Below, one piece after another: positions 1-64,000 of a stretch of 64,000 nt of DNA (positions are counted from its first letter, which is position 1; the number at the start of each line of letters is the position of its first letter). Location: the NCBI GenBank assembly GCA_039630415.1, contig JBCNVB010000018.1, positions 96,001 through 160,000 of the forward strand, in the 5' to 3' direction. The position numbers and the translations under genes were made by a program. The notes under the pieces were generated by a model. That model was not told the origin of the DNA. It was given only the letters and a program-made list of their open reading frames with translations, and did no database searches. The DNA comes from a bacterium (GTDB lineage Bacteria; DRYD01).

Positions 1-274
1 ACCAAATTCAACGAGAATCAATTTGTATACAGGTACAATGATAGTTAATATCAGTTACAACATTTCAAAATATCTATCCAAAGATCTTAGTAGCCTTAGT
101 TTTCTTGATTTTGTTTCTTACCTAATAGAAAATGATTTACTAGCTTTTTTTGTACCCAGGTTTTATGAAATTACATCTACGAGAGACTTGTTAGAAATTA
201 ATGTTTCATTTATTAAAGATCACTTATTTTTTGATATACTTTTTCCAACATTAAAGCCCTTGAACCTTTTATAA
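1..274 (+). CDS. Probable 3' end of a hypothetical protein (open from the window edge)
   Basis: The frame of ORF 23..274 stays open back to base 2. It overlaps the murF 3' end by about 60 nt and has no recognisable motif. Confidence 0.35.
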   Translation, partial: PNSTRINLYTGTMIVNISYNISKYLSKDLSSLSFLDFVSYLIENDLLAFFVPRFYEITSTRDLLEINVSFIKDHLFFDILFPTLKPLNLL

Positions 275-1652
275 AAATCAAATTCTTACCACTATTTTTC
301 TTTATCTCTGGAAAATTCTTTAAAAGATCATCAACCGTTAAATAATACTTTGCATCATCAAAAAACTTATCTTTTAAATTATAAAAATTGCTTCCTATGT
401 AATAAACCTTTACTTTTGATGGATATTTTGATATCCTTCTTACTATTTTAGCATGGTAAAACCTCGACATATTGCCCAACTCAAGCATATCTCCAACAAA
501 TAACCAAACCTTATCAAAGTATTTAAACACTTTTTCAACTACTTTCAAATTCTCACTCAATGATAGATAGTTACTATTATAATAATCAGAGATTATATAG
601 ATACTTGAAGATAGTTTATGAAAATAAAACCTATCTGTTTCTATAGATGAGTTAAGAATTTCGGAAGAATTCACCAAAATCGATTTAATATATGCATCAA
701 TAGCATTTTTATCCACCAACAGAAAATCAGATATAATCCTTTGAGTAAGTTTTAAGCTAAATAGGAAATTGACTAAGGTAGAAAGAGAAATTATACCTTC
801 AAATTTCAGGTTATATTTTTTACGATCGATTATTATGTCCAAGGTTGTATGTTTTATGGTAGGAGAGTAATTCTTAATAAAACTATTCTTATTAGGTATA
901 AAGTCAAAGTTTGAATAGTTAGTGTATAGACCTTTAATTTTGGAAGGTATGATGAAATAGCCGTGCTTCTTGAGCAAATAGTTAGTCAATTCAGATTCAG
1001 CCCTGATAACACCTTTTAGATTATAAACAAACTCTAAATGTTCAGGCCCAATAGAAGTTATTATTCCGTAGTCAGGATCAGTATAGGAGCATAAATATTC
1101 AATTTGATTAAACCCCCTCATACCCATCTCAAGCACTAATATTTGATGTTGAGAATTAAGACTAAATACAGTAAGCGGGACACCGATTTCATTGTTGAAA
1201 CTTTTTTTAGAAGATAGTACTTTAAATCCCACAAATTCAAGCATATTTTTAAGTATGTTTTTAGTTGTTGTTTTTCCCGCAGATCCGGCAACAGCCACTA
1301 CTTTTAACCCTTTTACCTTATGGTAGTTTACAACTAACCTGGATAGTTCAGCCAAAAAAACAACAGTACTCGGCACTAGGATAAAAACACATTTTTCTTT
1401 CATATGTTCAGGAACTTTGGATATATTTTCAATTACAAAAATTTTTACACCTTTATTATATGCTTGATCCATAAAATCATGCCCATCATAATTCTTTCCA
1501 CATAAAGCAACAAAAATACCTCTTTCACTAAAATTTATTTGTCTAGTATCAGTTAAAACATTTTCTATTACATAATTTCCCTGATTATGAATATTGACAA
1601 CATCTATAACAGATGTATTTTGTATTATTTGATTAAGTGTGAGTTTTATCAT
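213..1652 (-). CDS. murF: UDP-MurNAc-tripeptide:D-Ala-D-Ala ligase
   Basis: TDTR, DGHDF, GSAGKTTTK, SFNNEIGVP, LEMGM, DYYNSN, GDMLELG and KGSR motifs. Start set at ATG 1652. Confidence 0.93.
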   Translation of the reverse strand: MIKLTLNQIIQNTSVIDVVNIHNQGNYVIENVLTDTRQINFSERGIFVALCGKNYDGHDFMDQAYNKGVKIFVIENISKVPEHMKEKCVFILVPSTVVFLAELSRLVVNYHKVKGLKVVAVAGSAGKTTTKNILKNMLEFVGFKVLSSKKSFNNEIGVPLTVFSLNSQHQILVLEMGMRGFNQIEYLCSYTDPDYGIITSIGPEHLEFVYNLKGVIRAESELTNYLLKKHGYFIIPSKIKGLYTNYSNFDFIPNKNSFIKNYSPTIKHTTLDIIIDRKKYNLKFEGIISLSTLVNFLFSLKLTQRIISDFLLVDKNAIDAYIKSILVNSSEILNSSIETDRFYFHKLSSSIYIISDYYNSNYLSLSENLKVVEKVFKYFDKVWLFVGDMLELGNMSRFYHAKIVRRISKYPSKVKVYYIGSNFYNLKDKFFDDAKYYLTVDDLLKNFPEIKKNSGKNLIFIKGSRALMLEKVYQKISDL

Positions 1653-2853
1653 TTTTTTGTAAGGATTTTTCGTAAGCAATTACAAAAGGCAGATAAATAA
1701 GAGCAGATATAATAATGTTAAATAAATTAAGAATAATTGCTCTATAGTCCGTAGTAGCTAAGAAAGCACCTATAGGAGAGGGTAACATCCATGGTGCTTC
1801 CACATACACTTTTCCGACCAAATTAAGTGAAAACGCTACAAAACTAATTGTACCTAAAATTAGTGGAACAATCATGAAAGGTACCAAAAAATAAGGGTTG
1901 AGAATAATTGGAATACCAAAAAGCAAAGGTTCATTTATGTTAAAAAGAGAAGGAACAATAGCTCCTCTAGCAATAGTTCTTAAATAGGATGATCTAGAAA
2001 ACAATAAAAGAATATTCAATCCTAAAGTAGATCCAGCTCCACCAATCCATATAAACCACTGAAAAAATGGATAAGCCGTTATATAAGTTGCTTCCTTTCC
2101 ACTAATAATCATCTCTGCATTAATAACCAAGTACTTTTGCCACAAAGATAGAAAAATACTATTCACCAAAGATATACCATGTATACCCAGAAAATTCGTT
2201 AGATGCAAAAATATGTTCGTAATCCATACAACCAGAATATTATCACCAAAATTCTCAAAAGGCAATAGTACCATCTTCAAAAACTCATTCAACTTCATGA
2301 AATTTGAAATAAAAGCTACAACTAAAAGAGTTATAAGAAATGGTATAATCGAGTTCAAGCTATTAAGTACATACCTTGGAATAGAAGAATCATTCAAAAC
2401 TCTAATCTGCAGTCTATTAAAAATATAGCAGGAAATAAATGAAATAATTATACAAGAAAACATATTTTTTACACCCAAAAGTGATATAAATTGAAATACA
2501 CTCAGTTTATTCCAGTCTTCGTAGATTGCACAGCATACAATAAAACACACTGAAGAAACTAGGGCATATATTACACCATCCTTACCATAAAATACAGCAA
2601 AATTGTAGCCAATACAAAAAGCGAGATATATCGAAACAATACCCATGCTTACTAAATATAACTTTCTGAAAAATTCTACGTAAGATGCCTGTATACCATA
2701 TTGCTTACAAAATACAAAAAATAACAAGAAAAAACTACCAACAACTATAATTGGTACCACATTTATCATAGAATTACGAAGTATAACTATGAAAGGAACA
2801 GAAGTTAGAGACTCTATTTTTGAGAGTATATCAATTATTTTTTGATATTTCAT
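1633..2853 (-). CDS. PTS sugar transporter subunit IIC, lactose/cellobiose family
   Basis: Polytopic membrane protein with GIHG, IGGAGSTLGL, FNINEPLLFGIPIILNP and PWMLPSPIGAFL motifs. Confidence 0.9.
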   Translation of the reverse strand: MKYQKIIDILSKIESLTSVPFIVILRNSMINVVPIIVVGSFFLLFFVFCKQYGIQASYVEFFRKLYLVSMGIVSIYLAFCIGYNFAVFYGKDGVIYALVSSVCFIVCCAIYEDWNKLSVFQFISLLGVKNMFSCIIISFISCYIFNRLQIRVLNDSSIPRYVLNSLNSIIPFLITLLVVAFISNFMKLNEFLKMVLLPFENFGDNILVVWITNIFLHLTNFLGIHGISLVNSIFLSLWQKYLVINAEMIISGKEATYITAYPFFQWFIWIGGAGSTLGLNILLLFSRSSYLRTIARGAIVPSLFNINEPLLFGIPIILNPYFLVPFMIVPLILGTISFVAFSLNLVGKVYVEAPWMLPSPIGAFLATTDYRAIILNLFNIIISALIYLPFVIAYEKSLQKNDKTHT

Positions 2854-3757
2854 TCACGAAGCTTTTCCAAAATACGTAATTAACTTTATAATCTTCACTA
2901 TACTCCATTAAGAATTGCTTTATTTTGTTAGGTAGCATTTCGTAAACTATTCTGCTATAGAAATTTATTCCCAATTTTTGTAAGATTTCCTGGTTTAGAT
3001 ACTTATAATAGAATTTTTTGAGATTTTGTACAGATTCTATTTTGTTCTGTATTCTCTTATCAGTAGGTAAGGGATGCAGATGAATAGTAATAGCCCTGGG
3101 GTTAAAGATTATAGGTATACCCAGTTTATTAAACCTATATCCCAGTTCTAGATCTTCATATCCATAGCTAACAAAATTAGCATCAAACATTCCTGCCTTT
3201 ATGAAGGTTTCCCTTTTACAAGATAAATTACCAGTTAAAAATTTGTACCACTCTATTTTACGAGATAACAAATTTTTTCTACTTTTATTACTAAATCTTT
3301 GCTTGAACATCTGGTTTATATAGCTAATTTGTTGATTTTCATGCTTTGTTTGTTGAACTTTTTGTAAGATTTGAAGTACCTTTTCGTATTCCTGAGTAGT
3401 TTTAGTTCTTAACTCTAGTCCTACACAAGCAGCTTTTGATTTATTTAAAATCGAAAGATGATGATATATAAGATCTCTATGAGGCAACATATCAGCATCC
3501 AAAAACAAAACATATTCTGATTTGGAAATTCTTAAACCTAAATTTCTTGCATGAGATTTAGTAGAATATTGGCAACTTATAATTTTTAGACCATAGCTTA
3601 AATCAATATCTATGGTCTGATTGGTAATATTTTGGTTAGAAGTGTCAACAACAAAAACCTCAAAATCCTTAAAAGTTTGGAAATTAAGTAAAAAAAGAAC
3701 TTTTTTTAGAATATCAGTAATACCGTTAGTTGGAATTATAACTGTTAACACTTTCAC
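2831..3757 (-). CDS. Glycosyltransferase family 2
   Basis: VIIPT, ARNLG, FLDAD and GMFD..F..YGYEDLELGYR motifs. Confidence 0.9.
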   Translation of the reverse strand: MKVLTVIIPTNGITDILKKVLFLLNFQTFKDFEVFVVDTSNQNITNQTIDIDLSYGLKIISCQYSTKSHARNLGLRISKSEYVLFLDADMLPHRDLIYHHLSILNKSKAACVGLELRTKTTQEYEKVLQILQKVQQTKHENQQISYINQMFKQRFSNKSRKNLLSRKIEWYKFLTGNLSCKRETFIKAGMFDANFVSYGYEDLELGYRFNKLGIPIIFNPRAITIHLHPLPTDKRIQNKIESVQNLKKFYYKYLNQEILQKLGINFYSRIVYEMLPNKIKQFLMEYSEDYKVNYVFWKSFVNEISKNN

Positions 3758-3759
3758 TC

Positions 3760-4902
3760 TTATTTTAAATCAGTAGTAGCTGATGAACTCTTAACAAACT
3801 TAGCCCATTCTTGTTGTATTTTTTGAATTATTTCGTTTTTATCTTTGGAAGAGGTAAATTGATAAGTATTGTTTAAAGAAATTAAAACGTCTCCAAACTT
3901 TACAATATTATTAAGAAATTCAATATACTTTTGCCTTCCATACTTACAAATTAGGAAAGAAGTGAAAGATAACGAATTTTGATAAAAATTTTTTATATTT
4001 TCTTTTGCGCTGAAAGAGGGATAGAGAAGGTTTATTAGCTCGTCCTGGTTTACACTTTTCCCTTCTGGGTGTATAACAATTTGATCACTTCCTACTATTA
4101 TTCGGTACTCGTTATATTGTGCAAATCCTTCTTGAATAAATTTAGTTGTTTCATCCTGTATATTTCCCTTCCAAAGAATCGTAAGCACCAAGTGGGATAT
4201 TTCGTGAGGTAATACCCTCTGCACTAAGAAATGATCCCTTTCATGAGCATATATAGCACAAGTAGAAGCATTATAATCGAATATGAACGCACCAGATGAC
4301 CAATCAGGAATCAAGTTATATGCTTTGTAAATTTCATCGTCAGGGGCTAAATATATAGGAATTTTACCTATTCTAGAAAATTCCGAAATAGATAAATTCA
4401 CAAATGAAGCAATCGAATCTACATAAAAATCTAACACATTCCTTAGAATTTGTATAAGCTGATTGTTGGTATAGTAAACCTTAAAGTATTTGGTTTCAAC
4501 TACTTTGTAATCAGAAGCTAAATTTTGATTTAGATATCCCTTATTGATATCTTTCTTCGGGATATCTGGAATTTTATGTCTATAAATCGTATTTAGGTCT
4601 ATTATGCCTGTTTCAAAATTCTTCGTGAGAATTAACTGATCTTTGTAATCATTACATATTTGATCAAGCAAATATTTTCTTTTTTGTGGATTATAGTACT
4701 TTTCAGGTTGGTATATTTTTACTTTTTTGTTTATGATTTCCAACACTTTTTTATCAATCCAAACTGCTTGATTCTCAACTATAAAAAGGGATTTATCTAT
4801 GGGAATATTAAAAATATATAGCATTAAATGTTTGGATGATATTACTATGGGGAATACGAGTAAAAATATCAATAATGCCCTTATCATAAACCTTTTGTAC
4901 AC
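3760..4902 (-). CDS. Exported zinc metallopeptidase (peptidase MA-like/gluzincin)
   Basis: N-terminal signal/TM segment, HEISH with downstream EGFAQY, and the Y..S.SF..FL...YG pattern. Confidence 0.75.
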   Translation of the reverse strand: MYKRFMIRALLIFLLVFPIVISSKHLMLYIFNIPIDKSLFIVENQAVWIDKKVLEIINKKVKIYQPEKYYNPQKRKYLLDQICNDYKDQLILTKNFETGIIDLNTIYRHKIPDIPKKDINKGYLNQNLASDYKVVETKYFKVYYTNNQLIQILRNVLDFYVDSIASFVNLSISEFSRIGKIPIYLAPDDEIYKAYNLIPDWSSGAFIFDYNASTCAIYAHERDHFLVQRVLPHEISHLVLTILWKGNIQDETTKFIQEGFAQYNEYRIIVGSDQIVIHPEGKSVNQDELINLLYPSFSAKENIKNFYQNSLSFTSFLICKYGRQKYIEFLNNIVKFGDVLISLNNTYQFTSSKDKNEIIQKIQQEWAKFVKSSSATTDLK

Positions 4903-4926
4903 CTAGTATTTTTGTACACCTAGTAT
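4893..4926. repeat. Exact 17-bp tandem duplication TTTTGTACACCTAGTAT
   Basis: Copies at 4893-4909 and 4910-4926, spanning the apt stop and the next start codon. Confidence 0.9.
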
Positions 4927-5450
4927 TTTAGGATAGAAAAGAAAGTATAGTCTTTAATTTTTTCTCTTCCATTTAGGAAAGATAGTTCAATTATGAAAGC
5001 AAAACCTGTAACAACACCCCCTAGATTTTCAACAAGTTTCTTGGTAGCTTCAGCAGTTCCACCAGTAGCTATAAGATCATCAACTATTAATACTTTTTCA
5101 CCTGGTTTGATTAGGTCTGTATGTATTTCTAGAACCTCTTCTCCATATTCTAGTTGGTAGGCAGCAGATAATTTTTCGGAAGGTAGTTTTCCCTGCTTCC
5201 TTACAGGTACTATTCCCGCTGAAAGCTTGTAAGCTATTGCTGAACCTATTATATATCCCCTAGCTTCTATTGGAACTACTATATCTATTTGCCTATCTTT
5301 GTAAAAGTCTGATATGGTATCTACTACATATTGAAAAGCTTTCTTATCTCTTAGTAAGGGTGTAATATCTTTGAAGTTGATTCCCGGCTTTGGGAAATTG
5401 GGTATCTCTCTTACCAAACTTCTGATGTAATCTAAAGTAGTTTGACTCAT
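4920..5450 (-). CDS. apt: Adenine phosphoribosyltransferase
   Basis: FPKPGINFKDITPLL, EARG, RKQGKLP, LEYG and VDDLIATGGT motifs; GGAGG SD. Confidence 0.97.
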   Translation of the reverse strand: MSQTTLDYIRSLVREIPNFPKPGINFKDITPLLRDKKAFQYVVDTISDFYKDRQIDIVVPIEARGYIIGSAIAYKLSAGIVPVRKQGKLPSEKLSAAYQLEYGEEVLEIHTDLIKPGEKVLIVDDLIATGGTAEATKKLVENLGGVVTGFAFIIELSFLNGREKIKDYTFFSILKY

Positions 5451-5493
5451 TTGTTTACCTCCCTTTGTTAGCCTTTATTCCTACATAATAATT

Positions 5494-5520
5494 ATTCAAC
5501 ATTGTACAAAAAAAATCCCT
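5494..5520 (-). promoter_or_regulatory. Candidate promoter for apt (AAAGG-N18-TTGAAT)
   Basis: Matches the recurring AGG...TWGAAT motif; spacer is 18 nt, or 17 from the end of AGGG. Confidence 0.5.
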
Positions 5521-5539
5521 TTAGTTAGTTTGCATAGGG

Positions 5540-5564
5540 AGGATAAGGTTTTTAGTTGTAGAAT
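5540..5564 (+). promoter_or_regulatory. Candidate promoter for tRNA-Ile2/upp (AGG-N16-TAGAAT)
   Basis: GGAGGATAA at the -35 position and TAGAAT ending 12 nt before the tRNA. Confidence 0.65.
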
Positions 5565-5576
5565 AGTAAGTAGTAG

Positions 5577-5648
5577 GGGCCCCTAGCTCAACGGCAGAGC
5601 ATGCGGCTCATAACCGCAGGGTTCTAGGTTCGAATCCTGGGGGGCCCA
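5577..5648 (+). tRNA. tRNA-Ile2 (anticodon CAT, lysidine type); elongator Met less likely
   Basis: Cloverleaf with GGGCCCC/GGGGCCC acceptor, TGCGG-CTCATAA-CCGCA and TTCGAAT T loop. Paired 1-72 and no GGG/CCC stem exclude fMet; C4-G69 and C5-G68 fit Ile2. Followed by CCT, so the terminal A is not encoded. Confidence 0.9.
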
Positions 5649-5657
5649 CCTCACAAA

Positions 5658-6314
5658 GTGATAATACCTATAAACCATCCCATAGCACAAATAAAACTCT
5701 CCATCCTAAGAGATAAAAACACAAATCCAGACCTATTTAGAAAATCACTAGAAGAATTATCTTACATATTCGTATTCTATTGCTTTGAAAAAGCAGAATT
5801 AGAAACATTAACTATTCAAACCCCCTTAGACGAAACCATAGGTTTTAAACTCAAAGAAAAATACATTATAATACCTATCCTACGAGCAGGACTAGGACTC
5901 CTACCCGCATTCACAAAACTTATACCAGATATTATTGTCGGAATAATAGGATTATCCAGAGATGAAAATACATTAGAACCTACACAATACTACACAAATC
6001 TACCATCCAACCTATCTGACTTCGTTGCGATAATTTTAGAACCCATGATAGCAACAGGAGGAAGCATAAGAAAAGCAATAGAAATACTCATACAAAGAAA
6101 AGCACAAAAAATTAAAGTCTGCTCCATAATCGCATATGAAAAATCTATAATAGAACTGAATGAAAAATTTCCTTTTGTAGAATTTTTCGTTCTTTCAATT
6201 GATAAATCTCTGAACTCACGAGGATATATAGTTCCTGGTCTGGGAGATGCCGGAGATAGAACTTTCGGCACACTCATAAACTCACAAGTATATATAAAAG
6301 GTAATCAATATTAA
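5658..6314 (+). CDS. upp: Uracil phosphoribosyltransferase
   Basis: HP...LRD, PILRAG, RDENTL, PMIATGGS and YIVPGLGDAGDRTFGT motifs. Confidence 0.97.
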   Translation: MIIPINHPIAQIKLSILRDKNTNPDLFRKSLEELSYIFVFYCFEKAELETLTIQTPLDETIGFKLKEKYIIIPILRAGLGLLPAFTKLIPDIIVGIIGLSRDENTLEPTQYYTNLPSNLSDFVAIILEPMIATGGSIRKAIEILIQRKAQKIKVCSIIAYEKSIIELNEKFPFVEFFVLSIDKSLNSRGYIVPGLGDAGDRTFGTLINSQVYIKGNQY

Positions 6315-6982
6315 GGACCAATTCTTGTAACAGACAGATTATCTAAAAAGTCCCTTATCTTATTTATTAACTCTTCCCTATCACTTCGATTATCTCTATA
6401 AAATTTTTCATCAGTTTCAACAATCATTATAGGGATATTTAGGTTAAACTTGTTGTGGCAAAGGAATTCATCATAGTATTTATTTAAGCCTCTTATATAA
6501 TCAATGCTAATACCATCACGCTGTAATTCTATTTCTCTCGATCTTTGAAGTATTCTTTGATAAAGAGTTTCAGGTTTAGCTCTCAAGTATAGAATAAAGG
6601 TAGGCTTTTTTAATAATTTTTCAGTTAGAAAATCAAACCACTTAGTATAACTTCTCCACTCCCTATCATTCATATAACCATGTTCATATAAATACCTAGC
6701 AAAGACATACCTATCTGAATAAACAGACCTTTCTAAAAGTAGATTTTCAGTCGTGTTACTCTGCGCTTCCATATGTCTTATAGCTCTTATAGTGAAAAAT
6801 TCCCACTGAGTAGAGTAAGCCCATCTTTTTTTATCTTGATAAAACAAATCCAGAAAATTATTTTCATACCAAGGTTCATCAACAGGTAAAAAACCCAATT
6901 CCTGAGAAATAATGTTTAAAACCGTAGTTTTGTAAGCCCCTATGTTTCCATCAACTACTGCAAACACTCTACATCCCCCCAT
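6311..6982 (-). CDS. Deoxynucleoside kinase (dCK/dGK/dAK family)
   Basis: DGNIGAYKTT P-loop, ERSVYSDRYVF and RILQRSRE lid. Confidence 0.9.
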   Translation of the reverse strand: MGGCRVFAVVDGNIGAYKTTVLNIISQELGFLPVDEPWYENNFLDLFYQDKKRWAYSTQWEFFTIRAIRHMEAQSNTTENLLLERSVYSDRYVFARYLYEHGYMNDREWRSYTKWFDFLTEKLLKKPTFILYLRAKPETLYQRILQRSREIELQRDGISIDYIRGLNKYYDEFLCHNKFNLNIPIMIVETDEKFYRDNRSDREELINKIRDFLDNLSVTRIGP

Positions 6983-6999
6983 CTTCTACCACTTCCTTT

Positions 7000-8733
7000 T
7001 TATACAAATATAGCTCCAAACAAACCCAATACAAAACTAATAATATACAGAATAAATATTGCAGCTAACCAAATAAACCTGAAGTAAGATCTGTATGTTT
7101 TACCTTCCTTGGTTTTAATTTCAATAACTTCTATATAAGGGAAAAGAGATCTTCTATAGTAGCCTTTTATTGTAGCTTCTTGCCCTATTAATCCCTTGGT
7201 TATAAAAAATCCGTACATTAAATCACCAAAAGATATACCTGTTTTATAGTCTACATATATAAATCCGGTATTGTCCCTAAGTAATACGTCCTCAGAAAGA
7301 ATAAATCCTGCTTGTTCCCTACCAATTATCTGTCCTTCTATGATTGATGGAATTGATCTTACAATTGAAACTTTAGTTTTACAAAGAAGATCAAAGATAT
7401 TATATTCTTTAAATTTACCTGAGTAGGTAAAAATCCACTTTAAAAGGCTACCTGTAGCAGCACCAGCAAGTATAAAAGCAAAGAACACAGAAGGCTTAAG
7501 CATGATCAAACAAGGACTACTTATCAAAGCCCCTACCAAAGAACCTATTATTGGAGCATATTCAAAGAAAAAGTCTATTAAAAATTCATCCCATAGCGAA
7601 CCAGGTAATATATCCACTCCACCTGTATTTTCTATTTGTATTTGTCTTGGAACCTCTATATGGAAAGGAAGCCCCATTTCTGCAGCTATATTAGATAGAC
7701 TTTTTATTCTTTTGGCTATTAAAGGGTGCGTAGATTGTAGTTCAAGAACAGATGCCCAAGGATTGAATAAGTCCCAAGCCATAATTTTGCTAATAGCACT
7801 TGTAGTTTTACTAATTACTTCATCCAAAGTAACTTCTATAGCTGAAACTCCTAGAGTACCAGAATTCAAAGCTGCTATACTTATCCCTCTTGCTTGTTTA
7901 TAATCCATCAAACCTAGCACTTTGAAAGGAGAATTTAATATACTTCTACCACCTTTACTTTTCTCCTGCTCCCTGCTCTCTTTACTCTCAGGATTGAAGT
8001 TCAGTAATCCATAACCTATTTTAATTAAAGCAGTTGCTAATGCATTAGGATTACGTGTTGTATATGCAGAAAACCTATCCGCTCCATACTCCCTCAATCT
8101 TGAAAGATACAAAACCAAATACTCACTTATGATATAGAAGATATATGTGAATATCACAAATAAGATAAGTAATCCCTGATTTCTTCTAGCTTGTGAAAGC
8201 ATATCAGAACTAACAGAGTATATATAGTAAATAATCATAGGTACAATCGTGGCTAAAGTCATAAAAACAAAATCATAGTGAAATATGTGTCCCATTTCAT
8301 GGGCAAAAACAGCCTTTAACTCTTCTTCGTCCATTATCTTAAATAATCCCCTACTAACAATTATTCTTGCATTAGATGGGAAATTACCATATGTGAATGC
8401 TGTAGGAGTATCATCCTCTATTATTCCTATTCTTGGTGGTCTTAAATTGTTTTTAGCATAATAGCTTCTTATAAACTCCCTTACACTATCATAAGGGATT
8501 TCATTTATAGTTACAAAATTACATCTATACAAAAGTCTCAAGACAATATCATATACAAACGGTGAGAGGAAAAAGTGAAAAATTATTATTACAAGAGTAA
8601 TTAACACCGAAATTCCTATAGAAAAAACACCAAATAAACCATACAGCCCTGAAATCAACACAAAAACAGTAATAAGAATGAATATCATGAAATACATGCT
8701 AAATAGTATACCTGCTGACAGAACAATAAACAT
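7000..8733 (-). CDS. HtpX/M48 membrane zinc protease with a long C-terminal membrane extension
   Basis: PTAFTYG, HEMGH, SRLREYGAD and STHP...RI motifs. Confidence 0.88.
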   Translation of the reverse strand: MFIVLSAGILFSMYFMIFILITVFVLISGLYGLFGVFSIGISVLITLVIIIFHFFLSPFVYDIVLRLLYRCNFVTINEIPYDSVREFIRSYYAKNNLRPPRIGIIEDDTPTAFTYGNFPSNARIIVSRGLFKIMDEEELKAVFAHEMGHIFHYDFVFMTLATIVPMIIYYIYSVSSDMLSQARRNQGLLILFVIFTYIFYIISEYLVLYLSRLREYGADRFSAYTTRNPNALATALIKIGYGLLNFNPESKESREQEKSKGGRSILNSPFKVLGLMDYKQARGISIAALNSGTLGVSAIEVTLDEVISKTTSAISKIMAWDLFNPWASVLELQSTHPLIAKRIKSLSNIAAEMGLPFHIEVPRQIQIENTGGVDILPGSLWDEFLIDFFFEYAPIIGSLVGALISSPCLIMLKPSVFFAFILAGAATGSLLKWIFTYSGKFKEYNIFDLLCKTKVSIVRSIPSIIEGQIIGREQAGFILSEDVLLRDNTGFIYVDYKTGISFGDLMYGFFITKGLIGQEATIKGYYRRSLFPYIEVIEIKTKEGKTYRSYFRFIWLAAIFILYIISFVLGLFGAIFV

Positions 8734-8736
8734 GAT

Positions 8737-10056
8737 TTACTTACCCCCCACTACACAGTATATTGTATTCGTTTTTATGGGTTGTTCTGAAAAAATAAGT
8801 GCCTTTTGTGTTATCTCAAGAGCTTTTTCTAGAGATTTACTATCTTTTGCATAAAGCTTCATTATAGTTTGTCCTTCATTAACATACTGTCCAGCTTCCA
8901 CATTTAGTATAATACCAGCATTATTATCTACTTTATCTTCTATCGTTTTCCTGCTTAATCCCAACTCCCCAGATGCTAGTCCAAGTAAGTAAGTATCAAA
9001 ATGTACAAATCCATTCGAAGGAGATTTATATTCATACTCTATTTTGGGTCCAAAATAGGAGTAAGGATCATCTATTATATTTGCTTGACCACCTTGATTT
9101 TGGATAATTTGCCTAAATTTTTCTATAGCTTCACCCGTATTTATTAGTTTTTCTACCAACTGGTATACTTCCTCTTTAACTTTTTCGGAATATTCTATAT
9201 TATTTGCTAAACAGTGAATAAGGGATATTACAGAAAAACATACCTCTTTTAATCGAGAATACTTATTATAGTTACCTTTAAGAAAGTCTATGGAGGATAT
9301 TATTTCAAGATAGTTGCCAATATGATTATTTAGTGGCTGATTCATATCAGTTATAATAGCTGCACATTTTTTACCAAACTTTTGTGCTATGGATATCATA
9401 GCGTTTGATAATTCAAGTGCTTGTTGATAATCTCTCATAAAAGCTCCATTTCCTACTTTTACATCAAGTATTATTACGTCTGCATTAGCGGCTATTTTTT
9501 TACTCATTATACTTGAGGCTATTAGAGGTATACTGTCTACATTCGCTGTTACATCCCTTAGAGCGTATATTTTTTTGTCCGCTGGCGCTAAATTCAAAGG
9601 TTGACTTATAAATCCACCTACACTTTTTAAACTCTCCATCATATGATCCAACGTCAAGCCGGTTCTTAAATTAGGTATTGATTCCATTTTATCAATGGTC
9701 CCACCAGTATGTCCCAGTGATCTACCAGAAAGTTTAGGAACTTTATATCCTAAACAACAAAGTAAAGGCACCACAATAATGCTAACACTATCCCCTACCC
9801 CACCAGTAGAATGTTTGTCTACTTTTATACCCTGAATATCCTTGTAATCTACCACTACTCCCGTATCAATCATTGCTTTTGTAAAAGCGAATATCTCCTC
9901 TTCATTCATACCATGAATAACTGTACTGGTTAAAAAAGCAGACATTTGGTAATCAGGAATATTACCATAATAATACCCCTTGACAATAAAATCTATCTCT
10001 TGATAACTTAAATTTAGACCTAATCTTTTTCTTCTCAATATATCGTAGATATTCAT
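8737..10056 (-). CDS. pdp: Pyrimidine-nucleoside (thymidine) phosphorylase
   Basis: DKHSTGGVGD, SGRSLGHTGGTIDK, LRDVT and SSIMSKKIA motifs. Start set at ATG 10056, which overlaps the PBP stop as ATGA. Confidence 0.95.
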   Translation of the reverse strand: MNIYDILRRKRLGLNLSYQEIDFIVKGYYYGNIPDYQMSAFLTSTVIHGMNEEEIFAFTKAMIDTGVVVDYKDIQGIKVDKHSTGGVGDSVSIIVVPLLCCLGYKVPKLSGRSLGHTGGTIDKMESIPNLRTGLTLDHMMESLKSVGGFISQPLNLAPADKKIYALRDVTANVDSIPLIASSIMSKKIAANADVIILDVKVGNGAFMRDYQQALELSNAMISIAQKFGKKCAAIITDMNQPLNNHIGNYLEIISSIDFLKGNYNKYSRLKEVCFSVISLIHCLANNIEYSEKVKEEVYQLVEKLINTGEAIEKFRQIIQNQGGQANIIDDPYSYFGPKIEYEYKSPSNGFVHFDTYLLGLASGELGLSRKTIEDKVDNNAGIILNVEAGQYVNEGQTIMKLYAKDSKSLEKALEITQKALIFSEQPIKTNTIYCVVGGK

Positions 10057-12104
10057 TCTGTTGTATTTTCCCAAGGGAAAGTATTGTGATCTACAGTAGT
10101 AGTAGTTTGCGCTTGTTGTTGCGTATTATTATTTCTTGTAACTTCAGTTTGGTAATTTTGGTTATTTTCGTTTTGATTAGTTGTTGTTTGTTGAATCTTA
10201 TTATTTTCTATTGACTTGGTTTCCTGTTGAGCAGATTGTTGATCTATTTTTACAAAACTAGGTTTTGATTTTTGGGGTTTATAGTATTTGTAGCAAGCCA
10301 GGATAGATTTTCTCCATATTTCCACTGGCAAGGTAGCCCCATAGACATTATACAGTGGGCTATAATCATCATTTCCTACCCATACCACGCAGGTAAAATC
10401 ATCGGTAAATCCTGAATACCAAGCATCCCTATGATCACTAGTAGTACCAGTTTTACCGTAACAGTTTATGCCTTCTATTCTAGCGTTGTAACCAGTTCCT
10501 CTGTCTACCACTGCTTTCATAAGATCTCTCATATCCTTTGCTACCTGATATGGTAGTACTCTTTCGTATTTTTCTTTATGATAAAACATTATTCCTCCAT
10601 ATCTGTCCTCCACTTTGTAAACAAACTGTGGCTGTATAATATATCCATAGTTTGCTATTACACTTGTCAAAGTAGCTACTTCTAGGACTGACAATACAGA
10701 AGATCCCAAAGCAGTGGACAAATATGGTTCTAGATTAGATTTTACCCCCATTTTTTTAGCTGTTTCTATCACTTTATCTATCCCTATTTGACTTGATAAA
10801 TATACAGCGATAGTATTTCTAGAAAAAGCGAAAGAATCTATTAAGCTCATTCTACCCCAATATTTACCATCCCAATTAACCGGCGAATAAGAGCTAGTAC
10901 CACTTCCATAGGTATACAATCTATCATAAACTACTGTGTTAGGGGAAAAACCATTTTCAAGAGCAGCTGTATAGACAACTATTTTAAATACTGACCCTGG
11001 TTGCCTATAAGCTTGATAAGCCCTGTTAAACTGATCAGAGATTCTATATTCGTATCCTCCAACTAAAGCAAGTACTCTTCCAGTGTAATTTTCTATAACT
11101 ACTACAGCAGCCTGATTTACATTATTAGCTTTCCTATTTTTATCTATTTCTTCCTTAACAATCTTTTGGATATCTTGTTGGATTCTTGTGTCCAAATTTA
11201 GATAAATTCTTAGCCCCATGGTTTTTAAATACTCATTATCAACATCAGTAATTTTCTTGAAATTTTGTACCACATAGTTGACATAATATGGATATAACAC
11301 ATTATTTTGATCAAGTGTTTCTCTTTTTAGCCTTATTGGATACTCTACATATTTTTTGTATTCTAAAGGTGATATGTATTTAAGTTCAAGAAGCCTTCTT
11401 AGCACGTATAATTGCCTTTTACGAGCCATCTTGTAGTTTATGTAAGGCGAGTAAACAGAAGGAGCTGGTAGAAGACCAATTATCATTGCCGCTTCAGGTA
11501 TGTTTAGTTGGGACACAGATTTGGCAAAATATACTCTTGATGCTGCCTCTATTCCATAAGCTCCTTCCCCAAAGTATACTAGATTCAAATACATTTCCAT
11601 TATTTCCTGCTTGGAAAAACTTTTTTCTAATTCAACAGCTAGAACAGCTTCCCTTATTTTTCTTCTAATACTAAGCTCAGGACTTAGGAAAAGTATTCTA
11701 GCTAACTGCTGGGTTATAGTACTTCCTCCTTGGGTAACTTGCTTATTCAATGCTATGTCTATGATACTCCTCACTACAGCTATAAAATCCACCCCTCTAT
11801 GTATATAAAATCTTTCATCCTCAGAAGCTATAAGGCATATTTTTACTGAATTTGGTATACTAGATATTGGAACCCAATATCTATTTTCAACGTATAATTT
11901 AGCTACTTTTTGACCATCTAGAGAAAAAAACTCACTTGATTGAACCGGTATTTTTTTCCTTATCTGTTTAACATCAACTACATCCTTTTGGGCTTCCTTT
12001 ATTAATCCCAATACAAAGTAAGTTACAAAGAAAACACATACAATAATCAAAAAGGCTATTACCTTGAATATTCCTACTATCAAACTAATGATTTTTCTTA
12101 GCAT
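10053..12104 (-). CDS. Class A penicillin-binding protein (PBP1A family)
   Basis: Transglycosylase motifs EDERFY.H.G, GGSTITQQL and RKIRE; transpeptidase motifs SVFK, SRN and KTGT; Q/T/N-rich tail. Confidence 0.95.
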   Translation of the reverse strand: MLRKIISLIVGIFKVIAFLIIVCVFFVTYFVLGLIKEAQKDVVDVKQIRKKIPVQSSEFFSLDGQKVAKLYVENRYWVPISSIPNSVKICLIASEDERFYIHRGVDFIAVVRSIIDIALNKQVTQGGSTITQQLARILFLSPELSIRRKIREAVLAVELEKSFSKQEIMEMYLNLVYFGEGAYGIEAASRVYFAKSVSQLNIPEAAMIIGLLPAPSVYSPYINYKMARKRQLYVLRRLLELKYISPLEYKKYVEYPIRLKRETLDQNNVLYPYYVNYVVQNFKKITDVDNEYLKTMGLRIYLNLDTRIQQDIQKIVKEEIDKNRKANNVNQAAVVVIENYTGRVLALVGGYEYRISDQFNRAYQAYRQPGSVFKIVVYTAALENGFSPNTVVYDRLYTYGSGTSSYSPVNWDGKYWGRMSLIDSFAFSRNTIAVYLSSQIGIDKVIETAKKMGVKSNLEPYLSTALGSSVLSVLEVATLTSVIANYGYIIQPQFVYKVEDRYGGIMFYHKEKYERVLPYQVAKDMRDLMKAVVDRGTGYNARIEGINCYGKTGTTSDHRDAWYSGFTDDFTCVVWVGNDDYSPLYNVYGATLPVEIWRKSILACYKYYKPQKSKPSFVKIDQQSAQQETKSIENNKIQQTTTNQNENNQNYQTEVTRNNNTQQQAQTTTTVDHNTFPWENTTE

Positions 12105-12477
12105 AAGAAATGAATACAGGTATAAGCTTTTCGAAATTTTTTCTACAATATTTCTTTGCTAATCTGATATATACATGAACTAGCACTTTTTCGGGTATTT
12201 GAGAAGCTTTTATTTCACAGTATAGTAGTAAAAGCAATGCTCTTTCCATATAATTCATAACAAAATAATCTGATCTGTATATAATTTCCCATACCCCCTG
12301 GTTATATTTATGGTAGTTTTCAATCAAATTACCTAGTACTTGTCTAAAGTAAGTAGAAAGGTATAAAGGAAGAAAAAACTTTTGGTAGTATAGAAACTGA
12401 AGGACCGTTCCTAGAGCAATTTCTCGTTGGTATTTTTGAGAATATTTCTGATTATCTTTTGATAGTTGGCTCGACAT
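12085..12477 (-). CDS. nusB: Divergent transcription antitermination factor NusB
   Basis: REIAL..., ERALL.L...EI...IP.KV......LAKKY pattern and typical size. Confidence 0.6.
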   Translation of the reverse strand: MSSQLSKDNQKYSQKYQREIALGTVLQFLYYQKFFLPLYLSTYFRQVLGNLIENYHKYNQGVWEIIYRSDYFVMNYMERALLLLLYCEIKASQIPEKVLVHVYIRLAKKYCRKNFEKLIPVFISYAKKNH

Positions 12478-14938
12478 TATATTTTCTCATTAAATCACTT
12501 ACCATTTTTTGAATATCTTTTTCATCCCTATCTACCAGGATAATTTGAATGGTAATTTTTCCATTTTCCACTTTAGCTCCTACAGCCTCCATAAGAATTA
12601 AGTTATGGTATATATCGTTTATCATTTTTTGTGTTTTATCATCTATATTTGCCTCGATTCTCATTATGGCGTGTTTGTAGTTATTTTTTATGGTATTGTA
12701 GTATTCTTCGAGTTTATCCATAGAGTATACAAAAGGTGGAATTTTAAACTCCATAGTTGCTTTTAGCTGAGCATCCTTCTGTACTTGCCCAATAGGTTGC
12801 TTTTCTTGTTTTTGTGTTTGATCAGTCTGGATTGTTTGCTGTGGAGTTTGTTGTACAGTTTGTTGTGGAGTTTGTTGTACAGTTTGCTGTGAATTATCTT
12901 GAGTTACATCCACTAAAACCTTAACTCCTGCTATAGTAGTTTTATTTTTGCCTGTTTTCTTAGAATAGTAAAGAGCTTCGTCAGCTGCCTTTATTATTTC
13001 TTCTACATTTTTACCATGATCAGGGAAAGTTGCTAATCCTAAAGAAATCGTTATTACAGTAGGTACATTTTCGAATTTTCTTGATGAAACCTCCTGTCTA
13101 ATTCTTTCAGCTATTTCATAAGCCTTTTCAGTAGGAGTATTAGGTATTATTATTCCTATTTCTTCTCCACCATACCTGAAAGGCCAATCAAAAAATTCTC
13201 TAGCTGCAGCTTTGAAAACCTTAGCAACTACTCTTAAAACTTCGTCTCCTACTTGGTGACCATAGGTATCATTAAATTTCTTAAAATTATCTATATCACA
13301 AAGTATGTAAGATAATTTTTGATTATTTTTTGATGCTTTTTCAAGTTCTTCTTCCATTTTTTGGTACATAAAACGACGATTATATAACCTTGTTAGTTCA
13401 TCCAAATAAGCTACTTCCTTGAATCTAATAGAAACTATATCATTACTTATTTCTTCCAATACCTCTTTTATTACTTCCTTGTATGTTCTTAAGTTTTGAA
13501 GTATTTTATTTTCTTCAGTTTCAGTTAAAGCCTGAATGAATATTAAGCTTTGAAGTAGACCCTTACTAACACATGGCAAGATAAAATGCATCTTCTGCTT
13601 TTTGAAGTTAACAATATTTTTACCCCCAAACCAGTCGTAGAAAGTTGGATTGGATTGGATAGATAATAAGTGTACCGGTGTATTAGAGTATTCCGATAGC
13701 CAAGCTGAATATTTTGGGAATATATACAAAACATCTGGTAAATCATCCGAAGCATTATTGAAGTAACAGTATAATACATTATCCTTTCTAGGGTCAGTAA
13801 TGTAGATCGCCATCCTTGCATTAAAACCTAATATATTATTGTTGAAAAATTCATAAACTAAACTTATGAAGATATCCAAGTTCTCCGCTTTTATTGATAC
13901 AGCTTCCTGATATACCTTTTTGATGTTTTCTATCTTTCTTTTCGCTTGTTTATTTTTCCTTTCATTGTATAAATATAAAGCAGCTATAATACAGGAAACC
14001 AATAACAAAATTGTTACCGCAATTACAGCATATCTAGTAGTATTTCTTGTTTCTATTTCTTTTTTGATAATCAATATTTCTTCATCTTTAGTATCCTGAA
14101 AAGTTTGCTTTATAATCTCATAAGCCTGTTTGTATTTTTTTAACGCATGCAGTATTTTTACCTTTAGTTTAAGATATTCTTGGTTTTCCGGATACTTAGC
14201 AAGTATCTTTTCAATTTGTTCCAAAGCCTTTTGATAATATCCTTGTTTATAATTTAGAACAGCTATTAAGTAGAACGATTTTTCATCAACCAGCAGGTAT
14301 TGGTACTTGGAAGCAAATTCAGAAGCTTTATTCAAATCCTCATTTTCTATATAGAGTTTAAGTATTAAGTAGGCGAAATCTTTATTTAGATATCCCTTGG
14401 ATATTATTCTATCGGTCATTTTAATGGCTTCTTGGAAATCTTTCTTTGATATATAGATGTCCAGTAAAAGAATCATAGAAGGTATATACGATGGGTTATT
14501 TTGTAACGATTTTTTCAAATTGTACTCCGCAGAAGCAAAGTCTCCTAAACTGTGATAAACCCATCCCTTGTAGTAATATGCTCTTGCATCATAAAAATCA
14601 ATATTGTTTATTATGTAATCAGCATACTTTAATATTTCATTGTATATTTTTTGCTTGTCCGAAGAAACGTATATGTTTCTTATAAGTATTTCTGTTAGAA
14701 GGTAAAAGGCATTCTTGTTTTTGTTGTTCAAATTCTTTATTATATGGACACATATGATATAAGCTGATTTATCATCAAATTTTTTGTAGTACTGAACAGC
14801 CATATTATACAATTCTTCCTCGCTTTTTCCCTCCAAATCTTTAACGTCTATACCAAAACCAGTACTACATAGTAGCACTATAAAATTGAAAATTAGTAGC
14901 AAACTTATAGTTACTCTGCTAAGCGTGTTTTTGATCAT
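12452..14938 (-). CDS. Membrane-anchored diguanylate cyclase with an extracytoplasmic TPR array
   Basis: Signal peptide, TPR-like repeats, one TM helix, GAF-like region, then DELTRLYNRR, DIDNFKKFND.YGH, RYGGEEI and ADEALY.SK..GKN. Confidence 0.9.
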   Translation of the reverse strand: MIKNTLSRVTISLLLIFNFIVLLCSTGFGIDVKDLEGKSEEELYNMAVQYYKKFDDKSAYIICVHIIKNLNNKNKNAFYLLTEILIRNIYVSSDKQKIYNEILKYADYIINNIDFYDARAYYYKGWVYHSLGDFASAEYNLKKSLQNNPSYIPSMILLLDIYISKKDFQEAIKMTDRIISKGYLNKDFAYLILKLYIENEDLNKASEFASKYQYLLVDEKSFYLIAVLNYKQGYYQKALEQIEKILAKYPENQEYLKLKVKILHALKKYKQAYEIIKQTFQDTKDEEILIIKKEIETRNTTRYAVIAVTILLLVSCIIAALYLYNERKNKQAKRKIENIKKVYQEAVSIKAENLDIFISLVYEFFNNNILGFNARMAIYITDPRKDNVLYCYFNNASDDLPDVLYIFPKYSAWLSEYSNTPVHLLSIQSNPTFYDWFGGKNIVNFKKQKMHFILPCVSKGLLQSLIFIQALTETEENKILQNLRTYKEVIKEVLEEISNDIVSIRFKEVAYLDELTRLYNRRFMYQKMEEELEKASKNNQKLSYILCDIDNFKKFNDTYGHQVGDEVLRVVAKVFKAAAREFFDWPFRYGGEEIGIIIPNTPTEKAYEIAERIRQEVSSRKFENVPTVITISLGLATFPDHGKNVEEIIKAADEALYYSKKTGKNKTTIAGVKVLVDVTQDNSQQTVQQTPQQTVQQTPQQTIQTDQTQKQEKQPIGQVQKDAQLKATMEFKIPPFVYSMDKLEEYYNTIKNNYKHAIMRIEANIDDKTQKMINDIYHNLILMEAVGAKVENGKITIQIILVDRDEKDIQKMVSDLMRKYNVEPTIKR
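12834..12891. repeat. 24-bp coding tandem repeat (QQTVQQTP) in the GGDEF protein linker
   Basis: TGTGGAGTTTGTTGTACAGTTTG occurs twice with a 24-bp period. Confidence 0.8.
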
Positions 14939-16407
14939 AGCTTTTTGGTATAATCAATCACCCTTTCCATTATTGAATTTTTTGTATTTTTTGTATTTAC
15001 CTTTTCCATTTTTGTTTCATTTACTTCCTTAATTTCCATATTTTCTATCCCCATATTTTGTTTCAGTTTTTCGAGTATAATTTCCCTTTTCTGTTCAAGT
15101 AATTTGATGTATGTAAGATCATACTTATCCTGAATATTGTACACAAAGAATATTTTATTACCCTGTTTAATTATTTCCTTACAAGCATTCATTGTCTTGT
15201 AGATTAGTTTGTCATTTTCAAAAAATTTCAAAACCTGTTCTTTTACATTAATGTAATCTTGATTTGTTTGTTCTTGATTAAATCTATTTTCAACATCAAT
15301 CTTCTTTTCAGGAACCTGATATTGATCCTGAGTATAATTTTCATACCCTAAATTTAGTGACATTATTTCAAAAAAAATGTAATCATTCTCACTTTTGTAG
15401 TAATTCAAAACATTACTTACAACATTCATTACCCTTCTCACCTTTTCCAAAGGGAAAAAAGAAGTAATCTTTTGATAATTCTCAATCTGAAAAGAACAGA
15501 ACTCATCCAAAGTTTGATTATACCTAAAGTATATTATGTTCCTCAATTCCTCTAGAACAGTATATAAAAACTGATATATATTTACAGAGTTATACTTAAT
15601 TTTGTTTATGACCTGTATTAAATCGCTGATATTACCCTGCAATATTGAAAACAAATATTCATATATCCATGAATAAGAGGCTGTTAAAGAGATTTGGAAT
15701 ATATGGTTTATTGATATTTTTTTATCCATGTTTCTTACCTGCTCTAGAATACTTAATGAATCTCTTACGGATCCATTAGCCACCTTTGACAAATACATCA
15801 AAGCTTCTTCATCTATGTTTATTTTTTCTTTATTGCATATTTCTTTTAGATGCTGGAATATAGTTGAATGGTGCACCCTCTTAAATTCTATTTTTTGACA
15901 TCTGGATTGAATAGTTATTGGTACTTTGTGAATATCTGTGGTAGCCAAAATAAAGACGGTAAACTCTGGAGGCTCTTCTAGACTTTTCAATAGCGCATTA
16001 AAAGCCTCTATCGTTAGCATATGCACCTCATCTATTATATAAACCTTATACTTTCCTTTTAAAGGAGCTAGCTTTATGTTTTCTCTTATTTGCTTTATTT
16101 CATTTATTCCTCTATTAGAAGCAGCATCTATTTCTATACAATCCGGGAAATTATTGTTATTAATTGATATGCAATTTGAACAATTATTACAAGGTTCAAA
16201 ATCAACCCTTTGTAAACAATTCAAAGCTTTGGCAAATATCCTAGCCACAGTAGTTTTTCCAGTACCTCTAGTACCAGTAAATAAATAGGCATGAGAAAAA
16301 GTATTGTTCAATATAGAATTTGTTATTATCCTTATTGCTAAATCTTGTCCAATTACTTGACTGAAATTTTGAGGTCTATATTTCCTGTATAAAGTAACAT
16401 TCTTCAT
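14935..16407 (-). CDS. dnaX: DNA polymerase III subunit gamma/tau
   Basis: LYRKYRP, GTRGTGKTT, Cys zinc module, EIDAAS, DEVHML and SRC motifs. Confidence 0.96.
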   Translation of the reverse strand: MKNVTLYRKYRPQNFSQVIGQDLAIRIITNSILNNTFSHAYLFTGTRGTGKTTVARIFAKALNCLQRVDFEPCNNCSNCISINNNNFPDCIEIDAASNRGINEIKQIRENIKLAPLKGKYKVYIIDEVHMLTIEAFNALLKSLEEPPEFTVFILATTDIHKVPITIQSRCQKIEFKRVHHSTIFQHLKEICNKEKINIDEEALMYLSKVANGSVRDSLSILEQVRNMDKKISINHIFQISLTASYSWIYEYLFSILQGNISDLIQVINKIKYNSVNIYQFLYTVLEELRNIIYFRYNQTLDEFCSFQIENYQKITSFFPLEKVRRVMNVVSNVLNYYKSENDYIFFEIMSLNLGYENYTQDQYQVPEKKIDVENRFNQEQTNQDYINVKEQVLKFFENDKLIYKTMNACKEIIKQGNKIFFVYNIQDKYDLTYIKLLEQKREIILEKLKQNMGIENMEIKEVNETKMEKVNTKNTKNSIMERVIDYTKKL

Positions 16408-17321
16408 AGAACTAGATTTTCTATCTTGTAGTTTTTCTTTAGATGGTCAACAGAGATTTTGGTATATATTTGAGTTGTACTAAGATTAGAATGACCTAGA
16501 AGTTCTTTTATACTCACTATATCAGCCCCATTTTGTAACATAATCGTAGCAAAAGTATGTCTCATAACATGAGGCGTTATTTTTAGCTTTAAACCCATTA
16601 TCTTCGAAACCCTAGCAAAAATGTATTGTACAGTTCTAACAGTCATTTTTTTATTTCTTATACTTACAAAAACATTCTCCGATCCTGAAAATCTCTGCTT
16701 TATATTCAAGTAACTGTTTAAATGTTCTTTGACATAGTCATTAAATATAACTATTCTTTCTTTATCCCCCTTACCTTTAACACTTATAGTTTTTTGATTA
16801 AGATCTATATCCGAGATTTTTATATTAACCAACTCGGATACTCTAAGACCTGTAAAAACCAACAATACAAATATTAATCTGTTTCTTGATTGTATAAAGT
16901 CTCTATATTTTTGATTAGTTTTTGAAAATACAAAATCAATACCATTAATTATTTGCTTTATTTGATCAATGGATATAGCTTTAGGCAAATTTTTTGGTGT
17001 TTTCATTGTTTCAATTAAATCCGAGTAATTTGTATCCACTATCCCTTCCTTCCATAAAAACCTGAAAAAAGATCTGAAACTAGATATCTTTCTGTTTATT
17101 CCCCTATTTAAGTGATTTTTATTAGTTTTAAGATAAACTACGTAGTTTCTAATCTGATCTATTATTTGATTAGCTTTTTGACTATCTATGCTTTGAATTT
17201 GCGATAAAGCAAAAAATCTTTTCAAATCATAAGTATACTCTTTTATAGTCCTACCTGCCAAACCTACCCTTATTAGGTAGTATTTATATTTTTCAAGCAG
17301 ATCTTCTACTTGTATTTTCAC
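16404..17321 (-). CDS. xerC: Tyrosine recombinase XerC/XerD family
   Basis: TGLRVSEL, GKGDKER, HVMRHTFAT and LLGHSNLSTTQIYT motifs; 305 aa. XerC versus XerD is not resolvable by eye. Confidence 0.85.
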   Translation of the reverse strand: MKIQVEDLLEKYKYYLIRVGLAGRTIKEYTYDLKRFFALSQIQSIDSQKANQIIDQIRNYVVYLKTNKNHLNRGINRKISSFRSFFRFLWKEGIVDTNYSDLIETMKTPKNLPKAISIDQIKQIINGIDFVFSKTNQKYRDFIQSRNRLIFVLLVFTGLRVSELVNIKISDIDLNQKTISVKGKGDKERIVIFNDYVKEHLNSYLNIKQRFSGSENVFVSIRNKKMTVRTVQYIFARVSKIMGLKLKITPHVMRHTFATIMLQNGADIVSIKELLGHSNLSTTQIYTKISVDHLKKNYKIENLVL

Positions 17322-18253
17322 GATTCTTTCAAGGATAACCCTAGTTCAGATAGTTTTTGCTTTATCTCTTGAATAGACTTTCCTCCTAGGTTTCTTACAG
17401 TAATTAGATCATCTTCGGTATAGTTTATCAAATCCGCTAAAGTACTTATTCCTATCCTTTTAAGCGAGTTGTAAGTTCTCGATGATAAGTTGAGATCCTT
17501 TATATTCTTGGATAGAATATCCTTTTGAGAAGCTTGTTGTGATTCCTTAATAAATGTTTCACCTTCAAAACTATATCCTAACATTATTGTTTCAGTATAG
17601 GCTTTAATTACACCTAGAGCTTTCAAAAGTGCTTCCCTTGGAGCAATTGTTCCGTCTGTCCATATTTCAATATAAAGCTTATCTGTAAGCTGATTGTTTT
17701 CAGTCCTTTCATTTTCTACATAGTAGTTGACTTTTTGTACTGGAGAAAAGATACTATCAACTTTTATATATCCTATTATTTCTTCGGGTAGGATTTGCTC
17801 TTCTGCTGAGATATAACCATAACCCATTTTAACTCCTGCTTCTATAGTTAATGTAGTATTGGTCGTAATTGTAGCTATGTATTGATCTGGGTTAGTAACC
17901 TCCACCATTGCAGGGCATTTAACATCCGATGCTTTGACTTGAGCAGGCCCCGTTACGTTCAAATATACTTTTTCATAATCACTATTTGATCTATACTTGA
18001 ACCTTACTCTTTTCAAATTCATTATTATATCTATCACATCTTCTTTTATCCCAGGAATAGGTTCATACTCATGTAGAACGTTATTGATTTTCACATAGAA
18101 TATTGCAGCTCCAGGTATATAAGAAAGTAGAACCCTTCTTAGAGCGTTTCCAATAGTAATTCCCATTCCATAGGGCAACTTCTCTATGAAAAATCTTCCA
18201 TAGTTTGGTTCAATTGCTAATATACCAGTGTTCACATTATTTACTATAAGCAT
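17318..18253 (-). CDS. rpoA: RNA polymerase alpha subunit
   Basis: G.TIGNALRRVLL, LHEY, DSIFSPV.KV, WTDG and alphaCTD LS.R.YN.L..RNLG.KS. Confidence 0.97.
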   Translation of the reverse strand: MLIVNNVNTGILAIEPNYGRFFIEKLPYGMGITIGNALRRVLLSYIPGAAIFYVKINNVLHEYEPIPGIKEDVIDIIMNLKRVRFKYRSNSDYEKVYLNVTGPAQVKASDVKCPAMVEVTNPDQYIATITTNTTLTIEAGVKMGYGYISAEEQILPEEIIGYIKVDSIFSPVQKVNYYVENERTENNQLTDKLYIEIWTDGTIAPREALLKALGVIKAYTETIMLGYSFEGETFIKESQQASQKDILSKNIKDLNLSSRTYNSLKRIGISTLADLINYTEDDLITVRNLGGKSIQEIKQKLSELGLSLKES

Positions 18254-18302
18254 AGTTATAAACCTCCTACCAGCGTTTTATGTATGTACTTTTCAAAACT
18301 TT

Positions 18303-18941
18303 TTATCTTGAGTAAAATTCTACAATAAGATTATCTTCTATTGGATACTCTATATCACTTCTTTCAGGTTCTCTTAAAATCTTTATGGTTAAGTTACTAT
18401 GATCAGCATTTATCCAAGATGGGATAAAAATATTCTTTGTGCCTTCTAAATATTGCTTTATTACATTAAGAACTTTGGGTTTGAATTTTATTACATCACC
18501 CATTTTGATCAGATATGAAGGTACATCTACGTTTTTTTCGTTAACAAATACAAATCCGTGAGAGATTATTTGTCTAGCTTGTGCTCTTGAGGCTGCAAAA
18601 CCAGCCCTGTATATAACGTTATCTATTCTCCTTTCTATAATTTTCATTAGATTTTGACCTGTAAATCCTTTACCAAGCCTTGCTAATCTCTTAGCTTCTT
18701 CAAAATATTTTCTAAACATTTTTTCACTAACACCATAGATTCTTTTTACCTTCTGTTTCTCTCTTAGTCGTATTCCGAAAGTTGTAAGTTTAGGTCTCCT
18801 TTTTATGAAACCGTGTTGGCCTGGCGGATAATTTCTTTTTTCCAAGGGACATTTATCAGAATAACACTTTTCTCCTTTGAGATATAGTTTTATTCCTTCC
18901 CTTCTACACAGTTTACATTTAGGACCTATGTATCTACCCAT
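18303..18941 (-). CDS. rpsD: 30S ribosomal protein S4 (Zn-binding C+ form)
   Basis: MGRYIGPKCKLCRREG, PPGQHG, LREKQK and LIVEFYSR. Confidence 0.98.
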   Translation of the reverse strand: MGRYIGPKCKLCRREGIKLYLKGEKCYSDKCPLEKRNYPPGQHGFIKRRPKLTTFGIRLREKQKVKRIYGVSEKMFRKYFEEAKRLARLGKGFTGQNLMKIIERRIDNVIYRAGFAASRAQARQIISHGFVFVNEKNVDVPSYLIKMGDVIKFKPKVLNVIKQYLEGTKNIFIPSWINADHSNLTIKILREPERSDIEYPIEDNLIVEFYSR

Positions 18942-18954
18942 TTTGCAATAGTTT

Positions 18955-19009
18955 CCTCGTTTATCAGAGGGCTGGATAATTTATATACCGCTATTTCCAG
19001 CAAGCGGTA
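18955..19009 (-). promoter_or_regulatory. Predicted H-type pseudoknot plus SD-sequestering hairpin in the rpsD leader
   Basis: Interleaved perfect helices UACCGCU/AGCGGUA and GCUGGA/UCCAGC, then a CCUC/GAGG hairpin over the likely SD. Confidence 0.65.
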
Positions 19010-19011
19010 AT

Positions 19012-19392
19012 TTATACTCTTCTTCTTGAAGGAGGTCTACATCCATTGTGTGGTATTGGAGTAGCATCTTTTATATCACTGATTTCAAGTCCTGCAGCTC
19101 TAAGTGCTCTTATAGCTGATTCTCTTCCCATACCAGGTCCCTTAACAATTACTTTAACCTCTCTTAAACCTTGTTGTATAGCTTTCTCTGCAGCCTGCTT
19201 TGCAGCTAATTGAGCTGCAAATGGAGTGCTTTTCTTAGTACCTTTATATCCTACTGTTCCTCCAGATGCCCAACTTATCGTATTACCATTCTCGTCCGTT
19301 ATTGTTATTATTGTATTGTTAAATGTAGAGTGTATATGAGCTATTCCTGTACTGCTAACTCTTTTTTGTTTTTTCTTCTTTTTATAAGCCAT
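19012..19392 (-). CDS. rpsK: 30S ribosomal protein S11
   Basis: [22 protein letters not shown] and [20 protein letters not shown]. Confidence 0.98.
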
Positions 19393-19438
19393 TACTATTC
19401 CTCCTTATTTGGTGTAATAGCTTTTGACATTGATAAAA

Positions 19439-19463
19439 ATTCTACCAAAAATAGATATTACCT
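19439..19463 (-). promoter_or_regulatory. Candidate promoter for the rpsK operon (CAGG-N16-TAGAAT, TGn-extended)
   Basis: Minus strand reads AACAGG TAATATCTATTTTTGG TAGAAT. Confidence 0.65.
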
Positions 19464-19919
19464 GTTTTTTATTATTATCCTACAGCCAGGATAATACTTC
19501 CCATCTTCAGAAACTATACATCCCGTCGAAGGAACACCATCATCCAAAAAAGAGTCAACATCAACTATAGTTTTAAGAGGTACAAATGAATTTTCTGAAC
19601 AGGTATTAACCTTACTATAAACTACTTCATCAACATATATAACTATCTGCGTATTATAGGCTGAAAGGAGTTTTATACTCTTTCGATTATCATGCCGCTC
19701 AATTGATACTACCTTGAAAATTATGGATAGATCTCTTAACGTATTTTCTATTTGCAATAAAGAATCTTGATAAACTAAATTCCTTATAAATCTTATCTGA
19801 TTAATAAAATCCAAATACATTTTATCGCTTGAATAAGGTGAATAGAGAGAGAAAACCTTTACTATTAATACCATGGAAACTAATATAATAACACTTCTAG
19901 ATATAAAAATATCCCACAT
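19458..19919 (-). CDS. Hypothetical protein with an N-terminal membrane anchor
   Basis: 153-aa ORF filling the dxs-rpsK gap, with a hydrophobic N-terminus. Confidence 0.65.
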   Translation of the reverse strand: MWDIFISRSVIILVSMVLIVKVFSLYSPYSSDKMYLDFINQIRFIRNLVYQDSLLQIENTLRDLSIIFKVVSIERHDNRKSIKLLSAYNTQIVIYVDEVVYSKVNTCSENSFVPLKTIVDVDSFLDDGVPSTGCIVSEDGKYYPGCRIIIKNR

Positions 19920-19966
19920 ATTTCTCTATTCATATTTTAGCAGAATTAGTGAAAAAAACCTACTAT

Positions 19967-21943
19967 CTATATCTTTACCTTTAGACTTAGTTGATTAAAG
20001 TAATCTATGATTAAGTTTGAAATCTTAGTAGGAGTTAATCCATAGTATTCAAACAAAACACTAGAAGCTCCATGTTCAATAAATTCATCCTTCCATCCAA
20101 TTCTCAAAACTTTTACAAATAAATTGTTATCATTTAAATACTCTAGAACACTGCTAGAAAATCCCCCTGCAATAACATTGTCCTCCAATGTAACAATTAA
20201 ATTAAAATTATTCGCTTTACTGAGAACTTCCTCATCAAGAGGTTTTATTGAAAGACAATTATACACTTCCATATATATGTCTTCTTTCTGAAGTGTTTGA
20301 CATATTCCCTTTGCTAATTTTTTCATCCTACCAGTTGACAAGATCATTACCTTTTTTAAGCCGTTATTCTGAGATCTATATATTTGCTGCCATTTATAAA
20401 GGTCTATTTGACTGAATTCTTGAGTTTCAAGTCCCTCTACAAAGTCACGTGGATATCTTATGAAAGTAGGTTTTTTAAGTTTTTTCAGAGTTGTATAAAG
20501 TACATTTCTCAACTCTGTTTCATCGGAAGGAGCAAATATTTCTACATTAGGTATCATTCTTACATAAGATAAATCAAATACACCATGGTGAGTAGGCCCA
20601 TCTTCTCCAACTATTCCAGCTCTATCTAGAACAAACAGTATTGGTATTTTTTGAAGTGCTACATCATGAATTAACATATCAAAAGCTCTTTGCAAGAAAG
20701 TAGAGTATATAGCTACTACAGGTTTGTATCCACTTAAAGCCAATCCACAAGCAAAAATTACAGCGTGCTCTTCTGCTATTCCAACATCAAAAAACCTATC
20801 TGGGAAAGTTTTAGAAAAGTTTACTAACCCTGTTCCCGAAGGCATAGCAGCAGTTATTGCTATTATCTTCTCATCCATTCTAGCTAATTCCACAATCGAT
20901 TCTCCAAAAACTTCAGTATATGTCTTAGTTGGACTTTTAGTAAAGTTATCCACCTTTATTCCCTCATCAGTGCTAAAGTATATGAAATTGGAAGGTTTTA
21001 TTTTACCTTTAGCCACTCCATGCATTTTTTCAGAATGACTTTCCGCTTCCTTATTCCCCTTGCCCTTCTGGGTTATAACGTGAACTAAAACAGGCTTTTG
21101 AAGAGATTTAACAAAACTAAATACTTCATCCATTAATCTTATATTATGTCCGTCTATAGGACCTATATATTGGATCCCGAATTCCTCAAAAATAACCCCC
21201 ACAATCGAATGTGACATTAGCTTATTTAAACCCTCTTCTACCCAACTCTTAGTATCTCTTATCATTTCTTTTATCATACTATTGACAGGTATTTTATCCA
21301 GTATGTTATCTATTTTTTCCTCTACTTTGAGTATAAAAGGATTATTTCTTAATTTTTTGAGATACATTGATATTGCTCCAACATTTCTAGATATTGAGTA
21401 TTCATTATCATTAAGAACGATGATCATTTTAGTTGGGTATTGCCCCAGATTGTTTATAGCCTCGAAAGTTACACCACAGGTTAATGCAGCATCACCTATT
21501 ATAGCAACCACGTTGTAGTCCTGTTTAGATATATCTCTTCCTATAGCGTATCCTAGAGCTGCTGATACACCTGTTCCCGCATGACCAGCACCATAATGAT
21601 CAAAACTACTTTCCTTTATCTTCGAAAATCCAGATATTCCTCCAAAAGTTCTTAAAGTTGTGAACCTTTCCTTTCTATCAGTCAATATTTTGTATATATA
21701 AGATTGATGAGAAGTATCAAAAATGATTTTATCTTTTTCAGGGTCGAAATTTCTGAGTAAAGAAATCGTTAGCTCAACCATCCCCATATTACTACCGAAA
21801 TGTCCTCCATTGTGATATATGACCTCGGTTATGTAATCCCTAATCTCTTGACATAAAATCTCTAACTGTTGGTAGTTAAAATCTTTAATATTTTGATAGT
21901 TTACGAACTTAAGGTATTTCGATTTATCAAAGCTTACAGTCAT
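19967..21943 (-). CDS. dxs: 1-deoxy-D-xylulose-5-phosphate synthase
   Basis: GGHFGSNMG.VELT, GDAA, LNDN, GPIDGH, DVGIAEEHA, YSTFLQR and DGPTHHG motifs. Confidence 0.97.
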   Translation of the reverse strand: MTVSFDKSKYLKFVNYQNIKDFNYQQLEILCQEIRDYITEVIYHNGGHFGSNMGMVELTISLLRNFDPEKDKIIFDTSHQSYIYKILTDRKERFTTLRTFGGISGFSKIKESSFDHYGAGHAGTGVSAALGYAIGRDISKQDYNVVAIIGDAALTCGVTFEAINNLGQYPTKMIIVLNDNEYSISRNVGAISMYLKKLRNNPFILKVEEKIDNILDKIPVNSMIKEMIRDTKSWVEEGLNKLMSHSIVGVIFEEFGIQYIGPIDGHNIRLMDEVFSFVKSLQKPVLVHVITQKGKGNKEAESHSEKMHGVAKGKIKPSNFIYFSTDEGIKVDNFTKSPTKTYTEVFGESIVELARMDEKIIAITAAMPSGTGLVNFSKTFPDRFFDVGIAEEHAVIFACGLALSGYKPVVAIYSTFLQRAFDMLIHDVALQKIPILFVLDRAGIVGEDGPTHHGVFDLSYVRMIPNVEIFAPSDETELRNVLYTTLKKLKKPTFIRYPRDFVEGLETQEFSQIDLYKWQQIYRSQNNGLKKVMILSTGRMKKLAKGICQTLQKEDIYMEVYNCLSIKPLDEEVLSKANNFNLIVTLEDNVIAGGFSSSVLEYLNDNNLFVKVLRIGWKDEFIEHGASSVLFEYYGLTPTKISNLIIDYFNQLSLKVKI

Positions 21944-21983
21944 TACTTTTCACCCACTCTTAGATTTATTTACTTGTTTAATT

Positions 21984-22009
21984 ATTTTACATTTATAAAT
22001 TTATTTCCT
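21984..22009 (-). promoter_or_regulatory. Candidate promoter for dxs (AAGG-N17-TAAAAT)
   Basis: Minus strand reads GGAAGG AAATAAATTTATAAATG TAAAAT. Confidence 0.6.
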
Positions 22010-22019
22010 TCCTTTATGT

Positions 22020-22703
22020 TTAATATTCAGAGATTATTTTTTTTATGAGTTTAAGAGCTGCTTGTTTCTCAGCCTCCTTTTTTGTCTTTCCATAACCTGA
22101 ACTAATTTCAAAACCTTCGAAAAATATAACTACAAAAAAACCTTCTTCGTTTTTATCAATAACCCTGTACTCTGGCATAGGCAAATTTTTCTTTTGAAGG
22201 AAACTCTGTAAAAATCCCTTCCAATCAAACATATTTTCAACTATCTGATCCATATATTTATTGAACACTTTTAAAATAACGTGATAAAAAAAATTCTTAA
22301 CATTATCAATAGATCCACTATCAACATAAATTGCACCAATTAATGCTTCAACTACATCAGCATAGGTTTTAATACTTGCAGTATTTCTTCCCAAGCTTTC
22401 ATAGTTAAAAATCAGATATTCTTGTAATCCCAACTCAAAACAAACCAGATACAAAGTATAATAGTTTATCATCAAAGTCTTGTATAAAGACAAAGTATCC
22501 TCTGAAAAACTAGGATATTTATAAAAAGCATATTCGCTAACGATATAGCTCAAAAGAGAATCCCCAAGAAATTCCAGTCTTTGATTATTTTGTTCTACAC
22601 TATTGTAAACCGATTGGTGTTTGAAAACTTGTTCAAGTAGCGACTTATTTTGAAAAACATATCCTATTCTATTCTCTATTACACTAATCTCTAGTTCTTG
22701 CAT
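22020..22703 (-). CDS. rnc: Ribonuclease III
   Basis: NQRLEFLGDS signature, ADVVEALIGAIY.D and C-terminal dsRBD G.TKKEAEK.AA. Confidence 0.95.
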   Translation of the reverse strand: MQELEISVIENRIGYVFQNKSLLEQVFKHQSVYNSVEQNNQRLEFLGDSLLSYIVSEYAFYKYPSFSEDTLSLYKTLMINYYTLYLVCFELGLQEYLIFNYESLGRNTASIKTYADVVEALIGAIYVDSGSIDNVKNFFYHVILKVFNKYMDQIVENMFDWKGFLQSFLQKKNLPMPEYRVIDKNEEGFFVVIFFEGFEISSGYGKTKKEAEKQAALKLIKKIISEY

Positions 22704-22709
22704 ATTTTT

Positions 22710-23541
22710 CTACAATCTTTCTAGTTCTTGCTCAATATTTTGAAGTACTCTTGCAGAATTTTTTAGTTGTTGTATAAAAAACTCCTTATTTTTATGAATA
22801 GATAAAAAAGCAAAAGCACCTAAAACTTGAACTAACCTCTGGACTTTATAGTATCTATAAAATCTCGACAATCTGTTAACTTCAGGATAACTTTTAAAAT
22901 AAAAGTCCATAATCTTATACTTAACACATTCTGGTAAATCAACATAAGGATCCTCAACTAACGAACTTAAATCATACATAAAATTACCTACCATTATACC
23001 CTGAAAATCAATAAAGTAAGGTTTCTTCCTATAAAAAATTATGTTAGTAGATTGTAAATCACGATGTATCAAATTCTTGTGAACTCTGTACAAATTATAA
23101 CAGTTATTTACAACAATTTGATAAAATCTGATCCACCTACTTATGTTCTTCTTACCCAAATAGTTTAGTAAGTAGTTTTCAATAAAATATTTCCACTCCC
23201 AATTTAAGACATCTAACCCCAAATGCCTAAAATCATGCGGATAATACTTATTAATTTTGTGAAGCTTTATAATTTGCAAAACAACAGAAAAATATTTACC
23301 AACGAGCCAATTGTATGATCTTTTATTATTTTTGATTGTTTGATATAAATTTTTACCCAGATTTTTAATAATAGCAAAATTTGGAAAAACCTTATATATT
23401 TTTGGTACATTTATTCCACTCTGATTTAAGAATCTGCAAGTTTCGATATACTTTTGAAGACTATTTGTATGATCTACAAGTATTATTTTTTTTTTGAAGA
23501 GCTATAAAGTATCTATCACTACCGCTATTGATTATTCTCAT
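22710..23541 (-). pseudogene. APH/AmgK-like phosphotransferase interrupted by one extra base in an A10 tract
   Basis: ATG 23541 gives MRIINSGSDRYF. Removing one base of the T10 run at 23486-23495 joins it to FL...GINVPKIY...LG and the HRDLQSTNI, IDFQG and YDLSSL motifs, giving 276 aa. Confidence 0.8.
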
Positions 23542-23545
23542 GTTT

Positions 23546-24814
23546 TTATCTGATAATTTTGGAAGGCAAAATAAATACCGGTAAGTAGAGTGCTAATAAG
23601 ATAAAGAATACAAATCCTCCTACAATCACTATAAGAGTAGGTTCAATCAATCTCATTGCTCTTTCTATTGTTACTTCCATTTGGGTCGAGTAGTACCTAT
23701 CTGCTTCACTTAGCATTTTGTATATAGTTCCACTTCTTTCACCTGTTATTAGCATCTGTTCAACGATAGGTTCAAAAAATTTTGTATTAATTAAACTATC
23801 ACTAAGCTTTTTACCTTGTTCAATGCTAGATATTACTTCTTTTATTTTCTGACTAAAAAGCGAACTAGTAGTTGCTGCAGAAGACATCTCTAAAGAAGAT
23901 ATTATTGATATACCATTAGTTAAAGTTGTATGTAATGCTTTGAAAAAAATAGAACAGTAATAATACTTGATAATATTCGAAATCACAGGAATTTTAAGTA
24001 GAATATACTCGAGATTTTTTCTCAAATCTACGTTTTTCCACATGTAAAACAAAATACCAAAAATACTAAATTTCAACATATACAACATAAAACCCATATT
24101 GATAGTAAAACCTAAAATTTTGAGATTGGAAGTATATAAGTCTGATGCTTTTATTACCATAACTGTAATAAGGGGTAAATCTTTGTAAATTTTTTCAAGA
24201 CCTATCATTTGTACAAAAATTTGTTTAAATTTGGGTACAACAAAGAACATAGCAAGTGCCCAAACTAACAAAACAGCGAATATCACAAACAGAGGATAAA
24301 TCATAACGTTAATTAATCTATTCTTAATATTGATAAAGTAATTGTAATAATCTGCCAAACTTTGGAAAATTTTATCCAAATTACCAGAAACTTCACCAAC
24401 TTTAATCATATTAATAAAAAAACTACCAAAATAGCTTTCATACTTTGAAAAAGCTCTATAAAAACTAACACCACTCTGAATATCTAATGATATATTTTCA
24501 AATATTTTTCTCAAATATGGATTCTTTATTGTTCTTATAAATATGTTCAACATTGAATTGACAGGTAATCCTGCGTGAAACATTTGACTGAATTGAGTTG
24601 ATATAAATGCTAAACTAGATAAATCAGCTTTCTTATATTTGGCTAAAGATATTTCCTTAATGAAAAGCTCTCTATTTATAGAAACCAAAGCCTGAACATC
24701 TGGATTAGCTATAACTTTCTGCATAGCTTCTTCTGCATCCTTTGCCTCTACTACTACATGCCTGATTTGATTCAAACTATCCAAGTACTCAACCTTATAT
24801 TTCACCCTACTCAT
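23546..24814 (-). CDS. pilC: Type II secretion F / type IV pilus platform protein PilC
   Basis: Two T2SSF repeats (GEVSGNL...YP and GERSG...EP). Start probably ATG 24814. Confidence 0.9.
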   Translation of the reverse strand: MSRVKYKVEYLDSLNQIRHVVVEAKDAEEAMQKVIANPDVQALVSINRELFIKEISLAKYKKADLSSLAFISTQFSQMFHAGLPVNSMLNIFIRTIKNPYLRKIFENISLDIQSGVSFYRAFSKYESYFGSFFINMIKVGEVSGNLDKIFQSLADYYNYFINIKNRLINVMIYPLFVIFAVLLVWALAMFFVVPKFKQIFVQMIGLEKIYKDLPLITVMVIKASDLYTSNLKILGFTINMGFMLYMLKFSIFGILFYMWKNVDLRKNLEYILLKIPVISNIIKYYYCSIFFKALHTTLTNGISIISSLEMSSAATTSSLFSQKIKEVISSIEQGKKLSDSLINTKFFEPIVEQMLITGERSGTIYKMLSEADRYYSTQMEVTIERAMRLIEPTLIVIVGGFVFFILLALYLPVFILPSKIIR

Positions 24815-24824
24815 CAAATATCCA

Positions 24825-24850
24825 TTTATATACACCGAAACTAAAATCCT
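24825..24850 (-). promoter_or_regulatory. Candidate promoter for pilC (AAGG-N17-TATAAA)
   Basis: Minus strand reads TGAAGG ATTTTAGTTTCGGTGTA TATAAA. Confidence 0.5.
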
Positions 24851-24880
24851 TCAAACAAAGCCACCAAAAATAAAAAATAA

Positions 24881-24906
24881 AGGGAATAATAAACTCTAGC
24901 TTGAAT
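24881..24906 (+). promoter_or_regulatory. Candidate promoter for the mtaB operon (AAGG-N17-TTGAAT)
   Basis: AAAGG GAATAATAAACTCTAGC TTGAAT, ending 9 nt before GTG 24916. Confidence 0.55.
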
Positions 24907-24915
24907 AGTAATTAT

Positions 24916-26208
24916 GTGAGATTTAGTACATATTACCTCGGATGTAGAGTAAATCAAGCAGAAATAGAATCATTTGAAGATAAATTAACCAAACTGGGAT
25001 TAGAACACTCAAAAGATGGAAAATCTGACATAATTATCTTTAACACTTGCTCAGTAACTCACAAAGCAGAAAAAGAATCCTACAGATTAATAAGAAAACT
25101 CTTTTCTCTTAATCCAGAGGCCAAATTCTTCATAACCGGATGTATAGTTCCCTTAAACAAAGCACTCATAGATCAAGTAAAACAAAAAATACTACCCCAA
25201 GAGTTATTAGACAAATCAGATAACCTTTATATTATACCCTCTACCCAAAAAGAAAGGATAATTCAAATTATTCAAGAGGAAATACTCCAAAGTGTTCAAG
25301 AAATAAATAGCTCAATTAAACCAAGAGTTAAGTACTATATCAAAGTTCAAGATGGTTGTAATCACTTCTGTACCTTCTGTATAATCCCATATACCCGAGG
25401 AAGAAGTAGAAGCAAACCACCTGAACAAGTAATACAAGAAATAAATTCTATAAGAGAAATACTAATAAAACATCCAGATCAGGGAGCAGAAATAACCCTA
25501 ACGGGTATATGTCTAGGAGAATATGGACTAGATATAAACACTTCTCTAGCCAAACTTCTTAAAAAAATATTACCTTATGTACCTGATAATGCCAAAATAA
25601 GACTTAGTTCCATGGATTTAATTACACTCGATCAAGAAATAATAGAAGTTCTGTCCTCAAGTAACAAGATATGTAAATATCTTCATCTTTCACTTCAAAG
25701 CGGTAGCAATCGTATCCTTAAACTAATGAGAAGAAACTATACAATAGAACAATACTTAGAAATTATAGATAAGCTATACAAATCCATTCCAGATCTAGGA
25801 ATAACAACCGACATAATAGTAGGTTTCCCAACCGAAACAGAACAAGATTTCCAAGAAACATTACAAGCAGTCAAAAAAGCAAATTTCCATAGAATTCATA
25901 TATTCCCATTCTCTTTTAGACCATACACTTATGCCTATCAAAAAATGAGACATATAAAAATTGATTATCAGCAAGTTAAAGAATATGAAAAAATTCTACA
26001 CCAAATAAGTCTACAACAAAGTAAAGCATTCATAAACCATAGAATAAATAACGAATACGAAGTTCTACTAGAAGGCAATGGTTATGGATACACCCATAAC
26101 TTCATAAGAGTTAAAACACCTTACAAGAATGTACAATCTTTTAAAAAAGTAAGAATAACAGGTATAGAGGAGGAAAAAGGCAATTTCGCAGTTGCCTTAG
26201 CAGTATGA
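24916..26208 (+). CDS. mtaB: tRNA t6A37 methylthiotransferase MtaB (radical SAM)
   Basis: LGCRVNQAE, NTCSVT..A and KVQDGCNHFCTFCIIP..RG..RS motifs. Start is uncertain (24901 TTG or 24916 GTG). Confidence 0.9.
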   Translation: MRFSTYYLGCRVNQAEIESFEDKLTKLGLEHSKDGKSDIIIFNTCSVTHKAEKESYRLIRKLFSLNPEAKFFITGCIVPLNKALIDQVKQKILPQELLDKSDNLYIIPSTQKERIIQIIQEEILQSVQEINSSIKPRVKYYIKVQDGCNHFCTFCIIPYTRGRSRSKPPEQVIQEINSIREILIKHPDQGAEITLTGICLGEYGLDINTSLAKLLKKILPYVPDNAKIRLSSMDLITLDQEIIEVLSSSNKICKYLHLSLQSGSNRILKLMRRNYTIEQYLEIIDKLYKSIPDLGITTDIIVGFPTETEQDFQETLQAVKKANFHRIHIFPFSFRPYTYAYQKMRHIKIDYQQVKEYEKILHQISLQQSKAFINHRINNEYEVLLEGNGYGYTHNFIRVKTPYKNVQSFKKVRITGIEEEKGNFAVALAV

Positions 26209-27200
26209 CCATCCTAATCACTGGAGGAGCAGGATACATAGGAAGCTGCACAACACTCAAAATACTTCAAACCCTCGACACAAAATGTATCGTAGTAGAC
26301 AAACAAGAAACTTCTAACCTTCAAAAACTTTTAATCTCATTCCCAAACAAAATAGTATTTTATAAATTAAACATGTGTGATTTAACAAGCTTAGAGGAAG
26401 TGTTTAAAAACTACAAAATAAAATCAATTATCCACTTCGCAGCTTACACAATAGTTTCAGAATCAGAAAAACAAGTTTACGAATATCTTTCAAATAACAT
26501 AAATTCAACCCTCAACCTAGTAGAACTAATGGTTAAGTACAACGTAGAAAACCTTATATTTTCATCAAGTGCCAGTGTTTATGGTAATGCAAAATATGTA
26601 CCAATAGATGAAGAACATCCCACAGAACCTCAATCAACATACGCCTTATCCAAAAAAATATGTGAACAAATAATACAAAAATACTCATCTAAAGGAATAA
26701 AGTTCATAACTCTAAGGTACTTCAATCCAGCAGGATGTATAGAAAACTTAGGAGAAGAACATGACCCAGAAACACACCTCATACCTATACTTATCAAGTC
26801 AATCCTAGAAGGCAAAACATTCAAAATATTCGGTAATAACTTTCCAACTAAAGATGGAACTTGTATTAGAGACTTTATCCATATAGAAGACTTGGTAAAT
26901 GCACATATCATATCATTGGAAAAATTAATCAACAACGAAAAAATAAACGAAATCTACAATGTAGGAATAAACAAAGGATATTCCGTTATGGATGTACTCA
27001 ATAAATCACTTGAAATATTGAAAAAAGATACAAATAAGAATTTCAATTTTATATTTTCTGAACCTAGAGAAGGAGACGTACCAATCCTAGTAGCCAATTC
27101 AAACAAAATACAAAAACATTTAGGCTTTAAACCTAGATACGACTTAGAAGATATCATCTATAGCGTATGGAAATACGAAAAACAAAAAATATCGATATAA
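26205..27200 (+). CDS. galE: UDP-glucose 4-epimerase
   Basis: GGAGYIGS, HFAA, FSSSA.VYG, YALSK, LRYFN and DGTCIRDFIH motifs. Confidence 0.95.
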   Translation: MTILITGGAGYIGSCTTLKILQTLDTKCIVVDKQETSNLQKLLISFPNKIVFYKLNMCDLTSLEEVFKNYKIKSIIHFAAYTIVSESEKQVYEYLSNNINSTLNLVELMVKYNVENLIFSSSASVYGNAKYVPIDEEHPTEPQSTYALSKKICEQIIQKYSSKGIKFITLRYFNPAGCIENLGEEHDPETHLIPILIKSILEGKTFKIFGNNFPTKDGTCIRDFIHIEDLVNAHIISLEKLINNEKINEIYNVGINKGYSVMDVLNKSLEILKKDTNKNFNFIFSEPREGDVPILVANSNKIQKHLGFKPRYDLEDIIYSVWKYEKQKISI

Positions 27201-27601
27201 GTATAGGAACAGACATAATAAATAATCAAAGAATAAAAAAACATATAAACGATCCTAAATTTATTCAGCGAATTCTAGGTGATAAAGAAATACAAATATT
27301 TTCCAAATTTACAAATGAACGAAGAAAAATCGAGTTCTTAGCAGCAAGATTCTCAGCAAAAGAGTCCATCACAAAAGCACTCAAATTTAAACCAGTATTC
27401 AATAAAATTAATATACTCACAGATTCATCAATACTAATACAACCTGAATACCTCTCCCAAATTAAAAAAAATCTAAACTTTAAAAATCTACAAATCAAAG
27501 TAAGCATAAGCCATGAAAAAGAATACACTATATCCAACTGCATAATACTATACACTAAAAATAAACATCCAAAAAATGAAAAGTGCTCTAAAACTACATA
27601 G
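27167..27601 (+). CDS. acpS: Holo-ACP synthase
   Basis: IGTDI, LAARFSAKES..KAL and VSISHEKEY motifs. Confidence 0.92.
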   Translation: MEIRKTKNIDISIGTDIINNQRIKKHINDPKFIQRILGDKEIQIFSKFTNERRKIEFLAARFSAKESITKALKFKPVFNKINILTDSSILIQPEYLSQIKKNLNFKNLQIKVSISHEKEYTISNCIILYTKNKHPKNEKCSKTT

Positions 27602-28901
27602 CATAGTTCAAAATATAGAAAATCAAATTGAGCAAAGAAAAGTAAAAATTGCCATAATAGGACTTGGTTATGTAGGACTACCACTACTTATTAATTTCTC
27701 CCGAAAAAACTTTCACGTCATAGGATTCGATATAGATAAATCCAAAATTAAAAAACTAAAAAATAAACAAAGCTACATAAAACATATACCTTCCGAACTT
27801 TTACAAACCTTGAATTACGAAGTTACATACAATTTTTCCAAACTCAAAGAAGTAGATTTTATAATAATAGCTGTTCCCACTCCACTAGATAAGAATAGAA
27901 ATCCAGATATGTCTTTTGTTTTCAATACATCCAAAACTATAGCTCGATACTTAAAAAAGTATCAAACAGTAATTCTCGAATCAACAACATATCCAGGTAC
28001 TACAGAAGAAGATCTAAAAAACATTTTAGAGCAAAGTAATCTAAAAGCGGGAAAAGATTTCTTTTTAGGCTTCTCTCCAGAAAGAGAAGATCCAGGAAAT
28101 AAGGAGTTTTCCTTTGAAAATATCCCCAAAGTAGTAAGCGGATATAGTCCTTATTGCAGAAAATTAATAAAGAAATTGTATGAACAGGTTGTAAATAAAG
28201 TAGTAGTAGCTTCTTCTCCTAAAGTAGCCGAAGCAGCAAAACTACTTGAAAACATATACAGATCCGTAAACATCGCATTAGTTAACGAGATGAAAATTGT
28301 TTTAGATAAAATGGGTATAGACATATGGGAAGTTATAGAAATAGCCAAAACTAAACCATTTGGTTTTCATCCGTTTTATCCAGGTCCCGGATTAGGAGGT
28401 CACTGTATCCCTATAGACCCCTTCTACCTGACTTGGAAAGCTAAAGAATACGACGTTAACACTAAGTTCATAGAGCTAGCAGGAGAAATAAACACCTATA
28501 TGCCCTACTTCGTCATAAATAAAGCTATCGAAGCATTGAACAAAAATAATAAGAGCATTTTTAAAAGTAAAGTACTCATTCTTGGAGTAGCTTACAAAAA
28601 AGATGTTGATGATGCAAGGGAATCACCTGCCCTTAAAGTAATTGATATTTTAATTAACAAATATCAATCAAAAGTAGATTACCACGATCCTTACATACCT
28701 GAACTAAAAGAGTTCAGGAAGTATAAATTTAATCATAAATCAATTAAGTTAACCGCAGATAATCTAAAAAAGTATGACCTGGTAATATTAATTACTGATC
28801 ATTCAGTATACGACCCAGATTTTATTGCTCAAAACTCTAAGTTAGTTATAGATACTAGAAATTTCATTAAAAAACCCCATACCAATGTTATAAAAGCTTA
28901 A
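27576..28901 (+). CDS. UDP-N-acetylhexosamine 6-dehydrogenase (WbpA/WecC family)
   Basis: GLGYVGLP, VPTPL, ESTTYPGTT, SPEREDPGN and GGHCIPIDP motifs. Confidence 0.93.
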   Translation: MKSALKLHSIVQNIENQIEQRKVKIAIIGLGYVGLPLLINFSRKNFHVIGFDIDKSKIKKLKNKQSYIKHIPSELLQTLNYEVTYNFSKLKEVDFIIIAVPTPLDKNRNPDMSFVFNTSKTIARYLKKYQTVILESTTYPGTTEEDLKNILEQSNLKAGKDFFLGFSPEREDPGNKEFSFENIPKVVSGYSPYCRKLIKKLYEQVVNKVVVASSPKVAEAAKLLENIYRSVNIALVNEMKIVLDKMGIDIWEVIEIAKTKPFGFHPFYPGPGLGGHCIPIDPFYLTWKAKEYDVNTKFIELAGEINTYMPYFVINKAIEALNKNNKSIFKSKVLILGVAYKKDVDDARESPALKVIDILINKYQSKVDYHDPYIPELKEFRKYKFNHKSIKLTADNLKKYDLVILITDHSVYDPDFIAQNSKLVIDTRNFIKKPHTNVIKA

Positions 28902-29674
28902 TTGTAAACCGCTTCGTATAAAACCAGTGGATATCCAGGAGCAATATATTTTCCCTTTCGAGGATCAGGATTTTCTATACTATCTTTCACATATTCTAAA
29001 TCAACTTTTCCTTCTATAAAAGCTATCAACATACCTACTATTTTTCTTATCATATTCCTTAAAAAATACTCACTTTTAAACTCTAATGTTATCACTACAA
29101 ACTCAGGAAATTTATGAGTATAGTAATTGCTCTGTAAGTTTAATACGGTATTCTTGTTTATGCCTTTTTCTGGTTTGTAGTAACTAGCATAATTTGCCTT
29201 TTGATTAAACAGTACAATAAAGCTATTAAGTTTTGAAATTAATAATTGATAATCATAGCCTTGTATTGCTAAAAAATTTTTTAGTCCATACTTTTCTTCG
29301 ACAAATTTTGGATCATCGTATAGAACTATTTTGTAGATATAACTCTTGTATTTTACGTTATATCTACTATTAAATGATAAATCCACTTTCCTTAGGTCAA
29401 GACAGTATATTTCAAAAGGTAGATTGGTATTTAAAATTTTCAGGAACTCCTGTGTGTTTTGAATTGTTTTATCTGTCTGGAAGTTGAAGTATTGAAAAAG
29501 TGCACTTACTCCTTTATCTGTTCTACCTGTATAACTACATCTGTGTACTTGTAATTTTAGTTCTGAAAGAGTATCTACTATCTTTTGTTGAATAGTATTA
29601 TATAAGTACTTTTGTTTCTGCCAACCAAAATATTCAAAACCCACGTAGGATAAGATTAGAAGATAGTTATTCAA
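28898..29674 (-). CDS. truA: tRNA pseudouridine(38-40) synthase
   Basis: Y.G..Y.GWQ.Q, GRTDKGVSA and FLRNMIR.IVG motifs. Confidence 0.93.
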   Translation of the reverse strand: MNNYLLILSYVGFEYFGWQKQKYLYNTIQQKIVDTLSELKLQVHRCSYTGRTDKGVSALFQYFNFQTDKTIQNTQEFLKILNTNLPFEIYCLDLRKVDLSFNSRYNVKYKSYIYKIVLYDDPKFVEEKYGLKNFLAIQGYDYQLLISKLNSFIVLFNQKANYASYYKPEKGINKNTVLNLQSNYYTHKFPEFVVITLEFKSEYFLRNMIRKIVGMLIAFIEGKVDLEYVKDSIENPDPRKGKYIAPGYPLVLYEAVYN

Positions 29675-30912
29675 GATTGATTTTGTTCCTGAAGGTCTCG
29701 CTTCAGTTGTTGCTGGTGAATTATCCGAGCTACATTATCATCAAGTTGAAAAGCATTTTGTGGGTTAGTTTGTTGATTAGTAGGTTGCTGATATTGGGCA
29801 GGTTGCTGATATTGGGGTTGTTGTGGGAATTGTTGATATGGTTGGTAGGGCTGAGCAGGATATGGTTGAGGTGGGTATGGAGGATAGTAATAAGGTTGAG
29901 CTTGTGGATTAGAACCCTGCATTTGGGGCTGTGGATAAGGTTGATATGGAGGATAGTATGGATAGGGCATATGGTATGGAGGTGGAAAAGATGGATATGG
30001 TTGATTTTTTTGAGAAATTCTTCTATTATACTCATCCTCAGTTTCATAAATACCGCCTATAATTCTTTGATACTCTTCGGTTTTTGCCCATTCTTCCAAC
30101 TCCCTTACCCTATAGGGTATGAAAGGATGAGTCATATCTATCATTATCATATATTTATAGAGTGCTTGAAGGGAACTGAATTCGTCAAGTTGTTTTGCTT
30201 GTAATAGTACTTCCTCTATATTTATTTCTTCATCTTCGTATTTATGGCAATATCCTGCTAATTTTGCTAGGGCTCTCTGAGCTACTGCTTTATCTTGTAC
30301 AACTAAGAATCCCGCTCTGTCAGCTGAAAATTCTGCCATTCTACTCCAATGTAGTAATCCCATTCTAAGAGCATTAGCCGCAAGTACAGCTACACCACCC
30401 ATCACTTGTGATAAAAGATGTATTCCCATCTGACCTATGATTAAAGTAAGACTTTTATAAAGCATATGATCAAACTTCATATGTCCTAATTCATGTCCTA
30501 TTACAAAAAGTAACTCCTCTTCTGTTAGTATGTCTGTTATCCCAGTAGTTACAATCATAATCTTTTTGTCCATACCGAATGCATATGCATTTGCTACAGA
30601 TGAATTTTGTATGAAGAAATCCGGTTCATATGGAATATCTAGTATTTCCATAGCTTCTTTAAAAACTTTGTATAGTCTTGGGTATTGTCTTGGGGTTACT
30701 CTAAGTGCTTGACCCGTAAGAAGAACATATACGGCATCTTCACTACATATTCTATGCCATATTTTTAATAACTGTGGTAAAAGGGGTATTTTTTTCAGGA
30801 TATTAGTAGCATCTGCATCGAATTTATGTTGGATTGATTTTAGTGATATACCCGGGAATTTAAGTTTTCCACTTTCTGTTTTGGGTAGTGACTGAAAATG
30901 CAATCTTTTCAC
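29671..30912 (-). CDS. M48 family metallopeptidase with a Pro/Gln/Tyr-rich C-terminal tail
   Basis: NAYA.G, HELGH, WSR.AE.SADRAG and THP motifs; low-complexity PYPQ tail. Confidence 0.88.
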   Translation of the reverse strand: MKRLHFQSLPKTESGKLKFPGISLKSIQHKFDADATNILKKIPLLPQLLKIWHRICSEDAVYVLLTGQALRVTPRQYPRLYKVFKEAMEILDIPYEPDFFIQNSSVANAYAFGMDKKIMIVTTGITDILTEEELLFVIGHELGHMKFDHMLYKSLTLIIGQMGIHLLSQVMGGVAVLAANALRMGLLHWSRMAEFSADRAGFLVVQDKAVAQRALAKLAGYCHKYEDEEINIEEVLLQAKQLDEFSSLQALYKYMIMIDMTHPFIPYRVRELEEWAKTEEYQRIIGGIYETEDEYNRRISQKNQPYPSFPPPYHMPYPYYPPYQPYPQPQMQGSNPQAQPYYYPPYPPQPYPAQPYQPYQQFPQQPQYQQPAQYQQPTNQQTNPQNAFQLDDNVARIIHQQQLKRDLQEQNQS

Positions 30913-32153
30913 CTCCTAATTAGAGATAATGACCTGTTTACTTTTTCTACAAAATATTCCACTACATTCTGGGTATGTGAGTAGTTCAAATAGTTTGGTT
31001 CAAGGGGATTTGGTGAAAGCACTATTCCCTCAGATATCAAACTTTTATATAGGTCAATAAAGGACATTATATCCATGTTTCCTATTTCCTCATTTGATTC
31101 GATCTTCTTTTCCGAAAAGTATATACAGAACATGCTATTAGTGTAGTTTATCTTAAGTTCTGTTTGATCAATATGCTTAACTATGAAATCTATTTTAGAT
31201 TTAAGTGTTTGATAGAAATCGGGTATTTTCTTGATTATGGATAGTACTTTGTATCCTGCAAATACACATATAGGATGACCTGCAAAAACTCCACTATGAG
31301 ACATATTTCCTACAGGTGCCATCACTTCCATATATTCCTTGCTTGATACCACAGCACCTATAGGGAATCCTCCACCTATTACCTTTCCAAGTACGGTTAT
31401 ATCCGGTTTTATTTCCCTACCTAGTCCATAAAAATCTTCTCTAAAGCAGGTAGATATTTCATCAAATATTAGTAAACAGGAGTATTTTTTTGTAAGTTCT
31501 TTTAGTTTTGAGAGGAATTTGTAATCAGCCTTTATCAGTAAATTTGAGGTTTGGATTGGCTCTACTATTACTGCTGCTATCTCTTTTCCGTAGCTTGAGA
31601 AGAATTCTTCTAGAACTTCCACATCATTGTATGGTAAGCTTACAGTATCTTTAATCAGTCTTTTAGGTACCCCACTAGATGAAGCTATTTGACTTCCAAA
31701 TTCCGATGATCCATTTTCTACAAGTAGATAATCTATACTTCCGTGATATCCTCCATCAAATTTTACAATTTTGGATCTACCAGTTATAGCTCTTGCTAAT
31801 CTAAGAGCTATAGTGTTTGCTTCGGTTCCACTATTTACAAATCGGAGCATTTGGTGATAGGGATATGCTTCAATTATCATTTCTGCTAGCAAGTATTCGT
31901 ATTCATTGGAAAGTCCGCTATATATCCCTTCATTGAGTCTCTCTTTGAGTTCTTCTACTATTTCTGGGTAGGCATCTCCGAGTATTATTGATCCCCAAGC
32001 TGATATGAAGTTTATGTAGTTTCTTCCTTCTGTATCTGTTATGTATGGACCTATAGATTTTTTGACGTAGATTGGTTTAATGTCGATAAGAGGGAAGGCT
32101 CTGATAGGGGCGTTTACCCCTCCTACAAGATATTTTTTGGCTTTTTCGTACAT
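30909..32153 (-). CDS. hemL: Glutamate-1-semialdehyde 2,1-aminomutase family
   Basis: GGVNAP.RAF, SGTEA, GGYHG, LIFDE and GKVIGGGFP motifs. Start set at ATG 32153 because the upstream extension lies inside the tRNA. Confidence 0.85.
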   Translation of the reverse strand: MYEKAKKYLVGGVNAPIRAFPLIDIKPIYVKKSIGPYITDTEGRNYINFISAWGSIILGDAYPEIVEELKERLNEGIYSGLSNEYEYLLAEMIIEAYPYHQMLRFVNSGTEANTIALRLARAITGRSKIVKFDGGYHGSIDYLLVENGSSEFGSQIASSSGVPKRLIKDTVSLPYNDVEVLEEFFSSYGKEIAAVIVEPIQTSNLLIKADYKFLSKLKELTKKYSCLLIFDEISTCFREDFYGLGREIKPDITVLGKVIGGGFPIGAVVSSKEYMEVMAPVGNMSHSGVFAGHPICVFAGYKVLSIIKKIPDFYQTLKSKIDFIVKHIDQTELKINYTNSMFCIYFSEKKIESNEEIGNMDIMSFIDLYKSLISEGIVLSPNPLEPNYLNYSHTQNVVEYFVEKVNRSLSLIRR

Positions 32154-32159
32154 TTTGGG

Positions 32160-32246
32160 TGGTGCGGGTGGTGGGACTCGAACCCACACGCCCTTACGGA
32201 CACTACCCCCTCAAGATAGCGCGTCTGCCAGTTCCGCCACACCCGC
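32160..32246 (-). tRNA. tRNA-Leu (GAG)
   Basis: GCGGGTG/CACCCGC acceptor, CTATC-TTGAGGG-GGTAG anticodon arm, long variable arm, TTCGAGT and encoded CCA. Confidence 0.96.
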
Positions 32247-32255
32247 TTGATCTAA

Positions 32256-32522
32256 CTAGCTATTTAATGTTTTTACAATAAATTTTATAGCAGTTCTGAC
32301 TTCTCCATTTATTTGTACTTCGGTAAAAGCTGGGATAGTTACCAGTTCATATCCCAGGGGGGCTACATATCCTCTTGCTATTGCTATTGCTTTTACTGCT
32401 TGATTTATTGCCCCTGCTCCTATTGCCTGTACTTCTGCCTTGTTACCTTGCTTTATTACCGCAGCCAAGGCAGCTGCAACAGATTGTGGTTTTGATTTTG
32501 ATGATACTTTGAGTACCTCCAT
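32256..32522 (-). CDS. spoVS: SpoVS family nucleic-acid-binding protein
   Basis: LKVSSKS.P.SVA.A, AIGAGAINQAVKAIAIARG and PAF motifs; AGGAGG SD. Confidence 0.95.
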   Translation of the reverse strand: MEVLKVSSKSKPQSVAAALAAVIKQGNKAEVQAIGAGAINQAVKAIAIARGYVAPLGYELVTIPAFTEVQINGEVRTAIKFIVKTLNS

Positions 32523-32567
32523 TCTTTCTACCTCCTGTTGTCTTTATGTTTCTATTTATCGTATGTA

Positions 32568-34643
32568 TTACAGAGTTCCCTTTAGTATTATATTCTCCTG
32601 TATATTTGGTGGTACCTCCTTGTAGGAATATAATTCCATACTGAAAGTAGCTCTTCCTTGTGTGATTGATCTTAAAGCAGTACTATACCCAAATATTTCT
32701 CTTAGAGGAACTAGACAGATAATCTTGTTAATTATTATGCTTCCTAAGGATTGATATATGGATATTTCTTGAATTTCACCGTTTCTAGACTGTATATCAT
32801 TTATTACGTTTCCGAGGTATTCTTCCGGGGTTACTATTTCTATTTTCATTAGAGGTTCTAAAAGTATAGGGTTTGCATTCTTAAGAGCTATTTTTATAGC
32901 CTCGTAAGCAGCTACTTTAAAAGCCAGAGTTGTAGAAAACTGCTCATCATGTTTAGCTCCAATCACTCTTGCTTTTATACCAGTACATGGGAATCCAGCT
33001 AAAACTCCAAACATTAATGCTTCTTTTATACCTTCCTTGACAAAGCTAGAAAACTTTTCTGGAAGCTGATCAGTGTCTATGAATATCTTTATTCCACTTT
33101 CTATTGGTACTACTTCTACTTTTATGTATGCTGTTTGTAGCTTATTATTTACTTGCTTATAAAATTCGTATTCTGCCTGTGCTTTTCTAGATATACTTTC
33201 TCTGAACTCTACTTGAGGTTTACCAGAATATATTTTGACATTATAGTCTCTTTGTATTCTATCTTTAATGATTTCTAAATGTAGTTCCCCCATTCCAGAT
33301 ATAATGATTTGACCAGTTTCTTCATTTATCTTGTATTTGAATGTTGGATCCTCCTCAGAGATTCTTTCTAGGGCTTTAAAAAGTTTCTCTTCATCCGCTC
33401 TAGAGCTTGTTTCTATAGCCATAAATATGACCGGTTCAGGTATGTGTATACTCTCCAATGTGATTCTTTCTTTATCACTTTTTAATAGTGTGTCGCCTGT
33501 TGATGTTTTCTTAAAGCCTAGAATTGCTCCAATTTCACCAGCGGATAATCTTTTAACCTCTTCCATATAGTTTGCGTGTAGCTTTATTATTCTATTTGCT
33601 CTTTCCTTGATATTTTTAGTACTATTGTAAAGAAGGTCATTTTCTTCTATAGTTCCCGAGTATATTCTTACAAATGAGACTTTTCCAACCGAAGGGAAAT
33701 ATGAAACTTTAAAACATAGAGCGATTAGATTATCCGAATTGTTGCTTAATGTATCTATTGTAATTTCTTTTTCTTGTTCGTTAACAGTTACAAAAGCTTT
33801 TTGTGTTTTTCTTTCTAAAGGAGAAGGTAGGAAGTAAATTACAGCATCTAGCAGAGGTTGGATTCCCATATTTTTGATAGCACTACCACATAAAACTGGG
33901 CAACCTAGGTTATTTAAGGTTATCCTTCTTAAAGCCTGGTATACGTCCTCATTCGAATATTCAGAGTTTAGATATTTATCCATAAATATCTCATCAAGTG
34001 AAGCTATTTCCTCAAGCATGAATTGTCTTTTTGGGGAATATGTAGATGTTTCCTCTAGTGGATAGTAATCATAAATTGATCCATCTTCACTTTGCCATTT
34101 TATAATTTTCATTTGTATCAGATCTACTACTCCTTCAAACTGGTCTTCCTTTCCATAGGGTTCTTGTATTGGTATTGGGTTTGTTAGTAGCCTTTCCTTT
34201 ATAGAAGAAAGGCACATATCAAAATTGGCTCCTACTTTGTCCATTTTGTTTACAAAGAATATGATGGGGACTTTATATTTTAGAGCCTGTCTGTATACGG
34301 TTTCCGTTTGTGGTTGGACTCCCGCAGAAGCATCTAAAATTATTATTATACCATCAAGAACCCTTATTGACCTTTCGACTTCTATAGTAAAATCAACGTG
34401 TCCTGGTGTATCTATGAGATTGAAATCATAATCTTTCCATTTGAAGAAAGTAGCTGCACTTTGGATAGTTATACCATGTTCTTTTTCTTGAACCATATAA
34501 TCCATTGTTGCTGTACCCTCGTCTACACTTCCTATCCTGTATATTTTACCAGTGTAGTATAGTATTCTTTCAGTAGTTGTTGTTTTACCGGCATCTATAT
34601 GAGCAACTATTCCTATGTTTCTTATTTTCTCAAGTGCATTCAT
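32568..34643 (-). CDS. fusA: Elongation factor G paralog (EF-G2-like)
   Basis: AHIDAGKTT, DTPGHVDF, NKMD, GMGELHLE and LLEP motifs. Domain IV loops are divergent and the gene is not in a str operon. Confidence 0.92.
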   Translation of the reverse strand: MNALEKIRNIGIVAHIDAGKTTTTERILYYTGKIYRIGSVDEGTATMDYMVQEKEHGITIQSAATFFKWKDYDFNLIDTPGHVDFTIEVERSIRVLDGIIIILDASAGVQPQTETVYRQALKYKVPIIFFVNKMDKVGANFDMCLSSIKERLLTNPIPIQEPYGKEDQFEGVVDLIQMKIIKWQSEDGSIYDYYPLEETSTYSPKRQFMLEEIASLDEIFMDKYLNSEYSNEDVYQALRRITLNNLGCPVLCGSAIKNMGIQPLLDAVIYFLPSPLERKTQKAFVTVNEQEKEITIDTLSNNSDNLIALCFKVSYFPSVGKVSFVRIYSGTIEENDLLYNSTKNIKERANRIIKLHANYMEEVKRLSAGEIGAILGFKKTSTGDTLLKSDKERITLESIHIPEPVIFMAIETSSRADEEKLFKALERISEEDPTFKYKINEETGQIIISGMGELHLEIIKDRIQRDYNVKIYSGKPQVEFRESISRKAQAEYEFYKQVNNKLQTAYIKVEVVPIESGIKIFIDTDQLPEKFSSFVKEGIKEALMFGVLAGFPCTGIKARVIGAKHDEQFSTTLAFKVAAYEAIKIALKNANPILLEPLMKIEIVTPEEYLGNVINDIQSRNGEIQEISIYQSLGSIIINKIICLVPLREIFGYSTALRSITQGRATFSMELYSYKEVPPNIQENIILKGTL

Positions 34644-34644
34644 A

Positions 34645-35805
34645 TTACTTTACATCTTGCAGTATATCCTTTGTATTTAGTATTTTAGTTTCTAGGCTTT
34701 TTATGTCTGACTGTTTAGTATCGTTGTATTTTGACTTAATCTGGTAGATATAATCTTGCACTATTTTTCTTAGTTCTGGATTAGTTAAGTTTATCGCTTT
34801 ACTGAAGTATAGTTCCGCTAGAGTATAATTTGACAAAATCCAGAGTTTTTTACCTAGTTCCAGGTGTATGTAAGGTATCTTATCAACAATCATATGTATT
34901 TCAGGTCTATATAGGCCTATTTTAGCTAGTATCAACTTATAATCTTGGAAAGTTATATCAGTTCTATCAACTAAAAACATCATTAATTTTGCAAGCTCAT
35001 TTGAGCTGAGTCCCCAAGCAAATCTAACAACCTCTTGTATTACAGTTTGATGATCCTGATAGTTCTTGCTAATTAGGTAGTACATTGATAATTCATTGAA
35101 AGATAATGGTTGTTTGTTTTTCTTTCTGTAATCTATCATCTCCTGTAGCTCTTTCCTGGCTTTACCTAGATTTCCTTGCAAATAGTACGTATTACAAAGT
35201 AAGTATTTTATTTGCATATTTTGAGAGTATATTGTTTTTAAGTTGGATAAGATTTTGAATGACTGATCGAATTTTTGATTGGTATTGTATATTTCTACCA
35301 AAGAGGATACAATTTCAAAGAATTCTGGATTTGATGGTTTGGTAGAGCTATATAGTAGTATTAGGTATTTTAGGATTTGTTCTTCAGATTCATTTTGAGT
35401 GTATGAAAGATCAAGTAACATTTTTATTATATCTCTATGCTTTGCAATTTCCTGGGGTTTAATAAGGTTAAAAGCTTGTTTGAGATAAGCATACTGCAAA
35501 GATGAATTTTTATTCCTGTATATTTCTGAAAGTGCTTTATAGACCTCAACAGAAGGTCCTTCTTTTTTGAGTTTGTCAAGTAAATACTTTTTTGTCTGAT
35601 TGAATATTCTATCTTCCTGATTTTCATTTATAAGAAAAAACAATATTGAGGACGAAATAAAAACAAGTAGTACTATTGATACAATGACAGTTTTTAGGGG
35701 ATTTGACTTTGTTTGCTTAGAACTAATGGATACTGACCCATTTGTTTCATTTTGTTCATTTATTTGATTCTGTTTGGTTTTTTTTTGTTTTTTCTTCTTT
35801 TTCAT
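34645..35805 (-). CDS. Membrane-anchored TPR-like protein
   Basis: Lys-rich N-terminus, single TM helix and helical repeats. Start set at ATG 35805 to avoid overlap with the divergent gene. Confidence 0.7.
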   Translation of the reverse strand: MKKKKKQKKTKQNQINEQNETNGSVSISSKQTKSNPLKTVIVSIVLLVFISSSILFFLINENQEDRIFNQTKKYLLDKLKKEGPSVEVYKALSEIYRNKNSSLQYAYLKQAFNLIKPQEIAKHRDIIKMLLDLSYTQNESEEQILKYLILLYSSTKPSNPEFFEIVSSLVEIYNTNQKFDQSFKILSNLKTIYSQNMQIKYLLCNTYYLQGNLGKARKELQEMIDYRKKNKQPLSFNELSMYYLISKNYQDHQTVIQEVVRFAWGLSSNELAKLMMFLVDRTDITFQDYKLILAKIGLYRPEIHMIVDKIPYIHLELGKKLWILSNYTLAELYFSKAINLTNPELRKIVQDYIYQIKSKYNDTKQSDIKSLETKILNTKDILQDVK

Positions 35806-35845
35806 ATTTATATTTTTTGATATAGCTTTAGATGATTCCTTTAGG

Positions 35846-35870
35846 AGGAGTATTGGGTAAAAAGTAGAAA
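35846..35870 (+). promoter_or_regulatory. Candidate promoter (GAGG-N16-TAGAAA) ending 8 nt before ATG 35879
   Basis: AGGAGG AGTATTGGGTAAAAAG TAGAAA. Confidence 0.55.
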
Positions 35871-35878
35871 AATAAGGT

Positions 35879-36391
35879 ATGGAACAAAACGGTATAGATC
35901 CAAAAATAGAAAAACTTTCGCAAGAAATAGAAAATTCCATACTGTCCATTCAGAACCTTATCAAACAAAATAACCCCGATTTACTTTCAAAACAACTGGT
36001 AACCTTAACAGATTTGATTCTCGAATACTTATTAGCACTAGATTATGAGATTAAGAGTCAAAATGTAGAAGATAAAAAATTCCTTGAGTTTAAAGAAAGA
36101 GTAAATTATAATATTCAAAGGATATCAGAGTATCTAAAAACTCAAGATGAAAAATTATTACAAGAAGTTGAAAACACACTAATAGCCTTATACAATGATC
36201 TATATGAAGAGGATGCAGAAGAAATAAATGAACGGAAAGACGAAGAAGAAAAAAAGTTTATGCAAATTCTAAATGAAATACATGAGTTATCTACTAAAGT
36301 TTATTCTTATTACAACAAAAAAGGGGTTACCAAAGAAGAGATTGTTCAGCTAGCCAAAAATATCGCATCTAATATTGAAGCCCTTCCATAA
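35879..36391 (+). CDS. Hypothetical acidic helical/coiled-coil protein
   Basis: 170-aa E/K/L-rich ORF coupled to the next gene through a TAATG overlap. Confidence 0.75.
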   Translation: MEQNGIDPKIEKLSQEIENSILSIQNLIKQNNPDLLSKQLVTLTDLILEYLLALDYEIKSQNVEDKKFLEFKERVNYNIQRISEYLKTQDEKLLQEVENTLIALYNDLYEEDAEEINERKDEEEKKFMQILNEIHELSTKVYSYYNKKGVTKEEIVQLAKNIASNIEALP

Positions 36392-37317
36392 TGATAAAAA
36401 CCCTCCCCCTAAAAGTCTTTTCACTAAATAGAAGTCCTGACAATATCAACTACCAACTGTTTGAATTCTTTCTACTTTTAGAAAATTTATGTAAATATAA
36501 ATATAGCGGATATATGGAAATAAAAGGTAATAAGTATAGCTTCGTGATTCTCATTGATGAAGGAATACCAGTAAGTTACGTGGATATAACCAATAATCCA
36601 ATGGAAATATCTCCAATCATATTCAAGTATAGAGTAGAAGAAGAATTAAATGTTAAAACCTACATAATGCCAGTAGGATACAGCAGCATATTAAGAGGCT
36701 ACTATTTATTTGAAAATCAGGTTATGAACTATAATATTAATAACTACAGGGATTGGGAATCATTGATCTTGAGATTATCTAAAAAAAATACCACCGGAAT
36801 AATTCAACTAGACCTTATGAATAACACTTACTATTTACTTATGAAAGCTGGTAATCTGTTTTTAAGACCCGATATGATAAATAATCAAAGTTTAATTGTA
36901 TGCTCCTACTATTTTACAGAGTTAATTACAGAAAAACTCAAAAACAATGCAAGAGGTATGGTAAGTGTTTTTGGCATAGATAACAAAGAACTGGATGAAA
37001 AAATGAGAGAGAATGATGTAAAACATTCGTTGGTAAAAGAATTAGAAGTAAAGGAAATGAAAGGAGTTGCTTTTGGAGGAGCAAGTATTAGCATTAGCCA
37101 AGAAATAATAGACTTCTGGATATCATCCCTTCAAACTACTCAATTCTTTCTTAAAATAGAAGGATTAGAAGAAAGAATAAACGTAGCTATCAAGAGAGAT
37201 CCAAAGTTATCCCCAGATGTTATAGTACTTCCCTCAAGCGTTATGCAAAAAATAAAAATTAGAGATAGAAGGATAATGAATGGAGAAAAAATTGCTGTTT
37301 ATCCTGAACTTCTCTAA
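36391..37317 (+). CDS. Hypothetical protein with two PATAN/DUF2226-like modules
   Basis: Repeated pattern YSGYMEI...ILIDEG and TTGIIQL...LLMKAG; the domain assignment is tentative. Confidence 0.6.
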   Translation: MIKTLPLKVFSLNRSPDNINYQLFEFFLLLENLCKYKYSGYMEIKGNKYSFVILIDEGIPVSYVDITNNPMEISPIIFKYRVEEELNVKTYIMPVGYSSILRGYYLFENQVMNYNINNYRDWESLILRLSKKNTTGIIQLDLMNNTYYLLMKAGNLFLRPDMINNQSLIVCSYYFTELITEKLKNNARGMVSVFGIDNKELDEKMRENDVKHSLVKELEVKEMKGVAFGGASISISQEIIDFWISSLQTTQFFLKIEGLEERINVAIKRDPKLSPDVIVLPSSVMQKIKIRDRRIMNGEKIAVYPELL

Positions 37318-38425
37318 GCTAATTCTACTAATATCTACTTTCCTGGTATCTCTTCCACTTATCTCCTACTCTACTAACCTTAACTATATGCTATCACAAC
37401 TAGAAAATTATTATACAAGTAACCAAACAATTAACTTTAGAATAACCCTAGACCAAATAACTCAGATAGCCATAAGCACCAAACAACAAGAAATAGTCAT
37501 CAACTTTATTAAAAACAATCTTACTCAGTACACCAATCCAATAATAAACGAGCAAATAGCCGATGCCTTGTTTAACCTTGGAGATACTAATCTATCAAAA
37601 GCAAAGTATCACGAGTGCATCAAATACTTAAATCCTTCAAGTAAAGCTTCTCTATCCTTTATCTCCAGAATATATCAAAAAATATCCCACATTAGCCTAC
37701 TGCATGGAGATATACAAAACTATCTATTCTATTTGACTCAATCTTACAATTATCAACCAGATCCTGACGAAAAATCAACCATAAAAATAGAAATAATAAA
37801 GCATAAAATAAACTACCTAACAATAAGTCAAGATGAAGTAAAAGCAGAAATTAGTCAAATTCTTCAAATTCCTCTAAGTAACTACGAAAAACTTTATAAC
37901 AACCTGGTAGAAATATATGATTCAGTAGGCATGAAACAAGAATCTATATACATACTACAAAATATCCTACCTAAATATCAATCTCTCGAATCTTTTATAA
38001 CAAGATATAACTATTCTCAAAATAAGCAGGAGCAAAAATCAATCTTAGAGCAGATGATTAAACTATATCCTAAAGCAGATCCATATTACATGGAAAAATT
38101 AGCGGATATATATTTAGAAGAAGGAGAAAATCAATATGCCAAAGAGTTATATCATAAAGTCATATTCAGAATACCAACTAAACATCAAGTACTGTACAAA
38201 CTCGCTCGAATATATCAAAATGAGAATAATCTATATCTAGCAGAGAGATATATACTTTTAGCGATAAAACAAACCAATTCACCAGAATATCTAGAATTAG
38301 CCGGTGATATGTTTAAAAAAGTAGATAAAAATAAAGCTAAACAATACTATTCCAAGGCTTACGATCTATACCAAGATATGGATTCAAAAATTAGAATTAG
38401 AAGTAAAATTTCAGAACTGGAATAG
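37280..38425 (+). CDS. Exported TPR protein
   Basis: Signal-like N-terminus and several TPR-like motifs (LADIYLEEG..A..LY.K). Confidence 0.75.
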   Translation: MEKKLLFILNFSKLILLISTFLVSLPLISYSTNLNYMLSQLENYYTSNQTINFRITLDQITQIAISTKQQEIVINFIKNNLTQYTNPIINEQIADALFNLGDTNLSKAKYHECIKYLNPSSKASLSFISRIYQKISHISLLHGDIQNYLFYLTQSYNYQPDPDEKSTIKIEIIKHKINYLTISQDEVKAEISQILQIPLSNYEKLYNNLVEIYDSVGMKQESIYILQNILPKYQSLESFITRYNYSQNKQEQKSILEQMIKLYPKADPYYMEKLADIYLEEGENQYAKELYHKVIFRIPTKHQVLYKLARIYQNENNLYLAERYILLAIKQTNSPEYLELAGDMFKKVDKNKAKQYYSKAYDLYQDMDSKIRIRSKISELE

Positions 38426-38532
38426 AATAATATTTCAACATTTCCATAGGAGGAAGTTAACATATTTCTTCAATAAACATTAATTGGAAAGAGTACTTGC
38501 ATACCCTAAAAACTATTTGGAGGTAGAGAAAA

Positions 38533-40602
38533 ATGGATCCGATATACTTAAACATTCTTTGGCATCAACACCAGCCAATATACAAAGATCCAATAAAAGA
38601 TACCTATACAGCTCCATGGGTAAGATTACATGCTACCAAAGATTACTATGACATGGCATCAATACTACTTAATTTTCCTAAAATAAAGCTAACAATAAAT
38701 CTAACACCATCTTTACTAGTTCAAATAGAAGACTATGTCAATAAGTTAAGAGATTATGCAGATGAACAAAGCCCAAACTACAAGAAAGAATCAGCTTTCC
38801 CCAAAGGTAAACTAGATAGAGCATTAGATCTATTGTTTAAACCAGTAGATCAATGGACTGAAGATGATAAAAATTTTGCCAAACAGAGATTTTTTGACGC
38901 ACATCATGAATCACAAATATTCAAATACCCCCCTTACAAAAAACTTTTTGAAAAAGTAAAAAATAATCAACCACTAACTAATCAAGACTATCTCAATTTG
39001 AAAGTATGGTTCCATTTGGTTTGGTTTGATCCAGATTTCCTTGAAAAAGAAACTGAACTAGTAGGAGAAGATCAAAACGGTAAAGTTATCAAAGATAAAG
39101 TCACTAAAATAAAAGACATCTACAAAAAAGGTCTGAGAGGAGAAAATTTCACCGAAGAAGATGCAAAAAATATCATTCTTGAAACCTATAAAATCATGAA
39201 ATTCGTCATACCTATCCATAGATATCTACAAAATAAAGGACAAATAGAGATCACTACTACCCCATTTTATCATCCAATTCTTCCATTAGTAGACAACACT
39301 GATTCGGCTAAAGAACAAAGTCCTCATATACCTTTACCAAATACTTTCAAGTATCCTGAAGATGCTAACACACACGTTAAAATGGCTGTAGAATATTACA
39401 AAAAGCTATTTGGTAAGTATCCAGTTGGTATGTGGCCAGGTGAAGGAGCTGTAGGAGAAAGTATTATAAAACACCTAGTAAGAAACGGAATAAAGTGGTT
39501 TTCAACAGGCCATGAAGTAGTCTTTAAATCAGGGTTCGCAGGAGATACACTCCAACCGTACAGAGTAGACGTGGATTCAGAATTTATTGATAATCTCAAC
39601 AATGACGCTATATCACTAGTACCTAGATCAATACACGACAAAATAGGTTGGGACTACGGACTATACAGAGGTAAAAAAGACGGTTATGAAGCTGCTAAAG
39701 ATTTCATCGAATTCCTTAAACAACAAAAACATTACAATAATGTTCCCCAAAGCGAACCAATATATATAACCAATACTTGTGATGGTGAAAATGTATGGAC
39801 TTACTACCAAAACGATGGTAAAGACTTCCTTATGGCTCTCTATGATCTACTACAAAAAGATGACAGAATAAAAACAATGACACCAAAAGAATATATAACT
39901 CAGATAAAACCTATAGATAAGCAGTGGGAGTTAGAACCACTAGCTACAGGATCTTGGGTACACGGTGATTTAACCACCTGGATAGGCGAAGAATCCGAAA
40001 ACCAAGGTTGGAATCTACTCAACAAAGTAAGACAGGAATTCATAAAAATACCTTACATAACTGAGATATCCACTAGTTTGATAGAAGAACCGAGTAAACT
40101 CAACAGAGAGAAATATTACCTATATAAAGCATGGCATACACTATTTGCAGCCGAGGGATCAGATTGGTTCTGGTGGTATGGTAATGATTGGGATTCAGGT
40201 AACGATAAGTACTTTTCAAGAAAACATCGCGAACTTATGGTAAATGCCTTAAAATTAGTAACAAAAGCAGGATATAAAGCAGACTTTCCAAAGCAAATCT
40301 TTGAACCACTTTATCAGGATACCCAACCCTTAAAACCCAACCTGGTTATCTTTAACCCACAAAAAAATAATGATAACCTAATTTTCGAACTAAAGTTACT
40401 TAATCCCCTTAACCTACCAATTAATTTAGATAAATATAGCCTTATACTTCAGTACAACGATAAACAACAAAAATTTAAACTAACAGATTTACTTAAAGAC
40501 AACAAAATCACAATACCTAATGTAAACCAAAAAGGAGAATACCAAATATACATACTCGATGAAAATGAAGAAGTAATAGAAACAGACTACTATATTCAAT
40601 AA
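38533..40602 (+). CDS. Glycoside hydrolase family 57 (amylopullulanase-like)
   Basis: WHQHQP.Y, WVRLHA.KDY, TPFYHPILPL, GMWPGE, DGEN.W and AEGSDWFWW motifs; GGAGG SD. Confidence 0.93.
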   Translation: MDPIYLNILWHQHQPIYKDPIKDTYTAPWVRLHATKDYYDMASILLNFPKIKLTINLTPSLLVQIEDYVNKLRDYADEQSPNYKKESAFPKGKLDRALDLLFKPVDQWTEDDKNFAKQRFFDAHHESQIFKYPPYKKLFEKVKNNQPLTNQDYLNLKVWFHLVWFDPDFLEKETELVGEDQNGKVIKDKVTKIKDIYKKGLRGENFTEEDAKNIILETYKIMKFVIPIHRYLQNKGQIEITTTPFYHPILPLVDNTDSAKEQSPHIPLPNTFKYPEDANTHVKMAVEYYKKLFGKYPVGMWPGEGAVGESIIKHLVRNGIKWFSTGHEVVFKSGFAGDTLQPYRVDVDSEFIDNLNNDAISLVPRSIHDKIGWDYGLYRGKKDGYEAAKDFIEFLKQQKHYNNVPQSEPIYITNTCDGENVWTYYQNDGKDFLMALYDLLQKDDRIKTMTPKEYITQIKPIDKQWELEPLATGSWVHGDLTTWIGEESENQGWNLLNKVRQEFIKIPYITEISTSLIEEPSKLNREKYYLYKAWHTLFAAEGSDWFWWYGNDWDSGNDKYFSRKHRELMVNALKLVTKAGYKADFPKQIFEPLYQDTQPLKPNLVIFNPQKNNDNLIFELKLLNPLNLPINLDKYSLILQYNDKQQKFKLTDLLKDNKITIPNVNQKGEYQIYILDENEEVIETDYYIQ

Positions 40603-40611
40603 GTTTATACA

Positions 40612-41127
40612 TTGAGTAGCATAAGTAGTATACTATCTAATCCTTTTTTATCACTCGTAATATTTATTGCTTCCTTGATAATACTTCTTGTATCTTTGAA
40701 AAACGAACAAATAACTAACTTTGAGATAGAAGATTCACCAATAACTAGAATAAGTCTTTATGACGTTGAAATAAAGGTATGGAAAGACTATAAATCTATA
40801 AACTTTACAGCAAAAGCTGAAAAACTACGAACTATACTTTTTTCGAATTATCTCTATTGTAATAATGTCCAAATCCATAAGATGCATAGAGATACCTTGA
40901 TAAATATTCAAATCCCTATCTTAGAGATATACACCAACTTGTACTTTGGTAAAGCGGAGAACGTTAAATCAGTCCTTTATCTTAACAAACAAAAACTCAT
41001 ACTTTACTCCCAAAAGTTGGAAATATTAAACCAAAGGATAAAGCTTACAAGAAACTATGTGTATCATATTAGGAACGATACAACTATAAAAGCTTTCTAC
41101 CCCAAAATGGAAATTTATTTGCAATGA
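40612..41127 (+). CDS. Hypothetical membrane-anchored beta-rich protein (possibly LptC-like)
   Basis: One N-terminal TM helix followed by beta-strand patterning; the family guess is weak. Confidence 0.55.
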   Translation: MSSISSILSNPFLSLVIFIASLIILLVSLKNEQITNFEIEDSPITRISLYDVEIKVWKDYKSINFTAKAEKLRTILFSNYLYCNNVQIHKMHRDTLINIQIPILEIYTNLYFGKAENVKSVLYLNKQKLILYSQKLEILNQRIKLTRNYVYHIRNDTTIKAFYPKMEIYLQ

Positions 41128-42452
41128 TACTATTGGATAACATTTTTCAATATCAGACATTGTCAAAAATTAAAGATATACTGATTTTCATTGATAGTTT
41201 GGGAGTTGAATGGGGGTTTGTAGGAGGTATTCCCAGAGATTTCCTTTTATTCAAGACCAAGCTCAAAACAAACGAAATAGATATCGTCTTTTTAGTACCT
41301 GTAACAAAAATATTCCTTTTGATAGTAGATAAATTCAAAGATTTAGTGGCTCAAAAATACTTCCATGATAGATTTATAACTGGAAAAGTGGTTTTGACAA
41401 ATGGTACAGTAATTGATGTAATAACAGCAAGGGAAGAATTTTATGCTTCTGAGGCTCAATTACCAATAGTTGAACCAACCTCTAATATCAAAGCAGATAT
41501 ATATAGGAGAGACATAACTATAAACGCTATTTTTTTTAAAAGAAAATTGAAACATCCTGACAAAATTTTTGAAATCATAGATCTAGTAGGAGGATACAAA
41601 GATTTAATTCAAAGCGTATGTAGATTCATATACCCCACTTCGCTACAAGATGATCCTACACGTATATACCGAATCCTTAGATACAAAAATAGATTCAACT
41701 TTAAAGTAGAAAATAATTCACTGGAAATGATCAAAAACTCTTTACACTATATAGATCTTCTCTCAATAAATAGGGTATATAACGAACTAACCAAAATCAA
41801 TCAGGAAAAAAAATTCGACAAAATATATGAAGATTTTTTCAAAATAGGCTTTGATCCTATTAATCTAAACTCATTCAACCCTCATAACCTTCAAATAGTT
41901 AAGGATTTAAAAATTCTTAGAAAATCTATTATTTCGTTTGAAAAATTTTTTGCACATCATCAGAAAAAACTAAAACTCTGCATCGATAGAAACAAAATTA
42001 TCTTCTCTTTTCTCGTATCCAAAAACTTCTTGAAAAATGAAAAATATCAAAATATTCTATCCAAGGATATTTATAAGTTCTCAAATATCTGGAGAGAAAT
42101 TCTCTCTATCAACCCACTAACATCAAAAAGCCTAAAAAAATTCTATATCCAAGAACTTAATAAATATAACTGTATAGAGGTTTTTGTAGCCTTAATTTAT
42201 ATGCTATATCAACATCAAAGAACAGATCTAAAAAAGATAGTCAGGTACTTATTCAGAAAAAAATACCTTAATCGTTTTAAAATCACCGCCAAATTTATTC
42301 ATTCAATAGCACAGTACTATTATCCACAAAAAAATATCTGTCAAAACACCATCCTAAACTTGCTTAAAAAAGCCAACTACCTATATTACCTAAACAAAAT
42401 AAGAACAAGTAGTCAGCTAATAAGATATGTAAGAAAAAAATTAACAAAATGA
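41124..42452 (+). CDS. cca: Class II tRNA nucleotidyltransferase (CCA- or A-adding)
   Basis: VGGIPRD..EIDI, TAREEFY....LP.VE loop, RRDITINA and DDPTRI.R..RY motifs. Confidence 0.88.
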   Translation: MILLDNIFQYQTLSKIKDILIFIDSLGVEWGFVGGIPRDFLLFKTKLKTNEIDIVFLVPVTKIFLLIVDKFKDLVAQKYFHDRFITGKVVLTNGTVIDVITAREEFYASEAQLPIVEPTSNIKADIYRRDITINAIFFKRKLKHPDKIFEIIDLVGGYKDLIQSVCRFIYPTSLQDDPTRIYRILRYKNRFNFKVENNSLEMIKNSLHYIDLLSINRVYNELTKINQEKKFDKIYEDFFKIGFDPINLNSFNPHNLQIVKDLKILRKSIISFEKFFAHHQKKLKLCIDRNKIIFSFLVSKNFLKNEKYQNILSKDIYKFSNIWREILSINPLTSKSLKKFYIQELNKYNCIEVFVALIYMLYQHQRTDLKKIVRYLFRKKYLNRFKITAKFIHSIAQYYYPQKNICQNTILNLLKKANYLYYLNKIRTSSQLIRYVRKKLTK

Positions 42453-42573
42453 AAAATATTTTTACAAGTTTTACATCTCAGAGGTTGAATAAGAACATGA
42501 TATTTGACATAGTGTATTTAGAAAAGTTAAGGCTTTACCTTAGCAAAAATTACAGGGAGGAAGGTGATAAGTT

Positions 42574-43515
42574 ATGTCTATACAAAAAATTCACGGACAA
42601 CCAACAAGTGTTTCCTCTTCCTTTACTCAATCAAACCAAGTATCAAATCAAATCCAGACAGAACAAACTAAAGATACAGAAAAGACTAAAGACATAGAAA
42701 AAACTAAAGATACAGAAAAAACTGAAGATTTAGAAAAAACAAAAGATACTGAGCAACTGAAAGATAAAGTCCAAGTTTCTTCCGAGGGTAGAGAACTAAT
42801 CGATCATAAAAGTATTGAAAATAGTGTACCAACTCAAAACATAGCCTCTTCAAGCCCAGTATCCATTGGTAATCCAGTTAGTAATTCACTACCTGTGATG
42901 GGTAATGGATTTAGTGATTTGCTAAATTCTCTTTTCAATACATTAGTAGGTCAAGGTAACTCCAGTAATTCTCCAATATCTGCCATGAGCGCACCTACTA
43001 CAAACTCACCCGGTGCCATATCAAACATGGGAGCAATCCCCAATTCAGGAAATTATGGAGCAACACCTATAATGAACCAAGGATTCACTCCCTTTGTACC
43101 TCAAAATCAGTTAGATCAACTAATACTTGAAGCCGCAAGAAGATTTAATCTAGACCCAGCTCTATTAAAAGCAGTAATTAAACAGGAAAGTGGATTTAAT
43201 CCAAGAGCTACTTCACACGCAGGTGCCATGGGATTAATGCAATTAATGCCAGAAACAGCAAGAGAAATGGGAGTACAAAATCCATATGACCCAGTACAAA
43301 ATGTAATGGGAGGAGCAAAATATCTTAGAAAAATGCTAGATATGTTTGGTGGAAGAGTAGATTTAGCCCTAGCTGCATATAACGCAGGTCCCGGTAATGT
43401 ACAAAAATACGGCGGTATACCACCCTTCCCAGAAACCCAAAACTACGTCAGAAAAGTATTATCATACTACGCACAATATAAGGCTGAAATGTCTTCTCAA
43501 AAAGGAGTAGCTTAA
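42574..43515 (+). CDS. Lytic transglycosylase (SLT/GH23) with a long disordered N-terminus
   Basis: [31 protein letters not shown] and [10 protein letters not shown] motifs; AGGTGA SD. Confidence 0.93.
42661..42768 (+). repeat. Degenerate 18-bp coding tandem repeat, about 6 units (EKTKDT)
   Basis: Encodes [36 protein letters not shown]. Confidence 0.8.
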
Positions 43516-43545
43516 GAAAATATATAGAAGGTAGGTGATAAACGC

Positions 43546-44517
43546 ATGTCTATTCAAAACATATCAAACCAGTACCAAATATACTCCACACCTACCAATA
43601 TCAATCAAACAAACACTAGTCAAACAAATAACGTCCAAACAAATTCACAAACACAGGAAATAGTATCAGATAAAGTAGCTGTCTCATCAAATGAATTATA
43701 TACAAACACTGAAACAAGTATTAATACAGCTACTAACTTAAATATTAGTCCTGCAAGTAGCTCTAGCAATGTTTCAAACCTTCCAACAATATCACCAACA
43801 GGAAACCCGGAAGAAGATATGCTAAATACTCTCTTCGATATTGTCATGCACACATCAAATCCAAATCAACAAAAAGTAAATTTAACTAACTCACCAGGTG
43901 ATATATCAACTATTGGTGTACCACCTGCTTTACCACAAACTAAAGAAACTAAACCTAAACAACAATCCCAAAATAAAAAACAAATCGAATCTAATTCTAA
44001 AGCTAAACAAACTATCAAGCAAAATGTTAAGAAATCATCAACCCCCAAAAATAAAGCACCAATAGTAAATGAAGGATATTTCTCTTACCCACCTAAAGAT
44101 GAAATAGACAAAATAATTCTAGAGGCTGCTAAGAAATACAATCTAGATCCAGCATTAATAAAAGCTGTAATAAAACAAGAAAGTAACTTCAATCACAATG
44201 CTGTGTCCGATGCAGGAGCAATGGGGTTAATGCAATTGATGCCAGAAACAGCAAAAGACATGCAAGTAAAAGACCCATTTGACAAACGACAAAATATAAT
44301 GGGAGGAGCAAGATATTTAAGAAGTATGTTAAATATGTTCAATAATAGGATAGACCTAGCTTTAGCAGCATATAATGCAGGCCCAGGAAATGTTCAAAAA
44401 TATGGTGGTATACCACCCTTCCCAGAAACTCAAAACTACGTCAAAAAAGTACTTATGTACTACGAACAGTACAGATCTCAGATGATAGCTGAAAAATTCA
44501 AATCATACAAAACCTAG
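43546..44517 (+). CDS. Second lytic transglycosylase (SLT/GH23), tandem paralog
   Basis: Catalytic domain closely similar to that of 42574..43515; AGGTGA SD. Confidence 0.93.
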
Positions 44518-44522
44518 AATAA

Positions 44523-45890
<1,368 letters not shown>

Positions 45891-45900
45891 GTGATAAACT

Positions 45901-46500
45901 ATGAAATTTGAAATGACAAAGTATGAAGGTGGATGGATAGAACTAATCGTAGGTTGTATGTTTAGTGGTAAGAGCGAAGAATTGATAAGAAGAGTTAAAA
46001 GAGCAATCATAGCTAATCAAAAAGTAATCGCTTTCAAACCACACATAGATAACAGATATGATAGAGATATGGTATCTAGTCACAACGGTATAAAGGTAGA
46101 AGCAATAGTAGTAAAAAGTGCAGAGGAAATATATGAAAAATCTAAAGATTTTGATGTAGTTGCAATAGATGAAGCTCAATTTTTTGATAGTAAACTAATA
46201 GAAATAGTTGAGAAATTAGCAGACCAAAATAAAAGAGTGATAATAGCAGGCTTAGATCAAGATTTTCGAGGTGAACCTTTTTCCATAATGCCACATCTTA
46301 TGGCAATAGCAGATAGCGTAGAAAAGCTACATGCTATATGCGTAGTATGTGGAGCAGTAGCTACAAAAAGTCAGAGACTAATAAACGGCTCTCCAGCTCC
46401 CTATGACTCCCCTACCATCATTATCGGTGCTATGGAAACTTACCAACCAAGATGTAGAAAATGCTTCCAAAAACCTTTAAAAGCACAAGCTAATGTATGA
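45901..46500 (+). CDS. tdk: Thymidine kinase
   Basis: [29 protein letters not shown] and Zn-binding cysteines. Confidence 0.97.
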
Positions 46501-47129
46501 ACGACTATCTCTTAATCCTATTTGTAACCATTTTATCTTATCTGTTAGGTAGTATCCCAACAGGATATATTATAGGTAAACTTAAAGGAATAGACATAAC
46601 AAAACAAGGTAGTGGAAACATAGGAATGGCAAACGTTTTTAGAACATTAGGACCAATTTATGGTATTACAGTGCTGCTTCTTGACGCATCAAAAGGGTTT
46701 ATACCAACTTTTATAGCTATAGAGCTTAATTTCCCTTTACTCGTTATACTTTTAGTAGGGATATTCTCTATTTTGGGACATATTTTTTCTATCTTTTTAG
46801 GGTTTAAAGGTGGTAAAGGTGTAGCCACAGCGGCTGGTATGTTTTTAGCCATAAGTCCTATTCTTACTTTATCTTCTTTCTTGGTATGGTTAACAACCGT
46901 TCTTTTAACAAGATACTCCTCTTTGGGGTCAATACTTGCTTGTTTATGGGCTTGTTTTCTTGTACTACTATATCAATTCGAGCTTATTAAAATCAGCCTT
47001 CTTACATTCTATACAGCACAAAAAGCATATTTCTGTGTTTTTGTTATCCTAATCTCAATCTTCATCATTTTCAAACATAGGGACAACATTGTCAGAATAA
47101 TAAAAAATCAGGAAAAAAAGCTATTCTAG
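46497..47129 (+). CDS. plsY: Glycerol-3-phosphate acyltransferase
   Basis: YLLGSIP, GSGNIG..N..R, GH.FS...F.GGKGVA and H..NI.R motifs. Confidence 0.95.
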
Positions 47130-49349
47130 TTTGTTGTATACAGGAACAATATTTGTCAAATTAAAAAATAACAAACTAAAATCGCTCATAACCATAATAA
47201 TTGCAGCCAATATAGGGTTAACAGTTATACCAAAACCTACTAACATTCCCATTGCTAAAGGAACAAAAAATGAATTGTAGCCAAAAACCCAAAATATATT
47301 GAATCTAAGTTTTTTAAACACTTCATCTGAAATTTTAATTAATTCCTTCAACTGAGAAATCTCTTTGAGAATTACCTTTGCAGAATTTTGAGTTATATCA
47401 CTACCATACTCAAATGATATTCCAACATCAGCAACTGTCATAGCCAAACTATCATTTATTCCATCCCCAATGAATACAACATATTCATTACTTTTGGAGT
47501 TTTGTTTATTTTTAAGATTCTCTATAATTCTAACCTTACTAACTGAGTCAACCGAGCATATTACTTTATCTGATTCAATACTCAATTGTTTGGTTATTTC
47601 AAATGTTGATTCTTTTGAGGAACCTGTCAAGATATAAATCTCTTTGTTTGATTTTTGAATGGTTTTTAAAGCTTCCATTACACCCTGATTTATCTCTTCT
47701 CGATAGCTGAAAATGCAAGTATTTATCGGATCATTATCTTTTAGAAGTATAGCGTACGTACTTGAGCTTATTGTTTGATACTCTTTTTGGTTTTGGAGAT
47801 TCTTTTTGATAAACATTGGATTACCAAGTAATAGAGTGTAAAATTGTTTATTTTCTTTGTGTTTTGCCTTTAAGATAATCCCTTCAGAAGATACTTCTTT
47901 GAACTCGTGGATATGATAGTTAGTTAGTAGCCTATCTAAGTCGAGATTATACATAGAAAGGATATAGTTTTTTATTCCAACAGAGATTGGATGATTTGAT
48001 TTTGAAACTCCTATCATTAAAAGTTCTAAAAAAGTATTTGTTTCCGATTGATTTACAAACTCAAGGCTATTTATTTTCAAGTTTTTGTTAGTAATAGTTC
48101 CCGTTTTGTCGAAGACAAACTTTTGAGCTTTGGATATTTTTTCAAATACGTAAGGATCTTTAATTATAATATGCTTTTTTGATGTTTCTAACATTCCCTT
48201 ATTTATAGCCAAAGGAGAAGCAAGACCAATAGCACAAGGACAAGCTATTATTAACGTAGATATAAGCGAATTCAACGCCATTTGATAATTACCACTAATA
48301 TACCAGTAAACAAAACTACCTAAAGCAAGGAAAACAATGACAATAACAAAATTACCCGATAGTTTATCAATAAATCTTTGGTAATTTGAAGCTTTTGAGG
48401 TTAGATTATATAGTGTTATCTCCATTCCTTTCCAGAAACTTTTGTTATAATCCACTAGGGATTTTATTTTTATTGTTCCGTCTATGAGGAATGATCCGGC
48501 GGGAACAATTTCACCTTTCTCTACCACTTTGGGTTGATTTTCTCCAAAAATTAAACTCAGATCGACTAAACCTTCACCTTCAACAACTTGCCCATCTACA
48601 GGTATACTTTGTCCCTTTACGATCTCCAATATATCACCTTCTTTTATTTGATCAACATCCATACTTGTCCAGTGATTATCAACCAATCCATTAACCTTCA
48701 CAGGTCTATAAGTTAGTAAATTCAGTACAGAATACATACCCTGCTTCTTATATCTATTTTCAATATATCTACCTATCAAAAGAACACTTATTATAATACA
48801 AGAAGTTTCAAAATAAAGTTTGTGTATGTTATTGAAATAAGCATATAAGCTATAAAAATAGGCAGTAGTAGTAGAGATAACTATTAAAAGATCCATGTTT
48901 AACGTCATATTTTTTAGCGAGTAAAAAACACTTCTATAGAATCTATATCCATTAACAAACTGTACAAAACTAGTTGCAAAAATGACTGTATATGCTATTA
49001 GTTTACTAGAATAGATCGAACTATGAAAAAACATACAGGTAATAAAAACAAAAATCGAGAGTACTATAGAAGATATAAGGTTTAAAATTTCCCAGTGATT
49101 ATGTTTTTCACTGGATACGAATTCAGTTTGAATCTCAGCTTGATAGCCAAGCTTTTTGATTTCCCTTATAATGTTTGAAATATCAAAACCTGGATTTACT
49201 ATGACAAACATTTTTTGGGTAGCAAAATCTATGTCGATAAAATTTATATTTTTACCTACTTTGCTTTGTAGTGAATGTTTCAGATTTTTCGCACAACTAA
49301 TACAATCCAACCCTTTGATTTTTATAACGAATTCTCTTGAATCACTCAT
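47121..49349 (-). CDS. P1B-type heavy-metal ATPase (CopA/CcoI-like)
   Basis: CISC metal-binding domain, YFE, CPC, DKTGT, HP, GDGIND and YN motifs. Confidence 0.88.
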   Translation of the reverse strand: MSDSREFVIKIKGLDCISCAKNLKHSLQSKVGKNINFIDIDFATQKMFVIVNPGFDISNIIREIKKLGYQAEIQTEFVSSEKHNHWEILNLISSIVLSIFVFITCMFFHSSIYSSKLIAYTVIFATSFVQFVNGYRFYRSVFYSLKNMTLNMDLLIVISTTTAYFYSLYAYFNNIHKLYFETSCIIISVLLIGRYIENRYKKQGMYSVLNLLTYRPVKVNGLVDNHWTSMDVDQIKEGDILEIVKGQSIPVDGQVVEGEGLVDLSLIFGENQPKVVEKGEIVPAGSFLIDGTIKIKSLVDYNKSFWKGMEITLYNLTSKASNYQRFIDKLSGNFVIVIVFLALGSFVYWYISGNYQMALNSLISTLIIACPCAIGLASPLAINKGMLETSKKHIIIKDPYVFEKISKAQKFVFDKTGTITNKNLKINSLEFVNQSETNTFLELLMIGVSKSNHPISVGIKNYILSMYNLDLDRLLTNYHIHEFKEVSSEGIILKAKHKENKQFYTLLLGNPMFIKKNLQNQKEYQTISSSTYAILLKDNDPINTCIFSYREEINQGVMEALKTIQKSNKEIYILTGSSKESTFEITKQLSIESDKVICSVDSVSKVRIIENLKNKQNSKSNEYVVFIGDGINDSLAMTVADVGISFEYGSDITQNSAKVILKEISQLKELIKISDEVFKKLRFNIFWVFGYNSFFVPLAMGMLVGFGITVNPILAAIIMVMSDFSLLFFNLTNIVPVYNKLE

Positions 49350-49367
49350 TGAGATCTCTACTTATAA

Positions 49368-49392
49368 TTTATAGCATATTAAATCTAATCCT
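49368..49392 (-). promoter_or_regulatory. Candidate promoter for the P1B ATPase (AAGG-N16-TATAAA, TGn-extended)
   Basis: Minus strand reads GCAAGG ATTAGATTTAATATGC TATAAA. Confidence 0.55.
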
Positions 49393-49441
49393 TGCTAGAT
49401 TCTAACAGGATAATCAAAGACATATAGATAGCCAAAGGCAG

Positions 49442-50149
49442 ATGAAGGTTAGTAAAAATTACGTAAAGAATATGTATTATGGAATGAGTAATCGTTCTTT
49501 GATACTCTTAGCACTTTTTTTTGTGTATGAATTAATAGCAATTAGTGCTAATCTTTTCTCCCCCACATTATTCATCCTTTCAACTCTAAACCTAACACCT
49601 ACAAAATCCCAGGTTGAATTGAAAGAATATTACCGAATAATTAACCAGATCATACAAAACAATCCTTTAAATAATCCAGAAATTTTTAAAAGCATGGAAA
49701 AGCATTTTGATAATATCGAAATAGTAGGAGTAACAAGTATAATTTCTTATCACCCAGAGTATTTTTACGTACAAAACGTAAATAACATCAAAGCAAAAGA
49801 TATCGTGCTAAATCAGCAAAACTTATTAGGAATAGTAGAAAAAGTAGGATACAAAATATCAAGGGTAAGATACATAAAGTCCAATTCTTTTCAGATACCT
49901 GCAAAAGTAATATATACAAATCCAGATAATCCTATACTTGGTTTTATAAAAACATCGTCAAGAGTGTACTTCTATCCATTAGACCCCAAAAGTTCTGTAC
50001 CAACAAATGGTACAGTAAAAACAGCAGGATACTTTTCCATACCATCAGGAATACCCATAGGAATAATCTACTCAAATAACGAAGTAAAAATGTTCAGAAG
50101 TCTTACTCAAACAGACCAAGTTATTATCATCAGAAAAAAACAAACATGA
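49442..50149 (+). CDS. mreC: Rod shape-determining protein MreC-like
   Basis: N-terminal TM helix, V.....LLGIV..V....SRV..I and V.TAG....PSGIPIG.I patterns. Confidence 0.65.
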   Translation: MKVSKNYVKNMYYGMSNRSLILLALFFVYELIAISANLFSPTLFILSTLNLTPTKSQVELKEYYRIINQIIQNNPLNNPEIFKSMEKHFDNIEIVGVTSIISYHPEYFYVQNVNNIKAKDIVLNQQNLLGIVEKVGYKISRVRYIKSNSFQIPAKVIYTNPDNPILGFIKTSSRVYFYPLDPKSSVPTNGTVKTAGYFSIPSGIPIGIIYSNNEVKMFRSLTQTDQVIIIRKKQT

Positions 50150-50823
50150 TAATAACAATTGATGGTCCATCAGGAACAGGAAAAACTACTATAGGTATAA
50201 AACTAACCATAAAACTAAATAAAACTACAAAGTATAGTTTCTATTTCATTGATACTGGCTTGGTATACAGAATGTATACTTTTAAAACTATCAGTAGCCT
50301 AAATCATAGTTCAATAAATCCAAACAAAGTAGTTATAATAGATAAGCTATACAAAAATCCAAACTACGAAAAAAAGTATAGTTATCTGTATACTGAGGAA
50401 ATAGCTTTAAAAACATCAGAATTATCTAAAGTCAAAGAAAACAGACAGTTTATAACAAATCAGATAAGGGAAAAAGTAAAACAGATAAGAGAAAAACAGA
50501 AAAATAGTGGTTTTGTTGTAGTAGGTAGAGACTGTGGAACAGTTATTTTCCCACAAGCAGACTTTAAATTCTATTTGTACACTAACCCCCATATAAGAGC
50601 AAAAAGAAGAATAAAGCAATATGAAAAGCTAGGAATTAAAACAGAATATAGACAAATACTTCAACAGATAATCAGAAGAGACCTTGAAGACTCTCTAAGA
50701 GAAGAATCCCCTCTACCACCCATACAAAATTTACCCCCAGATTTCATTCCCATCATATCAGATAACCTAACAATTACTCAAACAGTAAACGAAATATTAA
50801 AAAAAATAAAAGGAATAGGGTAA
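50146..50823 (+). CDS. cmk: Cytidylate kinase
   Basis: ITIDGPSGTGKTT, DTG..YR, GRD.GTVIFP.A and RD..D..R..SPL motifs. Confidence 0.93.
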   Translation: MIITIDGPSGTGKTTIGIKLTIKLNKTTKYSFYFIDTGLVYRMYTFKTISSLNHSSINPNKVVIIDKLYKNPNYEKKYSYLYTEEIALKTSELSKVKENRQFITNQIREKVKQIREKQKNSGFVVVGRDCGTVIFPQADFKFYLYTNPHIRAKRRIKQYEKLGIKTEYRQILQQIIRRDLEDSLREESPLPPIQNLPPDFIPIISDNLTITQTVNEILKKIKGIG

Positions 50824-50835
50824 ATCAAATTGAAT
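50811..50835 (+). promoter_or_regulatory. Candidate promoter for the EamA gene (AAGG-N16-TTGAAT)
   Basis: AAAAGG AATAGGGTAAATCAAA TTGAAT, ending 9 nt before GTG 50845. Confidence 0.55.
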
Positions 50836-50844
50836 TAGTACCAT

Positions 50845-51270
50845 GTGAAGATAGAAGCGTGGTTCTTGTTTTCCATAGCTAGCTTAGTTTTGTGGGGTAT
50901 ATCAGGCTTCCTAATGAAACTGGCAACCTTTAAACTAGACCCTAAAATAGCTTTTATATTTCAATCAATTGGATTAATTGTAGTAACTTGTGTAGTTTAT
51001 TTTACAATAGTAAATATTGGGAGCAATTTTAAAAATGATGTATTGTTCATAATTTTTTCTGTTTTCGCTGGTGTAACAGGTGGTTTGGGTACATTTTTTT
51101 TACTTAAGGCCTACGAAAAGGGTAATTTAGCAACAGTAACAGTTTTAACAGCACTATACCCAGTTATTGCAGTAGCTCTGGGTATACTAATCCTAAAGGA
51201 AAAATTAACAATAACACAGATATTTGCAATCATACTTTCCTTAGTAGCGATAGTGCTTTTTTCGTTGTAA
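50845..51270 (+). CDS. EamA/DMT family small transporter
   Basis: About 5 TM helices; WG...F..K and G..A.V...ALYP..LKE motifs. Confidence 0.88.
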   Translation: MKIEAWFLFSIASLVLWGISGFLMKLATFKLDPKIAFIFQSIGLIVVTCVVYFTIVNIGSNFKNDVLFIIFSVFAGVTGGLGTFFLLKAYEKGNLATVTVLTALYPVIAVALGILILKEKLTITQIFAIILSLVAIVLFSL

Positions 51271-51286
51271 TACTGTAAACAAAAAG

Positions 51287-51311
51287 AGGATGTTTATTTG
51301 AGAAATAGAAT
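51287..51311 (+). promoter_or_regulatory. Candidate promoter for tRNA-Glu (GAGG-N16-TAGAAT)
   Basis: AAGAGG ATGTTTATTTGAGAAA TAGAAT, ending 15 nt before the tRNA. Confidence 0.65.
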
Positions 51312-51326
51312 AATATAACTGAAGAA

Positions 51327-51402
51327 GGCCCTGTCGTCTAGTGGACTAGGACACCGGCCCTTCAAGCCGGAGACACGGGTTCGAATCCCGTCAGGGTCAC
51401 CA
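51327..51402 (+). tRNA. tRNA-Glu (TTC) with C33
   Basis: GGCCCTG/CAGGGTC acceptor, CCGGC-CCTTCAA-GCCGG anticodon arm, short variable loop, TTCGAAT and encoded CCA. Confidence 0.94.
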
Positions 51403-51424
51403 ACCCCATACACCCCAAACCCAC

Positions 51425-52243
51425 ATGCAATGGACCCTATCACAAGATAAATATAACCAATTCTTGAAAATCAATCTCAAACCCAATGATACACTCTATA
51501 TCAAACCTAATCATCTAGTAATGTATCAAGGTAATATATCTATCGAGAATCAAAACTTTAAAAGCAAATTTCTTAATTTCATAAAAGGAATAAAAAATAG
51601 AGATCAAAGAAATCTAATAGAAAGTGTAATTAACTTCTTCATAACTAAAATAACAGCCAACGAAGATACGCAAATTGTTCTTTCAAATACTATTCCAGGA
51701 GACATAACCCCAATAGAAATTAACCAAGATGAAGAGTACATAATAATAGCTGATTATTATGTTGCTCATTATGGAGATATCTGCCTCTCTTTGGAAACAG
51801 AATACATAAAAAAATACCTTTTCTCAAATATCCTTCCAAAACCTAGTTTCTCTACTCTTCGCTCCATCCTATCCCTTAGATCTATCCTTAGAACGATATT
51901 AAAAATAAAAAAAATACCTTTACTACTATTAGAATACCTCCTATCAGAAAAAAATTTTTACTCCTACTTAAAACATCTACTATGCTTATCAGTAAAAGGT
52001 AATGGAATTATTTTTCTAGGAGGATTCGGAACAGTTAAAGAGCTTCAGGTAGATCAAGAAACAATGGTAAATTATTTTCATCTAATAGCTATGAAGAAAA
52101 ATATACCAACATCACAACAAGAAATAGTAAATTTCAACGAAAACCTTTTTCTTAAAATTAATAGTAACTCTAAAATCTATATACAATCCAAAAATTGGAA
52201 TTTATTTAGCAATATAGGTATTGAAAAACAAACAATAAAATGA
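51425..52243 (+). CDS. AIM24 (TIGR00266-like) family protein
   Basis: L.I.L...D, PGDI..IE and V.G.G.IFL.GFG patterns. Confidence 0.7.
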   Translation: MQWTLSQDKYNQFLKINLKPNDTLYIKPNHLVMYQGNISIENQNFKSKFLNFIKGIKNRDQRNLIESVINFFITKITANEDTQIVLSNTIPGDITPIEINQDEEYIIIADYYVAHYGDICLSLETEYIKKYLFSNILPKPSFSTLRSILSLRSILRTILKIKKIPLLLLEYLLSEKNFYSYLKHLLCLSVKGNGIIFLGGFGTVKELQVDQETMVNYFHLIAMKKNIPTSQQEIVNFNENLFLKINSNSKIYIQSKNWNLFSNIGIEKQTIK

Positions 52244-52251
52244 TGTAAAAG

Positions 52252-53688
52252 GTGATGAAGATGAGAAAAATTACACTGATAAAAGGGGACGGTATAGGTA
52301 AAGAAATAAGTGAATCGGTAATTAGAATATTTCAAGCAGCAGAAGTTCCCATAGAATGGGAAGAGATGGAAGCTGGACTAGAATGCTATGAAAAAATAGG
52401 TACCCCACTACCTCAAAAAACCCTAGACTCAATAATAAAAAACAAAGTAGCCCTAAAAGGTCCCACTACCACACCCATAGGTACGGGACACAAAAGCGTA
52501 AACGTAACCATTAGAAAATCACTTGAACTCTTTGCTAATGTTAGACCAGCACGAACTCTACCAGGAATAAATACACGCTTTGGAAATATAGACATTGTCG
52601 TAATAAGAGAAAACATAGAAGATACCTACGGAGCTATAGAACATATGGAAACCCCAGACGTAGCACAAACTCTTAGAATAATAACTAGACAAGGATCATA
52701 TATGATCCACTCTTTCTCTTTCGAATATGCCTTAAAAAATAACAGAAGAAAATTAACCTGTGTTCATAAAGCTAATATCCAAAAAATGTCAGACGGACTA
52801 TTTTTGGAAGTATTTAAACAATTATCAACCCAATATCCTCAAATACAAGCAGAGGACATTATAGTTGACAACCTATGTATGCAATTAGTAACCAATCCCG
52901 AAAGATTTGACGTTTTAGTTTTGCCCAATATATTTGGTGATATAGTAAGTGATTTATGTGCTGGTTTGGTTGGTGGTCTAGGATTAGCACCAAGTGGAAA
53001 TATTGGTAGAAATATAGCAGTTTTTGAAGCAGTTCATGGTTCAGCCCCAGATATAGCAGGTAAAAATCTAGCAAATCCAACCGCCTTTATACTCTCCTCA
53101 ACCATGCTACTAAAACACATAGGTCTTAGATCCTACGCACACAAAATAGAACTAGCACTAAACAATACTTTTAAGCAAGGAATAATGACCAAAGACCTTG
53201 GTGGTAACTACTCAACAACAGAATTCACTAATTCCATCATAAACGAACTTAAAAAAATACAACAAGACAAAACTCAAATATTCCTATCTGATCAAGAACT
53301 ATCCGAAAACCAAGAAATAGAAATCAACTCCCCTCCACCACCAACACCATCCATTAACTGGCAAATAATCGGAATAGACCTATTCATAGAATGGAACCAC
53401 ATACACCACAATGGAAACCAATCTTTACCTAATGTACCTAAAAATTATAAAAACCTAGAGCTCAAGATGATCTCAAACAGAGGTACAAAAATATACCCCC
53501 CACCTACACCAGATATTATCATGGTAAATTGGTTTAGATGCAGATACTTATCTGATACACCCCTAGAATATAAAGATATACTTGAATTCTTAGAAGAAAT
53601 TTCAAAACAGGGAATAAAGTGGATGCACATTGAGATCCTAAGAAAAGAAGGAAGTAAAGAATTGTTTTCTAAAGCACAAGGAGAGTAA
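52252..53688 (+). CDS. icd: Isocitrate dehydrogenase (long form with a C-terminal extra domain)
   Basis: GDGIG.EI, KGPTTTP.G.G.KS.NVT.RK, RENIED.Y, EAVHGSAPDIAG and the C-terminal LKMISNRGTK..FSKAQGE domain. Confidence 0.93.
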   Translation: MMKMRKITLIKGDGIGKEISESVIRIFQAAEVPIEWEEMEAGLECYEKIGTPLPQKTLDSIIKNKVALKGPTTTPIGTGHKSVNVTIRKSLELFANVRPARTLPGINTRFGNIDIVVIRENIEDTYGAIEHMETPDVAQTLRIITRQGSYMIHSFSFEYALKNNRRKLTCVHKANIQKMSDGLFLEVFKQLSTQYPQIQAEDIIVDNLCMQLVTNPERFDVLVLPNIFGDIVSDLCAGLVGGLGLAPSGNIGRNIAVFEAVHGSAPDIAGKNLANPTAFILSSTMLLKHIGLRSYAHKIELALNNTFKQGIMTKDLGGNYSTTEFTNSIINELKKIQQDKTQIFLSDQELSENQEIEINSPPPPTPSINWQIIGIDLFIEWNHIHHNGNQSLPNVPKNYKNLELKMISNRGTKIYPPPTPDIIMVNWFRCRYLSDTPLEYKDILEFLEEISKQGIKWMHIEILRKEGSKELFSKAQGE

Positions 53689-53695
53689 TTAACAC

Positions 53696-55648
53696 CTAAT
53701 TACTGAAAAACACCTTTTTCCAAACAGAGAGATTGATTATCTTCCAAATTTTATTTGTATCAACTTCAGATTTATAACAAACTGCCAGAAATCTATCAAC
53801 ATTGATATAGTTCCTAATAAACTCATAATCAATAAGATTAGTAAAAAAGGATAAATTATTTGATATCCATTGATTTTGAGGAGTTTGGAAACCAATTTTG
53901 TCAATTCTATTAATAGTTTGAAAAGGTAGTATATCCTTCAAAGCTACTCGTAGAATGTATTTACTTAAACCGTTATGAATTTTATAAGCTGTTGGCAAAC
54001 TAAACATGAAGTTTATAAGTTTTACGGAATCAGAAAAAGGAGCACGAGCTTCAATCGAAAATCTCATAGAATTTCTATCTTCATACCTCAATAAGTTAAC
54101 CAAACCTAAAGTTAGTTGCTTGTATAAATGCTCGTTTAAAAGCTCCACTGGATACTTCCAAAAATCTTTCAATTTATCCCTAATTGCTAGCATAGCTTCA
54201 TCAGTAAAAGTATACTCTGTACCAAGATAATTACTTAAGTTTTTAAATTGACTATGCTTAGTGTTAAAAGAAAAAATGTGTTTTAGACTTTTTCTCAAAA
54301 TTCTCCATAGATGTCTGTAACTAAAAGGCACCTTTTTGAAATTTAACAATAGATTGAAAATTTTAAAAAAATCATAGTTTCTAACGATTTCTTTTAAGAA
54401 AGACTCATAAAATCCATGATAACCTGTGAATATTTCGTCTCCTCCTTGCCCATCCAGCATTACTTTGATACCGTTAATACTAGCTAACTGCATTACCTTG
54501 TACTGAGCATAAATAGATGTTGAACCAAAAGGTATATCTTGGTAATAAACCAACTCTTCTAAATCTTTTATTAGTTCCTCAAAACTAGGAGTTGTTTTGT
54601 AAGATTCAACATTAGTTTTACTAACTATAATATTTATCCATTTGCTTTCATCTATTGAATAGTTAGGGAAAACTGCACTAAATACTTTCTGTCTTTGACC
54701 TATGCAAGATATACTCTCTCCTTTTAATATCTCATTTATTACACATACAATCGTGCTGCTATCCAATCCACCACTTAAACAAGAACCCACTGGAACATCA
54801 GATATCAATCTTGACCTGATAACTTCAAAAATCAACTCTTTTAATTTCTTAGAGTAACTAGCTAGTTTTGATTTATCAAATTTTTCATAGTTAGAGTTAT
54901 ACTGTACGTCAAAATATCGCCAAATTTTCAAATGATTTGTATTCAAGTCAAGAATAAAATTATGTGAAGGTAAAAGCTGAAATATTCCCCTGAAGAAAGA
55001 TTCAGGAACTTGTTCTTCAATATCCATCAACAAATAATCCAATACTAATTCGTGATTAATTTGCTTTGAATATAGATTACTCTTTACAATAGCTTTGATT
55101 TCAGAAGCAAAAATAAAATAATCTTTGTTGTGGAAAAAATAAAGTGGCTTAACTCCGGTTCTATCTCTAGAACCAAACAAAATTTTTTTATCTATGTCAA
55201 GTATGACAAATGCCCACATCCCATCCAGAAAGTTAACGCAATCACACCCCCACTCCTTATAAGAATTAACTATTACCTCAGTGTCAGTGTTACTTTTAAA
55301 AATGTAACCCTTACTTTGTAATTTACTTTTTAGTTCAAGATAGTTGTATATTTCTCCATTGAACACGATCCAGATTTTTTGATCAACATCTGACATAGGT
55401 TGATGTCCGCATATAGATAAGTCTATTATTGATAATCTTCTATGTCCGAAAAACAAGTTGGCTTGCTTTTGGTATACTCTCTCTGCTTGAATTTTACTAT
55501 CCCGACCCGCTAGAGGTATTACTTTAGCAAAATCGAAAAGAATATACCCTTCATCATCAGGTCCCCTATGAGAAAGCAAATAGCACATTTGAACTATATG
55601 TTCAGAATCTACGGGTTTAACACTGTAAATACCACAAATCCCACACAT
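53696..55648 (-). CDS. asnB: Asparagine synthase (glutamine-hydrolysing) family amidotransferase, WbpS-like
   Basis: MCGI.G, HRGPD, NGEIYNY, CLSGGLDSS, DGQGGDE and LLRYEDRNSM motifs. Confidence 0.92.
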   Translation of the reverse strand: MCGICGIYSVKPVDSEHIVQMCYLLSHRGPDDEGYILFDFAKVIPLAGRDSKIQAERVYQKQANLFFGHRRLSIIDLSICGHQPMSDVDQKIWIVFNGEIYNYLELKSKLQSKGYIFKSNTDTEVIVNSYKEWGCDCVNFLDGMWAFVILDIDKKILFGSRDRTGVKPLYFFHNKDYFIFASEIKAIVKSNLYSKQINHELVLDYLLMDIEEQVPESFFRGIFQLLPSHNFILDLNTNHLKIWRYFDVQYNSNYEKFDKSKLASYSKKLKELIFEVIRSRLISDVPVGSCLSGGLDSSTIVCVINEILKGESISCIGQRQKVFSAVFPNYSIDESKWINIIVSKTNVESYKTTPSFEELIKDLEELVYYQDIPFGSTSIYAQYKVMQLASINGIKVMLDGQGGDEIFTGYHGFYESFLKEIVRNYDFFKIFNLLLNFKKVPFSYRHLWRILRKSLKHIFSFNTKHSQFKNLSNYLGTEYTFTDEAMLAIRDKLKDFWKYPVELLNEHLYKQLTLGLVNLLRYEDRNSMRFSIEARAPFSDSVKLINFMFSLPTAYKIHNGLSKYILRVALKDILPFQTINRIDKIGFQTPQNQWISNNLSFFTNLIDYEFIRNYINVDRFLAVCYKSEVDTNKIWKIINLSVWKKVFFSN

Positions 55649-55663
55649 TAAATTTAGATTCTG

Positions 55664-56458
55664 CTAGATTCTTAGAATTTGATTAAGAGCAGTTTTTATA
55701 TCGGTTGATTTTTTTCTTTTTCCGATAATAAGAGCGGCTGATATACCGTATTGCCTATCATCAACCTGTTTGAGATAATTACCTGGTATAACGATAGAGT
55801 TTTCGGGTATTTCAGATTGGTAGATTTGTCCAGTGTTTATATCTATAATTTTGGTTCCAGAGGTGATAGATACATTTGCTGCTAGTACAGCTCCCCTTCT
55901 TATTATTGTTCCTTCCACAATAACACACCTTGACCCTATGAAGCAGTCATCTTCAATTATAACTGGCATAGCAGAAGGTGGTTCTAGAACTCCACCTATA
56001 CCAACCCCACCAGCCAAGTGTACATTTCTACCTATTTGAGCACAAGATCCCACAGTAACCCATGTATCTACCATCGTTCCACTACCTATGTATGCACCAA
56101 TATTTATAAAAGAAGGCATTATAACACATCCTTCTTCAATAAAACTACCATACCTTATAATAGCACCAGGAACAACTCTATATTTATAATTCAACTTCTT
56201 GAGCCTTATTTTATCAAAATACTCAAACTTACCAGACTTGATTTTCTTTGAATCAGAAATAACAAAATATAGCAATATGGCTTTTTTAACATATTCATTT
56301 ACTATCCATTCATCGTCTTTTTTTTGTGCAACTCTTATCTTACCTTCGTCAAGAAGTTTTATAGCTTTTTGTATATGTTTCTTGAATTTATGCTTTATTT
56401 CCAAAGGATCTTTGTTTTTAGAAAAAATTTCCCAAGCTAATTCTATTGAATCTTGCAT
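55664..56458 (-). CDS. dapD: Tetrahydrodipicolinate N-succinyltransferase
   Basis: KKAILLYF, RVVP, MVDTW.TVGSCAQIG and GGVLEP motifs. Confidence 0.95.
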   Translation of the reverse strand: MQDSIELAWEIFSKNKDPLEIKHKFKKHIQKAIKLLDEGKIRVAQKKDDEWIVNEYVKKAILLYFVISDSKKIKSGKFEYFDKIRLKKLNYKYRVVPGAIIRYGSFIEEGCVIMPSFINIGAYIGSGTMVDTWVTVGSCAQIGRNVHLAGGVGIGGVLEPPSAMPVIIEDDCFIGSRCVIVEGTIIRRGAVLAANVSITSGTKIIDINTGQIYQSEIPENSIVIPGNYLKQVDDRQYGISAALIIGKRKKSTDIKTALNQILRI

Positions 56459-56471
56459 AACTATCCCCCAA

Positions 56472-56939
56472 TTAGATTTCTTTAGTTTTTTTCATTAGCA
56501 AAGCATCTACTTTACCATAATAATTTTTTCTTTTTCCTATAACACTAAATCCAAATTTTTTATAAAGATTTATAGCTACAATATTCATTTCTGAAACTTC
56601 GAGATATATTTCTCTTACTCCTTTGAAAAAGAGAACTCCCAGATTAAATGATAATATTTTTTTTCCAATTCCTTTGAATCTGTAGTCTTTATCCACTATT
56701 ATTTTGAGAATATCAGCATGATCATAACTTATGGAAGATAGACAAAATGCTATGATTCTGAAAGTTTTAGCAAGAGTTAATACAACATTAGGTCTACAAA
56801 TGAGAGCTATATAATCTTCTCTACTCCAGCAAAAATACAATTCGTTATATCCTTCTTGAGTGAATTGACTATCTATGTAAAGTATGTCTTCGATATCTTG
56901 TGAACAAATGGTATACGAGTTGGCATTGTATACAAACAT
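56472..56939 (-). CDS. rimI: GNAT acetyltransferase, RimI-like
   Basis: R.KGIG, LEVSE.N..AI.LY.KFGF..IG.RKNYY...DA..M pattern. Confidence 0.85.
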   Translation of the reverse strand: MFVYNANSYTICSQDIEDILYIDSQFTQEGYNELYFCWSREDYIALICRPNVVLTLAKTFRIIAFCLSSISYDHADILKIIVDKDYRFKGIGKKILSFNLGVLFFKGVREIYLEVSEMNIVAINLYKKFGFSVIGKRKNYYGKVDALLMKKTKEI

Positions 56940-56946
56940 GTTGACA

Positions 56947-57387
56947 TCAAAGTATGTATTTAAGTGCCTTGGATAGTAATTCTTTTTCTTCTGGGTAAGA
57001 CAACATGTTATATGCTTCTTCGACAGTAACCCATTTCATTTCTTGAATTTCCTGATTTGGTATAAACTTCTCATTTTTGGAGATTTTTAGAAGATAAAAA
57101 TGTACTTCTTTATCATAAAAAACCTTTTCGTGGGAAGAGTAGTATGAATAATTGACAACACCGATTTTTCTTATGACTTTAGAAATTATACCTGTTTCTT
57201 CCCTAACTTCTCTGATAACTGCGTGTTCCATCGATTCATTTTGCTCAATTCTACCTCTAGGAAATATCCAAATATCTCTACCTTTACGCTTAACAATACA
57301 TACCATTGTTTGGTTTCCGTTTTTCCAAAAAATAATTCCCCCTGCTGAGATAATTTTTTTAGATTTTCTATTTTTGTCAGAATCCAT
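56947..57387 (-). CDS. NUDIX hydrolase (Ap4A hydrolase-like)
   Basis: SAGG and the Nudix box GRIEQNESMEHAVIREVREETG. Confidence 0.92.
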   Translation of the reverse strand: MDSDKNRKSKKIISAGGIIFWKNGNQTMVCIVKRKGRDIWIFPRGRIEQNESMEHAVIREVREETGIISKVIRKIGVVNYSYYSSHEKVFYDKEVHFYLLKISKNEKFIPNQEIQEMKWVTVEEAYNMLSYPEEKELLSKALKYIL

Positions 57388-57402
57388 CCTTAATATATTA
57401 GT

Positions 57403-57426
57403 TTTCTATCAAGGGCTAAAAAACCT
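57403..57426 (-). promoter_or_regulatory. Candidate promoter for the NUDIX-rimI-dapD-asnB unit (AAGG-N15-TAGAAA)
   Basis: Minus strand reads TAAAGG TTTTTTAGCCCTTGA TAGAAA. Confidence 0.5.
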
Positions 57427-57439
57427 TTAATATCTATGG

Positions 57440-57465
57440 AGGTTTGGTTATTGTTTTTGTATAAT
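57440..57465 (+). promoter_or_regulatory. Candidate promoter for tmRNA (GAGG-N17-TATAAT)
   Basis: TGGAGG TTTGGTTATTGTTTTTG TATAAT, ending 13 nt before ssrA. Confidence 0.65.
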
Positions 57466-57478
57466 AAATTAATGGGAC

Positions 57479-57821
57479 GGGGGTGAAGAAAGGGTTCGAC
57501 GGTGGAAGTAAGGTTAAGCTCCTGCAGGCCGTTGCTTGCGTTTCGTTAAACGCAAGAGTAAAAAAAACGCCGAAGAACTCGCACTCGCCGCATAGTAAAA
57601 TGCGGGCTTGTTCGTGCCGACACCCTCTAAGCACGAATGGGTAAGAAGCAGAGGGTGTAGGTCTAAGTTGCTCCTCCCAACTTAGACCGAAATAAACCGG
57701 AGGATAGGTTATCCAAAGGTTTGTCGGTTTACCAGGATAACCAAAACCAAAAACCGACTAAGCCTGTAGTAGGACTTGGTCTGCTCCACCGGACGTGGGT
57801 TCAACTCCCACCACCTCCACC
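57479..57821 (+). ncRNA. ssrA: tmRNA; tag peptide (A)AEELALAA**
   Basis: GGGGGTG...CACCTCC-A acceptor with G3-U70, GGTTCGAC 5' motif, GTGGG-TTCAACT-CCCAC T arm and tag ORF 57569-57598 ending ALAA TAG TAA. Confidence 0.96.
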
Positions 57822-58918
57822 TAAAAACTAAAACCCTCCAAAACCTCATATATCCTCCTAGAAACATCTAAATAACCAAAATATTTCTTCACTAATCCAC
57901 CAGAAATACCTATACCCGAAGTATAGCTATTCTCAAATGCTTTTGACAGTTTTTCTTCAAAATCATAATCAAACGGAGAAACAAGAATATTAGCTTTACA
58001 TTCAATAGTCTCAATCCATTCAGTTTCTGTTCTTAAAGTTATACATGGAACACCAAAGTAAAAAGCTTCTTTTTGCACACCACCAGAATCAGTAACTATA
58101 ACCTTTGCATGTTTCTCCATAATTAACATCGTAAAATAAGATATAGGTTCCATAACTTTTACGACATTAAAGTTAATACCCATCTTATCTAAATTTTTTC
58201 TAGTGCGAGGATGTACTGGAAATATTACATCTATGCAAAACGTCCTTTCAATAGTTTCAATTATTCTCCTAAGAATACTAATATCATCAACATTTTCTGC
58301 TCTATGTAGAGTCATTAGGACATATTCTTTGTTCAGATACTTGCCCAACCCTTGATCTATATGGATTAATTTTTCATACTTACTTTCAAAAATTTTAATC
58401 ATTTCAATCATCAAGTCGCCAACCCAAAATACATCTTGATTTATACCTTCCTTCCTTAAGTTTCTGATTGAGTTTTTAGTAGGACATAGCAAAATATCGG
58501 ATAGATGATCAGTAACAACTCTATTTATTTCTTCTTGCATTTTCTTGTTATAGCTTCTCAATCCTGCTTCTACATGTGCAAGAGTAAGATTCATTTTAGA
58601 AGCTGCAATAGCAGCGGAAATAGTTGAGTTAGTATCTCCATAAACCACAACTATATCCGGCTTTTCAATTTCAAAAACTTTCTCTATTTTTCTGATTATT
58701 TCAGCTACTTGATAGTTGTTAGTTCCCGATCCAACTCCAAGATGGTAAGCAGGTTCAGGTAATCCTAACTCCTTAAAGAAAATTTCACTCATGTTAAAAT
58801 CATAGTGTTGCCCCGTATGAACTACCTTGTGATTAAAGTTATTGGATTTATTAATAAACAGAGGAGCTATTTTTATAAACTGTGGTCTTGCTCCAACTAC
58901 ACTTAATAACTTCTTCAT
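57821..58918 (-). CDS. wecB: Non-hydrolysing UDP-GlcNAc 2-epimerase (WecB/WbpI family)
   Basis: VGARPQFIK, HTGQHYD, GDTNST, HVEAGLRS, DSGGVQKEA and RTETEW motifs. Confidence 0.93.
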   Translation of the reverse strand: MKKLLSVVGARPQFIKIAPLFINKSNNFNHKVVHTGQHYDFNMSEIFFKELGLPEPAYHLGVGSGTNNYQVAEIIRKIEKVFEIEKPDIVVVYGDTNSTISAAIAASKMNLTLAHVEAGLRSYNKKMQEEINRVVTDHLSDILLCPTKNSIRNLRKEGINQDVFWVGDLMIEMIKIFESKYEKLIHIDQGLGKYLNKEYVLMTLHRAENVDDISILRRIIETIERTFCIDVIFPVHPRTRKNLDKMGINFNVVKVMEPISYFTMLIMEKHAKVIVTDSGGVQKEAFYFGVPCITLRTETEWIETIECKANILVSPFDYDFEEKLSKAFENSYTSGIGISGGLVKKYFGYLDVSRRIYEVLEGFSF

Positions 58919-59403
58919 TGAGCATTAGTTGAACTTTCAAAAACAAAATCGACAACTCCAGCTAAACTAATTATATCCCCAACTTTAATCTCATACTCTT
59001 TATTGGGTTGTAACTTTTGACTATTTAAAAAAGTATTGTTAGTTGAGTCTAGATCTATTACATACCATTTGCCTTCCTTGAATATAAACTGACAATGAAA
59101 TCTTGATACTAATTTATTGTCCTGAATTTTTGATATTATTTCACTTGCCACTGACTTTCTACCTACTATATCTCCACTCTTCAGTTTTACTGTTTCCTGG
59201 GAATTCTGAAGTTTTAAAATTAAAATATTATCCCTCTTAGTAGTTTTTCTTTCTTGTTCTTGAGTTTGTTCTTGAGTTTCTGATTGCTGAACAGTAGATA
59301 AATCAACTATTTTAACAGACGCTATATCAGACATACAACTTACACAGAGAATTTCATTAGGTTTATTGTGATACCCACAAGCAGGACAAACTTTTACTAA
59401 CAT
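58915..59403 (-). CDS. Zinc-ribbon plus FHA domain protein
   Basis: CPAC...CVSC, then GR, VSR.H and DLDSTNNTFLN. Confidence 0.88.
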   Translation of the reverse strand: MLVKVCPACGYHNKPNEILCVSCMSDIASVKIVDLSTVQQSETQEQTQEQERKTTKRDNILILKLQNSQETVKLKSGDIVGRKSVASEIISKIQDNKLVSRFHCQFIFKEGKWYVIDLDSTNNTFLNSQKLQPNKEYEIKVGDIISLAGVVDFVFESSTNAQ

Positions 59404-59415
59404 TACTAGATCAAA

Positions 59416-60723
59416 TCAATTATCAAGTAAGCTCTTTAAGACAAATCTCATGTTATTGACTTTATACACTACAGAACCATAAGATAAGTAATCAGGATTA
59501 TACAAATAAATCTTATGTTTTTCTTTTCCAACCAATTCTATCGTGTATAATTCATACTTAGAATTTAAAGGATTAGTATCGAATTTTTTGTGATACTCTA
59601 AATCTCTCAAAGTATTAATTAACATATTAACGAGCGATGTTTTCTCCTCATTTTTAGGAGAAAACCAGTTACCCTCTTTTTTGATAAACTTAAATTTTGC
59701 TCTAGAATCTGAAACATATAATGTATCAAAATCATCAAAGTTCTCTATGTAATAGCTAAAAATCTTTTTTTCAATCATTTGCTTATTAAGCCACTCTTTC
59801 ACCTCAAAGCTAGGTAAAATCAATACGTACTTTCTATATGAACATATGACAGCAAAACCATCTTTGTCATACTCGTAAATTTGTATCGCATACTCTTTTT
59901 TATCATTTGTAATCACTTTTATGTTTGCAACTAATTTTTTGCTAGTAACTTTCTTTTGATTCTGTTGATAAGGTATAGCCTGCTTGAAATCATAGTTGTT
60001 AAGCACTGCAAAAAGAGAGTTAATATAATCTCGCGATACTAGAGTTCCATCTGAAACCTTCCATATTATCTTGCTTTGATCTTCTTCAAGATCCTTTTTC
60101 TTCACCTTTTTTATCTCTTCTTTGTATATAACTTGGTTGTTAACAATTAGCTTATTAACATTTTGCTGATCAATGTTTAACACTTTTTTCATTCGAAACT
60201 CATCTATAGTTTTATCCAGATAATTGAAATCCCAATAACTTACAACATAGATTTTATGTTTGTAAATTGGATGATTTACCCACAGATAGGTTTCACTCGT
60301 AAAATCATTCTTTATTCCTCTTTTTACATGATACAGTTCTTTATTATATGTAAAGTAGACATCGATCGAAGTTTTGAAAAATTGATTATAGTATTCTTTC
60401 GAAAAAGGAATAACCTCGTTGACCGTAGGTTGGTAAATACTAGAGATTATATTGTCAACCATATAACTATAAGCTATATCATCAATTGGATAAACAAACC
60501 AGAATTCGTTTTTCTTCACCAATTCTATTCTAGATTTTTTCGAAGAAGAGTTGTATATTATCAGAGTGGATATAATTTTTTTGTCCAATTTTTTTTCAAA
60601 GATTGTTTTTTCAAGCTGTTCTTTCTTAGTTTTTGAATAATCTTTGTAGTACTGTAATCCCAACAAGATGGTTAGTATTGCAAGAATTATGGTTATTATT
60701 ATAGTAAAACTACTTTGATACAT
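59416..60723 (-). CDS. DUF4340-like membrane-anchored protein
   Basis: One TM helix and repeated K...W modules; sits next to a GldG-like gene as expected for this family. Confidence 0.65.
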   Translation of the reverse strand: MYQSSFTIIITIILAILTILLGLQYYKDYSKTKKEQLEKTIFEKKLDKKIISTLIIYNSSSKKSRIELVKKNEFWFVYPIDDIAYSYMVDNIISSIYQPTVNEVIPFSKEYYNQFFKTSIDVYFTYNKELYHVKRGIKNDFTSETYLWVNHPIYKHKIYVVSYWDFNYLDKTIDEFRMKKVLNIDQQNVNKLIVNNQVIYKEEIKKVKKKDLEEDQSKIIWKVSDGTLVSRDYINSLFAVLNNYDFKQAIPYQQNQKKVTSKKLVANIKVITNDKKEYAIQIYEYDKDGFAVICSYRKYVLILPSFEVKEWLNKQMIEKKIFSYYIENFDDFDTLYVSDSRAKFKFIKKEGNWFSPKNEEKTSLVNMLINTLRDLEYHKKFDTNPLNSKYELYTIELVGKEKHKIYLYNPDYLSYGSVVYKVNNMRFVLKSLLDN

Positions 60724-62041
60724 CCTTAATTAATCTTACCCTCCTTTTTATAACGAAAAACATAGTTACGAGCAGAAAAGCAAAGGGTAAAACTAAATAG
60801 AAAACGTAGAGAAGCAGCTGATGACCAGCAGGTATAAGAATGGGTACATCTGGAATATCCTTGGGTTTGAAAACAAATCCTGTTTCATTTCCAGCAAAGT
60901 AATCAATAATAGCAAGAATAAAGTTTAGATTTTCTCCCGCATTTAATAGAAGGTTCATAAACATACTATAGTCCCCTATAACAAGAAGATTAGCTTTCTT
61001 ATCTTTGAATATTTTCTCAGACATTATTGCTACATTGTAGTCCTTAACAAGATCTTTACTCAGTACCACCTTACCTTTTTTGATCATATCCTTAGTAATC
61101 ATTATACCTTTTGCGGTTAAAACTTCAGATAGAGAAGAATCATTTGAATTCTGAGCCCTATTTATGGGTAGTGGAGTTATCAGATAAAAATTAACGTTTG
61201 ATAATGCTGCAAGATATGGCAAATTAACAGGATTACCAATAACAACAGATAAATTATTCGGATCAAGACCTATTATCGAATTCTCAGATATTTCTATACC
61301 AAAATCACTAACCAACTTAGTTATGTTAGGAAATTTAGATTTGTTATACTCTTTTATAGCTAATATTACTTTTCCACCTTCATACAAATATTTTCTGACC
61401 TTAGATATTTCATAGTCAGAAAAATCTATTTTAGGAGCTATTATGAATAGTGCTAATGGATTGTAAAGTTCATTAGTAGCTAGATTTATGGTTTCAACAT
61501 TTAACCCTTCATCAGTTAGAGATTTGGATAAATTACTTAAACCTCTTGGATTATAGTCATCAATACTGGGCTCTTTATGACCTGTGGTTATTAATATCTT
61601 TCCCTGCTTTTGGCGTAACAAGTTTGAAACAACGTTTGCAAACTTTTCATTATCTATCGTACTTTCAAACTTTTTTCTATTCTTATACATTATCAAAACT
61701 TGGTTTGAAGAAGAGAATCCATACAATTGAGCCTTGACAATATCTCTACGCGGATCCAAAAACTCATACTTTACTTTCTTCGAATATCTCGATAAATTAA
61801 CCAATGTTTGAGAAATGTTTTCATATTCCTGACTACCTTTATCATATAAAACCTTTACATATACATCTTCCTCTAGTCTATTTAGAAGGTCTATTATTTT
61901 CTTATCCAAGGTATATCTTTTATTCTTTGTCCAGTCAAAAACTACTGGGTTCCTCTCCAACAAATAGACCAATATTATACCAATTAAAACTATGGCTAGT
62001 ATTTCCAATATTCTATTAGCAAATTTCCCCATAATCAACAC
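60710..62041 (-). CDS. GldG-like ABC transporter auxiliary component
   Basis: D.T.NK.YTL, GH.E, AP..DFS..E...YL..GG and N.NF patterns; TM helix at both ends. Confidence 0.85.
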   Translation of the reverse strand: MLIMGKFANRILEILAIVLIGIILVYLLERNPVVFDWTKNKRYTLDKKIIDLLNRLEEDVYVKVLYDKGSQEYENISQTLVNLSRYSKKVKYEFLDPRRDIVKAQLYGFSSSNQVLIMYKNRKKFESTIDNEKFANVVSNLLRQKQGKILITTGHKEPSIDDYNPRGLSNLSKSLTDEGLNVETINLATNELYNPLALFIIAPKIDFSDYEISKVRKYLYEGGKVILAIKEYNKSKFPNITKLVSDFGIEISENSIIGLDPNNLSVVIGNPVNLPYLAALSNVNFYLITPLPINRAQNSNDSSLSEVLTAKGIMITKDMIKKGKVVLSKDLVKDYNVAIMSEKIFKDKKANLLVIGDYSMFMNLLLNAGENLNFILAIIDYFAGNETGFVFKPKDIPDVPILIPAGHQLLLYVFYLVLPFAFLLVTMFFVIKRRVRLIKDVSK

Positions 62042-62045
62042 CTCT

Positions 62046-64000
62046 TTATACCTTCTCTTCTACTACTTCTTCTATGGAGACATTCTTGTATAGAGAGTAG
62101 TTAGTACCTACTGGTACTGGTTTTCCTATTATGATATTTTCTTTTAGCCCTGTAAGGTGATCTTTCTTACCACTTATAGCAGCGTAGGATATCATTCTTG
62201 TTATTTCCTGGAATGAAGCAGAAGAAAGCCAAGATTCTGAAGTTAAAGCTGCCTTACTTATACCTAAAACTTCCGGAAGAGCTCTGATTAATTTTCCACC
62301 TTTTCTTGCTATTATATTATTCAGATATTCCACTACAAATTTATCCACTAATTCACCATACATTAGAGTACTATCTCCCGGATCATCGATTTTAACAAAT
62401 CTAAACATTTGCCTTATTATTATTTCCATATGTTTGTCATGAATAAACACACCCTGGCTTAGATATACTTTTTGCATTTCATCAAGTACATACATTTGGG
62501 ATATTTCTATAGCTTTTTTAACTTGTGGATGGTGAATAATATCTATTTCATTATCTTTATTTTCTTCTCTAACCTTTTCTATTACTTTCTCTATGAATTC
62601 CTTTGGAGAAATAGTTCCAACGATAATGGTAGTTCCTGCGGTGATTACTTGTCCCTCATTAACAGCTAATTTTCTAGTTAGAGGGACTTCTATATAATAC
62701 TCTTTTCCTGTTTCTAGACCTTTAAGTACTACAACGTTTGATGTAGTTTTGTTTTCTATCCTTACAACACGTGAATCTTCAACAGCAAATAAGCTACTAT
62801 GGTATTTAGTCTTCTTTCTGATTTCTAATAGTTCTTGAACCCTTGGTATACCTTGTATTATGTCATAATCAAGTGCTACACCACCAGTATGGAAAGTTCT
62901 TAGAGTTAATTGAGTACCGGGTTCACCAATACTTTGTGCAGCTATTATTCCCACAGCTTCTCCAAGATCTATTAATCTATTACCCAATCCCAAATCTTCA
63001 CCATAACACTTCTTACACACACCTTTGAAAACCTTACATTTCAAAACACTTCTCACTTTTGCTTCAGTATAGTACTTAGCTACCTGCTTAGCTTTGTTCC
63101 TGTCTATTAGTTCCCCTTTGCGCACTATTATTTGGTTAGTTATTGGATCTATAAAATCTTGAGCTGCAACTCTTCCTCTAATCCTATTTACTAAAGGTAA
63201 TATCTCTTCTTCCATAAATACAGATACTTTATCTTTTTGACTTTGCTTAAGTTTCTGATATATGGTAAAATCTATAGTTTGATATTTTTCTGCTACATTT
63301 GGTATATTTTCAGCTAATACTTTTCCAAAAGACTTCTCCACTTCAATCATTTCTGGTTCTAGGGTATAATGAACAATCTTTATAGGCTTAATTACAATAT
63401 ACTCTTCAGTTTGACAATCTTCTTCTCTTACTACAACATCTTGTGCTACATCAACCAATTTTCGAGTTAGATATCCTGCATCTGCTGTTCTTAAAGCAGT
63501 ATCAACTAATCCCTTCCTTCCTCCGTGACTTGCTATGAAGTAGTCAAATACTCCTAAACCTTCAGTAAATGAATTCTTAATAGGTAAGGGAATTATTTCT
63601 CCTTTTGGATTAACCATTAGTCCTCTTATTGCAACCAATTGTTTTGCTTGATCAACATTACCCCTTGCTCCCGAGTTAGCTAACATCCATATAGAGTTAA
63701 GAGGCATATGCTCAGACATATGTGATTTAAAATCATCTGTTACCTTATCAGTTGCATCATACCATGTATCTATTATCTTTCTTTTTCTTTCTTCATCATT
63801 TAATAGACCCATACTGTACATTTCTTCCCAGACCAATTCCTGCTCAGAAGCTTTTGATATTATAGCTTGCTTATTCGGAGGAATAACTAATTCGTCAATA
63901 GAGATGGTAGTACCTGACCTGGTGGCAAAAAGAAAACCTATTTCCTTCAACTCATCCAGTACAGGCTGAGTCTTATGCATTCCATATGTATATATACACT
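62046..64000 (-). CDS. rpoC: RNA polymerase beta' subunit, 3' part (5' end outside the window)
   Basis: SGARG, bridge helix RKGLVDTAL.TA..GYLTR, trigger loop IGEPGTQLTLRTFH, SFQE and GLKEN.I.G motifs. Confidence 0.98.
   Translation of the reverse strand, partial: CIYTYGMHKTQPVLDELKEIGFLFATRSGTTISIDELVIPPNKQAIISKASEQELVWEEMYSMGLLNDEERKRKIIDTWYDATDKVTDDFKSHMSEHMPLNSIWMLANSGARGNVDQAKQLVAIRGLMVNPKGEIIPLPIKNSFTEGLGVFDYFIASHGGRKGLVDTALRTADAGYLTRKLVDVAQDVVVREEDCQTEEYIVIKPIKIVHYTLEPEMIEVEKSFGKVLAENIPNVAEKYQTIDFTIYQKLKQSQKDKVSVFMEEEILPLVNRIRGRVAAQDFIDPITNQIIVRKGELIDRNKAKQVAKYYTEAKVRSVLKCKVFKGVCKKCYGEDLGLGNRLIDLGEAVGIIAAQSIGEPGTQLTLRTFHTGGVALDYDIIQGIPRVQELLEIRKKTKYHSSLFAVEDSRVVRIENKTTSNVVVLKGLETGKEYYIEVPLTRKLAVNEGQVITAGTTIIVGTISPKEFIEKVIEKVREENKDNEIDIIHHPQVKKAIEISQMYVLDEMQKVYLSQGVFIHDKHMEIIIRQMFRFVKIDDPGDSTLMYGELVDKFVVEYLNNIIARKGGKLIRALPEVLGISKAALTSESWLSSASFQEITRMISYAAISGKKDHLTGLKENIIIGKPVPVGTNYSLYKNVSIEEVVEEKV

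Follow-up and report, generated by a model that had tools for sequence, protein, structure and literature searches.

Upstream regions in the genome that harbours the 64,000-nucleotide window (the whole stretch of DNA analysed here) carry a bipartite sequence, an AGG trinucleotide placed 16 or 17 nt ahead of a TAGAAT-like hexamer, whose occurrence is real and far beyond chance. Sequence comparisons make it probable, though by a modest measure, that a SigH-family sigma factor is the principal sigma of the phylum. The AGG sites would then serve as standard promoters in this organism and throughout its phylum. They consist of a −35-type element RRAGG(A/T)WW and a −10-type element R-TAGAAT-W, with the AGG and the hexamer set 16-17 nt apart; within the −10 element, GAA is under the tightest constraint.

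Twelve such sites had been proposed in the window by the earlier note, and all 12 were found in the sequence at the positions and spacings given there. They were scored with a position weight matrix (PWM) trained genome-wide, and 11 of them reach at least 12 bits. The highest score (19.2 bits) belongs to the plus-strand site at 5537-5565 (AGG 5540-5542, N16, TAGAAT 5559-5564), whose hexamer lies 12 nt ahead of the mature 5′ end of a tRNA gene (5577-5650). The site stands with a revised label: the gene, designated tRNA-Ile before, has the anticodon CAT and is called tRNA-Met by ARAGORN. The tRNA-Glu gene (51327-51402) is preceded at 15 nt by the hexamer of the plus-strand site 51284-51311 (AGG 51287-51289, N16, TAGAAT 51306-51311; 15.9 bits), and the tmRNA gene (57479-57822) at 13 nt by that of 57437-57465 (plus strand; AGG 57440-57442, N17, TATAAT 57460-57465; 16.1 bits). 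Back to back with the tmRNA promoter is the minus-strand site 57403-57429 of a Nudix hydrolase gene (56947-57387), which has AGG at 57426-57424, a spacer of 15 nt, TAGAAA at 57408-57403 and a score of 12.4 bits.

The other sites precede protein-coding genes. On the minus strand, rpsK (ribosomal protein S11, 19012-19392) has its site at 19439-19466 (AGG 19463-19461, N16, TAGAAT 19444-19439; 18.1 bits) with the hexamer 46 nt ahead of the start codon, and dxs (19967-21943) has its own at 21984-22012 (AGG 22009-22007, N17, TAAAAT 21989-21984; 16.0 bits). The minus-strand apt site (5494-5522; AGG/GGG near 5521-5517, TTGAAT 5499-5494; 13.5 bits), whose hexamer is 43 nt ahead of the start codon of the ORF at 4920-5450, can be read as AGG-N18-TTGAAT, as proposed originally, or alternatively as GGG-N17. 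Two divergent genes, pilC and mtaB, have sites that touch their listed start codons. The minus-strand site of the PilC/GspF-family gene (23546-24835) spans 24825-24853 (AGG 24850-24848, N17, TATAAA 24830-24825; 14.5 bits) and its hexamer overlaps the listed GTG start. In the plus-strand mtaB site (24878-24906; AGG 24881-24883, N17, TTGAAT 24901-24906; 12.8 bits) the hexamer coincides with the listed TTG start, and a further in-frame start, GTG, follows at 24916. The plus-strand site 35843-35870 (AGG 35846-35848, N16, TAGAAA 35865-35870; 16.2 bits) ends 8 nt ahead of the ATG of a 170-aa ORF (35879-36391) for which a search for a family match found none, an arrangement that may give rise to a leaderless mRNA. 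The ORF at 50845-51270 follows the plus-strand site 50808-50835 (AGG 50811-50813, N16, TTGAAT 50830-50835; 13.9 bits); its earlier EamA label was not upheld, the ORF having no NCBIfam match at E 1e-8, while the labels apt, S11, dxs, PilC/GspF family, MtaB, P1B ATPase and Nudix were all confirmed. The weakest of the 12 is the minus-strand site of the P1B-type ATPase gene (47121-49349), found at 49368-49395 (AGG 49392-49390, N16, TATAAA 49373-49368), whose 10.4 bits are a score common in purine-rich coding DNA.

The motif derived from the whole genome is RRAGGwww-N-R-TAGAAt-w. Among the 26 tRNA/tmRNA upstream regions with a TAGAAT-like hexamer, 19 have AGG 16-17 nt ahead of it, where the remaining spacers would lead one to expect ~2.3 (binomial P 2.6e-15); G occupies the key position in 22 and a purine directly precedes the hexamer in 24. 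In 579 sense-strand upstream gaps, AGG is found at spacers 16 and 17 before 55 and 46 of every 1000 TA.AAT hexamers, compared with 2-28 per 1000 at all other spacers from 8 to 30. At spacers 16 and 17, the antisense strand of tandem gaps gives 0 and 4 per 1000, convergent gaps give 0 at both, and coding DNA gives 6-10 per 1000; the signal is likewise absent from dinucleotide shuffles. An unbiased scan of k-mers by spacer ranks AGG at 16/17 top in sense-strand upstream DNA, with 30 and 36 occurrences before 384 TAGAA. hexamers against ~6.4 expected, and gives no signal with TATAAT as the hexamer. The claim that the AGG is not a Shine-Dalgarno sequence is borne out by its presence ahead of tRNA and tmRNA genes and by the persistence of the peak in 613 protein-gene upstream regions counted with their last 12 nt taken off, where AGG precedes TAGAA. 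19 and 18 times at spacers 16 and 17, against a mean of 3.7 elsewhere.

A two-block EM motif search, which was seeded and relied on gene calls from a purpose-written crude ORF caller, assigned sites to an estimated 53% of the 515 upstream regions, with a weight of 0.52 on spacer 16 and of 0.41 on spacer 17, and recovered aaGG when seeded with an uninformative −35 block. Cross-validated matches of at least 12 bits occur at 1.16-1.20 per kb versus 0.19-0.24 in dinucleotide shuffles, and those of at least 14 bits at 0.55-0.69 versus 0.04-0.07 per kb. The share of upstream regions with the motif runs from about a fifth (held-out matches of at least 12 bits) to about half (EM estimate). No 16S gene is present in the assembly of the window.

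A promoter class of the TTGACA/TATAAT type was not detectable genome-wide. The EM search seeded with these boxes drifted to T-runs, and TTGACA-N16-18-TATAAT, counted with at most one mismatch per box, occurs at 0.28 per kb upstream versus 0.26-0.30 in controls. The same pipeline applied to a control genome (G030) found tRNA promoters of the TTGACA type and a correctly spaced TTG, and no AGG-16/17 signal.

The promoter code is common to the three genera of the phylum, which comprises 11 species genomes, 10 of them in the family of the window; these relatives are kin and not independent samples. The lineage is one of hot-spring bacteria, and those relatives that have a name carry the label Candidatus Calescibacterium. 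The second genus (G008) also has AGG at 16/17. In the only genome of the other family (G010, GC 0.44), 19 of 27 usable tRNA regions have a TAGAAT-like hexamer and 16 of these 19 have AGG at N16/17, the promoters reading AGGAGG-N16-TAGAAT. Both boxes of the tmRNA promoter are kept in the loci of 9 of 9 relatives, around a spacer of variable sequence.

The closest known counterpart is the code of sigma-H (Spo0H) of Bacillus subtilis. The Bacillus sigma-H consensus is given as RNAGGAWWW at −35 and RNNGAATWW at −10 (PMC8510167). The phylum motif matches it position by position: the two boxes are the same, the distance from AGG to GAA is 18-19 nt in both, and the resemblance in geometry, noted earlier, extends to flanks that had not been used in the comparison: R stands two positions ahead of AGG and again three positions ahead of GAA, a run of W follows AGG, and the T is followed by W. 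The spacing between the Bacillus boxes is 11-12 nt, and stable-RNA genes of Firmicutes are read by SigA. Sigma-H of Firmicutes is described as an alternative factor that serves in sporulation, in stationary phase or in competence and stands between groups 3 and 4 (PMC3364868). Here, in contrast, the code is found on 19 of 26 tRNA/tmRNA promoters and on rpsK, dxs and apt, without a detectable class of SigA type. The job would be the one performed elsewhere by group-1 RpoD/SigA promoters (TTGACA-N17-TATAAT), the default for stable-RNA and ribosomal-protein genes. Bacteroidota offer a likeness in their phylum-wide departure from TTGACA/TATAAT for housekeeping genes (TTTG at −33 and TAnnTTTG at −7), but there the primary sigma itself changed, whereas here the code coincides with the one used by an alternative sigma family already known, and the RpoD ortholog looks decayed.

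The sigma family of Bacillus sigma-H is also present in the phylum. A bona fide SigH (298-328 bits, cut-off 208) is encoded in all 10 other genomes. The 20 closest genomes from outside the phylum all stay below the cut-off; in two of them a weaker SigH-like match scores 114 and 139 bits, respectively. SigH ranks with the best-conserved proteins of the 10 phylum genomes: identities are 88-91% within the genus and 76-81% between genera, and 65% is still kept to G010 (the proteome median is 54% for G008, with a 95th percentile of 81%, and 37% for G010, with one of 63%). It shares 57-60% identity with the SigH of Firmicutes-type metagenome genomes, its DNA-binding helices are invariant, and in one relative (G004) its own gene is preceded by a 17.3-bit site of the AGG/TAGAAT type. 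The check for SigH/Spo0H suggested earlier was positive in the 10 other genomes and negative in the assembly of the window, whose only family member is a paralog (P0002; 152 bits, below the cut-off) with a conserved 4.2 helix and a partly conserved region 2. Since this assembly is 89% complete, the absence likely reflects an assembly gap; the conserved SigH neighbours hslV, tatD, an FAD protein, rsmG and csx1 are also missing from it.

The positional ortholog of the primary sigma, a 355-aa RpoD-like protein (P0001), is encoded directly after dnaG. It scores 84 bits against an RpoD_Cterm cut-off of 354, has no match to Pfam region 1.2, lacks the N-terminal region and carries a ~35-aa insertion in region 3. 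Across the family's 10 genomes, matches to RpoD_Cterm go no higher than 94 bits, and no canonical RpoD was found, with the exception of a 1.8-kb contig in G006 that is probably a contaminant. Sigma-54 was not found in the sigma inventory. Inspection of regions 2.4 and 4.2 showed that, in the family of the window, region 2.4 reads FSTYA[AT]YWIYHS instead of the canonical TWWIRQ and a 6-aa insertion stands ahead of the region 4.2 recognition helix, which retains ERIRQ. Such alterations would fit a change of specificity. In G010, region 2.4 and the 4.2 helix (SRERVRQIE) are canonical and the insertion is absent. The protein evolves faster than the median one, with identities of 61-72% within the genus, 45-47% between genera and 32% to G010. 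The gene is intact in 11 of 11 genomes and the protein therefore has some function.

The reader of the code had been left as either a sigma-H-like factor or a rewired primary sigma. The latter would mean that the diverged dnaG-linked ortholog is still the principal sigma, with its specificity shifted to AGG at −35 and TAGAAT at −10, and that the SigH proteins stay alternative sigmas with the same code by chance or with a subset of it. Its position after dnaG, its integrity throughout the phylum, its altered region 2.4 and insertion, and the assembly of the window without a bona fide SigH all speak for this possibility. Group-1 sigmas read T, A and T of the −10 element, of which the A and T positions are flipped; TAGAAT keeps these three positions of TATAAT, so that the −10 element alone leaves room for an RpoD-like protein. 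We nevertheless regard it as unlikely. The 4.2 helix is canonical, fully so in the very genome with AGGAGG-N16-TAGAAT promoters, which is why the sigma-H-like factor is favoured. Moreover, the motif stays constant while the protein falls to 32% identity; AGG lies ~3 nt nearer the −10 element than TTG of a sigma-70 promoter; information peaks on GAA and not on T-12, T-7 or the flipped positions; and the motif equals the sigma-H consensus down to the flanking R and W.

A division of the work between two proteins, in which the RpoD-like protein reads the −10 element only and AGG is the site of a general activator or an UP-like element at −35, appears still less plausible, to the point of being improbable. 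The −10 element does resemble TATAAT, the AGG box is short, and weak −35 elements are found in many AT-rich bacteria. However, such sharp spacing and R/W flanks mark a sigma −35 element and equal the sigma-H consensus, no candidate factor was found, and SigH with invariant, Firmicutes-like DNA-binding helices is present across the phylum. A purely compositional origin of the pattern (from purine-rich leaders, SD-like AGGAGG and abundant TAnAAT-like hexamers in AT-rich DNA) can be given almost no credence. Purine-rich coding sense strands do yield matches of at least 10 bits at 1.2 per kb, and AGGAGG, besides being the ribosome-binding core, is over-represented upstream of genes more than any other hexamer. 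This reading is already contradicted by the spacing peak missing from all four controls (coding sense, antisense, convergent gaps, shuffles), by the fixed distance of the motif from the 5′ ends of untranslated tRNA/tmRNA genes, by its persistence after removal of the 12 nt before start codons and by the silent control genome.

The reading that we prefer, SigH as principal sigma, accommodates a dominant motif, the lack of a TTGACA class, phylum-wide conservation and the presence of SigH, which together support the proposed alternative housekeeping code. By homology with SigH of Firmicutes, the region 4.2 helix (KS[VI]DNALQR[IV][KR][RK]K) would recognise AGGA and region 2 would recognise GAAT, with transcripts predicted to start ~6-8 nt after the hexamer. 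In this lineage the housekeeping role would have passed to SigH, and the RpoD/SigA ortholog, which has lost region 1.1 and gained insertions, probably has a minor or specialised role. If this is true, housekeeping transcription in these bacteria would be run by a relative of sigma-H, alongside a primary sigma that has badly degenerated.

All twelve AGG-spacer-hexamer sites that the earlier note had read as sigma-H-like housekeeping promoters were found in the sequence with the coordinates and spacings claimed for them. Their genome (G000, in which the window is C10:96001-160000) is a 1.40 Mb assembly of 31 contigs with a GC content of about 0.32 and a completeness of 89%. Family matches confirmed the labels apt, ribosomal protein S11, dxs, PilC/GspF-family, MtaB, P1B-type ATPase and Nudix hydrolase, and Rfam confirmed the tmRNA and three tRNAs. 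No family match was obtained for the ORF labelled EamA, nor in the family search with the 35879 ORF. The tRNA labelled tRNA-Ile has the anticodon CAT and is a tRNA-Met according to ARAGORN. The hexamer ends 8–18 nt 5′ of the likely start codon of the 35879 ORF (hexamer-to-start stretch in 35865–35881), the 50845 ORF (50830–50847), mtaB (24901–24918), the P1B ATPase gene (49349–49373) and the Nudix gene (57387–57408). In the case of mtaB the listed TTG start is the −10 hexamer itself and the likely start is the GTG at 24916. These short distances suggest that the mRNAs may be leaderless or have a very short leader.

The distance between the two elements was analysed genome-wide with genes defined by our own crude ORF caller (1328 ORFs with a minimum length of 80 aa and a joint coverage of 84% of G000, their start codons being unreliable) and with intergenic gaps sorted by orientation. 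In 579 sense-strand upstream sequences AGG occurs 55 and 46 times per 1000 TA.AAT hexamers at spacers 16 and 17, respectively, and 2–28 times at each of the remaining spacers between 8 and 30. The values at spacers 16/17 are 0/4 in the antisense strand of tandem gaps, 0/0 in convergent gaps, 10/10 in coding sense and 6/9 in coding antisense DNA. When every 3-mer and 4-mer was scored at each spacer between 5 and 35, AGG, AAGG and AGGT at 16–17 came out top before TAGAA. hexamers, with 30 and 36 occurrences among 384 hexamers where about 6.4 would be expected (z 9–12); in the same G000 upstream sequences the scan gave no comparable signal before TATAAT and no TTG peak before TA...T. The peak was kept (19 and 18 versus a mean of 3.7) when the last 12 nt were removed from 613 protein-gene upstream regions. 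The shuffled and convergent-gap controls proposed in the earlier note lack the spacing signal that is present upstream of genes. Chance or base composition as its explanation is ruled out by the antisense, convergent, coding, shuffle and control-genome comparisons. The informative tests are those that use the spacing: a crude mismatch count for AAGGAA/TAGAAT discriminates poorly (0.78 per kb versus 0.50 in purine-rich coding sense DNA).

A two-block EM fit estimated a site in 53% of 515 upstream regions, with a spacer of 16 (0.52) or 17 (0.41). The motif reads R-R/A-A-G-G-(A/T)-W-W, spacer, t-R-T-A-G-A-A-t-W. Frequencies in the −35 block are A.46/G.39 for R, then A/N, A.88, G.87 and G.87 followed by A/T-rich positions; those of the −10 block are A.47/G.45 for R, G.61, A.91, A.92 and T.50, the next position being A/T (.91). 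GAA carries more information than the T, A and T positions of the hexamer, which are those read by group-1 sigmas. When started from an uninformative −35 block and TATAAT, the fit recovered aaGG and GGtAGaA unaided, and on shuffled or antisense DNA an AGG/TAGAAT seed led to flat spacers and degenerate blocks. Half-held-out matches of at least 12 bits to the position weight matrix number 1.16–1.20 per kb versus 0.19–0.24 in dinucleotide shuffles, 0.31–0.37 in coding sense and 0.11–0.14 in antisense DNA; at 14 bits or more the held-out values are 0.55–0.69 per kb versus 0.04–0.07 in shuffles. Such matches (at least 12 bits) are found in 21% of held-out regions and in 4% of shuffles. Because the upstream set contains intra-operon gaps and gaps left by missed genes, the true share of regions with the motif is about one fifth to one half.

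Stable RNA genes have the same signal. In the 80–100 nt that precede the tmRNA gene and each of the 42 tRNA genes of G000, TAGAAT tops the hexamer counts for the last 45 nt (13/43 regions) and occurs with at most one mismatch in 26 of the 43. AGG lies exactly 16 or 17 nt before the hexamer in 19 of these 26, against about 2.3 expected from other spacers (binomial P 2.6e-15), the key column is G in 22 and a purine directly precedes the hexamer in 24. The hexamer ends 10–17 nt from the mature 5′ end in 14 of the 26 regions. The tmRNA promoter has an RGG box 16–17 nt before a TAnAAT-like hexamer in all nine genomes with a full tmRNA match; the hexamer ends 13–19 nt before the tmRNA and the spacer sequence differs. 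This conservation would fit reading by a SigH-family factor. The G000 assembly contains no 16S rRNA gene. As a separate observation, the transcribed strand is strongly purine-loaded: the alignment of the 26 tRNA promoter regions has no C in most of its columns, and across the window (1–64000) the GC and AT skews track gene orientation.

The published sigma-H consensus consists of a −35 element RNAGGAWWW and a −10 element RNNGAATWW (PMC8510167). The G000 motif shares with it an AGG(A) core that has R two positions before and a run of W after it, and a GAAT that has R three positions before the G and W after the T. The spacing is likewise fixed, with AGG 18–19 nt before GAA (spacer 16/17). In Bacillus sigma-H promoters, 11–12 nt separate the two consensus strings.

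No ordinary promoter class was detected besides this motif. EM runs seeded with TTGACA/TATAAT or TTG/TANNNT yielded T-runs without spacer preference in all 515 regions, and also in the 210 of 467 regions devoid of a sigma-H-type match of at least 9 bits. When up to one mismatch per box is allowed, TTGACA-N16-18-TATAAT is not enriched upstream of genes (0.28 per kb versus 0.26–0.30 in antisense and coding DNA). In 400 kb of G030 (GC 0.35), an unrelated control whose RpoD is canonical, TTG at spacer 20 before TA...T was the top signal (34 versus 13.3), several tRNA genes have TTGACA-type boxes and the AGG seed degenerated into the ribosome-binding site; the method is thus able to detect TTGACA-type promoters.

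The sigma inventory of G000 comprises five sigma-70-family ORFs, and the profile search found neither sigma-70 region 1.2 (PF00140) nor sigma-54. P0001 (C5:179929-180996, 355 aa) is RpoD/RpoS-like but very diverged, with a best NCBIfam score of 96 bits and 83.7 bits on RpoD_Cterm (TIGR02393), whose cut-off is 354; it has neither a group-1 score nor region 1.2. Its gene directly follows dnaG, the classical place of the primary sigma gene, and this synteny is accompanied by a conserved region 4.2 helix. P0002 (C19:36599-37321, 240 aa) is a SigH relative: SigH models are its best families, but it scores 151.8 bits on NF006148 (cut-off 208) and 147.5 bits on TIGR02859 (cut-off 294.8), below both, and from these scores we class it as a paralog within the SigH family and not as SigH itself. 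Among solved structures its best match is a chain of 3mzy, deposited as ‘RNA polymerase sigma-H factor’. It lies inside a same-strand energy-metabolism run (G000:C19:33112-40897), an unusual home for a sigma gene, where nuoH-, gltD- and nuoI-like genes precede it and genes for isocitrate dehydrogenase, malate dehydrogenase and citrate synthase follow. The other three ORFs are SigB/F/G-like, weakly SigB/F-like and FliA/WhiG-like.

The phylum comprises 11 species genomes, ten in the family of the window (genera of 7 and 3) and one, G010, in a second family; the next relatives outside it share only the domain. An intact P0001 ortholog is present in all 11 (L090-L100), in each case devoid of region 1.1 and with an insertion of about 35 aa in region 3. 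RpoD_Cterm matches are at most 94 bits in all ten genomes of the window's family, one contig of a relative (G006) excepted, and 188 bits in G010. Of 31 genomes searched, 14 exceed the cut-off, and that contig is the only case within the phylum. It is a 1.8 kb piece (L011, G006:C47:1-1821) coding the C-terminal part of a fully canonical RpoD (410 bits, 25% identical to P0001) and is probably a contaminant of the bin.

Bona fide SigH, a gene separate from P0002, is above the cut-off in all ten phylum genomes besides G000 (298–328 bits versus 208); on TIGR02859 that of the same-genus relative G004 is just under it (288.9 versus 294.8 bits). Among the 20 nearest genomes outside the phylum none reaches the SigH cut-off, two having weaker matches (114 and 139 bits), and among 14 named control genomes only Bacillus subtilis has a match. 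Database proteins 90% identical to the SigH of a relative are labelled Candidatus Calescibacterium sp. All ten genomes of the window's family have the P0002 type, which was not detected in G010.

Bona fide SigH was not found in the 89% complete G000, and neither were its neighbours hslV, tatD, the FAD protein gene, rsmG and csx1, even at E 1e-3. The reference block lies in G004 at positions 5951-12248 of L101 (G004:C3:60001-80000); the genes to its left map to G000 C10:75862-81248, and the FAD protein-sigH-rsmG arrangement is kept in the six other genomes of the genus. An assembly gap is a likelier cause of the absence than real loss; a gap may lie near a CRISPR locus, or the block may have been deleted. 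In G004 the sigH gene (start 9328 in L101), whose last 60 nt or so overlap the start of rsmG, is preceded 131 nt upstream by a 17.3-bit site of the same type (9169-9197), which would also fit reading by a SigH-family factor.

The sigmas differ in their degree of conservation. SigH (query from G004) is 88–91% identical within the genus, 76–81% to the second genus and 65% to G010; the respective values are 61–72%, 45–47% and 32% for P0001, and 67–79% and 46–50% for P0002, which was not found in G010. When G000 proteins were compared with 300 kb of G008, from the second genus, the best matches (146 pairs) had a median identity of 54% with 90th and 95th percentiles of 72% and 81%; for G010 (38 pairs) the values are 37%, 56% and 63%. 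SigH is therefore among the top 5–10% for conservation and the RpoD ortholog below the median, an approximate placement since the SigH query came from G004 and not from G000. The direct neighbours of SigH are only 45–58% identical within the genus. SigH is 57–60% identical to that of metagenome genomes labelled Heliobacteriaceae, Peptococcaceae, Firmicutes, Eremiobacterota and Armatimonadota, and there is virtually no variation among these proteins in the core of region 2 or in the region 4.2 helix.

The same promoter motif is found in G000, G008 and G010 and no ordinary class was detected in G000, which supports the claim of a lineage-wide alternative promoter code. For G010 we used tRNA loci, as only 42 protein-gene upstream regions were available and their EM fit was confounded by Shine-Dalgarno strings. 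Of 27 usable tRNA upstream sequences, 19 have a TAGAAT-like hexamer, 16 of these with AGG at N16/17, and the promoters read AGGAGG-N16-TAGAAT. In this GC-richer family (L116-L144) the −35 box is usually a full AGGAGG, the ribosome-binding core. Promoter and Shine-Dalgarno signals are consequently alike in the phylum and are confused by motif finders.

The earlier note had offered two readers for the code, a sigma-H-like factor or a primary sigma with a rewired region 4.2. The evidence speaks more for the first, as P0001 keeps a canonical 4.2 recognition helix (SKERIRQ in the window's family, SRERVRQIE in G010). We favour a SigH-family sigma as the probable reader, judging from sequence comparisons: the motif is the published sigma-H consensus including flanking R/W and geometry; SigH is phylum-wide, extremely conserved and has DNA-binding helices of the Firmicutes type; the RpoD-like protein has a canonical 4.2 helix, and in G010, where its region 2.4 is nearly canonical as well (TWWIKQ) and 4.2 has no insertion, the tRNA promoters are nonetheless of the AGGAGG type; and the motif is constant from G000 to G010 while the RpoD-like protein drifted to 32% identity. 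Some findings make this assignment less secure. The hexamer would suit a group-1 sigma as well. All genomes of the phylum have an intact RpoD-like protein, whose region 2.4 and stretch before the 4.2 helix are altered within the window's family, with a 6-aa insertion just before that helix. The G000 assembly itself has only the SigH paralog. As no second promoter class was found, P0001 is left without an assigned motif. A SigH-family factor remains the favoured candidate; the promoter observation itself is confirmed and its interpretation as an alternative housekeeping code is supported, whereas the initiating sigma and the start sites at these putative promoters we infer.

In Firmicutes, source of the known promoter type and sigma family, sigma-H is placed between groups 3 and 4 as an alternative factor linked to sporulation, stationary phase or competence (PMC3364868). 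The phylum described here differs in the role of the sigma-H code, which serves as its default, also for genes of stable RNAs and ribosomal proteins, and goes together with decay of the RpoD ortholog. Our literature search found no report linking the lineage to sigma factors or SigH to a primary or housekeeping role; ‘sigma’ and ‘promoter’ are both absent from the main text of two papers on the lineage (PMC4791363, PMC11696919). We propose tentatively, with doubt slightly outweighing belief, that this is the first lineage in which transcription of tRNA, tmRNA, ribosomal-protein and central-metabolism genes would depend on a group-3/4 SigH-family sigma, the group-1 sigma being a fast-evolving relic with a minor role. 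A group-1 sigma acting on TTGACA/TATAAT-like promoters is treated as near-universal and essential in bacteria. If the proposal is true, the primary sigma would be replaceable in evolution and the whole promoter set of a genome convertible to an alternative-sigma code, a deep-branching thermophilic phylum with a decayed RpoD showing that the principal sigma can be swapped. The phylum would then offer a natural system for the co-evolution of thousands of promoters with a sigma, promoter and operon prediction in these uncultured organisms would change, and the question would be raised of the role of SigH in the common ancestor of the phylum and Firmicutes.
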